A stretch of DNA of 55,213 nucleotides, from IMG/VR virus record IMGVR_UViG_3300042291_000512, positions 1-55,213 of that record, one strand, 5' to 3'. The notes beneath the pieces were generated by a model, which saw only the letters and a program-made list of their open reading frames with translations, did not search any database and was not told the origin of the DNA. The DNA comes from a virus. Lineage: Duplodnaviria; Caudoviricetes. Shown here piece by piece: positions 1 through 55,213 of this stretch. How positions within the stretch are numbered: position 1 is the stretch's first letter; every line of letters begins with the position of its first letter. The translations under genes were made by a program, and so were the position numbers.

Positions 1-1
1 A

Positions 2-106
2 ATTGGTAACCCATCTTATGATTTGGAAAGACATAAAGTAAGAAATTTAAATATAGGTAAAGATGTAATTCTTTCTGTTAGATTATTTGAATCAACAAAC
101 GAATAG
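2..106 (+). CDS. 3' end of an upstream hypothetical gene (partial)
   Basis: Open frame IGNPSYDLERHK...LFESTNE ending in TAG at 104-106, 4 nt before the next ATG. Confidence 0.6.
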   Translation: MGNPSYDLERHKVRNLNIGKDVILSVRLFESTNE

Positions 107-110
107 TAAA

Positions 111-926
111 ATGAAACTTTCAGAGTGTATTATTGTATCTAAAGAAATTAAAGATAAGTTTATCCTAGCTAAAAATAGAGATAGAGCGTATAATCCATCT
201 TTAGAAATCGTACATACTATCATTGATGGTGTGGAAGTTGCATATCTACATGATTTAATAACGGATTGGAGTGAGGGTTTAAACGAAAACGGAATTGGTG
301 TTGTAAACTCAGCACTATTAGTTGGACACGATGAAGCCGAACATAAGATTGTAAAGAAAGGTGGAAAGCCAGGTCCTGATGGTGATAAGATGAGAAATAT
401 CATTAAGCAACCTACTCTAATGGCCGCAGTAAGAGCTACACTATCATATAAGGGCAAGAGTGGGATGTCTTTAAAAGGTCATACATTTGTATCATCTCCA
501 AAACATATGGTTAGTATTGAAACTACATCAAAGCATAAGCCTGATGTTAAACTTCAAAATACCGAATCACCTGTTGTTCGTACAAATCACGGACATATGT
601 TCACTGATGCTGGATACACAAGCGGTGAGAAATATCTAAGTTCACAATTGAGAAAAATATCAGCAGAGAAATCAGTTGATAAAATAGAAGATTGGAAAGA
701 AATAGCACACGCTATGAGAAAGGAATACTTTCCAAAGAAACCAGCTCTTAATATGAAAAGAGATACGGAAGAAATGTCTACATCATCTCAAACTGTAATG
801 AACCTGACCGATAAGGTATTGCAAATAACTTACTTTAAGGGTAAAGTAAATGAATTCAAAGGTATTAATAGACAACTGCCTGAAGGATATCAACCTAAGA
901 TTACAATCGAAGTAATCTCAATTTAA
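111..926 (+). CDS. Ntn-hydrolase (C45/AAT-like cysteine amidase) with a 5-aa leader
   Basis: ATG at 111 preferred over TTG at 87. MKLSE-CIIV...LAKNRD, EGLNENG and VVRTNH are motifs typical of Cys-nucleophile Ntn hydrolases. Confidence 0.7.
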   Translation: MKLSECIIVSKEIKDKFILAKNRDRAYNPSLEIVHTIIDGVEVAYLHDLITDWSEGLNENGIGVVNSALLVGHDEAEHKIVKKGGKPGPDGDKMRNIIKQPTLMAAVRATLSYKGKSGMSLKGHTFVSSPKHMVSIETTSKHKPDVKLQNTESPVVRTNHGHMFTDAGYTSGEKYLSSQLRKISAEKSVDKIEDWKEIAHAMRKEYFPKKPALNMKRDTEEMSTSSQTVMNLTDKVLQITYFKGKVNEFKGINRQLPEGYQPKITIEVISI

Positions 927-982
927 TTTCAACATTTTTATAGAACCATATTTATATACATACAAAATGTAAATATATTAAT

Positions 983-1375
983 ATGTCAACAGAATTCGAA
1001 TTATTCAAAGGTAAATCATTAGGTGGTCTTTTTGAAGATATCTATAACAACCAAGTTTCTAAAAAAACAAAGATTAGTGCTCTAATTGAGGAATTAAAGA
1101 AAATGGTTAGACACGCAGGTGATATGGGAACTTTAGGTCCTGTAATTGGTGGTTTAATTGATAGTTCAGTTAGGAACGATGACCAATTGGTTAAGTTAGC
1201 AACAATCGCAACTAAGATTATGGCATCAGAAAAGAAAACCGAAGGACAAGAAGGATTTCTATCAGCATTTGAGAAAGAACAATTGCTTAAAGATTTGGAA
1301 GAAACTAAAGAACAAGTAGAAAGAGTTGATGATTTGGAATTTGAGTTAGATGAGTTAAAACAAAAAATAAAATAG
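983..1375 (+). CDS. helical hypothetical protein (possible small terminase-like)
   Basis: 130-aa ORF preceded by the ATATTTATA motif; function not established. Confidence 0.55.
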   Translation: MSTEFELFKGKSLGGLFEDIYNNQVSKKTKISALIEELKKMVRHAGDMGTLGPVIGGLIDSSVRNDDQLVKLATIATKIMASEKKTEGQEGFLSAFEKEQLLKDLEETKEQVERVDDLEFELDELKQKIK

Positions 1376-1376
1376 C

Positions 1377-2621
1377 ATGTCAGGATTGCAAAATGCTAGT
1401 GTATCGGCTGTACAATCCAGTCAAGCAACGGCAACTAATAGTGAAAAACGCCAGGGTATAGTTTATAGTATAATATTAGATGAAACTCACCCATATTTAA
1501 AAAATAGAGAAGATTCTAAAAACAAAGAATCAATTTTTATTGGAGCAATTGAATACAAATTAACAGGACAATTAGCAACTGATGAGGCCAGTTTACCTAT
1601 TGCATATCCATTAGATAAAAACTTTAAAACACTTCCAGTAAAAAATGAAGCTGTTGAAATTATAAACGGAGCAGGTGGTACTACCTATTACAAACGAATT
1701 GGTCCTGAACTAACACCATTTGTAAATGCGGATATGAATGCAATATCCAAATTATTTAATCCGGTAAAAGCAGATACAAATACATCAAAAGATTACTCAA
1801 AAGTACAATCGACCGGAATAACCAGAAGTAATACAAATGAATCCGCAAAGTATGATAATTATGGTGATTATTTTAAATATGAAAAAGGTATTCACAAATT
1901 AAAATTATGGGAAGGTGATACTTTATTTGAAAGTAGATTTGGACAATCAATTAGATTTTCTGGATATAATAACGATGAAAAGAAATATTCACCTGTAATT
2001 ATAATAAGAAATGGGGAAAACGCAGATTCTAAAAAATTATTAGATAATGAGGTAACCAAAGAAGATATAAATCGAGATGGGAGTATAATAGCTATCACAT
2101 CAGATAAGTTTCAATTGGGATTTGTTCCAGGTAAATTAGATGATAAGGGTAAAGGTAATTTTGAAACAAAGCCAGAATCGTTTGAAAACTATCCAGATAA
2201 ATTAATAGGTGACCAAATACTTTTAAATTCGGATAGAATAATTTTATCTGCAAAAAGTGGAGAAATGTTATTCTATTCAAAAAAGAATTATGGATTTATT
2301 TCAGATGGTGGACTCTCAATAGATAATAAGGGTGGTATTGATGTTAGTACAAAAGATAATGTTAATTTTATAACAAACGATAGAGATTTCGCCATTCATA
2401 GTGGTAAGGGTTCTATATTTTTAGGAGATACTGAATTAGAACCATTGGTTAAAGGAACAAAATTAGTTGAATTATTAGCAGAACTTATAGATGCAATAGT
2501 TGCACAAAATTATTTAACACCGTCTGGACCATCTAAAGTAGGACCTGAAAACCTACCTACATTTAATAAAATAAAATCAAAGCTAAATAATATCTTAAGT
2601 AAATTAAATCAAACATCTTAA
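1377..2621 (+). CDS. baseplate hub/spike protein (gp5/GpV-like OB fold plus beta-helix)
   Basis: LPVKNEAV, EGDTLFESRFGQSIRF, beta-strand repeats and C-terminal IFLG...PLVKG; located at the start of the baseplate cluster. Confidence 0.65.
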   Translation: MSGLQNASVSAVQSSQATATNSEKRQGIVYSIILDETHPYLKNREDSKNKESIFIGAIEYKLTGQLATDEASLPIAYPLDKNFKTLPVKNEAVEIINGAGGTTYYKRIGPELTPFVNADMNAISKLFNPVKADTNTSKDYSKVQSTGITRSNTNESAKYDNYGDYFKYEKGIHKLKLWEGDTLFESRFGQSIRFSGYNNDEKKYSPVIIIRNGENADSKKLLDNEVTKEDINRDGSIIAITSDKFQLGFVPGKLDDKGKGNFETKPESFENYPDKLIGDQILLNSDRIILSAKSGEMLFYSKKNYGFISDGGLSIDNKGGIDVSTKDNVNFITNDRDFAIHSGKGSIFLGDTELEPLVKGTKLVELLAELIDAIVAQNYLTPSGPSKVGPENLPTFNKIKSKLNNILSKLNQTS

Positions 2622-2622
2622 T

Positions 2623-3540
2623 ATGGAAAATTTAACTGGACAAGCTACTGATTTAAAAAACCAAGCACAATCAACTGCAACAGCGGCGGTTGGTAATGCC
2701 CAAGCAACTGCAACAGCGGCGGTTGGCAATGCTCAAGCCGCAGCATCAAATGCGGTTGGCGCAGCTACATCTGCGGTGAGTGATTTGCAATCAAAAATTC
2801 CACAACTTCCAAAGATACCAAATATACCTAAACTACCTGGTGTTCCTGAATTCAAAACAAAAAAACTACCAGTTCCTAAAAAATTTAAAAATAGTAAATT
2901 CAAAGATAAATTGGCAAACGCATCGGCCAAAGCAAAACAATTGGCTGCAAAAGGACAGGCATTGGCTGCAAAAGGGCAAGCGGCTGTAGCTGGAGCACAG
3001 GCAAAAGTTCAATCAACAATTGCTTCCGCTCAAGAGAAAGCACAAAAAATAGTATCAGATGCACAAGATAAAGTAAATAAAGGAATCGCGAGTGTAGAAG
3101 AAAAAGCAACCGCAATGGCAGAAAAAGCTAAACAAAGTGTGCAAAATGAAATAAAAAATATTCAAGAAGGAAATATAAGTAAACCATTAAGTGGAGTAGA
3201 AAAAGATAAATTAATAATTAATAAAACAACTGAATTGGCGGTCACTGATGCAAAAGCTACTCAAGACGCAGCCAAAGCAGCATTGGCGAAATCAAACGAA
3301 ACAATAGGAAAACCTGATTTATCAACACCTATGAAATTTATCAAATCATATGATACTCCTAAAAATGGAAATAGATTTTATTTTTATCAACAAAGAGATA
3401 GTGTTGGGGTTTATTATACATCTGTACATGATAAAAAAGACCCATTTTCATATAAAATTCAGAATTTTGCAAAGAAAACTGCAGAAAGTGGAATAGACGT
3501 GGCTACTAGATATTGTAATGAAGTAGAAGATGATGCTTAA
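2623..3540 (+). CDS. Ala/Gln/Lys-rich repeat protein
   Basis: 11-aa repeats (TATAAVGNAQA), 7-aa repeats (LAAKGQA) and a PKIP-rich segment. Confidence 0.6.
   Translation: MENLTGQATDLKNQAQSTATAAVGNAQATATAAVGNAQAAASNAVGAATSAVSDLQSKIPQLPKIPNIPKLPGVPEFKTKKLPVPKKFKNSKFKDKLANASAKAKQLAAKGQALAAKGQAAVAGAQAKVQSTIASAQEKAQKIVSDAQDKVNKGIASVEEKATAMAEKAKQSVQNEIKNIQEGNISKPLSGVEKDKLIINKTTELAVTDAKATQDAAKAALAKSNETIGKPDLSTPMKFIKSYDTPKNGNRFYFYQQRDSVGVYYTSVHDKKDPFSYKIQNFAKKTAESGIDVATRYCNEVEDDA
2672..2737 (+). repeat. 33-bp tandem repeat, 2 copies (coding)
   Basis: caactgcaacagcggcggttgg(t/c)aatgc(c/t)caag occurs twice. Confidence 0.85.
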
Positions 3541-3558
3541 TAAACAAAATAGTTAATT

Positions 3559-4791
3559 ATGTCTTGGCAAACATTTAAAAATAATATATTAAATCTTTCT
3601 AATAGTCCCGAAAGTATTGCAGATATTGATACGGTTGCAAAAACATATGCAACTGAATATGATGCTGCTATTAAACGAGGAAAGGATTCACTTCATCAAA
3701 TATCTTTACAAAAGGGAAACGTAGATGCAATGCAACAATTATTTAAAGCTGCTTTGCAAAAAGGCCAAACATCAACTGCCCCATATGATTTGGTTGGTGA
3801 AATGGGTAAGGGTGTAATTGCGTATTGGTCTGGTGCAACTATGAATAACTTTCCAACACCGGTAATTCCCGCTCCTGGTGCGGTATCAAATGTTTCGGTT
3901 GTATCTAATATGGTAGTAAATCCTGGGCAATGGACACCTCCAACACCAGCTGCAGCCGCGGCAATATCCAACGATGATGTACAATCTCCATATGATAAAT
4001 TAGATTGGAACGAAATACCATTGGATAAAAATGATCCAGATGTTCAAGAAATAATAAATCCAGATCCAGAAAAAATAAACGAAGAAATTATACAATCGGA
4101 TTTAGTAATAGCAGGTGATGATGAAAGTGCTTCTATAATAACTGAAATGGATAATACTAAAGCAGAAATAATTGATAAAGCGTTATATGACCAAAAGGTA
4201 TTATCCGAAGAAAAATTACCACCTGCAAAAAAATTAGAAAATGACACCGCTTTAAAAAGTGGATATAAAAACTTAGATGAATTATTAAAAAAAGCCGGAG
4301 CGTGGGGCCCCAAATTGGGCAAAAATCCAAGAATTAGTTATGAAAATTTAAGAATAGGATTCAACTCGGATATACATGGACTTTGTCCACAGGGAACTCA
4401 AGCAGTAGTTGTGGCATTAACCGGTGTTAAAGGATTAGGAACTCTTAGTGGAAACGCAGATTGGTTCTCATTTAAGAATCCATCAACTGGTGGAGGGCGT
4501 TCATCGTTTGCTACTAACATCGGTGGTAAATCTTATTATAATGATAAAGTTAATGTTGGCGATGAATATACATTAGATTCTACAAAATGGCAAGTTGGTG
4601 ATATTATAGTAATGGGGTATAATGATAAAAAGTATGGCCACATACAAGTTTGGACAGGTTGGAAATGGGTTAGTGATTTTACTCAAAATAAAATACAAGC
4701 AAATTGGGTAGATAAATCATCTATTGCATTGTGGAGATTAAATGAAAACGGTAAAAGCGTAGTAACATCAGAAAAAAATAAAACGGCTTAA
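3559..4791 (+). CDS. virion-associated protein with C-terminal CHAP/NlpC-P60-like peptidoglycan amidase
   Basis: GLCPQG (Cys), GNADW, QVGDIIV and YGHIQVWTGWKWVSDF (His); acidic linker upstream. Confidence 0.7.
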   Translation: MSWQTFKNNILNLSNSPESIADIDTVAKTYATEYDAAIKRGKDSLHQISLQKGNVDAMQQLFKAALQKGQTSTAPYDLVGEMGKGVIAYWSGATMNNFPTPVIPAPGAVSNVSVVSNMVVNPGQWTPPTPAAAAAISNDDVQSPYDKLDWNEIPLDKNDPDVQEIINPDPEKINEEIIQSDLVIAGDDESASIITEMDNTKAEIIDKALYDQKVLSEEKLPPAKKLENDTALKSGYKNLDELLKKAGAWGPKLGKNPRISYENLRIGFNSDIHGLCPQGTQAVVVALTGVKGLGTLSGNADWFSFKNPSTGGGRSSFATNIGGKSYYNDKVNVGDEYTLDSTKWQVGDIIVMGYNDKKYGHIQVWTGWKWVSDFTQNKIQANWVDKSSIALWRLNENGKSVVTSEKNKTA

Positions 4792-4793
4792 AA

Positions 4794-5786
4794 ATGTCAG
4801 TAATACCTCCAACAAAAAATTCGGCAATTATAGTAGATGATTTTATATCATATGCAACATTGCATTTATCTACTGTGAGTGGTATTATAAATACCGTATC
4901 ACTATATCCGCCACTTGGAACTCCTGGTCCTGGTGTTATAATGTGGTCCTCATACATGGTAACTCCATCTAGACCTGGGGGAGCTGCATCAACTGCATCG
5001 GAAACACCTGAAGAAATAGCCGATGTTGCGGAAGTAGATACAACTGAAATAGAAATGACGGATGCTCAATTAGTGGCATCAGAAGAAGCATCTTTAGAAG
5101 GTTCAGATATAAACGAAGCATCCGCTGAAGCATATTCACTTCCAGAAGATGCACCAATACCAAGTGAGGAGGAACAGACTAGTGTTGAGGAACGAATTAC
5201 AGCGGATGCTGAAAAGGAACCTGACCCTCCATTGGCAGAAGAGGAAAAGCCTAAAGATAACATTCCTCCAGTTCCAAATTACAAAACAAAGATAAAAGTA
5301 CCAAGTGAATTAGTAGCGGCTATGAGAAAATATGGTTTAGCAAAAACACCATTAGAAAGAGCTCATTTTTTGGCACAAACTAACCATGAATCTGGTAATT
5401 TCGTATATAAAGAAGAAATTGCATCTGGAACTGCATATGAAGGTAGGAAGGATTTGGGTAATACGCAACCTGGTGATGGTAAACGATATAAAGGTAGAGG
5501 GTATATACAATTAACCGGAAGAGCTAATTATAAAAAATTCGGACCAATCGCTGGGGATGATTTTGAAGGTAATCCAACATTAGTAGGTTCTAAGTATTAT
5601 GCGGATACTGCGTGCTTATTTTGGAAAGCAAATAAATTGGGAGAAAAATGTAAAGATTCAACCACAGTTACTATAAAAGTTATAACAAAACGAATTAATG
5701 GCGGTTACAATGGATTAGATGACAGAATTAAAAAATTTACGATGTATTGGACAGAATTACAAAAAGACCCAACTCTTTGGGCCTAA
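4794..5786 (+). CDS. protein with C-terminal GH19 (chitinase-like lysozyme) domain
   Basis: HFLAQTNHES, YEGRKDLGN, YKGRGYIQLTGRANY and TKRINGGYNGLDDR. Confidence 0.9.
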   Translation: MSVIPPTKNSAIIVDDFISYATLHLSTVSGIINTVSLYPPLGTPGPGVIMWSSYMVTPSRPGGAASTASETPEEIADVAEVDTTEIEMTDAQLVASEEASLEGSDINEASAEAYSLPEDAPIPSEEEQTSVEERITADAEKEPDPPLAEEEKPKDNIPPVPNYKTKIKVPSELVAAMRKYGLAKTPLERAHFLAQTNHESGNFVYKEEIASGTAYEGRKDLGNTQPGDGKRYKGRGYIQLTGRANYKKFGPIAGDDFEGNPTLVGSKYYADTACLFWKANKLGEKCKDSTTVTIKVITKRINGGYNGLDDRIKKFTMYWTELQKDPTLWA

Positions 5787-5844
5787 TTCTCAAAAATACT
5801 TAATTTAAATATTTATAAACATAACAAACAAAGAATAGAATATT

Positions 5845-6345
5845 ATGGACATGGATAAACTATTAGAAGCCATTCAAATTCTGATTAAAGAGGAGCTCAA
5901 AGAGCAATTACCTGCTTTAATTAAGGAAGGTGTGAAGGCTGAAATGAAAAAAATGCTATCTGAAACAAAGGTAGCACCAAAACCAGTATCAAAGAGTATC
6001 TCAATGGCTAAGGCTGTATTGGGAGATGATACTATTACAGAATCGGTAGTTCAAAAGGAAATACCAACAAAGCAATACAGCAAAAACCCAATGATTAACC
6101 AAATTCTTAATGAAACAAGAGGAGGTATCCCACAGGGTGATGGTGGATTTAGAACAATGAATTTTGGACAAGCAGATATGGGTTCACTTGTAGGTGGAAC
6201 TGCATTAGCTGAAAAAATGGGTTATGGTGAAATGGCTAAAGGACCTTCTCCAACAGGATTGGGAGTAAACACTGGAGTAGCTGAAATAGATAAAGCATTG
6301 AATAGAGATTATTCAGAACTTGTAAAAAGATTTAAGAAGAAGTAA
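5845..6345 (+). CDS. hypothetical protein
   Basis: 166-aa ORF with upstream ATATTTATA motif; its stop overlaps the next start (TAATG). Confidence 0.7.
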   Translation: MDMDKLLEAIQILIKEELKEQLPALIKEGVKAEMKKMLSETKVAPKPVSKSISMAKAVLGDDTITESVVQKEIPTKQYSKNPMINQILNETRGGIPQGDGGFRTMNFGQADMGSLVGGTALAEKMGYGEMAKGPSPTGLGVNTGVAEIDKALNRDYSELVKRFKKK

Positions 6346-6773
6346 TGGCAATTGTATTAGGACAAAAATTAGTACAAGATACTAAAAAGTATGAAGATTA
6401 TGCGATAGGTATATCATTACCAATCCAAATCGGTAATACTGCGTTCAATCAAACCTTTACAACAAATGAGCAAATTAAATCAAATGTAAAAAATCTATTA
6501 TTAACTAAAAAAGGAGAAAGAGTAATGCAGCCTGAATTTGGTAGTGGGTTGCAGGAATTACTTTTTGATTTTAATGATGATACATTATCTGGTAAAATTG
6601 AAGATGCGATAACAGCAGCTTTAGAGCAATGGTTACCATATGTTACAGTAGAACAAATAGATGTAGAAAGTACAAGCAACAATAGAGATAATAATTTAGT
6701 AAATGTTTCCGTAACATTCGGATTGTTAAATCAAGTTGATTTAAACACGGTATCTTTTACAATAGCCGCTTAA
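6345..6773 (+). CDS. g25: baseplate wedge / sheath initiator (gp25/GpW family)
   Basis: QIKSNVKNLLLTKKGERVMQPEFGSGL...EQWLPYV. Confidence 0.9.
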   Translation: MAIVLGQKLVQDTKKYEDYAIGISLPIQIGNTAFNQTFTTNEQIKSNVKNLLLTKKGERVMQPEFGSGLQELLFDFNDDTLSGKIEDAITAALEQWLPYVTVEQIDVESTSNNRDNNLVNVSVTFGLLNQVDLNTVSFTIAA

Positions 6774-6783
6774 TAAAATAAAA

Positions 6784-8820
6784 ATGGGAATAACTGTAAC
6801 AAATAAGAATTTTAAAAATAAAGGAAAAGAAGTAAAATATCTTGATAAGGATTTTATTGGATTTAGAAGTAATTTAGTAGAATTTGCAAAAAACTATTTT
6901 CCTAAAACATATTCTGATTTCAATGAATCATCTCCGGGTATGATGTTTATAGAAATGGCATCGTATATAGGTGATTCATTATCGTATTACATCGATGATA
7001 CTTTAAAAGAATCATTGATGGTATATGCAGAAGACATAAAAAGTGTATTGGCATTATCTCAATATTTGGGATATAGACCAAAAGTAACTTCCCCAGCAAT
7101 AACAACCTTATCAGTTTATCAATTAGTACCATCGATAGGTATTGGCTTAAATAACATACCAGATTCAAAATATTTTTTAAGAATAAAAGAAGGATTACAA
7201 TCCATTTCAACAAAAGATGGTATATCATTTAGAACAACGGACGCTATTGATTTTTCGGAAGCAGCTAATAGAGAGATTAGTGTATATCAGAGAGAAGCGA
7301 TAACTGGTGAACCAAGCTTTTATTTAATTAAAAAATATGTTCAAGTCATATCTGGTGAATTAAAAGAAGCAACTTTTACATTTGGTTCATATTCTCCTTT
7401 TGAAAAAATAACATTAAATGATACTGATGTTATACAAATATTAGATGTTAGAGATTCAAATAATAATAAATGGTATGAAGTTCCTTATTTAGCTCAAGAA
7501 ATGGTTTTTGTAGATGTACCAAATACGGAAGTAAATGACCAAGACTTGTATCAATTTAAAACAACTGTACCATATATTTTAAAAACAATTAAAACACCAA
7601 AAAGATTTGTTTCAAAAATAGATGAAGAAAGTAGAACTATAATACAATTTGGTGCGGGGGATTCATCGGCATCGGATGAGCAATTAATTCCAAATCTTAA
7701 GAATGTTGGATTGGGTTTACCAAATTCCATAAGTAGATTAGAAGAATCGTTTGACCCAACAAATTTCTTAAAAACAAAAACATATGGCACATCTCCATCA
7801 AATACAACTATAACTGTTAAGTATTTAGTTGGTGGTGGTGTTAAATCAAATGTGTCAACTGGACAATTAACTAGAATTGATAAGATAGAATTCGAAGAAG
7901 ATACACAGGCATTAAGTGATGGTGATAGAGCAATATATAGTGCAACTAAAAATTCGGTTGCAATTGATAATGAAGTTACTGCAGGTGGTGGTAGAGGTGG
8001 CGAGACCGTTGAAGAAATTAGACAAAATGCATTAGCAAATTTTGGTTCTCAAAATAGAGCAGTAACTGCCAAAGATTATCAAGTAAGAGTATTATCTATG
8101 CCAGCAAAATTTGGAGCGGTTGCAAAGGCGTATGCTGTAGCAGATGGTACGATAGATAATAATTCACCAGCATCTATTTTAGCATCTCCTAATAATTTAC
8201 AAGAGTTTACCGATTTGGTAATGGGATTTGTTAATATGCCAGATAGTCAGGAACCTTCTGAACAATCGGTTAAAGAAGATATTACAAGATATTTGCTTGG
8301 AAAAACTTCAAATGAGAACGAAAAAAATAATCCATTTGCAATTAATTTATATTTGTTAGGATATGATTTATTTGGAAAATTAATTCCACTTACACGTGGT
8401 ATAAAAGAAAATGTTAAGACTTATTTAAATGAATATAGATTATTAACCGATGGTATAAACATTAATGATGGATTTATTATAAACATAGGTATTGAATTTG
8501 AAATATCAGTTTATCAGAATTATAATAAGAGTGAGGTATTGGCAAAATGTATTTCAGAATTAAAAGATTATTTTAATATTGATAATTGGCAATTCAATCA
8601 AACAATAAATTTAAGTGAAGTTGAATTATTAATAGCAAATATAGAAGGAGTTTCATCTGTTCCAAGTTTATTAATAGTGAATAAATGTGGAGGTAAGTAC
8701 GCACCAAATTCATATAATATAGAAGCGGCAACTAAAGCTAAGATTGTATATCCATCTTTAGACCCATCTATTTTTGAAATTAAATATCCGGATTCGGACA
8801 TAAAAGGCAGAGCAAAATAA
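6784..8820 (+). CDS. g6: baseplate wedge subunit (T4 gp6 / baseplate J-like)
   Basis: DFNESSPGMMFIE, IQFGAG, YLVGGG, GGRGGETVEEIR and QNRAVTAKDY; follows gp25. Confidence 0.88.
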   Translation: MGITVTNKNFKNKGKEVKYLDKDFIGFRSNLVEFAKNYFPKTYSDFNESSPGMMFIEMASYIGDSLSYYIDDTLKESLMVYAEDIKSVLALSQYLGYRPKVTSPAITTLSVYQLVPSIGIGLNNIPDSKYFLRIKEGLQSISTKDGISFRTTDAIDFSEAANREISVYQREAITGEPSFYLIKKYVQVISGELKEATFTFGSYSPFEKITLNDTDVIQILDVRDSNNNKWYEVPYLAQEMVFVDVPNTEVNDQDLYQFKTTVPYILKTIKTPKRFVSKIDEESRTIIQFGAGDSSASDEQLIPNLKNVGLGLPNSISRLEESFDPTNFLKTKTYGTSPSNTTITVKYLVGGGVKSNVSTGQLTRIDKIEFEEDTQALSDGDRAIYSATKNSVAIDNEVTAGGGRGGETVEEIRQNALANFGSQNRAVTAKDYQVRVLSMPAKFGAVAKAYAVADGTIDNNSPASILASPNNLQEFTDLVMGFVNMPDSQEPSEQSVKEDITRYLLGKTSNENEKNNPFAINLYLLGYDLFGKLIPLTRGIKENVKTYLNEYRLLTDGININDGFIINIGIEFEISVYQNYNKSEVLAKCISELKDYFNIDNWQFNQTINLSEVELLIANIEGVSSVPSLLIVNKCGGKYAPNSYNIEAATKAKIVYPSLDPSIFEIKYPDSDIKGRAK

Positions 8821-9890
8821 TGGCATACTATTTTTTAACAGCATCAAAAGATGCAACTCTTTATCTTCAACAACCCAATCAAAATACTGGGCTTGATGAA
8901 ATCTTAGAAATAAGTAAAGTGTATTATGGAAACATTAAAGATGTATCACATATACTACTTAAATTTGATGTTGGATTTATATCGGCATCAATTTCTAATA
9001 ATAGTATTTCAATGAACTCCGCTGAGTTAATTTTAAAAGAAACTCAAAGTGACGAAATTCCTTTAGAATATACGATATATGCGAATCCACTATCTGGTAG
9101 TTGGGAAATGGGAACTGGTACTAGATTTGATAATATATCAACTCAAGGTGTTACTTGGAATTATAGAGAAGGTGATTCTTCATTGGAATGGTTGCAAAAT
9201 AACTTTGCAACAAATACAACAGCTAGTGTTAATAACGGAGATGGTGGAACTTGGTACACGGATTATGGAACATCACAAACATTTAATTATCAGACAGCCG
9301 ATATTAATATGGATGTAAAATCTATGTTAAGAGTTTGGATGAGTGGTTCTAAACCAAATGATGGGATGATTTTAAAATATGCAACTGAAAAAGAAAGTGA
9401 CACTGCTGATTATGGGCAGTTGAAATTCTTTAGTAAAGAAACACATACGATATATCAACCAAAAATACGAATAGGATGGGATGATTCGGTATTTGCTACC
9501 GGTTCATTGAGTGCTCTAACTGCAAGTGATATTAAAGTTGGTATAACTAATTTGAAGAAAGAATACAAAGCAGGAACTATTGCTAAAATACAAATTTTTG
9601 GTAGAGAATTATATCCTCTAAAAACATTTACCGATACATTTGCATATACTAATATAAAGTATTTACCAACTACAACTTATTATCAAATAAGAGATTATGC
9701 ATCAAATGATATTATAATTCCATTTAGTGATTATTCTAAAATTAGTTGCGATACTAACGGAAATTATATAAAAGTTAATTTTTCAAATTGGGAAGCAGAT
9801 AGAGTTTATAAAATAGAATTTAAGATAGATAATAACGGTGGTATTGAATATTTTGATGATAATATAACATTTAGTATAGTAAAAGATTAA
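8820..9890 (+). CDS. virion structural protein (beta-rich, DNRLRE-like N-terminus)
   Basis: ASKDATLY...NTGLDEILEI...LLKFD; lies within the baseplate operon. Confidence 0.6.
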   Translation: MAYYFLTASKDATLYLQQPNQNTGLDEILEISKVYYGNIKDVSHILLKFDVGFISASISNNSISMNSAELILKETQSDEIPLEYTIYANPLSGSWEMGTGTRFDNISTQGVTWNYREGDSSLEWLQNNFATNTTASVNNGDGGTWYTDYGTSQTFNYQTADINMDVKSMLRVWMSGSKPNDGMILKYATEKESDTADYGQLKFFSKETHTIYQPKIRIGWDDSVFATGSLSALTASDIKVGITNLKKEYKAGTIAKIQIFGRELYPLKTFTDTFAYTNIKYLPTTTYYQIRDYASNDIIIPFSDYSKISCDTNGNYIKVNFSNWEADRVYKIEFKIDNNGGIEYFDDNITFSIVKD

Positions 9891-9892
9891 TA

Positions 9893-10969
9893 ATGGCTAA
9901 ACAACTTATAAAAACTGGTTTACGAAATGAGGGTATGATATCCGAACTTTTGTTAAGTGGTTCATTAGCAATAAAAACTAAGAATGAATTTGGTATTCAT
10001 GTGTTTAGTGGTTCAGTTGCAAATGATGGTATTGTTTCTGGAAAATTAACAAAACCAAAATATAATGAAGTTGAAGTTATAAAATCAATTGATACTAATA
10101 TAGTTGAATTAATTCCAGTAGAACCACCGGCATTACCACCAACAATATTATTAACGGCATATACTGAAGCAAATGAGTTAATAGGCGATTTAACAACACA
10201 GGTTGAGAGATTGAATAGTGTTACGCTTGATTTGGCATCTAAAGTTAAAGAATTGGAAATTGTAACACAAAGTCTTTTGGTTCAAATAGATTCTAAGGAT
10301 TTATTATTAGCAGTTTCTCAAAATCAAACTCAACAATCAAATTTAAAAGTAGAAAGTAGTATTGGTAGTTTACAAAACGCAATTCAAAAAGCAACTGCGG
10401 AGTCTATTCAACGAGTTTCTTTGAGTGGAAGAAATACATCTTTATTACAAGAAAACTCGATATTAAGTGAACAGTTAACATCGGCACAATCTCAAATAGT
10501 AAATCTTAACCAAACAATTAATCAATTGAATACTCAATTGAATAGTACTCAAACGCAATTGGTTAATAACTCAACTCAATTGGCGCAAGCTAATAATCAA
10601 CTTACAAATGCAACTACTAAAAAGAAGAAAATAATTTGTAACGAATTATACAATCAAGGTTTCTTACCTCAACACATTTGGAACGCCGATGAAATTTATG
10701 GTGAGATGATGTATGAGAAAGACCCTCGTTTGGTATTAGGATATATGATGTGGGCTAGAAATGTAGTTAAGTATATGAAAGCTAAGCCACAAAATACTAA
10801 GTGGATTTATAAGATGGTAAAACCTTGGACTGAGCATATGGCGTATAAAGTAGGTACATTGCCAAAAGATAATTGGATAGGTAAAATTATTCATAGTGTA
10901 GGAAAACAATATTGTTACTATGTATATGATAAGCAAATGAGTAAAAGAAATAAGTTGTCATGGCAATAA
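9893..10969 (+). CDS. coiled-coil protein with C-terminal 'KIICNELY' helical domain
   Basis: Long Q/N/L heptad region followed by KKKKIICNELYNQG...GYMMWARNVV...PWTEHMAY. Confidence 0.65.
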   Translation: MAKQLIKTGLRNEGMISELLLSGSLAIKTKNEFGIHVFSGSVANDGIVSGKLTKPKYNEVEVIKSIDTNIVELIPVEPPALPPTILLTAYTEANELIGDLTTQVERLNSVTLDLASKVKELEIVTQSLLVQIDSKDLLLAVSQNQTQQSNLKVESSIGSLQNAIQKATAESIQRVSLSGRNTSLLQENSILSEQLTSAQSQIVNLNQTINQLNTQLNSTQTQLVNNSTQLAQANNQLTNATTKKKKIICNELYNQGFLPQHIWNADEIYGEMMYEKDPRLVLGYMMWARNVVKYMKAKPQNTKWIYKMVKPWTEHMAYKVGTLPKDNWIGKIIHSVGKQYCYYVYDKQMSKRNKLSWQ

Positions 10970-12210
10970 AAACATTTAAGGAAATATTAAACAATCAGGG
11001 ATATAGAATATCTTCAAATGATAGAAAGATATTTGAAGAAGGTAATCTTGATTCCTTTTTTGGATTTAGTCAAAACGATGCAATTGAATTTATTGTATAT
11101 GATTTGGACGATAACCAACTACCACAGATTAACGATGAATTGGTAAGATATATTCCATTGACAACGCAAAATATTAAAGATTATTTTTTAATCGCAGAAG
11201 GTACTGTATTTCAAAAATATAAATTCCCAACTGAATATTTTATAGATATTGAAAGATTACTTAGAGAAGCTGGATATGATAATGGTATATTTAAAACACA
11301 AATAACTTTACTTAATAAGAGAGTGGGCAGTGAATTTCCATCCGATAAATTGTGGATTGCCGAAATATCACCATCTCGTACTGAGGTTAGATTATTACCA
11401 TTAAAAAAAGGATTAGAATTAAATGAAGAACTTAAAAAAAGATACGATGTATTTGTAAATAATGGTGAATTTAGAGATGATACTATAAATTTAACATTTC
11501 CATTTGTTGAAAAAATAAGTCCAATCGGTATTGATGAATTTATTAAATCAAAATATACAGCTAGCTGGCTAAATAAACTTGTATATGAATTTAAAATAAA
11601 AAACTTTGAAACGTTTTCGACAAAGGTATTTGAAAAATTTACACAAGCTTGTTTTTATGAATTTCAAAACAAAATATCTGATATAAACGATATTAATTAT
11701 GGAAAACCTAAATCTGAAAAACCAGTAGTAGGATTATCTATTAATGAAATTGAAAATATATGTAAAAAGATATTAATTATGTGTATTGATTTTTATTTTC
11801 CTAACCCGGATGTAAAAACTGAAACTACATATGATATGGGCGTTGATACGAGTATTGATGTAGTTGGTAAGGTATTACAAAGAATAGAATCAAACACAAT
11901 AATAGATACAACAAGTCCTGTAATTAGAAAAGCTGAAATTATAAATCCAATATTAACAAGTAAAGAATTGAAATTGGAAGAAGAAATAAAAAAACAAATT
12001 CCAGACCCACCGTTTGATGTGAGTAGGCCAGTACCGGACCCACCCCCACCAATTGAAATAGTTACACCAATTGATGAACCACCATATAGCCCACCATATA
12101 CTGGAGGTGGCGGAGGAGGAGGCGGTGGAGGACAATTTGATACACAATCATTAGATAGAGATAATTTATCAGATGGTGGTATGGGCAGAGAACAACTGGC
12201 ATTTCAATAA
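10960..12210 (+). CDS. putative baseplate/virion protein
   Basis: WIAEISPSRTEVRL motif, Pro-rich and poly-Gly tail, operon context. Confidence 0.6.
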   Translation: MAIKTFKEILNNQGYRISSNDRKIFEEGNLDSFFGFSQNDAIEFIVYDLDDNQLPQINDELVRYIPLTTQNIKDYFLIAEGTVFQKYKFPTEYFIDIERLLREAGYDNGIFKTQITLLNKRVGSEFPSDKLWIAEISPSRTEVRLLPLKKGLELNEELKKRYDVFVNNGEFRDDTINLTFPFVEKISPIGIDEFIKSKYTASWLNKLVYEFKIKNFETFSTKVFEKFTQACFYEFQNKISDINDINYGKPKSEKPVVGLSINEIENICKKILIMCIDFYFPNPDVKTETTYDMGVDTSIDVVGKVLQRIESNTIIDTTSPVIRKAEIINPILTSKELKLEEEIKKQIPDPPFDVSRPVPDPPPPIEIVTPIDEPPYSPPYTGGGGGGGGGGQFDTQSLDRDNLSDGGMGREQLAFQ

Positions 12211-12230
12211 TATAAAATACTTATAAAGTA

Positions 12231-15200
12231 ATGAGAGCAGTAGAAGAAAACGCATTTGATAATGGATTTGGGGTAAACGAATCACAACAATTATACAATC
12301 TTGATAATGAATTGGGTATTGGTATAGGTGGGGGTTCAGGTGCTGGCATCTCCTATGGTGGCGGCGGAGGAGGAGGCTTTATACCTATCATAGATACTCC
12401 AAATACGGCTCAAAGTGATAGTAAAAATATATTTTATATAGAGGCAAATGCCGCGGCAAGTATTTATATAAATGGTAGACCTACATACCAAACAACAAAT
12501 TATGGGTTACCTATTATGGTATCGCAATTGTTGGACGAAGGTAGTAAAAAAATTACGGTACAAAAGGAAGGATACGCGTGTAACGAAGAATATATAATAG
12601 ATGTTGTACAAAATCCAAATTACTATATACCATATGTTAATTTAAATATAAATCCATATGATAGTTTGGTTGGATACGATACAAGAGGATTACCCAATCA
12701 AACGTATGAAGATAACAGTTTATATAGAATTCCTGAAAATTATCAAGCGGTTTACTCGTCTGTACCGGCATACACATTTAGAATAAGAAAATTTATAAAT
12801 GAGGTACTTCAAACTGATTATAGTTATGAAATTGATAAGCAAGATAAAAAAATAAATTTTACATTAACTCAAAATATCATTGCTGATAGAAATCCAACTG
12901 ACCCTTTAGTTGAAAAGATAAAATTAAACATGGCTGTTGAGGGCCCAAATTCATCCGTATTAGTGGTGAAGGATGGTACTGGTATAACTAATGAAAAATT
13001 TAATTTAAATGCAGGAGTAACAAATTTTGAAGATGTACCAACATCGGATTTAGTTTATTCGATACAAACATCTGATATAAATTTATACAGGATTACTAAA
13101 ATAGTAGTAAGTGGTGAGGGGTTGGTAACAAAAACGTTAGAAGCTACTAGTGGATTGGAAAGTATATCTACTAAAATAAAAGCCGAAAGGGATTTAAATA
13201 TTAGTATTACTACTGAAAATTTCACAATAGTACAAGCAACAATACCATCCGTAGCATTTCTTAATTTAGACAGATTAGCATCAAAAGAATTTACTGAGTA
13301 TAACATAAATTCAAACGCAGATGTTCCAATTGGATTAAATTTATTTGGAGGTACTAATAGAGTATCGGTGTATGTAAAGGATAAGAAATATGCATTTGAT
13401 GTAAGTGGTGATAGTTCTATAATTTTAATACCATCTAAAACGTTTGATGTAATTGGTAAATATTCTATAAAAATAGTACCAAGTAATAATAGTGGAGATG
13501 GTGAGTTTATAGAAACGGCATTAGTTGCAATGGATGATATGTGGGTTGGTGTTCCGGATATTAGAAATATACAATACCCATCGGTTCTAAGAGGTCCTGA
13601 TTACATTGGTACGGATGTAAATTTTAATATATACTTTGATTCGGTTGATACTGATTATGTTAGAATGTATGCCGGAAGTACAAATTCAAATTTTACACAA
13701 TTACCTAGTAATGGCACACATACATTTAATTTTAAGCAATTATTAGTAAATTCAGGTACCAACGTTTCAGAGGACCAGGATAAAATTAGTTTACAATTAA
13801 TATTAATACCATACAATACAAGTGGAAGACAAGTCGTAGTTGGTAAAACTGAAATAATTACAATTCTTTTTGATAAAGGAGATTTAACAATTCCAAGAGA
13901 TGTTGCAATTGGTAGAATTGCTGAAGGATTTATTGCACAATTTGACAAATCTATTTTTGCAGATGAAACTTCTAAATACTTAACTCACTTATTACATATT
14001 GGTGATGGTGATAATAAAGTAATTACAACTTGGATTGGTGATGATGAATCGCTTATATTAAAATTATATGAACCGTTAGATACTGCAATACAACCAAACC
14101 AACAAGTTTGGATATCAAAAGTTCAATCAGACCCAATAATTGAAACGGTAACAATAAGTGGAGTTGATACAAGTTATTGTGCCCCACTAAAAGGACCTAA
14201 CTTTTTATTAGAACCTGATAACGGTACTGCTTTTAAAATATTTGATGATTTAATTGCAAGCGGTTCTACTACTTCAAATGATATATTAAATAAAATATCC
14301 GCTCAAAATAATATTGATACTGAAAAATTAAATATTCAATATGCAAGTGGGTCTTCATATACATTTGACCAATTTGTGCATTTTGGTTCAGCGGCTGAAA
14401 GATTAAAAAACTTTTATTATAAAGTAAGTGTTTTACAAGAATATCAAGCAAAGTATTTAGATTTAACACAAACATCCTACCCAATTGGTTATTTATTAAC
14501 CGAAGATTCGGGTGGAGATGGTACTCCTGAAATACTTGGTAATGAAATATTAATAGGTGAACAACTGGACCCAATTTTACAATTACAATTTGAGACACCT
14601 CAAGTAATCCCAGCACCATATGCTTTAATAGAAGCTAATTTAGTAGCTCAAAAAATAAGTAATTTGATAAAAACGTTTGATGGTTATGAAATATTTTTAT
14701 TTAAATCTGAAAACTTATTAGCATATCCAAAAGAAAATTATTTTAATCCATTAACATCTTACACATACAGAGTTCTAAGACCAAAAAATCATCCGATATC
14801 AATAAGTTGGTATGAAACCGCATTAAACGATTCGGAAGAATTTGATAAATATAATTCATATGCAATGCGTAATAATCTTCCAGAATATATAACGGAAGAT
14901 TATGATAATGCTGATTTTATTTTATTTTTAGATATGGTAGGCCAACATTTTGATATTTTGTGGGTCTATATAAATGGGATAAAAAAAGCTAAAAAAGTAG
15001 AACATAAAGAAGAATTAGGAGTACCGGATTCGTTAGTTAGTTCTTTACTAAACGCAATGGGTTGGGAAGAAAAAAGAGCATTTAATTCTCAATTACTTTG
15101 GGAATATATGTTTGGTACTAATCAAAATGGAGCTCCAAAATACGGCCGAAGTTTGGAAGATGCTAATTATGAAGTTTGGCGAAGAATTTTAAATAACTTA

Positions 15201-17453
15201 CCATATCTATTAAAACATAAGGGTACTTCTAGAGCATTGAAAGCTGTAATGGCTTGTTATGGCGTACCACAATCTATGTTGACGATAATGGAATTTGGCG
15301 GACCGCAAGATCCAGTTAAAAATGGCACTACAAAATTTACGTTTGATGATAGAACCGCGGCTATTGTATTAGATGAAAATTCAAGTATACAAGTACCTTG
15401 GCATATTGTAGGCTCAACAATGGATTTCCCAAATTGTATCGAATTTAGAATAAGGCCCTCAGCTAGTATCTCTAATCCAGCGACATTAATATCTGGAAGT
15501 GAATTTACTTTAGATTTAGTTCAAACAACCGGTTCTTATTATAAATTAGAATTAAATTTTGGTGGTAATGATTCTAATAGTACATACTTTGAAACAACAA
15601 CTGTATATGTAACTCCTGAATTAAGTGGTGAGTATGCATATGGTCCTGATTTAAAAACTGGAAGTTTAGATTTTCCACTTTCAAATGAACATTATTCCAA
15701 CGTAGCGATTAATAGGCACAACAATCCAGATTCATCTTCTTGGTATGAGATTTGGTTGGGAACATCTGATGGGCAAAGAATAATTACTTCGGTTAGTATG
15801 TCTATGTTATATAACGATAGTCAATGGACCGGTTCAACTCCATACTTAGTAGTTGGTGGAAATGGGTATCAGGGTGAATTAGATGAATTTCGTTTGTGGA
15901 GTGTTCCATTACAAAGAAGTAAATTTGAAAATCATACACTATTCCCAGACGCAATCAATGGTAATGATTACGATTCATCTACAAAAGATTTAATGTTCCG
16001 TTTAGATTTTGAATATCCAAAAGATAGAACTAAAACGGAAAATATTGGAATTAAAAACGTAGCTATAAGTGATACATATGCAGAACCATTTGCATCGGCA
16101 AGTAATATGTATTCTGCATCGGCATACCCATATCAATATATACCATATGATAGAACTGTAACCGCTACCGTGCCATCTATGGGATTAAACTATTCAAACA
16201 AAATACGTTTTGAAGACCAGGAATTAATTGGAGACCTTTCATATAAAACTAGAGCAACAAAAAAGGCGTTTGATAGAGCTCCAATAGATTCAAATCGTTT
16301 AGGATTATTCTTCTCTCCAATAAAGGAGTTAAATATGGATATCCTAAAAGCATTTGGTGATTTTAATATTGATAACTATATTGGTGACCCTTCCGATGAA
16401 TATACCAATTCATATAAACAATTAGATACTTTAAGACATTATTATTTTGAAAGACTTGGTAATAGAGATATCTATGAATATATTAGATTAATACGCTATA
16501 TAGATAAATCATTATTCGAGGTACTTTCGGATTTAGCACCTGCTAGAACAAATATATCTAAAGGATTATTAATAGAACCGCATTATTTAGAAAGAAGTAA
16601 AACACAATGGAAAAAAGCGGAAGCATTACGAAATGATTTTGATACTTCAATAGATACGAATGAAAATTACATATTAGAAGGCGAATCAATTCCGAAAGAT
16701 GCACATATAAACGCAGAAGAAGTAGCAATGCTAACTGGTGACATTAGTAATGAAGAAACTACAATTTTCGCAAATGATGTAATAGTAATTGAGGGAACTA
16801 ATCCAAATTACGATACAACTATTAATACAGCAGATTCAATTATATTCGAATCATCTGCTCCTTTTTATGATACTTTAATAGAATGTCCTACCGGAGCTAA
16901 TTTGGTAGGAGAAGCCGATTCATTTACATTTACTGAAATTGGAAATGATAAAGATTCTATTGCAAATGCGGGATATGGATTATACGCTATAAGAGGTAAT
17001 GGTTTGGTTAGAGATTATGACCCATTATTTGGAAATAATCAAAATACTGGAAGCAGAAAGAGTATATTTTTGGTAAAACAACAATATATCCAAAAAATAA
17101 ATACACAAACCGAAGGATACCCAACCACAGCGGATAAGCAAGTTAAATATGAAAAAATAGCTGTTACTAAATATAAATATAAAGTAGCAAAACTTCCTTT
17201 TAGTGGTAGTATTGAACTTGGTAACGATACCGTAGAGGTAACCGCTTTAAATGGATATTTGCCATCACATTATAAATTTACAAATAATTTGGGTGAGGGA
17301 ATGCTTCGTTCATTTTGGAAAGGCTCGGTTCAAGATTCATCAACTACACCTGATGGGTTAGACCCGGTTGAAACATTTACAACCAACCCTAATATTCTTA
17401 GAGTTACTAAGACTGGACGAGGTAGTGGTGAACCAATTCTTATCGTTGATTAA
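12231..17453 (+). CDS. large baseplate wedge protein (gp7-like) with LamG/ConA-like domain
   Basis: 1740 aa. FLDMVGQHFD and LLKHKGTSRALK wedge motifs; IEFRIRP...YQGELDEFRLW LamG-like motif; PEGA-like N-terminus. Confidence 0.65.
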   Translation: MRAVEENAFDNGFGVNESQQLYNLDNELGIGIGGGSGAGISYGGGGGGGFIPIIDTPNTAQSDSKNIFYIEANAAASIYINGRPTYQTTNYGLPIMVSQLLDEGSKKITVQKEGYACNEEYIIDVVQNPNYYIPYVNLNINPYDSLVGYDTRGLPNQTYEDNSLYRIPENYQAVYSSVPAYTFRIRKFINEVLQTDYSYEIDKQDKKINFTLTQNIIADRNPTDPLVEKIKLNMAVEGPNSSVLVVKDGTGITNEKFNLNAGVTNFEDVPTSDLVYSIQTSDINLYRITKIVVSGEGLVTKTLEATSGLESISTKIKAERDLNISITTENFTIVQATIPSVAFLNLDRLASKEFTEYNINSNADVPIGLNLFGGTNRVSVYVKDKKYAFDVSGDSSIILIPSKTFDVIGKYSIKIVPSNNSGDGEFIETALVAMDDMWVGVPDIRNIQYPSVLRGPDYIGTDVNFNIYFDSVDTDYVRMYAGSTNSNFTQLPSNGTHTFNFKQLLVNSGTNVSEDQDKISLQLILIPYNTSGRQVVVGKTEIITILFDKGDLTIPRDVAIGRIAEGFIAQFDKSIFADETSKYLTHLLHIGDGDNKVITTWIGDDESLILKLYEPLDTAIQPNQQVWISKVQSDPIIETVTISGVDTSYCAPLKGPNFLLEPDNGTAFKIFDDLIASGSTTSNDILNKISAQNNIDTEKLNIQYASGSSYTFDQFVHFGSAAERLKNFYYKVSVLQEYQAKYLDLTQTSYPIGYLLTEDSGGDGTPEILGNEILIGEQLDPILQLQFETPQVIPAPYALIEANLVAQKISNLIKTFDGYEIFLFKSENLLAYPKENYFNPLTSYTYRVLRPKNHPISISWYETALNDSEEFDKYNSYAMRNNLPEYITEDYDNADFILFLDMVGQHFDILWVYINGIKKAKKVEHKEELGVPDSLVSSLLNAMGWEEKRAFNSQLLWEYMFGTNQNGAPKYGRSLEDANYEVWRRILNNLPYLLKHKGTSRALKAVMACYGVPQSMLTIMEFGGPQDPVKNGTTKFTFDDRTAAIVLDENSSIQVPWHIVGSTMDFPNCIEFRIRPSASISNPATLISGSEFTLDLVQTTGSYYKLELNFGGNDSNSTYFETTTVYVTPELSGEYAYGPDLKTGSLDFPLSNEHYSNVAINRHNNPDSSSWYEIWLGTSDGQRIITSVSMSMLYNDSQWTGSTPYLVVGGNGYQGELDEFRLWSVPLQRSKFENHTLFPDAINGNDYDSSTKDLMFRLDFEYPKDRTKTENIGIKNVAISDTYAEPFASASNMYSASAYPYQYIPYDRTVTATVPSMGLNYSNKIRFEDQELIGDLSYKTRATKKAFDRAPIDSNRLGLFFSPIKELNMDILKAFGDFNIDNYIGDPSDEYTNSYKQLDTLRHYYFERLGNRDIYEYIRLIRYIDKSLFEVLSDLAPARTNISKGLLIEPHYLERSKTQWKKAEALRNDFDTSIDTNENYILEGESIPKDAHINAEEVAMLTGDISNEETTIFANDVIVIEGTNPNYDTTINTADSIIFESSAPFYDTLIECPTGANLVGEADSFTFTEIGNDKDSIANAGYGLYAIRGNGLVRDYDPLFGNNQNTGSRKSIFLVKQQYIQKINTQTEGYPTTADKQVKYEKIAVTKYKYKVAKLPFSGSIELGNDTVEVTALNGYLPSHYKFTNNLGEGMLRSFWKGSVQDSSTTPDGLDPVETFTTNPNILRVTKTGRGSGEPILIVD

Positions 17454-17506
17454 ATTGAAAATAAAAATTAGTTATATTTATAGAATATAGATAAAAAACA
17501 TATCAA

Positions 17507-18133
17507 ATGGCATATTTAGATAACACGGAAATTACGGTAGATGCAATTCTTACCAAAAAAGGAAGACAAAAATTGGCATCTGGACAATCTTTAAACATTA
17601 CAAAGTTCGCTTTGGGAGATGATGAGATTGATTATACGCTTTACGAACCAGCACACCCAAAAGGTTCAGCATACTACGATTCAGCAATTAGAGCTATTCC
17701 TATTACGGAAGCTTCTCCTGATGAAACTCAAGTATTAAGATATAAGTTAGTTACTTTACCAAAAGGAACTACTCAAATCCCAACTGTAAGATTGGGTGTA
17801 CCTTCTATTAGTGTTAATCAATATGAAGGTGGTGTAGGATTATCTCCAACAACATCTCCTGCTGGAAACCAAAATGCTGGATACACTATGGTATTAGCCG
17901 ACCAAAGAGCTGGTACTCTTACTGTAACTAGAGGAGCAAACGGAACTGGTACCGCGTTGTTCTTAGGTGATGAAATTACAACAACGGCACAGGTTACTAC
18001 TGGTTTAGAATTTAAGTTCACTCCAAATCCAAATTTAACAATTGATGTATCAACAACGATAACTGTATTTGGCAATGAAACGGGAGGTTCTCAAACTATA
18101 CCTGTAATTGTAACGTACAAAGCAAACGTATAA
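17507..18133 (+). CDS. baseplate/tail-fibre attachment structural protein
   Basis: AILTKKGRQKLA...ITKFALGD resembles the N-terminus of tail-collar/fibre proteins. Confidence 0.6.
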   Translation: MAYLDNTEITVDAILTKKGRQKLASGQSLNITKFALGDDEIDYTLYEPAHPKGSAYYDSAIRAIPITEASPDETQVLRYKLVTLPKGTTQIPTVRLGVPSISVNQYEGGVGLSPTTSPAGNQNAGYTMVLADQRAGTLTVTRGANGTGTALFLGDEITTTAQVTTGLEFKFTPNPNLTIDVSTTITVFGNETGGSQTIPVIVTYKANV

Positions 18134-18152
18134 AATAAAATAGAAATATAAA

Positions 18153-19364
18153 ATGGCACTAATAAACGACCCAAAAATAACAGACCAAATAAGAGCATTG
18201 GCGAATACCGGTACTGTTGATTCAAACCAAATAGTACAGATATTAAATTCAGTTTTACCAGCTGGGCAACAAATTGCAACTACTGGAACTACTGGAACTG
18301 GTCTTTACAAAAGATTTGGTGAATTTGATAAAGTAAACGCTAAAATAGAAGTAGTAACAACTGGACTATGGAGTAGTGACTCTGGTTCGTTGACGTCATT
18401 TTATACATCATCGCAAGTTGAAGCAACTAGTGGTAAATACTATTACAATGTATATCAAACTGACCCAATCGATACTGATATAGAAGAAGTTCAATTCGCA
18501 GTAGCATATGGGCATTTAGATGGTAGTGGTTCGGTTAGTTTGGATAATGACCCTAATGGATTATTGGCAACTAAAGCGACTTACGCACAATATAAATCAA
18601 TATTATTAGACCCAACATTATCTCAATTTCAATTTGAAAATGCAGTTGCGCAGGCAACAAATTCAAATGAGATTTATGTGATAAACGTAGCTAGAGCAAG
18701 ATATAGAGAATCTATGGATGCTGGTAACTGGTCATTAAAACTATCTGGTTCTAATGGATTATTTACATTTATTGATAATAGTGGTAAAAAATTCGGTGAT
18801 AATTATGGTTTAAGTGGTAATGTATTCAAAGTGGTTTCTGGTTCATTGAATTTAGGAAGCCAAAACGAAGCAACTGTTAAAAATACTACTGACCCAACTT
18901 CTGGTGAAGGGTATGGTTTATTCTACCCTGAAAGAGGTATTATAATTCTTAATCCAAAAGCGATAGCTAACGTAGTTGGTAATGTATTCAATGAAAATTT
19001 CCAAAACGTTGGAAGTTTATTACCAGATTATTCAATACTTGCTGATAAAGAAAACCATAAGAGATTATATCACGCAATTAGAGCAGGTAAAGATTTTGAT
19101 GCTAGAAGAACTGAAAATGTATCAACACAACACTTCTTTGTAAGAGCAACAAATAGAGAGTTTAATTATTCTAACAATCCTACTTACTTAGATGCAGATG
19201 GTTTCTTTACTGAACCAACATTTGAAACTGACCCTCAAACATTTATTACAACAATCGGTTTGCTGAATGATGCAAATGAAATAGTAGCAGTAGCTAAGAC
19301 TTCACAGCCAATTGTTAAATCATTTGATAAGGAAGTTCTAATTAAAGTGAAATTATCATTCTAA
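18153..19364 (+). CDS. baseplate structural protein (paralog 1)
   Basis: C-terminal FNYSNNPT...FITTIGLLNDANEIVAVAKTSQPI. Confidence 0.6.
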   Translation: MALINDPKITDQIRALANTGTVDSNQIVQILNSVLPAGQQIATTGTTGTGLYKRFGEFDKVNAKIEVVTTGLWSSDSGSLTSFYTSSQVEATSGKYYYNVYQTDPIDTDIEEVQFAVAYGHLDGSGSVSLDNDPNGLLATKATYAQYKSILLDPTLSQFQFENAVAQATNSNEIYVINVARARYRESMDAGNWSLKLSGSNGLFTFIDNSGKKFGDNYGLSGNVFKVVSGSLNLGSQNEATVKNTTDPTSGEGYGLFYPERGIIILNPKAIANVVGNVFNENFQNVGSLLPDYSILADKENHKRLYHAIRAGKDFDARRTENVSTQHFFVRATNREFNYSNNPTYLDADGFFTEPTFETDPQTFITTIGLLNDANEIVAVAKTSQPIVKSFDKEVLIKVKLSF

Positions 19365-19386
19365 TTAAAAATTATAGAAAATAAAT

Positions 19387-19410
19387 AAACCCCCTTCATT
19401 GGGGGTTTTT
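19387..19410 (+). terminator. rho-independent terminator
   Basis: aaaccccc-ttcatt-gggggttttt directly after the stop at 19364. Confidence 0.85.
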
Positions 19411-19435
19411 CATTTAACGAATATTTATATAAGAC

Positions 19436-20329
19436 ATGTTAAAAGAAATTCCAAAATCCGATGTAATCACTAGACCAATTAAGGTCTATAAAGAATGGAC
19501 ATTGGATGAAAATGATATATACCCAGTATTTGGTATAAATGGGGCTAATACACTCGTTGATATTGATAACGATGAGACGAGTTATGGATTTAATAAAAAA
19601 ATAATTTACGCATCCATAAAATCCCAATTCTACACAAACCCAGCAACTGCATCAGTATTAACCGAAGTTGGTAGAAGAATTTCTTATGCATCTACAAATG
19701 AAAGAATATTAGAAAATAATATAGCAGTATTTTCAGTACCACAAGCAAAGTATGGAGAGGGTATAAAACCAGGTACGGTTGTATTAGAAGATGCGCAATT
19801 AGGTAGAACGTATGTGGATGATGGATATTCAAATTTGAAATATAATAACCAAATAAAAGGTAATATATTTTACGATAGGGGATTAATAGTAGTTTCTAAA
19901 GATGTAGTTAGTGGTTCTGTTTTATCTCAATTTACTTTAAACTTTCGTTCAACCAAAACAATATATGAAAATGAAATATTTCTATCCGTATTGGAAAACG
20001 AGTTTAATACATCTCAAAACCCATCTGCGGTAACTGAGGATGGTGGTGTAATAAATACACATATAGTACAAAGACCCGGTTCAATTAGAAATGGGGATTT
20101 GGTAACCGCATCATTTTATAATGCTGGAACTAAAATAGTAAATGATGAATTTGCTTATTATGAAGATAATGTAAGCTTAGACCCTACTGGTTCGTATTTA
20201 GCTCCTTATATTACTACTATTGCGTTGTATGATGATGAACTAAATATGGTAGCGGTGGCAAAATTACCTCAACCAATTAAATCAACTCCAGATTATCCAG
20301 TGAATTTTATTGTTAGATTTGATTCATAA
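19436..20329 (+). CDS. baseplate structural protein (paralog 2)
   Basis: Shares GxxFYxRGxI and FNxSxNP...ITTI.L..D....VAVAK..QPI with 18153..19364. Confidence 0.65.
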   Translation: MLKEIPKSDVITRPIKVYKEWTLDENDIYPVFGINGANTLVDIDNDETSYGFNKKIIYASIKSQFYTNPATASVLTEVGRRISYASTNERILENNIAVFSVPQAKYGEGIKPGTVVLEDAQLGRTYVDDGYSNLKYNNQIKGNIFYDRGLIVVSKDVVSGSVLSQFTLNFRSTKTIYENEIFLSVLENEFNTSQNPSAVTEDGGVINTHIVQRPGSIRNGDLVTASFYNAGTKIVNDEFAYYEDNVSLDPTGSYLAPYITTIALYDDELNMVAVAKLPQPIKSTPDYPVNFIVRFDS

Positions 20330-20365
20330 ACAATTTTATTTATATTTATATTCAAATAACACAAA

Positions 20366-20554
20366 ATGGCAAGTATATTAGACATATATAAGAAAACTCC
20401 ACCAAAGACAGGTATAGTTGATGTTAAGGGTGGTGATAAAACCCCTCTAAACGCAGATGGTGGTAAAGATTTATCAACAAACGAAACAGCTATTCTTAAA
20501 GCTAGAGGTGGAAAATTAAACGAAAAGAAATATTCTGATTCGGTTAAAAGATAA
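20366..20554 (+). CDS. small basic hypothetical protein
   Basis: 62 aa with upstream ATATTTATA motif and A-rich start context. Confidence 0.6.
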   Translation: MASILDIYKKTPPKTGIVDVKGGDKTPLNADGGKDLSTNETAILKARGGKLNEKKYSDSVKR

Positions 20555-20557
20555 TAA

Positions 20558-20968
20558 ATGAGTTGGAAATTTAATGGAAATATTGTTACAGAAGAAACCA
20601 CACCAGTGGGTGCGGTTGGATTTGTCTATAAAATGATTGATACCAGAACCGGTAGGTTCTATATAGGAAAAAAATCATTATCTCAAACCCGCAGATTGAA
20701 ACCCCTTAAGGGAAAGACTCGTAGAAGGGTTGTAAAGAAAGCATCCGATTGGGAGAAATACTACTCATCAAACGAATGGATTAAATCAGAAGTAAAAGCT
20801 GGAAATGCTGAATACTTTGAAAGAGAAATCATTCAGTTTTGTTTCTCAAAGAAATCCTTATCATATTACGAAATTAAATGGCAGTTTCATTACGATGTAC
20901 TAGCCAACGAACAAGCAATAAACGAAAACCTTATGGGAAAATTCTTCCGTAGGGATATTATAAACTAA
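20558..20968 (+). CDS. GIY-YIG endonuclease (Seg/EndoII-like, catalytic domain only)
   Basis: GFVY...FYIGKK...YYSS...FEREII...YEIK...NEN. Confidence 0.8.
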   Translation: MSWKFNGNIVTEETTPVGAVGFVYKMIDTRTGRFYIGKKSLSQTRRLKPLKGKTRRRVVKKASDWEKYYSSNEWIKSEVKAGNAEYFEREIIQFCFSKKSLSYYEIKWQFHYDVLANEQAINENLMGKFFRRDIIN

Positions 20969-20972
20969 AGTT

Positions 20973-21173
20973 ATGACAATACCTGAAATCGCAAAAAAGT
21001 ACGGAATCTCCGAAGCTTACTTAAACGCAAAAGATGATGCACTACAAATAGCAGCTGCATCAATAGTAGACCTTAAAGGAATGTTGGAAGCAAACCAACC
21101 AAAAGCTCCAATTGTAGCAAAAATGCAGTTTTTAGCTGATTTTCTATACGATGTGAAGAATTCCAACCATTAA
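20973..21173 (+). CDS. small protein, possible N-terminal HTH
   Basis: MTIPEIAKKYGISEAYL. Confidence 0.55.
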   Translation: MTIPEIAKKYGISEAYLNAKDDALQIAAASIVDLKGMLEANQPKAPIVAKMQFLADFLYDVKNSNH

Positions 21174-21205
21174 TTTGGTAAATCCCCAAAAAAGTTGTAT
21201 ATTTG
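21174..21205 (+). promoter_or_regulatory. Bacteroidota-type housekeeping promoter (-33/-7)
   Basis: TTTG (21174-77), N20, TATATTTG (21198-205), upstream of the primase. Confidence 0.8.
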
Positions 21206-21221
21206 TGTAGAATATACTAAT

Positions 21222-22160
21222 ATGGTATCTGGGAAGAATAAACTAACAGTCATTAACATTTTAGACACCGCATTAGGTGTAGGTTCATCCTTAAAGGGAA
21301 ATGAGCAGGCACATCATTGTCCATTTTGTAACCACCATAAGAGAAAACTTCAGGTAAACTTAGATACTCAAAGATGGCATTGCTGGGTATGTGATTCTAA
21401 GGGTAGGAGTATTCAATCCCTCCTTCGCAAACTCAATGTAGATATAAGAGACCTCAATAGATTGAAAGATATCTATGGTGAGGATGATTATACATTAGTT
21501 GCGAAAGATGAGTATGTAGCTAAGTTACAATTACCATCAGAATTCAAACAATTACACTTCAAACCAAATGGATTCCAACCTGAATACAATCAAGCTATTA
21601 ACTATCTTAAAGAAAGAGGAATTACCCAAGCTGATATCGTTAAATACAACATCGGATATTGTTCTGATGGATTATACTTTGGCAGAATCATTGTACCTTC
21701 GTATGATGAGAATGGTGACTTAAATTACTTCGTAGCTCGTTCATATTACAAAGAGGAACGAATGAAGTATAAGAATCCACCGGTTAATAGAGATGTAATT
21801 GTGTTTGAAAATCAAATCAATTGGAATGAACCTATTACCTTAGTGGAAGGTGTATTTGATTCATTTTCAGTTAAGAGAAATTGTATTCCTTTGCTTGGTA
21901 AATTTTTATTAAGTAAATTAAAGAATAAGATTATAGAGAAAGGGGTTAAGGATATAACAATACTATTAGATTCAGATGCTATTTCAGATTCTACAAAGCA
22001 TACTGATTATTTTATAAAGAATGGTATTAACGTAAAGAATATTATACCAACCGAAAAGGATGCTGGGGATATGGGATTCAAAGCAGTTAGAGAATTATTA
22101 AAAGGAGCAACACAAACTGGATGGGATGACTTAGTTCTATCCAAACTAAATAATATATGA
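21222..22160 (+). CDS. DNA primase (Zn finger plus TOPRIM)
   Basis: CPFCNHH...WHCWVC, YLKERG, LVEGVFDS and LDSDA. ATG at 21222 preferred over TTG at 21195, which lies inside the promoter. Confidence 0.9.
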   Translation: MVSGKNKLTVINILDTALGVGSSLKGNEQAHHCPFCNHHKRKLQVNLDTQRWHCWVCDSKGRSIQSLLRKLNVDIRDLNRLKDIYGEDDYTLVAKDEYVAKLQLPSEFKQLHFKPNGFQPEYNQAINYLKERGITQADIVKYNIGYCSDGLYFGRIIVPSYDENGDLNYFVARSYYKEERMKYKNPPVNRDVIVFENQINWNEPITLVEGVFDSFSVKRNCIPLLGKFLLSKLKNKIIEKGVKDITILLDSDAISDSTKHTDYFIKNGINVKNIIPTEKDAGDMGFKAVRELLKGATQTGWDDLVLSKLNNI

Positions 22161-25100
22161 GGTTAAAGAGAATTTATCACATTGCGGATATACACATTCG
22201 TAATATAAAAAGACACAAAGAGTTTAGAGAAGTATTTTACTCAATGTTTGAGGAAATACAAAAAAGAGGAACGGAAGATTCTATTATCTACTTAGCTGGA
22301 GATATAGCTCATGCTAAATTGGAAATGAGTCCTGAATTGGTAAGTGAGATTAGCTGGTTGTTTACGGAATGTAACAAACTATGTCCTACTATTGTAATCG
22401 CTGGTAATCACGATTGTAATATGAACAATGCGGATAGATTAGATGTACTTACTCCAATAGTTGATGCATTGAAGTTACCAAACCTAACGTATTTAAAAGA
22501 TACGCAAGTTTACGGAATCGGAGATGTTGATTTTGCAGTATTCAGTATATTTGATAACAAAGATAATTGGCCGAAAGCTAATACTCTATTTGGTAATAAG
22601 AAGATTGCACTATTTCACGGACCTGTTGATAACTCTACAACCGATGTAGGGTATGTGGTTAGTAGTAGACACTTTACAACTGAAATATTTGATGGGTATG
22701 ATTTAGCCTTATTAGGAGATATTCATAAAAGACAAGAGATGATATCACCAAGCGGATGTAAGGTGGTATATGCCGGTTCTTTGGTACAACAAAACTTTGG
22801 TGAGACATTAGACAAGCACGGATTCTTAGTTTGGGATTTAGATACAATGACCTATGAGGAAGTTGATATCCAAAACGATTACGGATACTATACCTTAGAT
22901 GTTGATGGTGGTATTGTGCCGGATGTAACTGATATGCCGTTGTACCCTCGTTTAAGAGTGAGGATAACTAATACGGATACCGCAGATACAAAGAGAATGA
23001 TGGCTGACATTACCGCAAAGTATGGTGTGGAGGACTTTACAATCATTAGAACGGATACATTCAATAAGAAGAAAACCAACGATAGAGAAGCAAGGTTGGA
23101 AGTAGATAGCATAGCTGATATAAACCATCAAAACTCTTTAATCGGTGAGTATATTGAACGTATGATGCCATTCGTAACCAAAGAGGACTTAGCTGGAATA
23201 GAGAAAATAAATCGTGACATTAATAGTAGAATACAACCATCAGAACTACAAAGAAACATAAGCTGGAAACCAATTAAGTTTGATTTCAGTAATATGTTCT
23301 CATACGGAGAGAGGAACGTAATCAACTTCGATAAGATAAACGGATTGATGGGATTATTCGCACCAAACGCACAAGGTAAATCATCCCTATTTGATGCAAT
23401 CTCATTTTGCTTGTTTGATAAGTGTAGTAGGGCTTATAAAGCATCTGCTATTATGAATAATCGTAAATCTGATTTCCATTGCCAATTAGAATTCTCCGTA
23501 GATGGAGTTATCTATGGTATTCGTAGGGAAGGTAGAATTATCAATAAGGGAAAGAACGTAAAAGTGGATGTGGACTTTTGGAGAGAGGGAGATAGTGGTA
23601 GAGAATCACTTAACGGAACGGAACGTAGAGACACAAACCAAGTCATTGAAACTTATGTAGGAAGATATGAGGATTTCATTATGACTGCTTTATCTTTACA
23701 AGCTAATAACGCACTATTCATTGATAAATCACAATCGGAGAGAAAGGATTTGATGGCTCAGTTTATGGGCTTGGATATATTTGATAAGCTGTATGATACT
23801 GCTACAAACGACATCAAAGATGTGAATGCACTTATCAGAAATTTCAGAAAGACCGATTTTACTTCGGAGTTAGCTCAAAAAGAAACCGACTTGAATGAGA
23901 AGAAAAGTGAATATGATGAATTGGATTCTGAAAAATTGGAATTAGAAAAAAGAAAAGGTGAGATGGACGAACAAATTGTAACACTATCTCAACAAATAAT
24001 TCCAATTCAAGGTAATTTAGATATTGATGTATTAAACTCAAAATTTAAAACAATTGAAGATGATTTAAAAACTTGGAGTGATACTAAATTTGATAAAACT
24101 ATAAAGCATACGGAGGCTAAAGAGTTGGTAAGAGAAGCTAAGGAAATGATTGATTCCAAAGTTACTATAAACGGAACTGATATTGGTGAAGCACAAGTTC
24201 AATTGAATTTAGTCAAAGGACAAATTAAAGATACCTTACATCAGATTGAATTATTGGAACAAACAATTGAAACCAACAAAGAGAAGTTATCGCACTTAGC
24301 AGAGCATGAGTATGACCCTAATTGTAGTTTTTGTATGAACAATGTATTCGTAAAGGATGCAAAAGAAACTGAAAAGAAATTAGGAGAGCAGGGTAATCAA
24401 TTAGAAACTCTAAACATTTTACATGGTGCTCTTATAAATCAATTGGGTGAATTGGCTGGAGTTGAAGACCAATTCCGTCAATGGAAACAATGGACAAACG
24501 AGTATAGTAGATTAATTACCATTAGAGAAAGATTAGAAGCTGATGGTAAAACTGCGGATTCAAAAATTGAATTATTACAGCATCAGTTAGAAACCACAAA
24601 AGCGGATATCAAACGATATAATGATAATGTAGAAACAATTACAAAGAATCAGGCATTAGATATTCATATTCAAAATGTTCGTAGGTTAAAACAAGGTGTT
24701 GAAAAGCAAATATCCGATGTGAACAAACTTATGCTACGATTAATGTCAGAGGTAGGTGCAACAAAAACCTACATTGATAATATGGTAGCTAAGATGGAGG
24801 AAGTAAAAGAATTAGAAAGTAAAAACCAATTATATACATTCTACTTAGATGCAGTTAAGAAAGATGGAGTACCTTATGAGTTAATATCCAAAGCACTTCC
24901 AGCAATTGAAAACGAAGTGAACAACATATTAGGACAGGTGGTAGACTTCTCAATATCAATGGATACCGATGGAAAGAACATTAACGCTAGAATCGTTTAC
25001 GAGGACCAGGAGTGGGCTCTAGAAATGTGTAGTGGTATGGAGAAGTTTATATCAGGCCTAGCGATTAGAGTGGCTCTAATTAACATATGCAACCTGCCTA

Positions 25101-25300
25101 GACCTAACTTCTTAGTAATTGATGAAGGGTTTGGTACATTGGATGCGGATAATCTATCATCCTTATTTATGATGATGCAGTATCTTAAAACTCAATTTGA
25201 TTTCATTTGGGTTATTTCTCACTTAGAACAAATGAGAGATATTGTAGATGGACTTATTGAAATTAAAAAAGTAGATGGGTTCTCTAAGATTAACTTTTAG
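22157..25300 (+). CDS. fused Mre11/SbcD nuclease - Rad50/SbcC ATPase (gp47-gp46 fusion)
   Basis: DIH, GD, GNHD and GDIH phosphoesterase motifs; Walker A NAQGKSS; coiled coil with CSFC zinc hook; CSGME signature; FLVIDEGFGTLD; ISH. Confidence 0.92.
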   Translation: MRLKRIYHIADIHIRNIKRHKEFREVFYSMFEEIQKRGTEDSIIYLAGDIAHAKLEMSPELVSEISWLFTECNKLCPTIVIAGNHDCNMNNADRLDVLTPIVDALKLPNLTYLKDTQVYGIGDVDFAVFSIFDNKDNWPKANTLFGNKKIALFHGPVDNSTTDVGYVVSSRHFTTEIFDGYDLALLGDIHKRQEMISPSGCKVVYAGSLVQQNFGETLDKHGFLVWDLDTMTYEEVDIQNDYGYYTLDVDGGIVPDVTDMPLYPRLRVRITNTDTADTKRMMADITAKYGVEDFTIIRTDTFNKKKTNDREARLEVDSIADINHQNSLIGEYIERMMPFVTKEDLAGIEKINRDINSRIQPSELQRNISWKPIKFDFSNMFSYGERNVINFDKINGLMGLFAPNAQGKSSLFDAISFCLFDKCSRAYKASAIMNNRKSDFHCQLEFSVDGVIYGIRREGRIINKGKNVKVDVDFWREGDSGRESLNGTERRDTNQVIETYVGRYEDFIMTALSLQANNALFIDKSQSERKDLMAQFMGLDIFDKLYDTATNDIKDVNALIRNFRKTDFTSELAQKETDLNEKKSEYDELDSEKLELEKRKGEMDEQIVTLSQQIIPIQGNLDIDVLNSKFKTIEDDLKTWSDTKFDKTIKHTEAKELVREAKEMIDSKVTINGTDIGEAQVQLNLVKGQIKDTLHQIELLEQTIETNKEKLSHLAEHEYDPNCSFCMNNVFVKDAKETEKKLGEQGNQLETLNILHGALINQLGELAGVEDQFRQWKQWTNEYSRLITIRERLEADGKTADSKIELLQHQLETTKADIKRYNDNVETITKNQALDIHIQNVRRLKQGVEKQISDVNKLMLRLMSEVGATKTYIDNMVAKMEEVKELESKNQLYTFYLDAVKKDGVPYELISKALPAIENEVNNILGQVVDFSISMDTDGKNINARIVYEDQEWALEMCSGMEKFISGLAIRVALINICNLPRPNFLVIDEGFGTLDADNLSSLFMMMQYLKTQFDFIWVISHLEQMRDIVDGLIEIKKVDGFSKINF

Positions 25301-25463
25301 TAACTGGTAATACATTTTTAGGTGCGTTCTTACTCAAAGAATGCACCTTTTCTTTTATAAGGGTTTCTACTAACCCATTTATCTTATATCCTTTCTCTTT
25401 ACAAAATTCCTTTAATACTTGATGTATTTCGGCATCAATTTGTATCATAGCATATTTTTTCAT
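25290..25463 (-). CDS. ribbon-helix-helix DNA-binding protein (57 aa, absent from the ORF track)
   Basis: MKKYAMIQIDAEIHQVLKEFCKEKGYKINGLVETLIKEKVHSLSKNAPKNVLPVTKS*; has the strand-helix-G-helix pattern. Confidence 0.75.
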   Translation of the reverse strand: MKKYAMIQIDAEIHQVLKEFCKEKGYKINGLVETLIKEKVHSLSKNAPKNVLPVTKS

Positions 25464-25465
25464 AA

Positions 25466-25530
25466 TTCTTTAGATTTATTTAGTTTTCTTTAGTTTTTAT
25501 TATTTATAAATATTAAACACAATATTTATT
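25466..25530. promoter_or_regulatory. divergent promoter region with 10-bp direct repeats
   Basis: TTCTTTAGAT/TTATTTAGTT/TTCTTTAGTT repeats; palindrome TATTTATAAATA at 25501-512; ATATTTATT at 25522-530. Confidence 0.6.
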
Positions 25531-25550
25531 ACTAATTAATAGGAACATAC

Positions 25551-28500
25551 ATGGCAAGAATCAAAAAATATGCGGATAATTTAACGCAAAATTTAACTTA
25601 TTTTCAAACATTTGTAACAGATACAAATCCAAATTCGGATTATTTTAGAATTACTGAATTTAAAGAATCATTTACTGGAGGTAAGAATGGATTTCTAATT
25701 GAAGGCTCTGAGTATTTAAAAGAGAGTACTGATATAAAAATAGAAATATTAGACGTTGAAGGTAATCCAATTTATTTTGAACCAGGTAATGGTGTTCCTG
25801 AGTACTATGAGGGGTTATCAAAAGTTATAGCTGTTTACATATATGAAGATACTCCAATTGGTAATGCGAAAATTACTATATTGGGAGAATTAAAAACTTA
25901 TTTGGATGGGGATGGTATTGCTCAACCAATTCCTAGTGAATGGGCTGGTATATATAACGTTAAGTGGGAAAGAGAATTTAAAGTAAATAGATTACTTTCA
26001 AATGAAGATAAGGTAAGATTTTATGTAAGACCTGAAGTCACTATTAGTGAAATAGTTAAACCAATATTTTCAAATGTAGTTGCACCAAAAACTCAAAGTG
26101 GAATTATAAATGGTATTGCACAGGTTCCTGTGGCGGGCACTTCATTAACAAATTATACATCACCGAGAACTTATATTTTAGAAACCGTTGGTAATTCGTT
26201 TTGGACGGGTTCTATTGTTGGAACGTATTTAGATACCAACTTATTAGTATCAGATGCAACCTCTCCACTTGGAAGTGCGGCACCACTTATACCATATAAA
26301 CCACTAGTAACCCAGGTAATTAATTCAAGAGAAATATTAGTACAGCCACCATATACTGAATATGGCTTAGTAGCTAATACTGAAAATGCAACATATACCG
26401 GAATATTTAATTATACCGAGGGTGTAGATAATTTAAAAACGGCATTAACTGGTTCATTTGCAAAAATAACATTAGCGGATTTGACTACTTTTGTGGGAGA
26501 TTGTGCTAGAGTTAAAATATTTAGGAAATCAACGGCAGACTTATCTGATTTTCAATTTGTTCAAGAAATACAATTAGAATCAAATGAAATTTTAGTTGAT
26601 TTAGCATCTACTACAAAAAATCAAGAAAATTATGGATTATTTGATAATATCAATTTTAAAGAATATTGGGTAACATCCTCAAACGATTTGGATGCATCAT
26701 TTGAACAATCGTTTTTATTTGATTCTATAAAATTAAACAGTACATCCGGTGTAAATAAATTCTTTACAACAAAATCATTAAATATAAATGAAGGTATTGA
26801 ATACAGTTTAAATTTTAATGTTAGAAAAGAAGCAATTGGCAATCGTAGTAATTACATTGAAGCATATTTAAGTGGTTCTAAACAAACAATTGTAAATGGT
26901 TCACCTGCTACACTTCAAGTAAAACAAAGTATTGTAAGATTAGATACTCAAAATTCTTTACTTGAAAAACAAATTATTACTGAAAATATAAAAGCTGAAG
27001 AAATAAATAATGCTAGATTATATTTCGACATAAAAGGATTTGATTGGCATATTGCCGATGTTAGTTTAAAAGCATCACAAGAAACGGCATTTTCTCCAGA
27101 TGAAATTACATTTATTCAATCAGTACCAAGAAGTTTACCAGTTGAAACATTTATATATCGTTTTGAATTTTACGATATAAATAATAATTATATACCTGTA
27201 TTAGTTGAAGAAACAAAAACATTTGATGGAGGAAATTTACAAAGAATACAAAAAGGATTAGTATTTTCACCTAGATCGCTAACATTTCAATTTGATTCGG
27301 GTTCAAATCCAGTACCACCGACTGTTGTAGGGTTTACGGTGACAAAAAATTTACTAACAGGTTCAGTCAATTATACATCACAATCTTTTGATTTTTTTGG
27401 AGATGAGTTATTTGCTTCAGATTATACCGCATCATTTACCGGCCAAAGATATCCTGGATTACTTAGTGATATTACATCCGATGCTCCTACAATGACTGTT
27501 GGTAATTTCACAGGTTCTAGAGGCGATAAGTTAGTACAAATTGTAAAAATTACTGGAGAAGTTGAAGGATATACTGATACTGTTATATTCACTAAAGTAT
27601 TAGACGGATTTGGTGGGGTAAACTATTTGATTAGACCGTATAGAGGTACTCAGATTAGAAATAGTAGTACATCATCTTTAGAGATTCAGGCTATACGAAT
27701 AGATGGTGTAAATGATATTCAATTGAGTAGTTTAACCAAACCAGAAAAAGGTTGGCCTGATAAACAATTACACATCATATCTCGTTCGGCTGATGGAGCT
27801 GAGAAATTTGTAAATTTATCATACGCATCTTCTAGTGGGTATGTTAGAGGATTGATAACTGGTTCTTTGGGTAGTGGTGAAATTAATTATAACGCAATAT
27901 TCAATAGAGATTCGATAGATTTTAGAAGAACGATATATTTGATATCATCCGCATCCGCTGCATCTAGTCCGGCATATATAGCATCAGCATCCGTTGTTGC
28001 ATCACAAATATTAGAAGATTTACAAGATGGATTGGATAGTGGTGTTGTAATTTATAACGCAGATTCATTTACAATAAATCCAAGAACAGATAAATTATTT
28101 AAACCAGTATTTGGATTTGCAACTGCATCATTTGCAAAAAGAGGAACGGCTGCAGCTGAAATCGACGCAGTAACAGCATCATTTCAAGTATACCCATCAA
28201 TGTCAATAAATAGAGATTGGGTTCCTGAATATTGGATGTATTATATGACTCAAAGTTTAGACCCAACAATTACTGTTGTTGCTAAAGATGATAATAAAAT
28301 TTTAATACCTTCACAAAAGCCAGAAGGAGTTGAATCATTCTATGTTAGAAGTCCTTTAAATCAAACTAAAAATTTAACACTAACATTTACATATACTGAA
28401 CCTTGGACATCGGCATCCGTTAGTATTGATAAAACATTTACAATTGTACCGGAAGGTAAGCAAGGAGATGAAAGTATTGTATTTGAAGTAAGTCCAATAT

Positions 28501-31500
28501 CAGTAGTTCTTGGCGCAAATTCAAGAGGGATTGTAAATGATTACAGACCATCTATAACCGATATTAGATTAAAGCAAGGTTCTAAATATCTTGCGTTTAG
28601 TTCAAGTGCACATGTGTTGGATAACTTAAATACTCATGGTACATTCTATATAGCAACGGCATCTATAATAGATACCAATGTTACGGCCGGTAATGTTCAA
28701 TTTACTTCATCATTTTTAGTACCATATACTGCATCTTTAATAGTAAGTGCTTCATCAAATATGACAGATTTAAGTGGAAGTATTGAGTATCCCTTAATTA
28801 TACATCCATACTTTACATCTTCGATTTATAGCGCTAGTGTATTTGTAAACTATACAAAGATATTAGAAGGAGCTCCGCCAATTCAAATAATAATATCACC
28901 CACATCGGTAGCATTAACAGCAGATGAAGTTGGATACATTACACCAGGTGGATACTCCGCAGCAAATACAACGATACAAGTAAAAGACGGAGATGATTTT
29001 TTAAAATTAACAACAACTGAATCTTTTGCAAACGCCGATACTAGAAAAGGTACATACACAATTAATTCAATAGCTGCAAATGCTATTCAAGTTACAAAAA
29101 TAGCATCTTCATCTTTATCTGGATTAACAGGAACTGTAACTTATAATCGATTTGATTATCCATTTGTTTCTGCAAGTGCACTTTATACACTTCAAGTATA
29201 TCCTTACGCATTGGGTGCTGGGCATCAACCTACTTCATCTATTTTTACTCGTACGCAAACATTTACAAAAAATGTAACACCACCTAAAGCTCGTAGTGTA
29301 GATTTCAAAGCATCCGCATATACAGTAAACTATGATAGAAATGGTAGAGTATCGTTAGCATCGCAATCGCCAATTATATTATCAGCAACTGCATTTAATA
29401 CAACCGCATCGGCTGATAAGGTATATATTGTAATATCGGAAATAGCGCAGGATGGTTCTGAAAGTGGTGAATCCGCACCAATACCCGGCGCGGGAAATCC
29501 TGTAACATTTACATTACCAGATGTAAACTTTGAGGATGTAGCACCCGGTTCAATAAAAACATTTAAAGTTAAAATTACTGATGGAAATCCATACACATCT
29601 CCAACTGTAAATCCATATAGGGCAGAAGCTCAATTAACGATAAGTGGTGTAAAAGCCGGTGCAGACTCATACAAGCTAGTAGCATCAAATGAAAGCACTG
29701 CTATAACCGCTGATTTATGGGGACCTACTATATTTTCTAATACCGGTATGAAAATCACCACATTTAATGGTACTCAACAATTAATAAATGAAACTAGTGC
29801 ATTACCACAAGCCAATTTATTTGATGAAAATTTAGACTTTGAGGGGAATCCGATTGGGGTATTAGGGTATTCATCCGCATCGATAGTTTATAAAGATAAT
29901 TGGATTGGATTAACTGGAGGAACGCCTCCAAAGCTCACAGCATTATCAAACCCCGCTTCAATTGGAGATATAATTAGTTGGACTACGCCAGCTACAAATA
30001 CATCTGGAAAAATTGTATATAGAGTAGATTTTGAAGGAGATTCATCTACAACTGACCCATTGGTAAGACCGTTAGCTAGACAAACTCAATTTGTAACTCA
30101 ATCAATATCTGTTCAATTTACACCACCACCTCCGTATGATGTAAAGATGACTAATGAAAATTCATCCGCAGTTTATAAAGTAGCGGGTACGTTATCATTT
30201 GCTGGAACTGGTACACAAATTAGAGTTTATAGAGGAGGCACTGAATTGGTGAATACGAATTATAATCCATTGGTACCAGGTCCTGATCTTGATGCATACG
30301 GAAATTATGGATATAAAGATAAATGTAGAATTAGTATAGACTCATATTCATCGGGTATAATTACTTTAGCCGGAACTTTAACTGGAGGTAACCCTGTTCC
30401 TGGTGCACCCGCAACAATGGGAGATATTATAGGTTGGGCTACACCGGCTTCAAATCCAAGTGCGCAAATAGTTTATGAAATTAATTGTGAAGGTAGGCAA
30501 ACTTTTTATAAAACACAATCCCTATCAATTCAATATGAAGGTAATGTAGGCCCGGGTCTTGTTATGAGAGGTGAGTGGGATGCAACTAAAGATTATTATG
30601 GTTCAGTTGAAAACATAAATGATAGATTGGATGTTGTTACTTACCAAGCCACTTCAGATGATACAAAATATTATGCAGCAATTAGTGGGTCTGGCCCAAA
30701 CACTTGGGTAAATCCAACTACATCAACTTTTTATAGAGGAGTATCGCCACCTGCAGGTTTTACTTTTAATGTACTAGCACAAGCACCAACACCAAGTACA
30801 ACACAAGTACCACCAGTAGCATATTGGAGATATTTGGGAACGCAAGATTTCTTTGTGGCAGCTAAGTTGGCAATATTTGAAAAATCATATGTTAAGAATT
30901 CTATAAACGTTGGTACTAAGGATACCAGTGGTGATTTTGCTAATATTGTAATAAACGGAGGAAGACCGGACCCATATATTGCTTTAGGGCAAGTTGGTAG
31001 TACTGCTGGAACGGCTGGTACATCTGGTACATCAACCACTGGATCTGGTGTTATCGGATATGATAAGCCTGGTATATTTTTAGGAATGTATGAAAATGGT
31101 TCTTTCGGTACAACTGGTAGATTCTCAATAAAAACTACTTCTACTTCTGGAAAGGGAATGTCTTGGGATGGTGATGTTTTAACTATTATAGGGGCAATTA
31201 GACAAATTCAACCGGGTGTTAGTGAGGGTTCGTTAAGGGGAGCTTGGACATCTGGAGATACTTATTACACAAATGATATAGTTTCATACGGAGGACAAAG
31301 TTGGAGATGTACATCGGCGCAAGCACAAAATTATCAAAACATTGCAACAAACGATACAAATGCATTAACTGGATATCCCGGTTCTGGTCCTTGGGCAATT
31401 GCGGCCTCAGCAGGAACATCTGGAACTTCAGGAGCTCTCGGTGCTACTGGTGGACCCGGTCCTGGTGTAGTTTATAGAGGACCGTGGGCTCAATTTGAAT

Positions 31501-33710
31501 CCGATGGAACTACTGCTAAACAATATTTCAGAGAACCAGCATCACCTGCAGCTGCGACAAGACGTGATGTTGTAAAAGGAAGTGATGGTGCATATTATTT
31601 ATGTAAGGTAAATCACACAACCGCAGTAGGTAGTGGGGGTGTTTCAACTAAACCAATTACTGGTGTTGATTATGCAACATATTGGGAATCATTTGGAGCA
31701 ACATTTAGTTCAGTAGCAACCGATGTATTATTATCACAGGATGCAACTATTACAAGAGCATTAGTTATGGGTAGTGATGATGATGGTATTGGTATAATAC
31801 GTTCCGTCGATGCAACTGCATTTAATGCAGGAGCTGGATTTTTTATGGATAAAACTGGAAGGGCTAGATTTGGAGACCCTACTGGAAATCAAATAAAATT
31901 TGATGGTACTAATTTTGAAATCACAGGTTCAATAAACGCAACGGACGGACAAATTGGGGATTGGGTTATTGATGCTACTACAAGAGCATTAAGAGATACT
32001 GATTCTCAAATAATACTTGACCCAAATATTCCTGAAATACAATTTTATACTGGTAGTGGTGCTGGTAGGGTAAAAAAAGTAAGTATTTCTCCTGTAAAAG
32101 CATTATCATCTCCAAGTGCTACACCTATAATATTATATCTTACTGGTTCATATACATTACCAACTCCATCTATAACAACCACAGCGGGCTATACTACTCA
32201 AGAAGTAAAATATTCGGCATATACAACTTCCGGTAGTGTATCGGATGGCGTAAATAATTTAGGTAGATATAACGTTACAGAACTTGGATTTGTACAAGTA
32301 ACTGCGAATATACCTACTTTCGAAGTAGAAACACCACCGAATTCAATATCACATACCACCACCTTTCCATCGTACTTCCCTCAATACTCAGAGCAAAAAC
32401 ACGGAGGATACTCTAGTCCACAAACAGCGGTTGCGTATTTGTATTTAGAAGCTGTTAAGGTTAGTGATGATAGTGTAATAGGGCAGTCGTATATTGGTAA
32501 TTCCAGTTCAACCGGAGAGTATGATGAGGGTAACTATTATATAGAAGATTTTTACTCCGTTACGGGTGATACTTTAATTATAAATGAATTTGGTGAAAGT
32601 ATTTACGCAAAAGATGTTATCGTAGGACAAATTATTACGGCGTGGGATTGGCATAGTTCGTTTAAAAAATACAAAATAGAAAATATCAAAACCAGAACTG
32701 TTAATAAAATATTCAAAGTATCAGCTGGCGGTAAGGAAGTGAAAGTTTCCGAAACACATGGATTTTGGCTAGACGGTAATGCAGAAATAAAAGTAAGTGA
32801 TTTAATACCGGGTGAAAGTAAAATAAATATAAAAGATGGCAATACTATAAAATTAGTAATTGTAGATAATGTTGAAATTATTGAAAGTGTTCAAACTGTA
32901 TATACGTTTGTTGTACCTGTTGCACATAACTACATTTCAAATGATATAATATCACACAATCCTAGTTATTGGGCACTTACCCCTGCAAATACAATATCTG
33001 CAGTTTCGTATCCATTTACCGGTGGAGAAATTACAACCAATATATTCTTAAGTGCTACAGGATTGATAAGATTTAGATATGCATTTTATTTTTACGCAGC
33101 AGCGGGCACCGCGGTAAGTTTAGGAGCGACTGTCGATAGTTATAGCACTTCAGTTTCAAATTGGACGTTTAATGCGTTTAGTACAATGACAGCACTCGGT
33201 GATACAATGTCAATACTAGCTCCAGCCAACTTTGTTGAAATTAATGCAGGTGGTTTGCAAGTAATATCGGATTCGGATAAATATGTTAGAATACCAAGAA
33301 GAGCTACGGGAGCGGCTGTTGGGGATTTACTTAAGGTATTCGGTGGAAATATCAGAACGGATAATATACTACCAAATGATACTGGACGAACGGTTGGTTC
33401 ATCTTATGAAAAGTATGATTATATGTATTCTGCGCATTACTATGGAACTCCATACGTTGCAGCCACGAACGGATATACATATTTAACAAATGGAATTATA
33501 TTACAATGGGGATACCAAGCCTACACTACAACAGCAACACCTGTGGTATTTCCAATAACGTTCCCTAATGCTGTTTATTCAGTACATGTAACAACAAACA
33601 GACTCAATTCGGGAGCAAATGGATATAATCATGCTGGTAGTCTAACAACAGCAGGATTTAGCGCAGTATTTGATGCAGTAGGTGGATGGTGGTCGGCAAT
33701 TGGAGCTTAA
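25551..33710 (+). CDS. giant tail fibre / receptor-binding protein with internal Hint domain
   Basis: 2719 aa. Ig-like beta repeats, RGxW CBM5/12-like repeats, GTSG linkers and a gp53-like C-terminus (NGYTYLTNGIILQWG...FPITFPN...WSAIG); followed by a fibre chaperone. Confidence 0.85.
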   Translation: MARIKKYADNLTQNLTYFQTFVTDTNPNSDYFRITEFKESFTGGKNGFLIEGSEYLKESTDIKIEILDVEGNPIYFEPGNGVPEYYEGLSKVIAVYIYEDTPIGNAKITILGELKTYLDGDGIAQPIPSEWAGIYNVKWEREFKVNRLLSNEDKVRFYVRPEVTISEIVKPIFSNVVAPKTQSGIINGIAQVPVAGTSLTNYTSPRTYILETVGNSFWTGSIVGTYLDTNLLVSDATSPLGSAAPLIPYKPLVTQVINSREILVQPPYTEYGLVANTENATYTGIFNYTEGVDNLKTALTGSFAKITLADLTTFVGDCARVKIFRKSTADLSDFQFVQEIQLESNEILVDLASTTKNQENYGLFDNINFKEYWVTSSNDLDASFEQSFLFDSIKLNSTSGVNKFFTTKSLNINEGIEYSLNFNVRKEAIGNRSNYIEAYLSGSKQTIVNGSPATLQVKQSIVRLDTQNSLLEKQIITENIKAEEINNARLYFDIKGFDWHIADVSLKASQETAFSPDEITFIQSVPRSLPVETFIYRFEFYDINNNYIPVLVEETKTFDGGNLQRIQKGLVFSPRSLTFQFDSGSNPVPPTVVGFTVTKNLLTGSVNYTSQSFDFFGDELFASDYTASFTGQRYPGLLSDITSDAPTMTVGNFTGSRGDKLVQIVKITGEVEGYTDTVIFTKVLDGFGGVNYLIRPYRGTQIRNSSTSSLEIQAIRIDGVNDIQLSSLTKPEKGWPDKQLHIISRSADGAEKFVNLSYASSSGYVRGLITGSLGSGEINYNAIFNRDSIDFRRTIYLISSASAASSPAYIASASVVASQILEDLQDGLDSGVVIYNADSFTINPRTDKLFKPVFGFATASFAKRGTAAAEIDAVTASFQVYPSMSINRDWVPEYWMYYMTQSLDPTITVVAKDDNKILIPSQKPEGVESFYVRSPLNQTKNLTLTFTYTEPWTSASVSIDKTFTIVPEGKQGDESIVFEVSPISVVLGANSRGIVNDYRPSITDIRLKQGSKYLAFSSSAHVLDNLNTHGTFYIATASIIDTNVTAGNVQFTSSFLVPYTASLIVSASSNMTDLSGSIEYPLIIHPYFTSSIYSASVFVNYTKILEGAPPIQIIISPTSVALTADEVGYITPGGYSAANTTIQVKDGDDFLKLTTTESFANADTRKGTYTINSIAANAIQVTKIASSSLSGLTGTVTYNRFDYPFVSASALYTLQVYPYALGAGHQPTSSIFTRTQTFTKNVTPPKARSVDFKASAYTVNYDRNGRVSLASQSPIILSATAFNTTASADKVYIVISEIAQDGSESGESAPIPGAGNPVTFTLPDVNFEDVAPGSIKTFKVKITDGNPYTSPTVNPYRAEAQLTISGVKAGADSYKLVASNESTAITADLWGPTIFSNTGMKITTFNGTQQLINETSALPQANLFDENLDFEGNPIGVLGYSSASIVYKDNWIGLTGGTPPKLTALSNPASIGDIISWTTPATNTSGKIVYRVDFEGDSSTTDPLVRPLARQTQFVTQSISVQFTPPPPYDVKMTNENSSAVYKVAGTLSFAGTGTQIRVYRGGTELVNTNYNPLVPGPDLDAYGNYGYKDKCRISIDSYSSGIITLAGTLTGGNPVPGAPATMGDIIGWATPASNPSAQIVYEINCEGRQTFYKTQSLSIQYEGNVGPGLVMRGEWDATKDYYGSVENINDRLDVVTYQATSDDTKYYAAISGSGPNTWVNPTTSTFYRGVSPPAGFTFNVLAQAPTPSTTQVPPVAYWRYLGTQDFFVAAKLAIFEKSYVKNSINVGTKDTSGDFANIVINGGRPDPYIALGQVGSTAGTAGTSGTSTTGSGVIGYDKPGIFLGMYENGSFGTTGRFSIKTTSTSGKGMSWDGDVLTIIGAIRQIQPGVSEGSLRGAWTSGDTYYTNDIVSYGGQSWRCTSAQAQNYQNIATNDTNALTGYPGSGPWAIAASAGTSGTSGALGATGGPGPGVVYRGPWAQFESDGTTAKQYFREPASPAAATRRDVVKGSDGAYYLCKVNHTTAVGSGGVSTKPITGVDYATYWESFGATFSSVATDVLLSQDATITRALVMGSDDDGIGIIRSVDATAFNAGAGFFMDKTGRARFGDPTGNQIKFDGTNFEITGSINATDGQIGDWVIDATTRALRDTDSQIILDPNIPEIQFYTGSGAGRVKKVSISPVKALSSPSATPIILYLTGSYTLPTPSITTTAGYTTQEVKYSAYTTSGSVSDGVNNLGRYNVTELGFVQVTANIPTFEVETPPNSISHTTTFPSYFPQYSEQKHGGYSSPQTAVAYLYLEAVKVSDDSVIGQSYIGNSSSTGEYDEGNYYIEDFYSVTGDTLIINEFGESIYAKDVIVGQIITAWDWHSSFKKYKIENIKTRTVNKIFKVSAGGKEVKVSETHGFWLDGNAEIKVSDLIPGESKINIKDGNTIKLVIVDNVEIIESVQTVYTFVVPVAHNYISNDIISHNPSYWALTPANTISAVSYPFTGGEITTNIFLSATGLIRFRYAFYFYAAAGTAVSLGATVDSYSTSVSNWTFNAFSTMTALGDTMSILAPANFVEINAGGLQVISDSDKYVRIPRRATGAAVGDLLKVFGGNIRTDNILPNDTGRTVGSSYEKYDYMYSAHYYGTPYVAATNGYTYLTNGIILQWGYQAYTTTATPVVFPITFPNAVYSVHVTTNRLNSGANGYNHAGSLTTAGFSAVFDAVGGWWSAIGA
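32556..32960 (+). other. Hint (intein-like) domain, 135 aa
   Basis: SVTGDTLI (block A), VSETHGF (block B), VYTFVVPVAHNYISNDIISHN (blocks F/G); the next residue is Pro. Confidence 0.85.
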
Positions 33711-33724
33711 AAAAATAAAAATAT

Positions 33725-34096
33725 ATGATTTACTACGCAACATTTAATGAGACAGGTGATTATACCGGATTCTATACTGAAGAAATACATGGTGATAACA
33801 TACCAACACCAAATGTAGAATTGACAGAAGAGCAATGGAAAGAAGCTACTACTGGTAGATATAAATTAATAGATGGAGTGCACACACATACTCCACTTAT
33901 ACAAGAAGAAATAGATGCTAACGAATTGGCAATAGTTAAAAGTAATAGAAACAATTTACTTAACCAATCGGATTGGACACAATTGCCAAATAATCCACTA
34001 ACATCTGAAAAGCAGGAAGAATGGGCGGTTTATAGACAACAATTAAGGGATATACCGGAAACAATTCCATATGTATTTCCAACTCCTCCACTTTAG
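33725..34096 (+). CDS. tail fibre assembly chaperone
   Basis: GFYTEEIHG...RNNLLNQSDWTQLP...WAVYRQQLRDIP...FPTPP. Confidence 0.85.
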   Translation: MIYYATFNETGDYTGFYTEEIHGDNIPTPNVELTEEQWKEATTGRYKLIDGVHTHTPLIQEEIDANELAIVKSNRNNLLNQSDWTQLPNNPLTSEKQEEWAVYRQQLRDIPETIPYVFPTPPL

Positions 34097-34156
34097 TATA
34101 TTAGTATTCCAGTATAAAAAAATTAAAAATATATACTTATATATAAATACTAACTC

Positions 34157-34441
34157 ATGGCACAAAAGACCGAACAATTACCAAAGGAAACATTAGATAC
34201 TCTAATATCATACCAAACTCAAGCAAACGAATTGATATTAAATTTAGGACAAATTCATTTAAGAATTAGAGAATTGCAATTGGAAATTAAAAAATTGGAA
34301 TCTGTTAAGGAAAATATAGAAACCGAATCTGACAAAATTGGATTGGAATTTAATCAAGTTATCAAAGATTTGGAAAACTTATATCCAAAGGGAGAAGTTG
34401 ATTTGCAAGAAGGTGTTGTTTTATTTGAATCTGCAGAATAA
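34157..34441 (+). CDS. small coiled-coil protein (paralog A)
   Basis: LGQIHLR...YPKGEVDLQEG; similar to 37871..38263. Confidence 0.7.
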   Translation: MAQKTEQLPKETLDTLISYQTQANELILNLGQIHLRIRELQLEIKKLESVKENIETESDKIGLEFNQVIKDLENLYPKGEVDLQEGVVLFESAE

Positions 34442-34446
34442 ATAAA

Positions 34447-34478
34447 TTTGGTGCTTTCAATATAATTTCGTATCTTTG
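34447..34478 (+). promoter_or_regulatory. Bacteroidota-type housekeeping promoter (-33/-7)
   Basis: TTTG (34447-50), N20, TATCTTTG (34471-78), upstream of the glycosyltransferases. Confidence 0.82.
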
Positions 34479-34495
34479 TTACAATTAATAAAAAT

Positions 34496-36673
34496 ATGTT
34501 AAAAAAGAAGTTACTCTATGTTGCTCCCCATTTATCTACCGGAGGACAACCACAATACCTATATAAGCAGGTAAAAGAATTCATAAAAGATTTTGAGATT
34601 GAAGTTGTTGAAATAAACAATAGCGGTGGTGATGCGTTTGTTGTTCAAAAAAATAGAATCAAATCGTTAGTACCTATACATACATTGGGGGATGATAAAT
34701 CTACGATACTAGAGATAATTCAGAAATTTAATCCTGATATTATACATTTTCAAGAAATACCAGAATTTGATTTAGCTCCATTTGTATTAGATAAAATATT
34801 TGAAAAAAATAGGTCATATTTTATTGTAGCATCTACACATGGTTCATTAACTAACCCATCTGAAATATCTTACCATCCTGATAAATACATTTTAGTATCA
34901 GAATGGAGTAGACAGAGATTTATTGAAACTGGAGTAGAAACCGACATATGGCAATATCCTATTGAAGATTATGTATTTGATAAAGAGGCTGCACAAAAGG
35001 AATTAGGATTAGACCCAACTTGGAAGCATGTACTTAATGTTGGGTTATTTGCACCAGGTAAAAATCAAGGAGAAATATTTGCAATAGCAACTCAACTACA
35101 AAAATATAAAATTAAATTTCACTTCGTAGGAAATCAGGCCGGAAATTTTGAACATTATTGGGGCCCATTGATGGAGCATGTTCCTGAAAATTGTGTAATA
35201 TGGGGAGAACGAACCGATGTGGATACATTTTATTCTGCAGTAGATATGTTTTATTTTGCATCTAAACTAGAATTAAATCCACTTTCAATAAAAGAAGCAC
35301 TTTCATATAAACTTCCTTGTATATTTAGAAAATTGCATACATATTTGGATACATATGATAATAATCCATTGGTAACTTATATTGATGACGATTTAAAATT
35401 AATTAAAAGAATTATATTAGAAAAACTACAACCGCAATTTAATGAAATACCTGGTTGGTTTTCATACGAAGATATATATAACGATGTAGTTACTTTATTA
35501 AATAACGAAGATACATTTGTTGAAGTAGGAACTTGGTTTGGTAAGTCTACAAATTATATGGCAAGTAAGATTAAAGAATCTGGTAAAGATATAAAATTTA
35601 CAACCATAGATACATTCAAAGGAACTGATAATGAAACATTGCATAAAAATATAGTAGATAGTTTTAGTGGAGATATATTTTATGAGTTCATAGATAACAC
35701 AGTCCTATCAAATAATTACGGCTCATTCGATATTATAAAAGACACATCTCATAATGCATCTAATAACTTTTCAAACAATAGTATAAATTATATAATGTTA
35801 GATGCTGGACATAGTTACGAAGATGTAAAAAATGATATTAATGTTTGGTACAAAAAAGTAAAACCAGGTGGTGTTATTAGTGGTGATGATTATGGAGGAA
35901 CTTTCTTTCCTGGAGTTACCCAAGCAGCGGATGAATACTTTTATAAACAATTCAATAGAGGATTTAGAACTTGGTATCGTAAAAAACCTCGTATTCAAAT
36001 AAAACATATGTTGACTAGACCCAATGATATGAGAGAAAGAGTATCTATTCAATCTATTAAACAATTGGAAAAATATGGAATGTATTACGAACCGATTGTA
36101 AATCAACCATACGAGGGATTTGCACCAGCTGAAAATTGTAGAAGGCCAGAACATATAAGTAAAGATAATAAGCCGGGTGAGTTATACCCTGGTGCAGGTT
36201 TAGGATGGATGACTGGTAGACACTATGGTTGCTACTTAGCACATAGAATGGCATTGGAAACTATGGATACTGAAAAATTTGATTACACTTTAGTATTTGA
36301 AGCAGATGCATTTATCTATACGGGTTTGGAAGAATTTGTTGAAATAGTACATAAAGCATGTTTCTTATCAGAAAGAGATAATGTTCCATTTATTTCATTT
36401 GCAGATAACCCATCAAGAGAAAAAACAAAAATTGATGAGTTGTTTTCAAAGACAGCAGCGAATCAAGACCTTGCACATTGTTATTTAATTCCAAATAGAG
36501 AAAAACAATGGTGGGCCGATAGATTAAAAGATTGTGGTTGGGATGTTGGTGATTTGTGGTTTAATCATGTATTTATCAATCACCCAAGACCAAGATATAC
36601 AACAAACAAAATGTATAGTAAGCAAGCAGAGGGATTCTCTTTATTGGATTTAACAGTTAAAACTTGGAGTTAA
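34496..36673 (+). CDS. tri-domain GT4 glycosyltransferase / SAM methyltransferase / GT25-like glycosyltransferase
   Basis: GT-B motifs HLSTGG, VGLFAPGKNQ, ELNPLSIKEAL; Methyltransf_24 motifs VEVGTWFGKS, LDAGHSY, KPGGVISGDDY; GT25-like motifs GCYLAH, LVFEADA. Confidence 0.8.
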   Translation: MLKKKLLYVAPHLSTGGQPQYLYKQVKEFIKDFEIEVVEINNSGGDAFVVQKNRIKSLVPIHTLGDDKSTILEIIQKFNPDIIHFQEIPEFDLAPFVLDKIFEKNRSYFIVASTHGSLTNPSEISYHPDKYILVSEWSRQRFIETGVETDIWQYPIEDYVFDKEAAQKELGLDPTWKHVLNVGLFAPGKNQGEIFAIATQLQKYKIKFHFVGNQAGNFEHYWGPLMEHVPENCVIWGERTDVDTFYSAVDMFYFASKLELNPLSIKEALSYKLPCIFRKLHTYLDTYDNNPLVTYIDDDLKLIKRIILEKLQPQFNEIPGWFSYEDIYNDVVTLLNNEDTFVEVGTWFGKSTNYMASKIKESGKDIKFTTIDTFKGTDNETLHKNIVDSFSGDIFYEFIDNTVLSNNYGSFDIIKDTSHNASNNFSNNSINYIMLDAGHSYEDVKNDINVWYKKVKPGGVISGDDYGGTFFPGVTQAADEYFYKQFNRGFRTWYRKKPRIQIKHMLTRPNDMRERVSIQSIKQLEKYGMYYEPIVNQPYEGFAPAENCRRPEHISKDNKPGELYPGAGLGWMTGRHYGCYLAHRMALETMDTEKFDYTLVFEADAFIYTGLEEFVEIVHKACFLSERDNVPFISFADNPSREKTKIDELFSKTAANQDLAHCYLIPNREKQWWADRLKDCGWDVGDLWFNHVFINHPRPRYTTNKMYSKQAEGFSLLDLTVKTWS

Positions 36674-37821
36674 TGATATACGATAATTTAAAAAAGAACA
36701 AAAATAATATAGTTGAGGTACAAAACAAAGTGATAGTTCATTTTGTTAAAGGACCGTATGTAGAAATAAAAGGAAGTAAGGCTTCGGAATATAAAGTTGA
36801 ATTTATAGATAATAAAACCAATAAAATACATTATGCAGCAACTATAAAAAACAATTGTTGGTGTAAATCAAATATTGAATATTTTGTAGAATGGAAAATA
36901 AAAATTTATGAAAATGATAAATTATGGTATGAGTACATTTATAATGCAAAAGGTAAGCGTGTTTATATAGCAATGGATTCAAAGGCATTAGGGGATTCTT
37001 TGGCATGGGTAGCGTATGTTGAAGAATTTAGAAAAAAACACGAATGTGAAGTAACAACTTCAACATTTATGAACGATATGTTTATACAACAATATCCCAA
37101 TGTAACATTTGTATCACCAGGAACTCCTGTTGAAAATCTTTACGCGATGTATTGTGTTGGATTATTTTACAATGATGATAGTTCTATAAATTTAATGAAA
37201 AATCCAATAGACCCTAAAACACAAACAATGCAAAAAATGTGTTCCGATATATTGGGATTGGATTTCATAGAAGTTAGAACTAAAATAAAAAAACGAAATA
37301 TAAAAATAGACCCAAATCTTAAACAAGTTTGTATTGGTATATTTGGGACCGCTCAATCTAAATTTTGGAATAACCCAACAGGATGGCAAGATGTTGTTAA
37401 TTGGTTAAAGGAACGTGGGTATGTTGTAAAATTACTTTCGAGAGAGGGTGATGATTATATGGGAAATAAATTACCAAACGGAATTGTACAACATCCCAAT
37501 GGACCATTAGAATTGGTAATGGATGAAATGTTAAAATCAAAAGCATTTATTGGTATTGGTAGTGGATTGAGTTGGTTGAGTTGGAGTTTAAATGTTCCAA
37601 CTGTATTGATTAGTGGATTCTCATACGATTGGGCCGAGATGAAAGATTGTTATAGAGTAGCAGCACCAAAAGGTAAATGTGAGGGATGTTTTAATAGACT
37701 TAGATTGGATCCTGGTGATTGGAATTGGTGTCCGGACCATAAGGGAACTGATAGACAATTTGAGTGTACAAACTCAATAACATCAGAAATGGTAATAAAA
37801 GAATTGGAAAAATTCTTATAA
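36673..37821 (+). CDS. Aah/TibC-like protein O-glycosyltransferase (autotransporter heptosyltransferase family)
   Basis: SKALGDSLAW, KFWNNPTGW, FIGIGSGLSWLSW, VLISGFS and the four-Cys motif CEGC...WNWCPDHKGTDRQFEC. ATG at 36673 overlaps the previous stop. Confidence 0.88.
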   Translation: MIYDNLKKNKNNIVEVQNKVIVHFVKGPYVEIKGSKASEYKVEFIDNKTNKIHYAATIKNNCWCKSNIEYFVEWKIKIYENDKLWYEYIYNAKGKRVYIAMDSKALGDSLAWVAYVEEFRKKHECEVTTSTFMNDMFIQQYPNVTFVSPGTPVENLYAMYCVGLFYNDDSSINLMKNPIDPKTQTMQKMCSDILGLDFIEVRTKIKKRNIKIDPNLKQVCIGIFGTAQSKFWNNPTGWQDVVNWLKERGYVVKLLSREGDDYMGNKLPNGIVQHPNGPLELVMDEMLKSKAFIGIGSGLSWLSWSLNVPTVLISGFSYDWAEMKDCYRVAAPKGKCEGCFNRLRLDPGDWNWCPDHKGTDRQFECTNSITSEMVIKELEKFL

Positions 37822-37870
37822 AAAATAAAAAACAATATACTTATATATATAAACAATAAAAAACAAAATT

Positions 37871-38263
37871 ATGGCAGGATTAGATAACATTCCACAAAAA
37901 ACAACAGTTGAGATTGAAATCGTTAAATTAGACGAAAATGTGCTAGAAAGTATTAAAGATTTAAATCAAAAATCTGCAGGTATCATTAATGAATTTGGAC
38001 AAATCTATCTTAGAAAAAAAGAAATCCAAGATGAATTAACCGGATTGGATGATGTTTTGCAAAAAGGTGAAGATGAGTTTAAATCTATTAATTTTCAATT
38101 GAAAGAAATCATTGAGGCTTTGGATGATAGATACCCACAAGGTAGAATTAACTTACAAGACGGTACAATTCAATATCAACCAGGTGCACCAACTAGAAAA
38201 CAACAAGCTGAACAGCAAGCACAACAATCTTCTGGAAGCGGAATGAAAGTAGTAAAACAATAA
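37871..38263 (+). CDS. small coiled-coil protein (paralog B)
   Basis: FGQIYLR...YPQGRINLQDG. Confidence 0.7.
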   Translation: MAGLDNIPQKTTVEIEIVKLDENVLESIKDLNQKSAGIINEFGQIYLRKKEIQDELTGLDDVLQKGEDEFKSINFQLKEIIEALDDRYPQGRINLQDGTIQYQPGAPTRKQQAEQQAQQSSGSGMKVVKQ

Positions 38264-38294
38264 TATCGAATATTTATATAGCAAGAACTATATA

Positions 38295-41200
38295 ATGAAC
38301 GAATTATCAAACTTTTTAAGAGAAACAATATTGGGAGAAGCGGCTCAAATGGACAAAGTAGTTGTTGTCTATTCGGGTCGTTTTCAACCATTTCATAAAG
38401 GACACTACGCAACTTATGATAATTTAGTACGCAAATTCGGTAAGGATAGTGTATATATCGGAACTTCTAATGTTACCGATTCAAAGAAATCTCCATTTAA
38501 TTTTAAGGAAAAGAAAGTAATAATGACAACAATGTTTGGTATTCCATCAAACAAAATTGTCAATATTAAAAATCCATATGCGCCTGAAGAAATACTAAAA
38601 AAGTATGAATCTGATACAACTGGTTTAATAGTTGTAGTTGGAGAGAAGGATGAAAATCGTTTAAGTGGTAAATACTTTACTCCATATAAAGGCAAAGTAG
38701 AGAAAGGATATTTGGATAAAGGATATGTGTATGCTTCACCTGCTCAATCAAATCCTATTAGTGGTACTGATGTTAGATATTGGTTAAGTGCTGGTAGCTC
38801 GGATGATAGAAAGAAAAACTTTACAAAAGCATATCCAAAGTTTGATTCTCAGATATTTAAATTAATTACTCTTAAGTTAAAGAGTTTAAAAGAATGTATT
38901 AACGAAGAAATTAAACTAAACGTAAAAATTGGTGATACTATTTTAATGGGTAGATTTAAAAATAAAAAAGTAGTTGTAAAAACAATAGGAACTGATGATT
39001 GGGGGATGCCAACAATCAATGGTAAAAAGGTAGCAACGTTTAGAATTCCTAAAAAAGAAAACCTAAAAGAAATTAATCTCGGTGGATACGGTGCAGATCC
39101 TGGTGAACCTGATACTGGATATATTCCTGATGGAAAAGCTAGAATATTAAATACAACAAAACCAGAACCTTGGTTTAATCAAGGTGGATATACTCAATTA
39201 CATACTCCAAAAGCCGATGATATGAGAGGTAAAGGAAAATCAAAAGATACCGAAACTCAATTTAGAAAAGCGTATTATAAAGTTAAAAACGTAACACAAA
39301 GTACATTAAATCCAGCAGATGACCCGCATAAAGTTGAAGATTGGGAAGAAACTAATAGAGATACTCCATTAGAAAAACCTAAAAGATTTTGGGAATTACC
39401 TGATAATCAAAAAAATACAATAATTTCAAAAGAAGATATTAAAGAAATAGTTGAAGATTTTGATTCTATATTAGATGAGATGGGATTGCCGGGTGGAGCT
39501 GGTGTGGGTTTGAGTTTGCCGGGTGGATATATTAATGGAGCACCAAAAGCTGATGATGTTAAGAAGGTTAGTAAAAAACTTAACAACAAAGGAATAAGTG
39601 GTTATGAAGAAATTGATGAAGATAAAATTCCTGGTGGTTTGGCAAATGGTAAAACTTTAATTGATTTGGCTAATAAGTGGGATTCTAAAGGATATTACGA
39701 ACCAAAGCAATTTGCAGCAGAATATATTAAACCTAAATTGATAAATGGTATTAGAGTTGAAATGGAGCATACATCTGATATTAGATATGCAGCCGAAATA
39801 GCAATGGACCATTTATGGGAAGATTTAAATTATTATCAAAAGTTATCAAGTATTGAAGGTGATAGTATAGCTGAAGCAAGTGGTAATGGTGCTTTCTATA
39901 ATGATGGAAATGCAACAACTGGTACTCAATGGAATGGTACATGGGATGATTATGATAAGCAAAAATACTATTTAGATAATTTGGAAGGTTGGGATTTCTT
40001 TGATGAAATACCATCTAAAAGAGAAAAGAAAAAAGCAGTAGACCAAAAATTACCAATAGATAATCATAAAGATACAACTGATAATTACAATCGTATATTA
40101 AAGCATGATTTAAAATCCCCAATTGATTTTCTTAAAGAATCTTTATTAACTGAAGGTGGTGCGTATGGTCATATGAACCATCCATTTGATATTGAGATGA
40201 ATCTTACCTTTGGTGATTTAAAACAAATTGTGGTAAGAGCTCTTAATGGTGATTTAGAATTAGCAAGAGAGAAGACTGATGGACAAGCATTGGCAGTTAG
40301 TTGGGTAAATGGTAGATTAGTTGCAGCTCGTAACAAATCACACCTAAAGAACAAAGGAACTGGCGCTATGACAATAGGACAAGTAGCAGATAAGTTTGCC
40401 GGTAGAGGTGGATTAACCGATGCATATAATTTCGCTATGAAAGATTTATCCGCAGCAATAGCAGCCCTATCTGAACCTCAACGTAAGAAGGTTTTTAAGG
40501 ATGGTAGTTCGTTTATGAACTTAGAAGTAATATATCCAACGTCTGTAAATGTAATCCCCTACAATCAACCCCTATTAGTATTTCATGGTACGTTTGATTA
40601 TGATATGGATGGTACTATTGTAGGTGAAAACCAACAAGCGGCATCTATATTGGGTGGAATGATTAAGCAAGTAAATGCACACGTTCAATCTAAGTACACA
40701 ATACAGGGCCCTCCAATTAATAAACTTCCTAAATCAGAACACCTTTCTAAATTGCAAGGAAAGTATTTAGGAATGATTACTAAACTTCAAAATGAGTTTA
40801 AGTTAGCAGATAGTGATGGTGTGGCGGATTATCATCAATCATGGTGGACTGATTTCGTAGAAAAGAAAGCTAAGAAGTTAGATTATCAACAAAAAATAGG
40901 ATTAATTAAAAGATGGGCTTTTGGGGACAAAGGTTTCCGTATAGCAGAAATAACTGATGACAAATTAAGAGCATGGGCTGAACAAACCGATAAGCAAGAC
41001 CAACAAAAGATATCAAAGCAAAATCTAATGAGATTTGAGGAGATATTCTTAGGAGTTGGTGCGGATGTATTATCGTTTATGGAATCGGTACTTACTGCAA
41101 ATCCTGATAGTGCTAAAAGACAAATGGTAGCACGTTTAGAAACAACAATATCCCAAGTAAAAGCAAGTGGTGACCCTAAGAAGATTGCAAAATTAAAATT

Positions 41201-41348
41201 AGAATTACAAAGATTAAATGCTTTGGGTGGATTCGAAAAGATTGTACCAAATGAGGGTATTGTATTTGTCTATGGAGGTAACACTTACAAATTAACAGGC
41301 GCATTCGCACCCCTAAATCAAATTTTAGGTATTTTCTTTGATAAATAA
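38295..41348 (+). CDS. multidomain protein: HIGH nucleotidyltransferase, small modules (including DUF5661-like) and RNA-ligase-like domain
   Basis: GRFQPFHKGH and ISGTDVR; GIRVEMEH...IAMDHL...YYQKL; EKTDG, EGIVF and YKLTG ligase motifs. Confidence 0.75.
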   Translation: MNELSNFLRETILGEAAQMDKVVVVYSGRFQPFHKGHYATYDNLVRKFGKDSVYIGTSNVTDSKKSPFNFKEKKVIMTTMFGIPSNKIVNIKNPYAPEEILKKYESDTTGLIVVVGEKDENRLSGKYFTPYKGKVEKGYLDKGYVYASPAQSNPISGTDVRYWLSAGSSDDRKKNFTKAYPKFDSQIFKLITLKLKSLKECINEEIKLNVKIGDTILMGRFKNKKVVVKTIGTDDWGMPTINGKKVATFRIPKKENLKEINLGGYGADPGEPDTGYIPDGKARILNTTKPEPWFNQGGYTQLHTPKADDMRGKGKSKDTETQFRKAYYKVKNVTQSTLNPADDPHKVEDWEETNRDTPLEKPKRFWELPDNQKNTIISKEDIKEIVEDFDSILDEMGLPGGAGVGLSLPGGYINGAPKADDVKKVSKKLNNKGISGYEEIDEDKIPGGLANGKTLIDLANKWDSKGYYEPKQFAAEYIKPKLINGIRVEMEHTSDIRYAAEIAMDHLWEDLNYYQKLSSIEGDSIAEASGNGAFYNDGNATTGTQWNGTWDDYDKQKYYLDNLEGWDFFDEIPSKREKKKAVDQKLPIDNHKDTTDNYNRILKHDLKSPIDFLKESLLTEGGAYGHMNHPFDIEMNLTFGDLKQIVVRALNGDLELAREKTDGQALAVSWVNGRLVAARNKSHLKNKGTGAMTIGQVADKFAGRGGLTDAYNFAMKDLSAAIAALSEPQRKKVFKDGSSFMNLEVIYPTSVNVIPYNQPLLVFHGTFDYDMDGTIVGENQQAASILGGMIKQVNAHVQSKYTIQGPPINKLPKSEHLSKLQGKYLGMITKLQNEFKLADSDGVADYHQSWWTDFVEKKAKKLDYQQKIGLIKRWAFGDKGFRIAEITDDKLRAWAEQTDKQDQQKISKQNLMRFEEIFLGVGADVLSFMESVLTANPDSAKRQMVARLETTISQVKASGDPKKIAKLKLELQRLNALGGFEKIVPNEGIVFVYGGNTYKLTGAFAPLNQILGIFFDK

Positions 41349-41399
41349 TCGTTTTCTTTATTTTGATATACTTATATATACAAATATATCGTAAGTAAT

Positions 41400-42083
41400 A
41401 TGGCAAGAGAATTCAATAAAAAATTCATGCATCCAACTAGACGAAAGTTGGTAGATATGGTAATGCATGGGGCTGAATATGAAAAGGAATCATTTATTTC
41501 ATTTTCTGGAGCAGATAAAGAAAAGGTAAAAAGAACAATTGGTGAAAAATGGACCGATACCGATGGTAGGTCTTGGGAACAATTGGAAGCTGGTAAAATA
41601 GAAACATCCGAATTGGGTGATACTATGGCTGAAGTTAGAGCGTATTTAGATTCATTGAATACTTGTAAATCTGATAATTGCAAAACAATAAAAGTAGGTA
41701 GAGTTGATAAAAAATTAATATCTAAAACTGGATATTGTTTACACTGTCTTACATTAAGAGAATCTCAAATTAAAGTAGATGGATTGTGGAAAGAATATGA
41801 AGATTATAAAATGTATTCTAATATGATTGCACATGGTAAAGATGTAATTGCACAATTTCAACAAGCGTATGATGATGCAAAACAAACTTATGAAGTAGTT
41901 CAAGAAGATGGTAAAATTGAAACTTGGAGTATGGAAAGAGATGTTAATGAATTGAAAGCAGAAATAATGACGGATATTGTTAATTTTGAAAAAGAAATAG
42001 AACTAGTTACAAAATTAAGAAATGAGGCTTACACAAAATTAAAAGATAAAAATTACGATTTAGTAAGACCACTTAAAGATTAA
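41400..42083 (+). CDS. hypothetical protein upstream of terminase, possible Zn-binding
   Basis: CKSDNC...CLHC; ends 1 nt before terL. Confidence 0.65.
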   Translation: MAREFNKKFMHPTRRKLVDMVMHGAEYEKESFISFSGADKEKVKRTIGEKWTDTDGRSWEQLEAGKIETSELGDTMAEVRAYLDSLNTCKSDNCKTIKVGRVDKKLISKTGYCLHCLTLRESQIKVDGLWKEYEDYKMYSNMIAHGKDVIAQFQQAYDDAKQTYEVVQEDGKIETWSMERDVNELKAEIMTDIVNFEKEIELVTKLRNEAYTKLKDKNYDLVRPLKD

Positions 42084-42084
42084 T

Positions 42085-43680
42085 ATGAGTACTGGTATAA
42101 CACAAAAAAAATCGTTAAAAGAGATTATTGCAGAAGAGTACAAAAAATGTGCGGTAGACCCGATACATTTTATGAAAAAGTATTGTATGATTCAGCATCC
42201 TGTTAGGGGTAAGATACCTTTTCAATTATTTCCATTTCAGGAAAAAACTTTAACTCAATTTAAAGATAATAGATTTAACGTAGTTCTAAAATCACGTCAA
42301 ACTGGCATATCAACACTTTGTGCTGGATTTTCACTTTGGAAAATGATATTCAATACGGATTTTAATGTGTTGGTAATTGCAACAAAACAGGAGGTAGCAA
42401 AGAACTTAGTAACTAAAGTAAGAGTAATGCATGATTTACTCCCAACATGGCTTAAGGGAGGTTCTATGGAAGATAACAAGCTTTCCCTTCGTTTGCAAAA
42501 TGGTTCTCAAATTAAGGCTATTGCTTCTTCTCCTGATGCAGGACGTTCTGAAGCCTTATCACTTCTTATATTTGATGAGGCCGCTTTCATTGATGATATT
42601 GATGAGATTTGGGTATCAGCACAATCTACCCTTTCAACGGGTGGTAGTTGTATTGCACTATCTACTCCTAATGGTGTGGGTAATTGGTTTCACCAAACTT
42701 GGTTAGGAGCTGAGGAAAGTAGAAACCCATTCAATACAATCAGATTACATTGGACAGTGCATCCGGAAAGAGACCAGAAATGGAGAGATGAGCAAGAAAA
42801 ACTATTAGGTGTAAAGAAAGCAGCACAAGAATGTGATTGTGATTTTGTATCTTCTGGTGAAACTGTAGTTGAACCCGAAACCCTAATGTTTTATAAAGAA
42901 ACATATATTCAAGACCCAATAGAGAAAGGTGGATTTGATGGAAATCTTTGGAAATGGGAACATCCCGATTATTCTAAATCCTATATGGTAGTAGCCGATG
43001 TGGCCAGAGGTGATGGAGCAGATTATTCTACTTGTCATGTAATTGATATAGTTAATTCGGTTCAAGTAGCTGAATACAAAGGTAAAGTTGATACAAAAGA
43101 TTTTGGAAACTTCTTAGTAGCACTTTCAACTGAATATAACGATGCACTTCTTGTAATAGAGAATGCAAACATTGGTTGGGCAACAATCCAGCAAGTAATT
43201 GATAGAGATTATAAAAACTTATTCTATATGAGTAAGGATTTGAAATACATTGACGTAGAGAATCAGATGACAAATAGATATAGAGCAGAGGATAAAGGAT
43301 TGGTAGCTGGTTTTTCAACTACTTCTAAAACTAGACCTTTAATCATATCTAAACTAACTGATTACTTTAGAGAGAAATCAATTATAATTCGTTCTAATCG
43401 TTTGATAGATGAACTATTTACATTTATTTATATGAATGGTAGAGCAGAAGCTATGAAGGGTTATAATGATGACTTAGTTATGGCTATATCAATTGGGTTA
43501 TGGGTTAGAGATACGGCACTTCGTTTAAGACAAGAAGGTATAGATTTAACCAAACAAGCGGTAAGTGGTATCACATCAAATACATCTCAAGGAATTTATG
43601 GTGGTAATGATACTATGAATGATAACCCTTGGAAAATGAGAGTTGGTGATGGATTTGAAGATTTATCACAATGGTTGTAG
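42085..43680 (+). CDS. terL: terminase large subunit (T4 gp17-like)
   Basis: LFPFQ, KSRQTGIST, LIFDEAAF, STPNG, DVARGDGADYS and NDDLVMA. Confidence 0.96.
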   Translation: MSTGITQKKSLKEIIAEEYKKCAVDPIHFMKKYCMIQHPVRGKIPFQLFPFQEKTLTQFKDNRFNVVLKSRQTGISTLCAGFSLWKMIFNTDFNVLVIATKQEVAKNLVTKVRVMHDLLPTWLKGGSMEDNKLSLRLQNGSQIKAIASSPDAGRSEALSLLIFDEAAFIDDIDEIWVSAQSTLSTGGSCIALSTPNGVGNWFHQTWLGAEESRNPFNTIRLHWTVHPERDQKWRDEQEKLLGVKKAAQECDCDFVSSGETVVEPETLMFYKETYIQDPIEKGGFDGNLWKWEHPDYSKSYMVVADVARGDGADYSTCHVIDIVNSVQVAEYKGKVDTKDFGNFLVALSTEYNDALLVIENANIGWATIQQVIDRDYKNLFYMSKDLKYIDVENQMTNRYRAEDKGLVAGFSTTSKTRPLIISKLTDYFREKSIIIRSNRLIDELFTFIYMNGRAEAMKGYNDDLVMAISIGLWVRDTALRLRQEGIDLTKQAVSGITSNTSQGIYGGNDTMNDNPWKMRVGDGFEDLSQWL

Positions 43681-43744
43681 TGTTTTGACATTTTACGATA
43701 TTTATGTTATAGAATGTCAAAATAGAAAACTGATAAAATAAATT

Positions 43745-45526
43745 ATGGCAGAACAAGAATTAGATGATAGTAAAAGTTTTTTTGGTAGACTAAAGAAATT
43801 ATTTTCAACAAATGCTATTGTTACCGTTGATAAAGACGGTAAGCGTAGAGTTGTTGATACGGATGAAAAACAAATGAATACAAATTTTGTAAATCTTAGA
43901 GATAGATATACAAAATTACAAAGGTCATACTACGAAACAAATCAGGGTGCACAATCAATGGCATACCATCAGGTTCGTAGAGAGTTATTCAGAGATTATG
44001 ATGCTATGGATAACGACCCTATTATCGCATCGGCATTAGATATCTATTCAGATGAATCTACAACAAAGAATGAATATGGTGATATATTAACAATCAAATC
44101 ATCAAATGAAAATGTAAGTGCAATACTACATAACTTATTTTATGATATTATAAACATAGAATTTAACCTTTGGCCTTGGACTAGAAACTTAGTAAAATAT
44201 GGTGATTTCTTTTTAGCATTAGAAATGGCAGAAGGTAAGGGTATTATTAATGTAACTCCATACTCTGTATATAATACGGAAAGATTGGAAGGTACTGACC
44301 CAATGAATCAAAACTATGTTAAGTTTAAAGTTGAATTAGACAGATTTGGTAAAAAGGAATATGAGAACTATGAAATGGCTCACTTCCGTTTACTTTCGGA
44401 TACAAACTTCCTACCATATGGTAAGGCTATGATTGAAAACGGCCGTAGAGTTTGGAAACAATTACAATTAATGGAAGATGCGATGTTAATCCATCGTATT
44501 ATGAGAGCTCCTGAAAAGAGAATATTCAAAATTGATATTGGTAACATCAACCCTAATGAAGTTGATAACTATATGCAAAAGATTATCAACAAAATGAAGA
44601 AAACTCCATTCGTTGATAAAAATACAGGAGATTACAACTTAAAATACAATATTCAAAACCTTACTGAAGATTTCTTCTTACCCGTTAGAGGTGGAGATAG
44701 TGGTACTGCTATTGAAAACTTAGCTGGATTAGAATATTCGGCAGTAGAGGATATTGATTATTTAAAAGCTAAATTATTTGCAGCACTTAAAATACCTAAA
44801 GCATTTTTAGGATATGAGGAAGATGTGAATGGTAAAGCAACTTTAGCAGCACAAGATGTTCGTTTTGCTAGAACAATCGAAAGAATTCAAAGAACAATTG
44901 TTAGTGAATTATATAAGGTAGCAATTGTACACTTAGCTGGACAAGGTATTGATGATTCTGAAATGACAAACTTCCAACTTACTTTAACCAACGCTTCTAC
45001 AATATATGAGCAAGAGAAAGTAAATCTTTGGAGTGAGAAAGTTAGATTAGCAACTGATATGAAAGGGTTGAATATGTTATCTACTGATTGGGTTTACCAT
45101 AATGTATTTGGTATGAGTGAAGATGAGATGGACATGGAAAGAGCTAAGATGGTATTAGACCTTAAAGATAGATTCAGATATAACTCAATTGAACAACAAG
45201 GACAAGACCCAGCAAATCCACCAGAACAACAAAACGTAGAAGAAGAAATCCAAAAGATGAAGCAGGAGATTGTTGATAATAAAGGTGGTAGACCAAGAGA
45301 AGGAAATACATATGGTAAAGATAAGCATCCATATGGTAGAGACCCACTGGGTAATAAAGAAAACGAGAAAGAAAGAAAAAGAGAAACTCGTACAAACGAA
45401 TCAAACAAGAAAATAGCACGTGAATATATTAATGGACTTTCGGCAAAAAAGAAGATTTTAAGTGAAAAAACACAAAAATCTGACCTTTTAGATGAAAATA
45501 ATCTATTAGATGACACCAAATTTTAA
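43745..45526 (+). CDS. g20: portal protein (T4 gp20-like)
   Basis: MEDAMLIHRIMRAPEKRIFKIDIGN, EDFFLPVRG and ALKIPK. Confidence 0.96.
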   Translation: MAEQELDDSKSFFGRLKKLFSTNAIVTVDKDGKRRVVDTDEKQMNTNFVNLRDRYTKLQRSYYETNQGAQSMAYHQVRRELFRDYDAMDNDPIIASALDIYSDESTTKNEYGDILTIKSSNENVSAILHNLFYDIINIEFNLWPWTRNLVKYGDFFLALEMAEGKGIINVTPYSVYNTERLEGTDPMNQNYVKFKVELDRFGKKEYENYEMAHFRLLSDTNFLPYGKAMIENGRRVWKQLQLMEDAMLIHRIMRAPEKRIFKIDIGNINPNEVDNYMQKIINKMKKTPFVDKNTGDYNLKYNIQNLTEDFFLPVRGGDSGTAIENLAGLEYSAVEDIDYLKAKLFAALKIPKAFLGYEEDVNGKATLAAQDVRFARTIERIQRTIVSELYKVAIVHLAGQGIDDSEMTNFQLTLTNASTIYEQEKVNLWSEKVRLATDMKGLNMLSTDWVYHNVFGMSEDEMDMERAKMVLDLKDRFRYNSIEQQGQDPANPPEQQNVEEEIQKMKQEIVDNKGGRPREGNTYGKDKHPYGRDPLGNKENEKERKRETRTNESNKKIAREYINGLSAKKKILSEKTQKSDLLDENNLLDDTKF

Positions 45527-45595
45527 TAAACATTAAAAAGTTTATATTTATATGTGTTAGTTTATGGACAATAGGTTAAATTATAGGGTAAATAA

Positions 45596-46474
45596 ATGAA
45601 AAAAATAAAACATTCCAAAGTTAAGAACACTGGAGTGTTATTTGAATTATTAGTAAGACAAATAACATTAGAAGTTCTTAATGGGGACAAAACGGAGAAC
45701 GCAAAACATATAGTAAAGGAATTCTTTGCAGCTGGGACTGAATTAAATAAAGAATTACGCCTTTACGATTTGTTATTAAAAGAAAAATACAATTCGGAAT
45801 CAAAAGCCGAAATGTTTGTTGATACTGTATCACAGGCTCATAGTAAATTAAATGAGACTAAACTTGTAAAAGAGAAGTATAATCTTATTAAACAAATTAA
45901 TGAAAAGTTTGAATTAGAGCAATTTCTATCTTCTCCTATAACTAACTATAAAGTATTAGCTTCAATATATAAAGTATTTGAATCTAAGAAGTCCGAAAAC
46001 TACGATATTAAGGATATATTCAATTCAAAGATTACATTGATTGAAAATATCATCTCAAGACCAACCGTAGTTAAAGCTAACAAAACGGATGATACTAAAT
46101 TGATTGAAACCTACAAAAAACAAGATAAAGACCTACGATTATTAACCTATAAGATTCTTGTTGAGACTTTCAATAAAAAATACACAAATTTAGATGAAAA
46201 ACAAAAGGGATTGTTAAAAGAATATATTAATAACATGTCTAATACATCTAAATTTAAAGATTATTTAGCGGTAGAACTTCCACAGATTGTGAAAGAACTA
46301 AAATCCATCAAGTCTAAAATATCAGATAAAGTAACTACAATTAAATTGGCAGAAACTATTTCTGTTTTAGAAAAAATGAAAATTGGTAAAACTGTAACTG
46401 ATAATAATGTTTCATCTATCATGCTTTCTTATGAGTTAATCAAAGAATTAAAATCAAAGGTAAATGTCAAATAG
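45596..46474 (+). CDS. helical head-region protein
   Basis: 292 aa between portal and protease, with upstream ATATTTATA motif. Confidence 0.65.
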   Translation: MKKIKHSKVKNTGVLFELLVRQITLEVLNGDKTENAKHIVKEFFAAGTELNKELRLYDLLLKEKYNSESKAEMFVDTVSQAHSKLNETKLVKEKYNLIKQINEKFELEQFLSSPITNYKVLASIYKVFESKKSENYDIKDIFNSKITLIENIISRPTVVKANKTDDTKLIETYKKQDKDLRLLTYKILVETFNKKYTNLDEKQKGLLKEYINNMSNTSKFKDYLAVELPQIVKELKSIKSKISDKVTTIKLAETISVLEKMKIGKTVTDNNVSSIMLSYELIKELKSKVNVK

Positions 46475-47051
46475 ACTAAAAGAAATAATCAGAGGTATAG
46501 TTAAAGAAATCCAAGACGAAAAGGAATTGGAAGAAATGACTGGAACTGGTGCAGTTGCTGGATACGATACTCCAAACGCATTCGCTAAACCTGGTCAAAC
46601 TGGAAAGAAAAATAAAAGATTGGCAAATATAACTGGTGGTGAAGTTGTAGATGATTTAGAAGAAGCTAAGGATTGGTTGAAAAACGATGTTCCTGCTAAC
46701 TCTAAAAACGCATTAACAATAAAACCAACTGCAACTGATTGTAGTGATTCTGGTGAAATTGCAGATAAAAGTGGTATGATATTAGCATCGGCTGATGATG
46801 AAGCTAGTTTAAATGAAAATCGTTGGTTAGAAATTAAAAACGGAGATTCTTCACCTAAAGCTAAAATGAGTAAAGGTATGACGAGTATCAAACATCAATT
46901 GGGTGAAGTAGAAAAGTTTGTTAATTGGTACTCTAAGATTAAAAACGAAAATGGAGTTAAGAGGGATGATTACTATAAAAGAACACATAAAAGTTTACAT
47001 AAAATAAAAGAGAGATTAATGAATCTTTCAGAAAAAATTAGAACACTATAA
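46464..47051 (+). CDS. putative internal head/core protein
   Basis: N-terminal RLKEIIRGIVKE; modules bounded by LEE/LNE. Confidence 0.6.
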   Translation: MSNRLKEIIRGIVKEIQDEKELEEMTGTGAVAGYDTPNAFAKPGQTGKKNKRLANITGGEVVDDLEEAKDWLKNDVPANSKNALTIKPTATDCSDSGEIADKSGMILASADDEASLNENRWLEIKNGDSSPKAKMSKGMTSIKHQLGEVEKFVNWYSKIKNENGVKRDDYYKRTHKSLHKIKERLMNLSEKIRTL

Positions 47052-47052
47052 T

Positions 47053-47553
47053 ATGAACACATCAATTACAAAATCAAGACTAAAAGAATTAGTTAAAGAA
47101 GTAATGACAGAAGAATCTGAATATCAGGCATTCTTTCAAAAAGCTTTAGATAAAGCAGGTAAAGATATTAATGCAATGTCAGACGAAGAAAAGAAATCTT
47201 TCTTTAATAAAATTGATTCTGCTTGGAATGGTAAGGGTGAGAAGAATGAAGAATTGGTTGGTGGTCAAAAAGAATTAGATGTTGATAAGGATGGTGATAT
47301 TGAAGGAGATGATTTAGCAGATTTAAGAGCAAGTAAAACCGAAGATATATCAGCTGAATTACCATCTGCAACTATCCCATCTGCTGTAAAAATAAAATTA
47401 GGGATGGCCATTGATAAAATTAAAGATGCTAAATTAAATAATAATGCAAAATTACAATTAGTTGCGCAAGTTATTGATAGTTTGGGTATAGATAAATCTC
47501 AATTAGGTACTATTGCTAATAAGATTAGAAGCAAAATGGAATCTAAAAAATAA
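47053..47553 (+). CDS. putative prohead core protein with DxDxDG loop
   Basis: ITKSRLKELVKEVMTE, YQAFFQKAL and LDVDKDGDIEGDDL; immediately upstream of the protease. Confidence 0.6.
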   Translation: MNTSITKSRLKELVKEVMTEESEYQAFFQKALDKAGKDINAMSDEEKKSFFNKIDSAWNGKGEKNEELVGGQKELDVDKDGDIEGDDLADLRASKTEDISAELPSATIPSAVKIKLGMAIDKIKDAKLNNNAKLQLVAQVIDSLGIDKSQLGTIANKIRSKMESKK

Positions 47554-47562
47554 GAATATAGA

Positions 47563-48159
47563 ATGAAGAATCTTTTAATAGAAACAAAATTATTCGAAGG
47601 TAAAGTACAAGAAGACGAAGGTGGAAGAACCATTGTTAAAGGTATTCTACAAAGAGCTGGTGCTGAAAATCAAAATGGAAGAATCTATCCTAGAGAAATC
47701 CTAATGAGAGAAGCTAAGAAGTATGAGGTATTCATCAAAGAGCGTAGAGCATTGGGTGAATTAGACCATCCGGATTCTACTGTAATTAACTTAAAGAATG
47801 TTTCTCACAATATTAGAGAGATTCATTGGGAAGGTGATGATTTATGTGGAACTGTTGAAGTACTTTCTACTCCATCTGGTAACATCTTAAAAGAATTATT
47901 AAAAGCAGGTATCCTATTGGGTATTTCATCTAGAGGAATGGGTTCTACTCGTAACTTATCTGGAAACAAAGTAGAGGTACAAGAAGATTTTGAATTGATT
48001 GGTTGGGATTTCGTATCTAACCCATCTACACACGGTGCATTTATGGTACCTGTAAACGAATCGGTTAATAGAGGTTTACAACAAATCGGAACTGATGTTT
48101 GCGGAGAATTCTGTAAAGCACAAGACTTAATGAGAGAAATAATAACTGAAATAGCATAA
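47563..48159 (+). CDS. g21: prohead protease (T4 gp21-like)
   Basis: NQNGRIYP, ALGELDHP, VSH, TPSG, GISSRGMGS and DFVSNPS. Confidence 0.96.
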   Translation: MKNLLIETKLFEGKVQEDEGGRTIVKGILQRAGAENQNGRIYPREILMREAKKYEVFIKERRALGELDHPDSTVINLKNVSHNIREIHWEGDDLCGTVEVLSTPSGNILKELLKAGILLGISSRGMGSTRNLSGNKVEVQEDFELIGWDFVSNPSTHGAFMVPVNESVNRGLQQIGTDVCGEFCKAQDLMREIITEIA

Positions 48160-48161
48160 TA

Positions 48162-48707
48162 ATGGCAAAGAACTTTGATATATACGATTTCGTACACAAC
48201 AATAAGATAACCTTAAAAGTTGATGCACCAAAAGGAACAACTGTAGCTAAGGCATACAATGATATCCGTAAAACTAACTTGAAAGAAGTAAAGATAGTAA
48301 ATGGTAAATTCAGTTTAGCTGAAAACTTAGAAGATAGAAAACTATCAAACGAAGTTAAAAAACACTTCTTAGAAATAATTTCTACTTATAATACTTTCCA
48401 AGACCAAATGAGAAGACAATCTGATTTGACTGAAGTTGCAAATACTTTAGGTGCTATTGTTGAGGCTGCAAAGGAAATGACATTAAGAGAGAGTGGTGAT
48501 TGGTTTGATGCAGTGACTGTAAAAAGAAATATGCAGGAATTAGATAAGTTAGGTAAATCATTTGATAAGTTCGCTGTTGAAGCAAACTCAATGGATGAAA
48601 GATTACATTCTTTATATGAAGATATGGGTCACATCTTAAATCGTTACTATGAAATCGCTGATATCTCTGTAGATACAATGAAAGAAAGATTAGGTAAAAA
48701 GAAATAA
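48162..48707 (+). CDS. head-region hypothetical protein
   Basis: 181-aa helical ORF within the head operon. Confidence 0.65.
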   Translation: MAKNFDIYDFVHNNKITLKVDAPKGTTVAKAYNDIRKTNLKEVKIVNGKFSLAENLEDRKLSNEVKKHFLEIISTYNTFQDQMRRQSDLTEVANTLGAIVEAAKEMTLRESGDWFDAVTVKRNMQELDKLGKSFDKFAVEANSMDERLHSLYEDMGHILNRYYEIADISVDTMKERLGKKK

Positions 48708-48709
48708 TT

Positions 48710-49294
48710 ATGATTCGTTTAGGTGGTTTAATATCTCAAAAAGCATTTGGTAAATTTGAAATGGGTAAAGTTGTTTCTAATCCATTTGCAAACGCATTCA
48801 TTAAAGAAGGTGAAGGTGAAGACCATGAAGTTTCTATGGCAAACAATTCATTGGATACCATTATTAAGATGGCAACTGAATTGAAAGCTAAAATGGGTGA
48901 GGATGAAAAACAAATCCCAGCTTGGATTCAAGACCATATAGCTAAAGCAGAAAACTTAATTTCTCAAGCATCTGGAAACTATCACGAATATGGTGATTCA
49001 AACGAAAATATTAACGAAGAACCTGTAAAATCAACTGGTGAAAAAATACAAAACCTTAATAATAGAATTAAGGCACTAAAAGATAAGATGGCAGCAACCA
49101 AATCATCTGAACAAAAAAACCTTATTCAACAAAGATTAAAAAACGCATTACAAACACTATCTAATTACAAAAAACAAAATATTAGTAAAGAAAGTGTGGT
49201 AAAAGAAGAATCACCTTGTTGGAAAGGATATCAACAAATTGGTATGAAAGATAAGGGTGGTAAGCAAGTTCCAAATTGTGTTCCAAATAAATAA
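48710..49294 (+). CDS. modular internal head protein
   Basis: Modules follow IKE, INE and VKE; ends with CWKGYQQIGMKDKGGKQVPNCVP. Confidence 0.65.
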   Translation: MIRLGGLISQKAFGKFEMGKVVSNPFANAFIKEGEGEDHEVSMANNSLDTIIKMATELKAKMGEDEKQIPAWIQDHIAKAENLISQASGNYHEYGDSNENINEEPVKSTGEKIQNLNNRIKALKDKMAATKSSEQKNLIQQRLKNALQTLSNYKKQNISKESVVKEESPCWKGYQQIGMKDKGGKQVPNCVPNK

Positions 49295-49317
49295 ATAAAT
49301 TCTAAATAAATATTCTT

Positions 49318-49354
49318 AAAAGCTTGGTTATTCCAAGCTTTTTTCGTATATTTA
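49318..49354 (+). terminator. terminator hairpin overlapping a Bacteroidota-type promoter
   Basis: AAAAGCTTGG-ttatt-CCAAGCTTTTTT; CTTG (49323-26), N20, TATATTTA (49347-54). Confidence 0.7.
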
Positions 49355-49357
49355 CAT

Positions 49358-50680
49358 ATGATTAAGCCTTTTTCAATTTTAGATACACGCTCTAAAGAAT
49401 GGCAGGAGCGTAAGCGATGGTGGATTAACACCTATAATATTCAATCGGAATTGGGTAGAGAGGATACCCAGTCCAGAGCTCGTTTTTGGGAAGATAATAC
49501 GGTATCTATCTTTGATGCAACTCTTTGTGAAAAAATGTATGAATGGTTTTGTCCAAAAGAAGGTAGAGTATTAGACCCATTTGCAGGTGGTAGTGTTAGA
49601 GGTATCGTTGCAACTGAAATGGGATACGTTTATAATGGTATTGACCTTTCGGATGAACAAGTTGAAGCTAATAAAAAACAATCTACAAAACCAACCTGGA
49701 TTACAGGAGATAGTGAATGGGTAATTGATGCTATACATGACAATACTCAGGATTTTGTATTTACTTGTCCACCATATTATGATTTAGAAAAATATACGGA
49801 TGACCCGGCTGACCTTTCAAATATGGATGTAGATTCATTTGATAAAAAATATTACTCTATTCTAAACAAAGCAGCTAGAAAATTAAAAAACGATAGATTC
49901 TTTGCAGTAGTAGTATCCGAAGTAAGAGAACAATCAGTAACCGGAAATTACAAAATCGGAAAGTATAGAGGATTGGTATGGAAAACGATTAGAGCCTGTG
50001 AGGAAGCGGGATTACACTTCTATAACGATATGATATTATTTAACTCTCAGCATCAGGCATCCAGAGTTGTTGATACCTATTTTGAAAGAAATCGTAAAAT
50101 AGCATCGGTTCATCAAAACATATTAATATTTGTAAAAGGAAACCCAGATATAGCAACTGAGGGTATAGTTAATGGTGATAATTACGTTTGTACTATTGAT
50201 GGTAATTCATATAGAAGTTTTAGAGAAGCTGCGATTACTATAAATCCAAATACATTAGTAGCTACTGAAATTGAAAGAAGATGTCGTTCAACTAAATCCA
50301 AATACAAAGAGTGGCAAATCATTGGTGAGGAAACAAAGCCTGAAATTAAATACGAAGTTGATGGAATTCCTTTTGAGAATCCAAAACAGGTAGCAGAATT
50401 GATTGGTGGTGATATGAGTGAATCAATGGTTAGAAACTACATAGAATCAAACAATCCCAAATACCGTCATTGGAAGAAAGTAGATGGTTGGGATATTACC
50501 TACAACGAAATGCAAGATTTGTGGGAAAGAAACATTACATTAGAATTACCTATCATAAGTTGTGATGGTAAAGAATTTTATTCAATTATAGATGCAGCCA
50601 ACTTCTTTGGTTGTTCAGATGAGCGTATTCGTCAAAAGCTCAAATCAGATAAACATACTGATTATATTTACATTTTCTAA
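49358..50680 (+). CDS. amino-DNA methyltransferase with three C-terminal NUMOD1-like repeats
   Basis: VLDPFAGG (motif I) precedes FTCPPYY (motif IV); repeats IDGNSYRSFREAA, VDGIPFENPKQVAE and CDGKEFYSIIDAA. Confidence 0.8.
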   Translation: MIKPFSILDTRSKEWQERKRWWINTYNIQSELGREDTQSRARFWEDNTVSIFDATLCEKMYEWFCPKEGRVLDPFAGGSVRGIVATEMGYVYNGIDLSDEQVEANKKQSTKPTWITGDSEWVIDAIHDNTQDFVFTCPPYYDLEKYTDDPADLSNMDVDSFDKKYYSILNKAARKLKNDRFFAVVVSEVREQSVTGNYKIGKYRGLVWKTIRACEEAGLHFYNDMILFNSQHQASRVVDTYFERNRKIASVHQNILIFVKGNPDIATEGIVNGDNYVCTIDGNSYRSFREAAITINPNTLVATEIERRCRSTKSKYKEWQIIGEETKPEIKYEVDGIPFENPKQVAELIGGDMSESMVRNYIESNNPKYRHWKKVDGWDITYNEMQDLWERNITLELPIISCDGKEFYSIIDAANFFGCSDERIRQKLKSDKHTDYIYIF

Positions 50681-50868
50681 AGAATTTTTTAGAAAAATTG
50701 TGTTTTCTCAAACTTTTATATATTTATTCATATAATAACGTATTTTATATGCGTTTTTCTATTGGTAACTGAATACTCACCTCTATGTGTAGTGAAAACA
50801 CCAATCAAAAAAATTCTATTTAAGCTCCAAATCTAATAGCTTAAGAAATCCGATAAATAAGGAAACAA

Positions 50869-51993
50869 ATGGCAAGTTCAAAATTGTTGAAAGAAGCAAT
50901 TGCTGATGCTAAAGCTGTACGTGAAACTGCTATCGCTAATGCTAAAATCGCACTAGAAGAAGCATTTACTCCTCGTTTACAATCTATCTTATCTCAAAAA
51001 TTACAAGCCGAAATGGAAGGTGATGAAGAAGATACAGAAGATGCAGTAAATGAAGATAATGATACTTCAAGTGAAATAGCTAAAGGTGATAACAAACAAC
51101 CTGCAGATAAAGCAAACTCAGCACAAACTGACCTAAGTGGTATCTCTAAGCAATCTGGTGAGCCAGGTAGTGAAGGTGAAGAAACTAAAGTTAGTGGCCT
51201 TACAGAAGGTGAAGATGAATTCGGAACTGAAGATGCAGCAGAAGATGCAGCAGAATTCGGTACTGAAGAAGCTCCAGCTACTGAAGGTGAAGATTTCGCT
51301 CCTGAAACTGACGAAGATGAATTAGATTTAGAATCTATCATCCGTGAGTTAGAAGCGCAAATCGCAGGTGAAGAAGGCGAAGAGGAAGAAATTCCTGCTG
51401 AAGCACCAGCTATGGAAGGTGAAGAAGCACCGGTTGAAGAACCAGTAGCATCTGCACCAACTGAAGAACCAGCAATAGAGGGTGAAGACCCAGCTATGGC
51501 TGATGATGAAATCGACTTAGACGAAATTCTAAGAGAAATGGGATACGGAGAAGATGAAGCTGAAGAAGAAACAGCTGATGATGCAACTGAAATGAAAGCT
51601 GAAGTAAGTAAATTACAAAGTGAATTAGAAGAAGCATTAGCAGTAATTAAATCTTTAAAAGGTACAATCAACGAAGTAAACCTTTTAAACGCTAAATTAC
51701 TTTACACAAACAAATTGTTCAGAAGTTATAACTTAACTAACGAACAAAAAGTTAAAGTTGTAGAAAATTTAGACAGAACTTCTAACGTAAGAGAAGTTAA
51801 ATTAGTTTACGCTACACTTTCTGAATCAATGAAATTTACAGGAACTGAAAGAAAAGTTGCTCAAGTTAAAAAGAACATTACCGAAGGTATTGCTTCTAAG
51901 GCTCAAGCTTCAACAGCTCCTAAAAAAGAAATCATCGCAGAAAGTAATGAATTAGCAAATCGCTTTAAGCAATTAGCTGGTATCATAAAATAA
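50869..51993 (+). CDS. prohead scaffolding protein (gp22-like)
   Basis: Very acidic centre, coiled coil and C-terminal RFKQLAGI; directly upstream of the major capsid gene. Confidence 0.85.
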   Translation: MASSKLLKEAIADAKAVRETAIANAKIALEEAFTPRLQSILSQKLQAEMEGDEEDTEDAVNEDNDTSSEIAKGDNKQPADKANSAQTDLSGISKQSGEPGSEGEETKVSGLTEGEDEFGTEDAAEDAAEFGTEEAPATEGEDFAPETDEDELDLESIIRELEAQIAGEEGEEEEIPAEAPAMEGEEAPVEEPVASAPTEEPAIEGEDPAMADDEIDLDEILREMGYGEDEAEEETADDATEMKAEVSKLQSELEEALAVIKSLKGTINEVNLLNAKLLYTNKLFRSYNLTNEQKVKVVENLDRTSNVREVKLVYATLSESMKFTGTERKVAQVKKNITEGIASKAQASTAPKKEIIAESNELANRFKQLAGIIK

Positions 51994-52017
51994 CAATCCA
52001 TAAAAAAATAAATAAAA

Positions 52018-53652
52018 ATGGCAAATTTTGATTTAAGCAAACTTATGGAAGGCAAGAACCCACAAGCAGTAATGTTGGCTGAAACACGTCAATTGAAAAG
52101 CAAATGGGAGAAAACAGGTCTTCTAGAAGGTATGAAAGAAAGAGACCAACACTCTATGGCAGTTCTATTAGAGAACCAAGCTAAGCAATTGTTGGATGAG
52201 GCAACTCAAACAGGTACATCATCAGGATCAGAAGAATGGTCTGGTGTTGCTTTACCATTAGTAAGAAGAATCTTCGGAGAAATCGCATCTAAGGAATTCG
52301 TAAGTGTACAACCTATGAACTTACCTTCAGGTCTTATCTTCTTCTTAGACTTCAAATATGGTTCTGCACAAGGTGGAGCAGGACAGTTTGGTGGTAAATC
52401 ACTTTTCGGTGGTACTAACGTAACTGGTTCAGCATCTAACTTTGGTAGAACTAATGCAGCTGAAGGTGGTTTATATGGTGAAGGCCGTTATGGTTATTCA
52501 GTAAATGATGCATCTATTGCAGCTTCAACAACTGCACAAGCTTCAGCTTCTTGGGTAGATTTAGGATTCGATTCTAACTATTCTCAATCAGTAGCTAACG
52601 TTGTAACAACTGGACGTTCAATCGTTAAGTTGACTATTCCTAAAGCTAACATTTCAGCAACTGCTGATACTGAAGCTGTACGTTCATTCCAAGTGGCTGG
52701 TGTACACTCTACTTTAGGTCAATTCAACTATGTATCTGGTACTAACGTTGTATTATTCGTATCTGCATCTTTAACTCAAAGAGCTGCATTAGCAGACGCA
52801 GGAGCAGCAACTGTAACTTATTCTGAAGTTCCTGTAGCTTATGACAGAGGTGATTTCGAAGATTCAACTGCAAATAGTGCTGGTAACACCACTACTGCTT
52901 TAGATATTCCTGAAATCGATCTTGAATTGAAATCAGAGGCTATCGTTGCTAAAACTCGTAAGTTGAAAGCAGTATGGACTCCTGAATTAGCGCAAGATTT
53001 GAACGCGTATCACTCAATTGATGCAGAAGCTGAATTAACTTCTATGTTATCTGATTATATCTCTTTAGAGATTGATTTAGAAATCTTAGATATGTTAAAG
53101 AGCAACGCATTAACTACTGAATACTGGTCAACTAACGTTGGTGAGGAATATGTAGGTGGTACTTGGTCAAACATTGGTGGTGCTTCTAACGCATACACTA
53201 AGAATGCATGGTTTCAAACATTAGGTGTTAAATTGAACAAAGTTTCTAACAAGATTCATCAATTAACATTAAGAGGTGGTGCTAACTTTATCGTTGCATC
53301 TCCAGATGTTTGTACTATTTTAGAATCAATTCCTGGTTTCGTTGTAAACGCTGATAAAGACGCTTTACAATTCGCAGCTGGTGTAACTTCAGTAGGTTCT
53401 ATGAGCAATAGATACACAGTTTACAAAAACCCTTACATGACTTCTAACGAAATCTTGATGGGTTATAGAGGTAACAACTTCTTAGAGACTGGTGCTGTTT
53501 ACGCTCCTTATGTTCCATTGATTATGACTCCATTAGTGTATGACCCTCAAAATTTCACTCCAAGACGCGGGGTGATGACGAGATACGCTAAGAAAATGGT
53601 CCGCCCTGAGTACTACGGAAAGATTTATGTTAAAGATTTAGCATCTATCTAA
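52018..53652 (+). CDS. g23: major capsid protein (T4 gp23-like)
   Basis: LLENQ, VSVQPMNLPSG, AKTRKLKAVWTPELAQDLNAYH, YAPYVPL and PRRGVMTRY. Confidence 0.97.
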   Translation: MANFDLSKLMEGKNPQAVMLAETRQLKSKWEKTGLLEGMKERDQHSMAVLLENQAKQLLDEATQTGTSSGSEEWSGVALPLVRRIFGEIASKEFVSVQPMNLPSGLIFFLDFKYGSAQGGAGQFGGKSLFGGTNVTGSASNFGRTNAAEGGLYGEGRYGYSVNDASIAASTTAQASASWVDLGFDSNYSQSVANVVTTGRSIVKLTIPKANISATADTEAVRSFQVAGVHSTLGQFNYVSGTNVVLFVSASLTQRAALADAGAATVTYSEVPVAYDRGDFEDSTANSAGNTTTALDIPEIDLELKSEAIVAKTRKLKAVWTPELAQDLNAYHSIDAEAELTSMLSDYISLEIDLEILDMLKSNALTTEYWSTNVGEEYVGGTWSNIGGASNAYTKNAWFQTLGVKLNKVSNKIHQLTLRGGANFIVASPDVCTILESIPGFVVNADKDALQFAAGVTSVGSMSNRYTVYKNPYMTSNEILMGYRGNNFLETGAVYAPYVPLIMTPLVYDPQNFTPRRGVMTRYAKKMVRPEYYGKIYVKDLASI

Positions 53653-53680
53653 TCTAAAGTAATTCTTAGATAATAAAATT

Positions 53681-53706
53681 GGGAAGAAGAAATTCTTCCC
53701 TTTTTT
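53681..53706 (+). terminator. rho-independent terminator after the capsid gene
   Basis: GGGAAGAA-gaaa-TTCTTCCC-TTTTTT. Confidence 0.9.
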
Positions 53707-53776
53707 ATGCTTATAGGTTTCTTAAACATTTTGATATTTATAGATGTTATAGTGTACACTAGATAATTAAATAAAA

Positions 53777-54115
53777 ATGAGCAAGCAGACAACACATCAA
53801 GTACTTCAAACTAAAAACGTATCTCAATTTACAAGTTATATGACAAGTGTAGGAACTAGAACAATATCACCTACATCTGCATCACTAAAAACGGAAACGT
53901 ATGCTAGTGGTGGAATTTCGTATGTAGCAAATGTAAACTCATTAAGTACTCAAATGATTAATGCCGGTTCATCTTCATTAGATGTATCGGAAATTGTGGG
54001 ATTATACGATATAAGATTAAACCCTGATTTGTATAGAAAATATCAATTGAATTACGCATTATCAACTGGTTCTACTTATAACGAAGCAGTAATGTGGTCT
54101 GTTAATAATTCATAA
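53777..54115 (+). CDS. Ser/Thr-rich hypothetical protein (stand-alone unit)
   Basis: 112 aa with its own ATATTTATA motif and terminator. Confidence 0.65.
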   Translation: MSKQTTHQVLQTKNVSQFTSYMTSVGTRTISPTSASLKTETYASGGISYVANVNSLSTQMINAGSSSLDVSEIVGLYDIRLNPDLYRKYQLNYALSTGSTYNEAVMWSVNNS

Positions 54116-54137
54116 TAACTTTCACAAAATATATACT

Positions 54138-54168
54138 AAAAGGAGATACTAATACTATCTCCTTTTTT
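54138..54168 (+). terminator. rho-independent terminator
   Basis: AAAAGGAGATA-ctaatac-TATCTCCTTTTTT. Confidence 0.85.
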
Positions 54169-54224
54169 ATTTTTACCCCTTTCCAACATTTTAATATTTA
54201 TAAGAGTATTAAACCGAATTACTT

Positions 54225-54605
54225 ATGGCAGCAGGAAAATACTCTTTTATAATAGAGCAAGGAGCAACAACAAATTTTCAAATCAATTGGAACGATGAAT
54301 CGGGTTCAGCAGTTGATTTGAGTGGTTATCAGGCCCGAATGCAAATCAGACCGGGTGTTGAATCATCTGATGTCTTTCTTTCACTATCATCATCCCTAAA
54401 TTCCGATAATACGGGAATCAATTTAAGTGGTTCTAATTTCATAACTCCATTGGCAAGTGGTTCAATTGGAGTATATATTTCTGCAGCATCTTCATCCGCA
54501 TTAAATTTTGGTGAAGCATTTTACGATTTAGAATTGGTAAAAGGTAATGAAGTTACGAGATTATTAGAAGGTAAAGTTAAGTTATCTAAAAACGTAACTC
54601 GATAG
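54225..54605 (+). CDS. Ig-like virion fibre-anchor protein
   Basis: IEQGAT...DLSGYQARMQIR...YDLEL...TRLLEGKV. Confidence 0.7.
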   Translation: MAAGKYSFIIEQGATTNFQINWNDESGSAVDLSGYQARMQIRPGVESSDVFLSLSSSLNSDNTGINLSGSNFITPLASGSIGVYISAASSSALNFGEAFYDLELVKGNEVTRLLEGKVKLSKNVTR

Positions 54606-54606
54606 G

Positions 54607-55213
54607 ATGTCAGTACAAATAAACAAAGATATAACAACTGTCCAAGTTGAAATCCCAAAAACCAATGTTGCAATTGAAACTGCAGTAACGGAAATAACTG
54701 TCCAAACTTCACAGCCGGAAATAATAATAGCAACGGCAGGAGTTCAAGGACCGGTAGGACCAAGAGGTTTTGATACTGGTACTTCAGGAACTTCTGGTAC
54801 AAGCGGAGTAACCGGCACATCGGGAACTTCTGGAATAGGAAGTAATGGTACATCGGGTACATCCGGTTCAAACGGTATAACTGGAGCAGGTGGTACGGCT
54901 GGTTCATCTGGAACATCAGGTTTAAATGGTACATTCTTTGGAAGTAGTGGAACATCTGGAGTAAGTGGAAGTGGTGGCACAAGTGGTACATCAGGAACTT
55001 CTGGAGTAAGTGGAAGTAGTGGGACTAGTGGTATAAGTGGTAGTGATGGTACAAGCGGCACATCTGGAACTTCTGGTACATCAGGAAGTAGTGGGACTAG
55101 TGGAGTAAGTGGAAGTAATGGCACATCAGGAACTTCTGGAACAAGCGGCACCTCTGGGACTACTGGACTTACAGCATTCATACCATTAAAAATATTTGAT
55201 GGTGGTAGTGCTG
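54607..55213 (+). CDS. fibre protein with (G-T-S)n repeats, truncated by the window end
   Basis: ATG at 54607: MSVQINKDITTVQVE...GVQGPVGPRGFDTGTSGTSGTSGV...; no stop before the window end. Confidence 0.85.
   Translation, partial: MSVQINKDITTVQVEIPKTNVAIETAVTEITVQTSQPEIIIATAGVQGPVGPRGFDTGTSGTSGTSGVTGTSGTSGIGSNGTSGTSGSNGITGAGGTAGSSGTSGLNGTFFGSSGTSGVSGSGGTSGTSGTSGVSGSSGTSGISGSDGTSGTSGTSGTSGSSGTSGVSGSNGTSGTSGTSGTSGTTGLTAFIPLKIFDGGSA
54778..55167 (+). repeat. degenerate 9-bp repeat encoding Gly-(Thr/Ser)-Ser
   Basis: ggaacttct/ggtacatca/ggcacaagt variants, synonymously diversified. Confidence 0.85.

What the first reader, a model, noticed from the sequence alone, without database searches (positions are those of the whole stretch)
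111..926. Ntn-hydrolase zymogen that may be switched on by capsid maturation (MKLSE|C)
Ntn hydrolases need a free N-terminal nucleophile. Here the putative catalytic Cys is residue 6, directly after L-S-E, which matches the gp21-type cleavage motif. Inference: the leader targets the enzyme to the head, and the prohead protease exposes Cys1. The amidase would then be active only in the mature virion or the next host. The substrate is unknown.
Basis: partly seen in the sequence, partly recalled or inferred. Interest (0 to 1): 0.78.

Follow-up and report, generated by a model that had tools for sequence, protein, structure and literature searches.

The report
Leader-masked Ntn amidase of a phage
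A T4-like jumbo phage encodes an amide-cleaving enzyme whose catalytic first residue is hidden behind a five-residue leader that ends in the cutting motif of the phage's own head-maturation protease, so the enzyme may be switched on only inside the maturing capsid, although self-cleavage is not excluded.

Summary
ORF 111-926 (+) encodes a 271-aa protein that starts MKLSE|C. The model has the Ntn-hydrolase fold (VIA Z 17.9), and Cys6 aligns with the first residue of mature NAAA, acid ceramidase, BSH, PVA and IAT chains.

- **For:** the window encodes a gp21-type protease. Every leader-bearing relative near the query ends [LIVM]-x-E|C (97 of 97). In two deeper lineages the Ntn leader is a longer peptide shared with many unrelated ORFs of the same genome.
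- **Against:** this protein's leader has only five residues and lacks that shared core. Leaderless Met-Cys forms arose repeatedly. A sister clade, whose records showed no S77 protease match, has (K/R)-x-(A/G/S)|C instead. Characterised Cys-Ntn relatives cleave themselves (recalled). No virion proteome covers a homologue.

My odds are 0.5 for trans-cleavage by the prohead protease, 0.35 for self-cleavage and 0.15 for anything else. The substrate is unknown.

Earlier first-stage notes of this scan made the same proposal on other genomes. None had been checked.

The parts
111..926 (+). ORF of 271 aa: viral Cys-Ntn amidohydrolase, a distant C45/AAT-like relative with an NAAA-like fold
   Evidence: Translation. 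AF2 model: pLDDT 77.3, pTM 0.81. Foldseek top hits are IAT, BSH/PVA, NAAA and C69. VIA Z 17.9, rmsd 3.1, 195 aligned residues to NAAA chain 6dy1_B. 1116 homologues, all unnamed.
111..125 (+). 5-residue leader M-K-L-S-E; L-S-E occupies P3-P1
   Evidence: P3 and P1 are conserved in 97 of 97 leader-bearing close sequences. Residues 1-3 of the model have pLDDT below 50.
126..128 (+). Codon TGT for Cys6, the predicted N-terminal nucleophile
   Evidence: Aligns with the first residue of mature Ntn chains. Invariant in alignments A1 and A5.
171..185 (+). K21-N22-R23-D24-R25, the conserved block after strand 1
   Evidence: K21, R23 and D24 are invariant in 75 diverse members; N22 and R25 are at least 90% conserved. 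That this block corresponds to the Arg/Asp of the CBAH-type active site is my recollection and was not tested.
47563..48159 (+). gp21-type prohead protease (Peptidase_S77); its own N-terminus is M-K-N-L-L-I-E
   Evidence: PF03420 at 92.6 bits, E 6.3e-28. phrog_207 head maturation protease, 6.5e-50. T4 protease structure 5jbl, E 6.1e-15. Sequence.
52018..53652 (+). gp23-type major capsid protein with a candidate maturation site L-D-E61|A62
   Evidence: PF07068 E 1e-75. Matches T4 gp23 chains at E 2e-32; residue 17 of the mature gp23* chain aligns with query residue 66. The site itself is inferred.
46464..47051 (+). Head-module ORF (195 aa) between portal and protease, carrying the shared leader core I-I-R-G-I-V-K-E
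   Evidence: No PHROG match.
47053..47553 (+). Head-module ORF (166 aa) carrying the leader core L-V-K-E-V-M-T-E
   Evidence: No PHROG match.
983..1375 (+). 130-aa ORF that follows the Ntn gene in relatives too; it leads into the hub-like ORF and the baseplate genes
   Evidence: The same order, Ntn then ~130 aa then a hub-like ORF, is seen in G009, G011 and G012. Baseplate wedge PHROGs match at 6345-8820.
2..106 (+). 3' end of an upstream ORF that stops 4 nt before the Ntn start codon
   Evidence: Read.

Best explanation
ORF 111-926 encodes a virus-specific Cys-Ntn amidohydrolase. It is made as an inactive precursor because five residues (MKLSE) block the alpha-amino group of the nucleophile Cys6.

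The most likely activation step is cleavage of E5|C6 by the phage's own gp21-type prohead protease (47563-48159). That protease family cuts after L/I-x-E inside the assembling head. The enzyme would then become active at head maturation and travel in the capsid to the next host, in the way T4 Alt does.

MKLSE looks like a shortened remnant of a longer N-terminal propeptide. Relatives of this enzyme share that longer propeptide with many unrelated proteins of their own genomes.

What is shown: the fold, the position of the nucleophile, conservation of the motif, the protease gene, and the shared leaders in related phages. What is inferred: cleavage by the protease, packaging and delivery. The substrate is unknown. 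The best structural matches cleave fatty-acyl amides (NAAA, acid ceramidase) or similar non-peptide amides, so I guess at an amide in a lipid or a small molecule.
For: 1. **Fold and nucleophile**.
2. **S77 protease in the window**, in a T4-like head module with portal and gp23-type capsid protein.
3. **Published specificity.** gp21 cuts after L/I-X-E, Alt loses a 7-residue propeptide, and the capsid targeting sequence is the first 10 residues of IPIII (passages of PMC9026906).
4. **P3 and P1 are fixed while leader length varies.** Called leaders range from 3 to 25 residues, the longest probably from miscalled starts. P2 also varies. Counts: 97 of 97 close leader forms; 47 of 48 x-E|C cluster representatives have L/I/V/M at P3; 165 of 165 x-E|C variants in IMG/VR loci.
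5. **E-class genes sit in S77 phages.** 20 of 30 records have the protease, and 7 of 8 records that are at least 90% complete.
6. **The sister clade differs.** It has (K/R)-x-(A/G/S)|C in 75 of 75 members. Its records show no S77 in 0 of 5 tested. The P3-P1 motif therefore differs between clades that share the 13 invariant residues of the core.
7. **The leader is a portable module, not an Ntn feature.**
   - G021: the Ntn leader carries L-I-R-S-I-L-N-E. The pattern [KR]x[LIVM][LIVM]xE within the first 14 residues occurs in 25 of 324 ORFs against 1.7 expected. The 12 exact-core proteins show no blastp similarity to one another, and their codons differ.
   - G029: 6 of 135 ORFs against 0.5 expected. 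Two non-Ntn ORFs begin MKLKDLLPLQPINE|N and MKLRDLIPQHINE|S. That is the leader type of the Ntn in L344/L345, MKLKDLIPKPINE|C.
   - G009: 7 of 354 against 1.8.
   - The window's protease starts MKNLLIE, which resembles the 7-residue Ntn leaders MKRILTE and MAKILQE of close homologues.
8. **Predicted leader structure.** In a homologue with a 14-residue leader, residues 1-10 have pLDDT below 50 with a short helix. This is weak support for an exposed propeptide.
Against: 1. **No precedent.** Characterised Cys-Ntn enzymes of the related families (C45, C59, NAAA, acid ceramidase) self-cleave or rely on Met removal. The abstract of PMC9140057, seen in the listing, gives auto-activation as a hallmark. 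I know of no case of trans-activation.
2. **Leaderless forms.** Met-Cys forms are real, with an in-frame stop 1-11 codons upstream and no other start. They arose many times inside the E class (13 class changes of all kinds on a 261-leaf tree, most of them E to Met-Cys). They occur in S77 phages too (2 of 2 complete records). Neither masking nor a leader is therefore essential.
3. **This leader is minimal.** It has 5 residues and lacks the shared core, as do all 98 close sequences. The leader pattern is not enriched in the 43 ORFs of the window itself (1 against 0.2 expected, P 0.22).
4. **Site geometry.** The scissile bond lies at the start of the first core strand (strand from residue 5). That is an awkward site for an outside protease.
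5. **Gene position.** The gene sits with the baseplate genes, not the head genes.
6. **One event only.** The split between the E and A/G/S classes is a single event on the tree (support 0.98). The link with S77 therefore has no independent replicates. The A/G/S records are only 23-79% complete.
7. **Post hoc statistics.** The leader patterns were defined after I had seen the leaders, and the ORFs were called crudely by my own script. The P values are optimistic. One lineage, G031, shows no enrichment (1 of 127 against 1.0).
8. **No proteomics.** Passages of the MA9V-1 and MA9V-2 papers show SDS-PAGE at most.
Confidence: 0.5

Rival explanations
1. Self-cleavage. As in C45, C59, NAAA and acid ceramidase, the folded precursor removes its own leader through attack by Cys6 on the E5-C6 bond. 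The conserved hydrophobic P3 and Glu P1 would serve that reaction, for example Glu as the general base. The enzyme would be active in the infected cell whether or not it is packaged.
For: - Relatives match the AAT/C45 family (33 of 75 at E up to 0.1; two over the cut-off) and NCBIfam 'C45 family autoproteolytic acyltransferase/hydrolase' below its cut-off.
- The sister clade, where no S77 was found, still has a strict pre-Cys motif and internal Ntn domains that must be freed somehow.
- Met-Cys and short-leader forms coexist, as in the C59 family (recalled).
- An acidic P1 has precedents in self-cleaving Ntn enzymes: glycosylasparaginase and B. subtilis PurF (recalled, not checked here).
- The scissile bond abuts a core strand.
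Against: - It does not explain why the same leaders, with the same terminal I-N-E or L-x-E, sit on unrelated non-Ntn proteins of the same genomes.
- It does not explain why two clades with the same invariant core need opposite P3/P1 chemistry.
- It does not explain why P3-P1 equals the published gp21 motif exactly in phages that encode the protease.
Confidence: 0.35
2. Both steps occur. The prohead protease trims long leaders at upstream L-x-E sites, or a host or other phage protease acts, and the final exposure of Cys is by another route. Short-leader forms such as this one would then be relics that no longer depend on the capsid.
For: - 17 of 48 E-class representatives have two or more [LIVM]-x-E sites in the leader.
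- Leader length grades from about 20 residues down to 3 and then to none.
Against: - There is no direct evidence for it.
- The site next to the Cys is as conserved as any upstream site.
Confidence: 0.1
3. The protein is not an active hydrolase. It could be a binding or structural protein, for example of the baseplate, that keeps the fold and does not need a free Cys.
For: - The gene heads the baseplate gene block.
- The window protein matches no Pfam family.
Against: - C6, K21, R23, D24, N58, N159 and R181 are invariant across 75 members at 21% mean column identity.
- Wherever the leader is lost, the Cys becomes residue 2 directly after Met. That placement is what an N-terminal nucleophile needs.
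Confidence: 0.05

Closest known systems
Peptidase C45 / acyl-CoA:6-APA acyltransferase family (Pfam AAT PF03417; NCBIfam NF040521 C45_proenzyme; IAT structures 2x1c/2x1d)
   Same: The fold is shared (Foldseek rank 1; VIA Z 15.4). The Cys nucleophile sits at the start of the aligned chain (IAT residue 103). 33 of 75 family members reach the AAT model at E up to 0.1.
   Different: The window protein itself has no HMM match. It has a 5-residue leader in place of a roughly 100-residue alpha chain. P1 is Glu, not the Gly recalled for IAT. The family is essentially viral.
NAAA and acid ceramidase (lysosomal Cys-Ntn amidases)
   Same: These are the best structural matches: Z 17.9-16.8, rmsd 3.1-3.4, 195-197 aligned residues. 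Model residue 6 aligns with the first residue of the beta chain.
   Different: Sequence identity is 12-13% and there is no sequence-level match. They self-activate in lysosomes and carry a saposin-like alpha chain. The substrate of the phage protein is unknown.
Choloylglycine hydrolase family C59 (bile salt hydrolase, penicillin V acylase)
   Same: The fold is shared (Z 14-16). The family also has both Met-Cys starts and short propeptides (recalled).
   Different: There is no Pfam match. The phage protein is smaller, at 271 aa against about 320-330.
T4 Alt and internal proteins (packaged proteins whose N-terminal propeptides gp21 removes)
   Same: A short N-terminal propeptide ends in L/I-x-E in a phage that has a gp21-type protease. 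Alt's propeptide has 7 residues (PMC9026906). In related phages the leaders are shared by many unrelated proteins, as T4's targeting sequence is.
   Different: In T4 the cut releases or matures a protein. It is not known to create a catalytic residue. Packaging of this Ntn protein is unproven, and its own leader lacks the shared core.
Polyvalent proteins of phages and conjugative elements (Iyer et al. 2017, PMC5512222)
   Same: The sister clade of this domain sits inside proteins of up to 2792 aa, together with topoisomerase IB, RNA ligase, poly(A) polymerase head, HAD_SAK_1, 2H phosphoesterase, SOD and GNAT domains.
   Different: The window protein has a single domain. A term search of that paper gives no occurrence of 'NTN' or 'N-terminal nucleophile'.

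Membership tests
Ntn-hydrolase superfamily | Four-layer alpha-beta-beta-alpha fold | tested here: met
   AF2 model with pTM 0.81. 78 PDB matches at E up to 0.001; every entry shown in the list that has a described function is an Ntn hydrolase. VIA Z up to 17.9.
Ntn-hydrolase superfamily | Nucleophile (Cys/Ser/Thr) is the first residue of the mature chain, at the start of a core strand | tested here: met
   Model residue 6 aligns with the first residue of mature NAAA, acid ceramidase, IAT, PVA and BSH chains. C6 is invariant. Leaderless relatives place it directly after Met.
Ntn-hydrolase superfamily | A free alpha-amino group is produced by processing; amidase activity | not testable with these tools
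   Needs protein chemistry.
Peptidase C45 / AAT (PF03417, NF040521) | Match to the family model over its curated cut-off | tested here: not met
   P0001 has no match at E up to 1 in Pfam or up to 0.1 in NCBIfam. Relatives: P0147 at 30.9 bits and P0187 at 25.0 bits pass the 23.2-bit cut-off. 33 of 75 match at E up to 0.1. I therefore file it as a distant relative, not a member.
Peptidase C45 / AAT | Long N-terminal chain before the Cys and self-cleavage at a small P1 residue | tested here: not met
   The leader has 5 residues and P1 is Glu. Self-cleavage itself cannot be tested here.
TANGO2 / NRDE (PF05742) | Match to the family model | tested here: not met
   P0001 does not match. 5 of 75 members match weakly, best E 0.0027. 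The likeness of the C-I-I...N-R-D block is recalled.
Substrates of the gp21-type prohead protease | L/I-x-E directly before the new N-terminus | tested here: met
   L3-S4-E5|C6. Conserved as described. The motif is taken from PMC9026906.
Substrates of the gp21-type prohead protease | An S77 protease is encoded by the same phage | tested here: met
   Window 47563-48159.
Substrates of the gp21-type prohead protease | N-terminal targeting peptide of about 10 residues shared with other head proteins | tested here: not met
   MKLSE lacks the shared core, as do all 98 close sequences. It is met in other lineages: G021 and G029.
Substrates of the gp21-type prohead protease | Present in the prohead or virion and found there in cleaved form | not testable with these tools
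   No virion proteome of a homologue was found.

The most novel reading that the evidence does not exclude
T4-like jumbo phages tag a large set of otherwise unrelated proteins with a portable N-terminal propeptide that ends in L-x-E. In one genome this set may be about 8% of ORFs. The tag would load the proteins into the prohead. One of these cargoes is an Ntn hydrolase placed so that the maturation cut itself creates the catalytic N-terminal Cys. That would be an enzyme activated in trans by capsid assembly, which is not known for any Ntn hydrolase. In a sister virus group the same domain is built into giant polyvalent proteins instead.
Probability: 0.4. Interest if true: 0.82.

Novelty: new variant of a known kind. 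Interest (0 to 1): 0.66.

Why it matters
Ntn hydrolases are a textbook case of enzymes that activate themselves. A member switched on by another protease, and only inside a maturing capsid, would be a new control principle for the superfamily. It would also be a neat way for a phage to carry a dormant enzyme into the next host.

The comparative data also point to a shared N-terminal leader vocabulary in uncultured T4-like jumbo phages. If real, it would allow the packaged and ejected protein set to be predicted from sequence. It would also give a concrete mass-spectrometry test on a cultured relative, Chryseobacterium phage MA9V-1 or MA9V-2.

If self-cleavage turns out to be the answer, what remains is a large, purely viral, unnamed branch of C45-like amidases: 1116 proteins and 512 clusters at 50% identity, with two alternative strict pre-Cys motifs.

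Tried and rejected
**Direct family assignment of the window protein failed.**
- Pfam gave only noise, PHROGs gave nothing, and the PDB sequence search gave nothing relevant.
- A profile of A1 against PDB sequences gave 0 matches.
- NCBIfam gave nothing for P0001.

**Cellular homologues.** I hoped they would show processing in the absence of a phage protease. One scan of 185,579 species genomes, using A2, found only 2 MAG contigs.

**Head genes of the A/G/S-class records.** No match to S77, S78, Gp23 or Phage_capsid. The positive control for Gp23 on the window worked. I could not identify what these viruses use. The records are 23-79% complete by CheckV, so absence is not shown.

**T4-type late promoter TATAAATA.** There are 5 copies on the + strand of the window, 2 of them within 60 nt upstream of an ORF start, and none before the Ntn gene. 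This says nothing about expression timing.

**Function of leader-bearing proteins.** Pfam on 10 leader-bearing ORFs of G021 gave 0 matches.

**Literature.**
- 'Ntn hydrolase' with 'prohead protease': 0 papers.
- 'polyvalent proteins', 'bacteriophages', 'NTN': 0 papers.
- One search returned nothing relevant.
- The 2016 paper on RNA-repair 'Swiss army knife' proteins is not held, so I could not check whether it names this domain.
- Supplementary files were not opened. The ORF tables of the MA9V papers might bear on annotation.

**Not attempted.** I sent no complex prediction of protease with substrate, because the tool text advises against enzyme-substrate pairs.

**Considered and rejected.**
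- A lipoprotein signal for the (A/G/S)|C class: the leaders are too short and P3 is K/R.
- A miscalled start for the Met-Cys forms: rejected.
Full report
**What is there**

The window is a 55-kb fragment of a viral record, about 30% complete. It holds a T4-like structural module:
- baseplate wedge genes at 6345-8820;
- large terminase at 42085-43680 and portal at 43745-45526;
- a gp21-type prohead protease at 47563-48159 (PF03420, 92.6 bits; T4 protease structure 5jbl, E 6.1e-15);
- a gp23-type capsid protein at 52018-53652.

The finding is the first complete gene of the window. It runs from ATG 111 to stop 926 and gives 271 aa starting M-K-L-S-E-C. The start codon lies 4 nt after the stop of a truncated upstream ORF.

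**It is an Ntn hydrolase**

Sequence libraries give nothing for the window protein itself. A model built on 44 homologues (pLDDT 77.3, pTM 0.81) matches Cys-Ntn hydrolases throughout the list: IAT (family C45), bile salt hydrolases and penicillin V acylases (C59), NAAA and C69.

The second-look aligner gives Z 17.9 (rmsd 3.1, 195 residues) to the NAAA beta chain and Z 14-16 to the others. In most rows the aligned range starts at model residue 6 and at the first residue of the mature chain (NAAA 126-131, acid ceramidase 143, IAT 103, PVA 1, BSH 2).

C6, K21, R23, D24, N58, N159 and R181 are among the 13 invariant positions in 75 diverse members. Of those 75, 33 reach Pfam AAT (C45) at E up to 0.1, and 5 reach TANGO2 weakly.

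The family is large and viral:
- 1116 homologues, none named;
- 512 clusters at 50% identity;
- Atlas clusters labelled 100% viruses;
- only 2 MAG contigs among 185,579 species genomes;
- only MA9V-1 and MA9V-2 among 50,697 deposited phages.

**Three kinds of N-terminus**

Among the query and its 120 listed homologues, 97 have a leader ending [LIVM]-x-E|C, 23 start Met-Cys and 1 is truncated.

The 150 best cluster representatives split as follows:

| Pre-Cys class | Count | Notes |
|---|---|---|
| x-E\|C | 48 | 47 have L/I/V/M at P3 |
| (A/G/S)\|C | 75 | all 75 have K or R at P3 |
| Met-Cys | 17 | all 332 aa or shorter |
| other | 2 | one Q, one V at P1 |
| no N-terminus found | 8 | truncated or missed by my pattern |

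The Met-Cys starts are genuine. An in-frame stop lies 1 to 11 codons upstream with no other start codon between.

I built a tree of 261 domains. Left out were 9 sequences with no Cys found by my pattern, the MA9V-1 sequence, and one sequence with under 200 residues after the Cys. On that tree the A/G/S class is one clade (78 leaves, support 0.98) nested among x-E|C lineages. Met-Cys forms are scattered through the E class, and 13 class changes occur in all.

The A/G/S clade consists mostly of giant multidomain proteins (median 797 aa, maximum 2792). They carry topoisomerase IB, RNA ligase, poly(A) polymerase, HAD_SAK_1, 2H phosphoesterase, SOD and GNAT domains. The Ntn domain is often internal in these proteins.

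**Link with the protease**

| Class of Ntn gene | Records with PF03420 | Among records at least 90% complete |
|---|---|---|
| x-E\|C | 20 of 30 | 7 of 8 |
| Met-Cys | 2 of 4 | 2 of 2 |
| (A/G/S)\|C | 0 of 5 | none that complete |

The five A/G/S records also lack Gp23 and Phage_capsid matches, and the four A/G/S-class records tested for S78 have none. They are only 23-79% complete. The E versus A/G/S split is one event on the tree, so this is an association without replication.

The published gp21 motif is L/I-X-E. T4 Alt loses 7 residues, and the capsid targeting sequence is the first 10 residues of IPIII (passages of PMC9026906).

The window's capsid protein has L-D-E61|A62 a few residues before the stretch that aligns with residue 17 of mature gp23*. 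This candidate site is inferred. The protease itself starts M-K-N-L-L-I-E, and the review notes a similar L-I-E near the N-terminus of T4 gp21.

**The leader is a portable module in related phages**

This is the evidence that best separates the two main readings.

*G021 lineage.* In a deep E-class lineage (record G021, 290 kb, 97% complete) the Ntn protein starts MKNLIRSILNEELHREVIHE|C.
- The core [LIVMF][LIVM][KR]x[LIVM][LIVM]xE occurs in the first 25 residues of 12 of 324 ORFs, against 0.4 expected from its internal frequency. With one mismatch allowed it occurs in 21, against 4.7 expected.
- The looser [KR]x[LIVM][LIVM]xE within 14 residues occurs in 25 of 324, against 1.7.
- The 12 mature parts are unrelated by blastp, and their codons differ. 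The conservation is therefore at peptide level.
- None of 10 tested has a Pfam match.

*G029 lineage.* In a second lineage (G029) the Ntn starts MIKLRHLLHDLSE|C.
- 6 of 135 ORFs match the pattern, against 0.5 expected.
- They include MIKLKDILKE, MKLKDILKE and MIKLAEILNE, the last on a protein with an F-D-F-D-D-T-L block that looks HAD-like to me.
- Two non-Ntn ORFs begin MKLKDLLPLQPINE|N and MKLRDLIPQHINE|S. This is the same leader type as the Ntn of L344/L345, MKLKDLIPKPINE|C.

*Other records.*
- G009 shares the window's gene order around the Ntn gene. It gives 7 of 354 against 1.8 (P 0.002).
- G031 gives no enrichment, 1 of 127 against 1.0.
- The window gives 1 of 43 against 0.2, not significant. 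However, the two ORFs between portal and protease carry the exact core: 2 against 0.1 expected.

*Caveats.* The patterns were chosen after I had seen the leaders. The ORFs come from a crude caller of my own (first ATG of each open frame, greedy removal of overlaps). The P values are therefore optimistic.

**What this means for the window's protein**

Its leader MKLSE has the P3 and P1 residues but not the shared core. None of 98 close sequences has the core, and only 1 of 48 E-class representatives has it exactly. Close homologues have MKLKE, MKLLE, MKRILTE, MAKILQE, MINE and MNE. These read like shortened versions of the long leaders. That reading is mine.

The idea that this leader targets the enzyme to the head is therefore not supported. 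The idea that the E5|C6 bond is a protease site is supported by comparison only.

Several points argue against the trans-cleavage model:
- Leaderless forms arose repeatedly.
- The Ntn superfamily self-activates as a rule (abstract of PMC9140057 in the listing; the rest is recalled).
- The cut site sits at the start of a core strand.
- The gene heads the baseplate block rather than the head block.
- There are no proteomic data.

A homologue with a 14-residue leader is predicted with a low-confidence, partly helical leader that does not form part of the core strands. This is weak support for accessibility.

**Verdict**

| Reading | Odds |
|---|---|
| Trans-cleavage by the prohead protease, which implies packaging | 0.5 |
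| Self-cleavage | 0.35 |
| Mixed route or another protease | 0.1 |
| Not an active enzyme | 0.05 |

The substrate is unknown. The structural neighbours suggest a non-peptide amide such as a fatty-acyl amide, but that is only a lead.

**Comparison with what is known, and novelty**

The protein works like a C45/C59/NAAA-type Cys-Ntn amidase. It fails the model cut-offs of C45 and TANGO2, so I file it as a new viral branch of the superfamily.

Activation by a capsid protease would be new for Ntn hydrolases, though it fits the T4 propeptide paradigm. My searches found no paper that links the two. The polyvalent-protein paper does not mention an Ntn domain, by term search.

First-stage notes of this scan proposed the same idea on at least eight windows of other genomes. 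They were unchecked. Two of them gave me the lead to look for the same leader on neighbouring proteins.

Noticed in passing
Record G021, fetched as L501-L515; e.g. G021 3444-4790, 196930-197487, 205019-205519, 205567-206562, 207854-208279, 283872-284333: Many unrelated ORFs of this 290-kb T4-like phage begin with a shared peptide of the type L-I-R-x-I-L-x-E: 12 exact and 21 with one mismatch, among 324 ORFs. It may mark a large set of head-packaged proteins. None of 10 tested has a Pfam family.
   Followed up: partly
Representatives P0133-P0272 of the (A/G/S)|C clade; L164 655-2148: The Ntn domain is a module of giant multidomain proteins of up to 2792 aa, together with topoisomerase IB, RNA ligase, poly(A) polymerase, HAD_SAK_1, LigT-like, SOD, GNAT and GGACT domains. 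A short motif of the type R-V-A-S-R-Y recurs at their N-termini, C-termini and domain junctions: 42 occurrences in 75 proteins against 1.0 after shuffling. Its role is unknown.
   Followed up: partly
window 3559-4791 and 4794-5786: Two adjacent ORFs just downstream of the hub-like gene carry cell-wall hydrolase ends. One has a weak endolysin-like C-terminus (phrog_38472). The other has a GH19/chitinase-like endolysin domain (phrog_181, 3.2e-40). They are probably tail-associated lysins.
   Followed up: no
window 49358-50680: A 440-aa DNA methyltransferase-like ORF (phrog_12517 at 4.9e-78; phrog_498) sits inside the head module, between the scaffold-region ORFs and the capsid gene.
   Followed up: no
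window 34496-36673 and 38295-41348: A glycosyltransferase/methyltransferase-like ORF (725 aa) and a 1017-aa ORF with a cytidylyltransferase-like N-terminus lie between the tail-fibre genes and the terminase gene.
   Followed up: no
window 12231-17453 and 25551-33710: Two very large ORFs (1740 and 2719 aa) lie in the tail and baseplate region. MA9V-1 has a 7122-nt gene (MA9V1_187) a few genes downstream of its Ntn homologue.
   Followed up: no
L251 (G012) about 17920-18060: In the 320-nt spacer before the leaderless Ntn gene of G012 there is a terminator-like hairpin followed by a small ORF for a very basic peptide of about 46 residues.
   Followed up: no
window 50869-51993: A 374-aa, highly acidic, Glu/Ala-rich ORF lies just before the capsid gene and is probably the scaffold. 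It has L-K-E and L-E-E sites near its N-terminus and no PHROG match.
   Followed up: no

Follow-up and report, generated by a model that had tools for sequence, protein, structure and literature searches.

A short [Ser/Thr]-[Gly/Ala]-Ser motif is maintained in outer virion proteins of a clade of aquatic T4-like phages

In the phage analysed here and in its relatives, the tail and fibre proteins that face outward carry a roughly fourfold excess of [Ser/Thr]-[Gly/Ala]-Ser, and this tripeptide, together with its hydrophobic flanks, is a genuine short motif under selective maintenance. The enrichment is specific to one clade of aquatic T4-like phages and was not shaped by the TibC-like enzyme encoded in the window (the whole stretch of 55,213 nucleotides under analysis). 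We consider it quite conceivable, though a little short of probable, that a shared factor other than TibC recognises the motif throughout the clade.

Tripeptide counts in the virion proteins

We compared the counts of each protein with 1000 composition-preserving shuffles and then pooled the nine proteins named in a preliminary description of the window (6655 aa). In the pool, the broad pattern [ST][GAS]S occurred 80 times against 27.0 expected (z 10.3), and shuffling inside 20-aa blocks gave a similar expectation of 28.8 (z 10.5). For the core motif [ST][GA]S we observed 65 occurrences against 16.8 expected (z 12.1), a count that also exceeds the first-order Markov expectation of 30.8; the enrichment seen earlier by eye therefore survives global, local and Markov nulls. 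[ST]SS contributes little (15 against 10.4 expected) and [ST][GA]T shows no enrichment (17 against 15.6). In an unbiased ranking of all tripeptides, SGS (22 against 4.4), TGS (17 against 4.2) and SAS (15 against 4.0) came out on top once tripeptides seen only a few times were set aside. The codons at the sites are varied and include both Ser codon families, which places the signal at the protein level. Hydrophobic residues precede the motif (position -1) at 45 of the 65 window sites and follow it (position +3) at 44, against a background of 0.40, and the same flanks are found around 800 sites of ten genomes. The remaining 31 window proteins (10,847 aa) hold 5 [ST][GA]S where 10.3 are expected. 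Mre11-Rad50, terminase, portal, the glycosyltransferase (GT) fusion and a 1017-aa protein have no site each (0.4-1.1 expected), just as the preliminary description had stated, and the confinement to outer virion proteins that it proposed holds.

All genes given with coordinates lie on the + strand. The 2719-aa tail fibre (25551-33710) has 36 [ST][GAS]S, 27 of them [ST][GA]S, against 13.8 expected (z 6.1; reached in 0 of 1000 shuffles); the earlier count by eye was about 34, and the peptides quoted with it are present in the sequence. Site density along the fibre peaks at residues 580-1300 and 2100-2230, the C-terminus is gp53-like (Pfam PF21882, E 2e-11), and a search for internal repeats at E 1e-3 returned none. 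A tail-fibre assembly chaperone gene (PF16778) adjoins the fibre gene.

Four proteins of the baseplate families each exceed expectation. The gene that follows the gp6-like wedge gene (8820-9890) encodes a peripheral baseplate protein of 356 aa, for which no match was found in Pfam or PHROG; it has 7 sites against 1.16 (z 5.6), and those at residues 7-9, 175-177 and 227-229 are retained in 61, 56 and 56 of 61 distinct orthologues. The 1740-aa baseplate/fibre protein (12231-17453) has 12 [ST][GAS]S, 11 being [ST][GA]S, against 4.13 (p 0.001), with 8-20 sites per orthologue in ten genomes where 2.2-3.4 are expected. The 403-aa protein of the baseplate region (18153-19364) has 5 against 1.28 (p 0.007); alignments place one of its sites in 10 of 10 genomes and a second in 8 of 10, and a PDB relative, sought by sequence and by fold, was not found. 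The 297-aa protein (19436-20329) has 4 against 0.67 (p 0.005) and a C-terminal domain in common with the 18153 protein (blastp E 1.5e-6 across 165 aa), which makes these two the only pair of motif proteins in the window with a common domain. Between the 8820 and 18153 families the hhalign probability is 0.3%, that is, no detectable homology, in agreement with the earlier remark that the motif occurs in unrelated folds.

The 126-aa protein at 54225-54605 (phrog_1084, function unknown; E 3e-23) is likewise enriched, with 5 sites against 1.25 (p 0.006). Recurrence had also been claimed for two further proteins that do not reach significance individually: a 358-aa protein of the baseplate region (9893-10969; 2 against 0.73, p 0.17) and a Ser-rich 112-aa protein after the capsid gene (53777-54115; 3 against 1.39, p 0.16). 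The gp23-type major capsid protein (52018-53652; PF07068, E 1e-74) shows a weak excess of 6 against 2.25 (p 0.014). Four of these 6 sites do fall within its variable middle, as had been noted, where local identity is 0.23-0.30 versus 0.58 overall. Across 85 related capsids [ST][GA]S reached an observed/expected ratio (O/E) of 2.2-3.3 and Thr-ending [ST][GA]T was also up (1.9-2.6), with no difference in the motif between TibC-bearing and TibC-less genomes.

Position specificity, clade restriction and site turnover

The specificity profile, taken from 76 enriched proteins in 10 genomes, is narrow. At position 1 the enrichment is limited to S (4.7x) and T (5.0x); position 2 takes G (5.6x), A (3.7x), C (3.4x) and S (2.1x); and at position 3 only S is enriched (4.8x), with T at 0.9x and N, D and G at 0.7-1.0x. 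Specificity this sharp sets the motif apart from a generic tendency of loop residues to cluster.

We compared the clade, to which the window, Microcystis phage Mel-JY01, Flavobacterium phage immuto and numerous uncultured phages belong, with T4, S-PM2, P-SSM2 and phiM12. In four orthologous baseplate families (8820, 12231, 18153 and 19436) the motif is enriched 3.7-6.2x across all ten related genomes of the test set. The 29 virion proteins of T4 hold 14 sites against 25.0 expected, none exceeding z 1.4, and the large baseplate/fibre ORFs of S-PM2, P-SSM2 and phiM12 have O/E of 0.2-2.2, none under p 0.03. Inner virion proteins of the clade carry 8 sites against 40.5 expected, and its other ORFs stand at 0.91x; because the head and baseplate genes of T4 are equally low (0.40x), we do not take this scarcity as evidence of avoidance.

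The sites are partly retained and partly new gains. Between clades with 23% identical residues, 19% of sites occupy the same aligned position, compared with 2-7% for similar polar tripeptides and 27% for hydrophobic-[GA]-hydrophobic patterns. Within single genomes 30-67% of sites are clade-specific, both with and without TibC, and several sites are invariant in 10 of 10 genomes despite 27-45% protein identity.

AF2 models of the 8820 protein (pLDDT 72.7) and the 18153 protein (pLDDT 70.9) place 11 sites. Five stand at the C-terminal ends of strands, in one case within a hairpin; four are in loops, and the other two lie in a helix or at its end. Strand ends or loops thus hold 9 of 11 sites as read from AF2 secondary structure at a pLDDT of only 71-73, and the mixed contexts argue against one fold-specific role.

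Recognition, modification or structure

We infer a recognition role, a sugar as the modification and the identity of the writing enzyme as follows. The motif would mark outward-facing baseplate and fibre proteins, and weakly the capsid surface, throughout the clade, and its sites would be recognised by a trans-acting factor common to the clade. The most plausible such factor may be a cytoplasmic Ser/Thr O-glycosyltransferase, whose requirement would be hydroxyl-small-hydroxyl, and the leading candidate writer would be a clade-specific pair of GT4-type paralogues encoded outside the window. The TibC and GT-fusion cassette would then be a swappable accessory; such cassettes would comprise TibC with the GT/methyltransferase in the window and GT7-lectin fusions with a radical SAM protein in the relative G003. 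That [Ser/Thr]-[Gly/Ala]-Ser is a virion-wide O-glycosylation sequon written in the cytoplasm by this two-paralogue enzyme and elaborated by swappable cassettes is a tentative proposal, which we judge rather unlikely in its entirety. If true, the baseplate, fibres and capsid surface would bear a coat of glycans specified by the phage genome, and a simple rule would allow modification sites to be predicted.

The candidate pair consists of adjacent genes for proteins of ~460 aa (Glycos_transf_1) and ~450 aa (strongly diverged), whose paralogy is seen in 31.6% identity across 136 aa. With the window, G003, G021 and G022 left out as fragments, the pair occurs at 42-54% identity in G013, G014, G015, immuto and Mel-JY01, and the second member additionally in G019 and G020. 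A screen of 50,697 phage records found this second gene in immuto and Mel-JY01 alone (5 records in total). G001 is without the pair; its contig ends where the collinear G013 continues for ~85 kb, and none of the 59 ORFs at 180-240 kb of G013 has a G001 homologue. The best PDB match of the pair is the chlorovirus glycosyltransferase B736L (E 1e-7), a generic GT4 similarity only, and the second member returned no PDB match. Large phages often carry such GT genes for DNA or lipopolysaccharide modification. In the 484-kb relative LR756508, which has neither TibC nor the second GT member, the four families contain only 7 sites (2.5 expected), and of the 5 near-universal sites 3 are gone; the O/E of 2.8 represents one lineage, with a Poisson range that overlaps the values of the others. 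A search of the full-text literature found no report of a glycan on the virions of these phages.

Known systems offer partial parallels. In Gram-positive bacteria GtfA-GtfB combines a catalytic GT4 with a diverged GT-B paralogue for cytoplasmic O-glycosylation of Ser in adhesin repeats of the Ser-Ala-Ser type. The phage pair would resemble it in its two-paralogue layout, a likeness of gene arrangement, and we found no specific similarity of the pair to GtfA or GtfB; moreover, GtfA-GtfB substrates are long low-complexity serine-rich repeats, whereas in the phage proteins single tripeptides are set into folded domains. The Asn-x-Ser/Thr sequon is likewise a three-residue rule, with an obligatory hydroxyl two places from a polar residue, and like the phage motif it is enriched on exposed proteins at sites both conserved and turned over, but its N-linked chemistry, compartment and enzymes differ, so that the resemblance is formal only. 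Freeman and colleagues are said to have found in 2023 that glycosyltransferases of mycobacteriophages act in the cytoplasm on capsid and tail proteins, a precedent for virions coated with glycans by phage-encoded enzymes. These glycans are described as sitting at the C-termini of capsid and tail-tube subunits (PMC12619734), in contrast to the dispersed tripeptide in baseplate and fibre proteins here, and the enzymes and hosts are unrelated.

A purely structural role, in which hydrophobic-[ST]-[GA]-S-hydrophobic is a strand-terminating or tight-turn element without any modification, is an alternative that we regard as possible though not probable. Two hydroxyls would point outward with a small residue facing inward between them, and the element would be reused for folding or subunit packing in beta-rich outer proteins. 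The hydrophobic flanks, the strand-end placement of 5 of 11 modelled sites and a retention of sites close to that of core hydrophobic patterns fit such a role equally well. It also agrees with the invariant sites, with an enrichment independent of any single enzyme gene and with our failure to find a conserved enzyme among 28 core genes. Structural rules are universal, however, yet T4, S-PM2, P-SSM2, phiM12 and a beta-helical AIDA-I homologue are without the excess. Thr, which is favoured in strands, is accepted at position 1 but excluded at position 3, the motif families are non-homologous with mixed modelled contexts, and at least a third of sites are recent clade-specific gains.

Position specificity, clade restriction and spread across families would also fit sites bound by a common factor that is not an enzyme, for instance a fibre/baseplate assembly chaperone peculiar to the clade, or sites for a host enzyme or for another Ser modification (such as phosphorylation or acylation), and the chaperone gene beside the fibre would suit the first of these. 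We think this unlikely: no clade-conserved candidate factor was found, chaperone sites are seldom so sharply defined, and the known hosts, Microcystis and Flavobacterium, are unrelated, which makes a common host enzyme improbable.

The TibC/Aah-like enzyme

The gene at 36664-37821 encodes a 385-aa TibC/Aah-family protein O-heptosyltransferase homologue and overlaps the end of the GT fusion gene. Its product scores 283 bits against TIGR04414 (cut-off 200) over model positions 10-373 of 374, matches TibC (PDB 4RAP) at E 6.3e-53 over residues 43-377 and, in a HMMER alignment to TibC, has Cys at all four iron-finger positions, which in TibC are Cys339, 342, 358 and 370 (PMC4358343). Judged by sequence, it is a true full-length member of the family, as the preliminary description had held. 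The fusion gene (34496-36673) encodes 725 aa comprising a GT1-family (GT4-type) glycosyltransferase, a methyltransferase and a weak GT25-like region (Pfam PF00534, PF13578 and PF01755). The other neighbours are the tail fibre, the chaperone and an NMNAT-like protein, and an autotransporter domain was not found beside the enzyme gene. As in the E. coli pairs TibC-TibA and Aah-AIDA-I (TIGR04414; PDB 4RAP/4RB4), the enzyme gene lies beside the gene of a giant surface protein, although that partner is an autotransporter in E. coli and a tail fibre here.

That the motif is the sequon of this enzyme, which would coat outer virion proteins with heptose, had been the preliminary proposal. Enzymes of this family transfer heptose from ADP-heptose to Ser and form a dodecamer. 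TibC/Aah enzymes are described as cytoplasmic and as modifying many Ser in short inter-strand loops of beta-rich surface proteins (PMC4358343). The mapped TibA acceptors, Ser in N-S-G-G and T-S-A-A (PMC4358343), resemble [ST]-[GA]-S in their first two positions. Besides the complete enzyme with its iron-finger Cys, the position of the gene 3 kb downstream of the protein richest in sites is in keeping with the proposal, as are the somewhat more numerous enriched ORFs of TibC-bearing genomes and the arrangement in Mel-JY01, where the enzyme gene comes after that of a structural protein of 508 aa holding 14 sites (3.2 expected).

Co-occurrence with the transferase had been set beforehand as the refuting test, and relatives lacking it turned out to be equally enriched. 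TibC and any GT9 gene are absent from G014 (100% complete; 5.9x), G015 (90% complete; 3.7x), immuto (complete; 4.2x) and the syntenic contig G003 (4.0x), while six TibC-bearing genomes stand at 4.5-6.2x, and site turnover and make-up are similar in the two groups. This contradicts TibC as the cause of the enrichment. The acceptor signature does not match either. An AIDA-I homologue, the natural partner of a TibC-type enzyme, has a Ser-only signature with S[GA][GA] at 44 against 8.8 expected (5.0x), T[GA][GA] depleted (2 against 7.9, 0.3x) and [ST][GA]S at just 1.6x, whereas the phage motif takes T as readily as S at its first position and requires Ser at its third. In the 76 enriched phage proteins [ST][GA]G stands at 0.7x and [ST][GA]A at 1.1x, and phage ORFs have no general S[GA][GA] excess, with two, both in G013, passing p<1e-3. 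TibC is reported to modify Ser and not Thr (PMC4358343). The window yielded no phage gene for making ADP-heptose, its nucleotidyltransferase at 38295 being NMN-adenylyltransferase-like, and two huge phages with TibC show no motif excess within 20 kb of the gene. Authorship of the motif by this enzyme is therefore very improbable.

The TibC cassette may use the same strand-loop-strand sites, but its substrates would more probably be (Gly-Thr/Ser-Ser)n collagen-like fibres. One such protein, proline-free and running off the window end (54607-55212), is a possible alternative target. It shows no motif enrichment given its own composition (6 against 8.2 expected) and has 84 residues in G-x-y runs; such runs were seen only in the window, G001 and G013, all three with TibC.

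Tripeptide excess in the outer virion proteins

The 55,213-base window represents part of the genome of a distant T4-like myophage, with a G+C content of about 32% and all long ORFs on the + strand. Genes for the baseplate hub and wedge, with gp25 at 6345 and a gp6-like gene at 6784, are followed by seven baseplate or fibre genes without annotation (8820 to 20329) and by a segE-like endonuclease, a primase and an Mre11-Rad50 fusion. The 2719-aa fibre (25551-33710), with its own chaperone, then precedes a glycosyltransferase/methyltransferase fusion and a TibC homologue (36664-37821), after which come a 1017-aa protein (38295-41348), terminase, portal and head genes and, last, a gp23-type capsid protein (52018-53652) and three small Ser-rich proteins. 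Two cultured relatives, Microcystis phage Mel-JY01 and Flavobacterium phage immuto, share this gene order, and IMG/VR holds hundreds of uncultured relatives.

The preliminary description had read the tripeptide [ST][GAS]S in the outer virion proteins as a candidate glycosylation sequon, with the TibC homologue as the candidate writer. Using 1000 shuffles of each protein as the null, we counted 36 sites in the fibre, close to the roughly 34 claimed, against 13.8 expected. Of the other named proteins, those starting at 8820, 12231, 18153, 19436 and 54225 are each significantly enriched and 9893 and 53777 are not; the excess in the capsid protein is marginal. Mre11-Rad50, the terminase, the portal, the glycosyltransferase fusion and the 1017-aa protein, described as motif-free, indeed contain 0 sites each. 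Pooling nine proteins gave 80 sites against 27.0 expected, or 28.8 when shuffling was confined to 20-aa blocks, and patchy composition therefore does not account for the excess. The core of the signal is [ST][GA]S (65 versus 16.8 expected, z 12.1), with [ST]SS hardly above expectation, [ST][GA]T flat (17 versus 15.6) and SGS, TGS and SAS at the top of an unbiased tripeptide ranking. The excess thus persists under global shuffles, block shuffles and a first-order Markov null (30.8 expected for the 65 core sites), which together rule out a composition artefact, and the many distinct 9-mers encoding these sites, drawn from both Ser codon families, rule out a DNA-level motif. The residue just ahead of the tripeptide is hydrophobic in 45 of the 65 sites and the one just behind it in 44, compared to a background of 0.40.

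Position preferences drawn from 76 enriched proteins of ten related genomes are narrow. Position 1 accepts Ser and Thr only, position 2 prefers Gly over Ala and Cys and these over Ser, and position 3 accepts only Ser (806 versus 168 expected, with Thr at 115 versus 127).

The motif crosses protein families without detectable homology: profile comparison revealed no relationship between the 8820 and 18153 families, and no internal repeats were found in the fibre, ruling out repeats or a common domain as the source in these cases. The only domain-sharing pair among the outer proteins of the window is that of the neighbours 18153-19364 and 19436-20329, whose common C-terminal domain spans about 150 aa (26% identity, E 1.5e-6). 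In T4, the virion proteins hold 14 sites where 25.0 are expected, and no single protein exceeds z 1.4. Nor was a significant excess found in baseplate and fibre ORFs of S-PM2, P-SSM2 and phiM12; these phages rule out a general trait of fibres and baseplates. Inner virion proteins contain 8 sites against 40.5 expected, a deficit that we dropped as a sign of a sequon since the T4 ratio is equally low and other ORFs of the clade stand at 0.91x. Full-text literature searches returned no report of the motif or of glycosylated virions in this clade. Collectively, these results establish a genuine and sharply defined tripeptide excess that is confined to the clade and that selection maintains in non-homologous proteins of the outer virion.

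The capsid protein is weak as independent support. Four of its six sites in the window do lie in the variable middle, as claimed; the 85 related capsid proteins compared show raised values for [ST][GA]S (observed/expected 2.2-3.3) as well as for the Thr-ending variant (1.9-2.6), with no difference between TibC-bearing and TibC-less genomes, and the capsid therefore adds little. Sites in 72 distinct related capsids recur at three columns of the variable middle, in 35, 51 and 39 proteins, corresponding to residues 174, 189 and 227 of the window protein, which has no site exactly there.

Enrichment with and without the TibC homologue

The product of 36664-37821 is a full-length member of the TibC/Aah family (TIGR04414, 283 bits against a cut-off of 200); in its match to PDB 4RAP (E 6e-53), the iron-finger Cys residues align. 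The proposed writer is a genuine family member, but it is not the cause of the motif enrichment. Even at a threshold of E 10, no TibC turns up in the complete immuto genome, and the gene is also missing from G014 (100% complete), G015 (90% complete) and G003, a syntenic 91-kb contig; no GT9-family gene was found in any of these four. Orthologues of 8820, 12231, 18153 and 19436 are present in 10 of 10 genomes, and these four families are enriched 5.9x in G014, 3.7x in G015, 4.2x in immuto and 4.0x in G003, versus 4.5-6.2x in the six genomes with TibC; the co-occurrence proposed between motif and enzyme is thus not seen. Genomes with and without TibC also resemble each other in the fraction of sites that are clade-specific and in the balance of SGS, TGS, SAS and TAS, and the Thr-ending variant is flat in the four families across all ten genomes. 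The tripeptide excess does not depend on a TibC-like enzyme, which shows that the argument from gene neighbourhood, TibC lying beside a site-rich fibre, pointed to the wrong writer.

Known targets of this enzyme family differ from the phage motif. One report (PMC4358343) places TibC modification on Ser, not Thr, with TibA sites mapped to N-S-G-G and T-S-A-A. An AIDA-I homologue encoded beside an Aah-type gene has 44 S[GA][GA] against 8.8 expected, 2 T[GA][GA] against 7.9 and only 12 [ST][GA]S against 7.4; unlike this protein, those of the phages are not enriched in S[GA][GA]. In LR756501 and LR756504, two huge phages with TibC, the region within 20 kb of the gene has no excess, although their virion genes may lie elsewhere.

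A different candidate target for the TibC-like enzyme, fibres with proline-free (Gly-Thr/Ser-Ser)n runs, is only partly supported. Among the genomes compared, the window, G001 and G013 alone have these runs, all three with TibC, and they are absent from G014, G015 and immuto; however, Mel-JY01 carries TibC yet lacks the runs, and the three positive genomes form one clade, leaving this lead with partial support.

Readings of the motif and a candidate GT4 pair

Three sites hardly vary across 61 distinct orthologues of 8820 and others retain Ser-x-Ser or move by one residue, while over the ten genomes a few sites are present in 10 of 10 and 76 of 145 site clusters are confined to a single genome. 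Our tentative reading, held with somewhat less than even confidence, is that the tripeptide is a recognition site on which another factor shared across the clade writes, with O-glycosylation as the most likely modification. Such a modification site would be the first simple, predictable sequon for phage virion glycosylation and would imply that abundant phages infecting Bacteroidota and cyanobacteria in fresh and marine waters wear glycan coats, which, if true, would matter for adsorption, host range, the stability of particles and grazing or immune recognition.

A purely structural role, as a motif at the ends of strands, is a doubtful but serious alternative. In AF2 models of 8820 (pLDDT 72.7) and 18153 (pLDDT 70.9), 5 of 11 [ST][GA]S sites close a beta-strand, as this role would predict, with another 4 in loops and 2 in or at the end of helices. 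Where clades share 23% of their residues, 19% of sites are found again in the same alignment column, compared to 2-7% for comparable polar tripeptides and 27% for hydrophobic-[GA]-hydrophobic. Fold searches returned only generic beta-sandwich matches for 8820 and no match for 18153, and no PDB relative of 19436 was found by sequence. A structural tripeptide would be a very sharply defined, clade-restricted strand-end motif common to non-homologous proteins, still useful for modelling and annotating baseplate and fibre proteins that otherwise resist annotation.

It is unlikely that the tripeptide serves another kind of shared factor: the 28 genes common to the six largest genomes (reference G001) are structural or morphogenetic, and this screen, which found no conserved enzyme, missed a glycosyltransferase pair because the G001 contig is truncated. 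Least probable is a TibC sequon, suggested by a genuine family member next to the fibre and contradicted by the four enriched genomes that lack it.

For a recognition site with a clade-wide writer, the best candidate would be this pair of adjacent GT4-type paralogues. A family search located it in G013 (L295:12536-15593), G014 (L272:244-2996), G015 and immuto (NC_055915.1 49172-51927), with orthologues in Mel-JY01 (PP395634.1 83441-86302), at 42-54% identity; similarity to known enzymes is to generic GT4 only. In G015 and Mel-JY01 the first gene is broken into two ORFs. The second member is additionally present in G019 and G020; in a set of 50,697 phage records, immuto and Mel-JY01 are the only phages that have it. 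The pair was not found in G001, an absence that is uninformative since the G001 contig stops where the collinear G013 runs on for about 85 kb. LR756508, a 484-kb relative with the same baseplate module, lacks TibC and the second glycosyltransferase and has a first one only 34% identical; its four families carry 7 sites against 2.5 expected and have lost 3 of 5 near-universal sites. This is the direction expected for the pair, in one lineage and with a ratio that statistically overlaps the others.

G001 (L172-L180) and G013 (L286-L298) are collinear over 0-168 kb, and of the 59 G013 ORFs between 180 and 240 kb none has a homologue in G001. As G013 continues past the G001 end, the 96% completeness rating of G001 is probably too high.

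The fibre locus and other site-rich proteins

In G003 (L168:871-18527, from the fibre to the 38295 homologue), the glycosyltransferase fusion and TibC are replaced by two GT7-lectin fusions, a radical-SAM protein and a methyltransferase, so the locus adjoining the fibre looks like a swappable glycosylation island. The GT7 enzymes are galactosyltransferase-like and fused to concanavalin-like lectin domains.

Over its N-terminal 160 aa, the 38295-41348 protein resembles NMN adenylyltransferase (NadR/NatV-like) and not heptose adenylyltransferase, and phage-made ADP-heptose was therefore set aside. About 400 N-terminal residues are kept beside the terminase gene in most relatives, with a match of only about 100 aa in immuto and none in the fragments G021 and G022; the remainder is variable, at 639 to 1566 aa.

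Giant relatives of the truncated 54607 repeat protein (G001 128888-140872 and 142947-154730; G013 126219-139991 and 142082-153682) reach 3866-4590 aa, with up to about 1000 residues of proline-free, Thr/Ser-rich Gly-x-y repeats. Within the window fibre, weak Pfam matches that stay below the cut-offs fall at residues 1898-1927 (CBM_5_12 carbohydrate-binding module, E 1.7e-4) and 2352-2470 (intein splicing domain, E 2.4e-3). The densest case seen is the 1053-aa tail spike of the TibC-less immuto (NC_055915.1 97658-100819), with 53 [ST][GA]S against 12 expected, many in runs such as Thr-Ala-Ser-Tyr / Ser-Ala-Ser-Phe and Ser-Gly-Ser-Phe.
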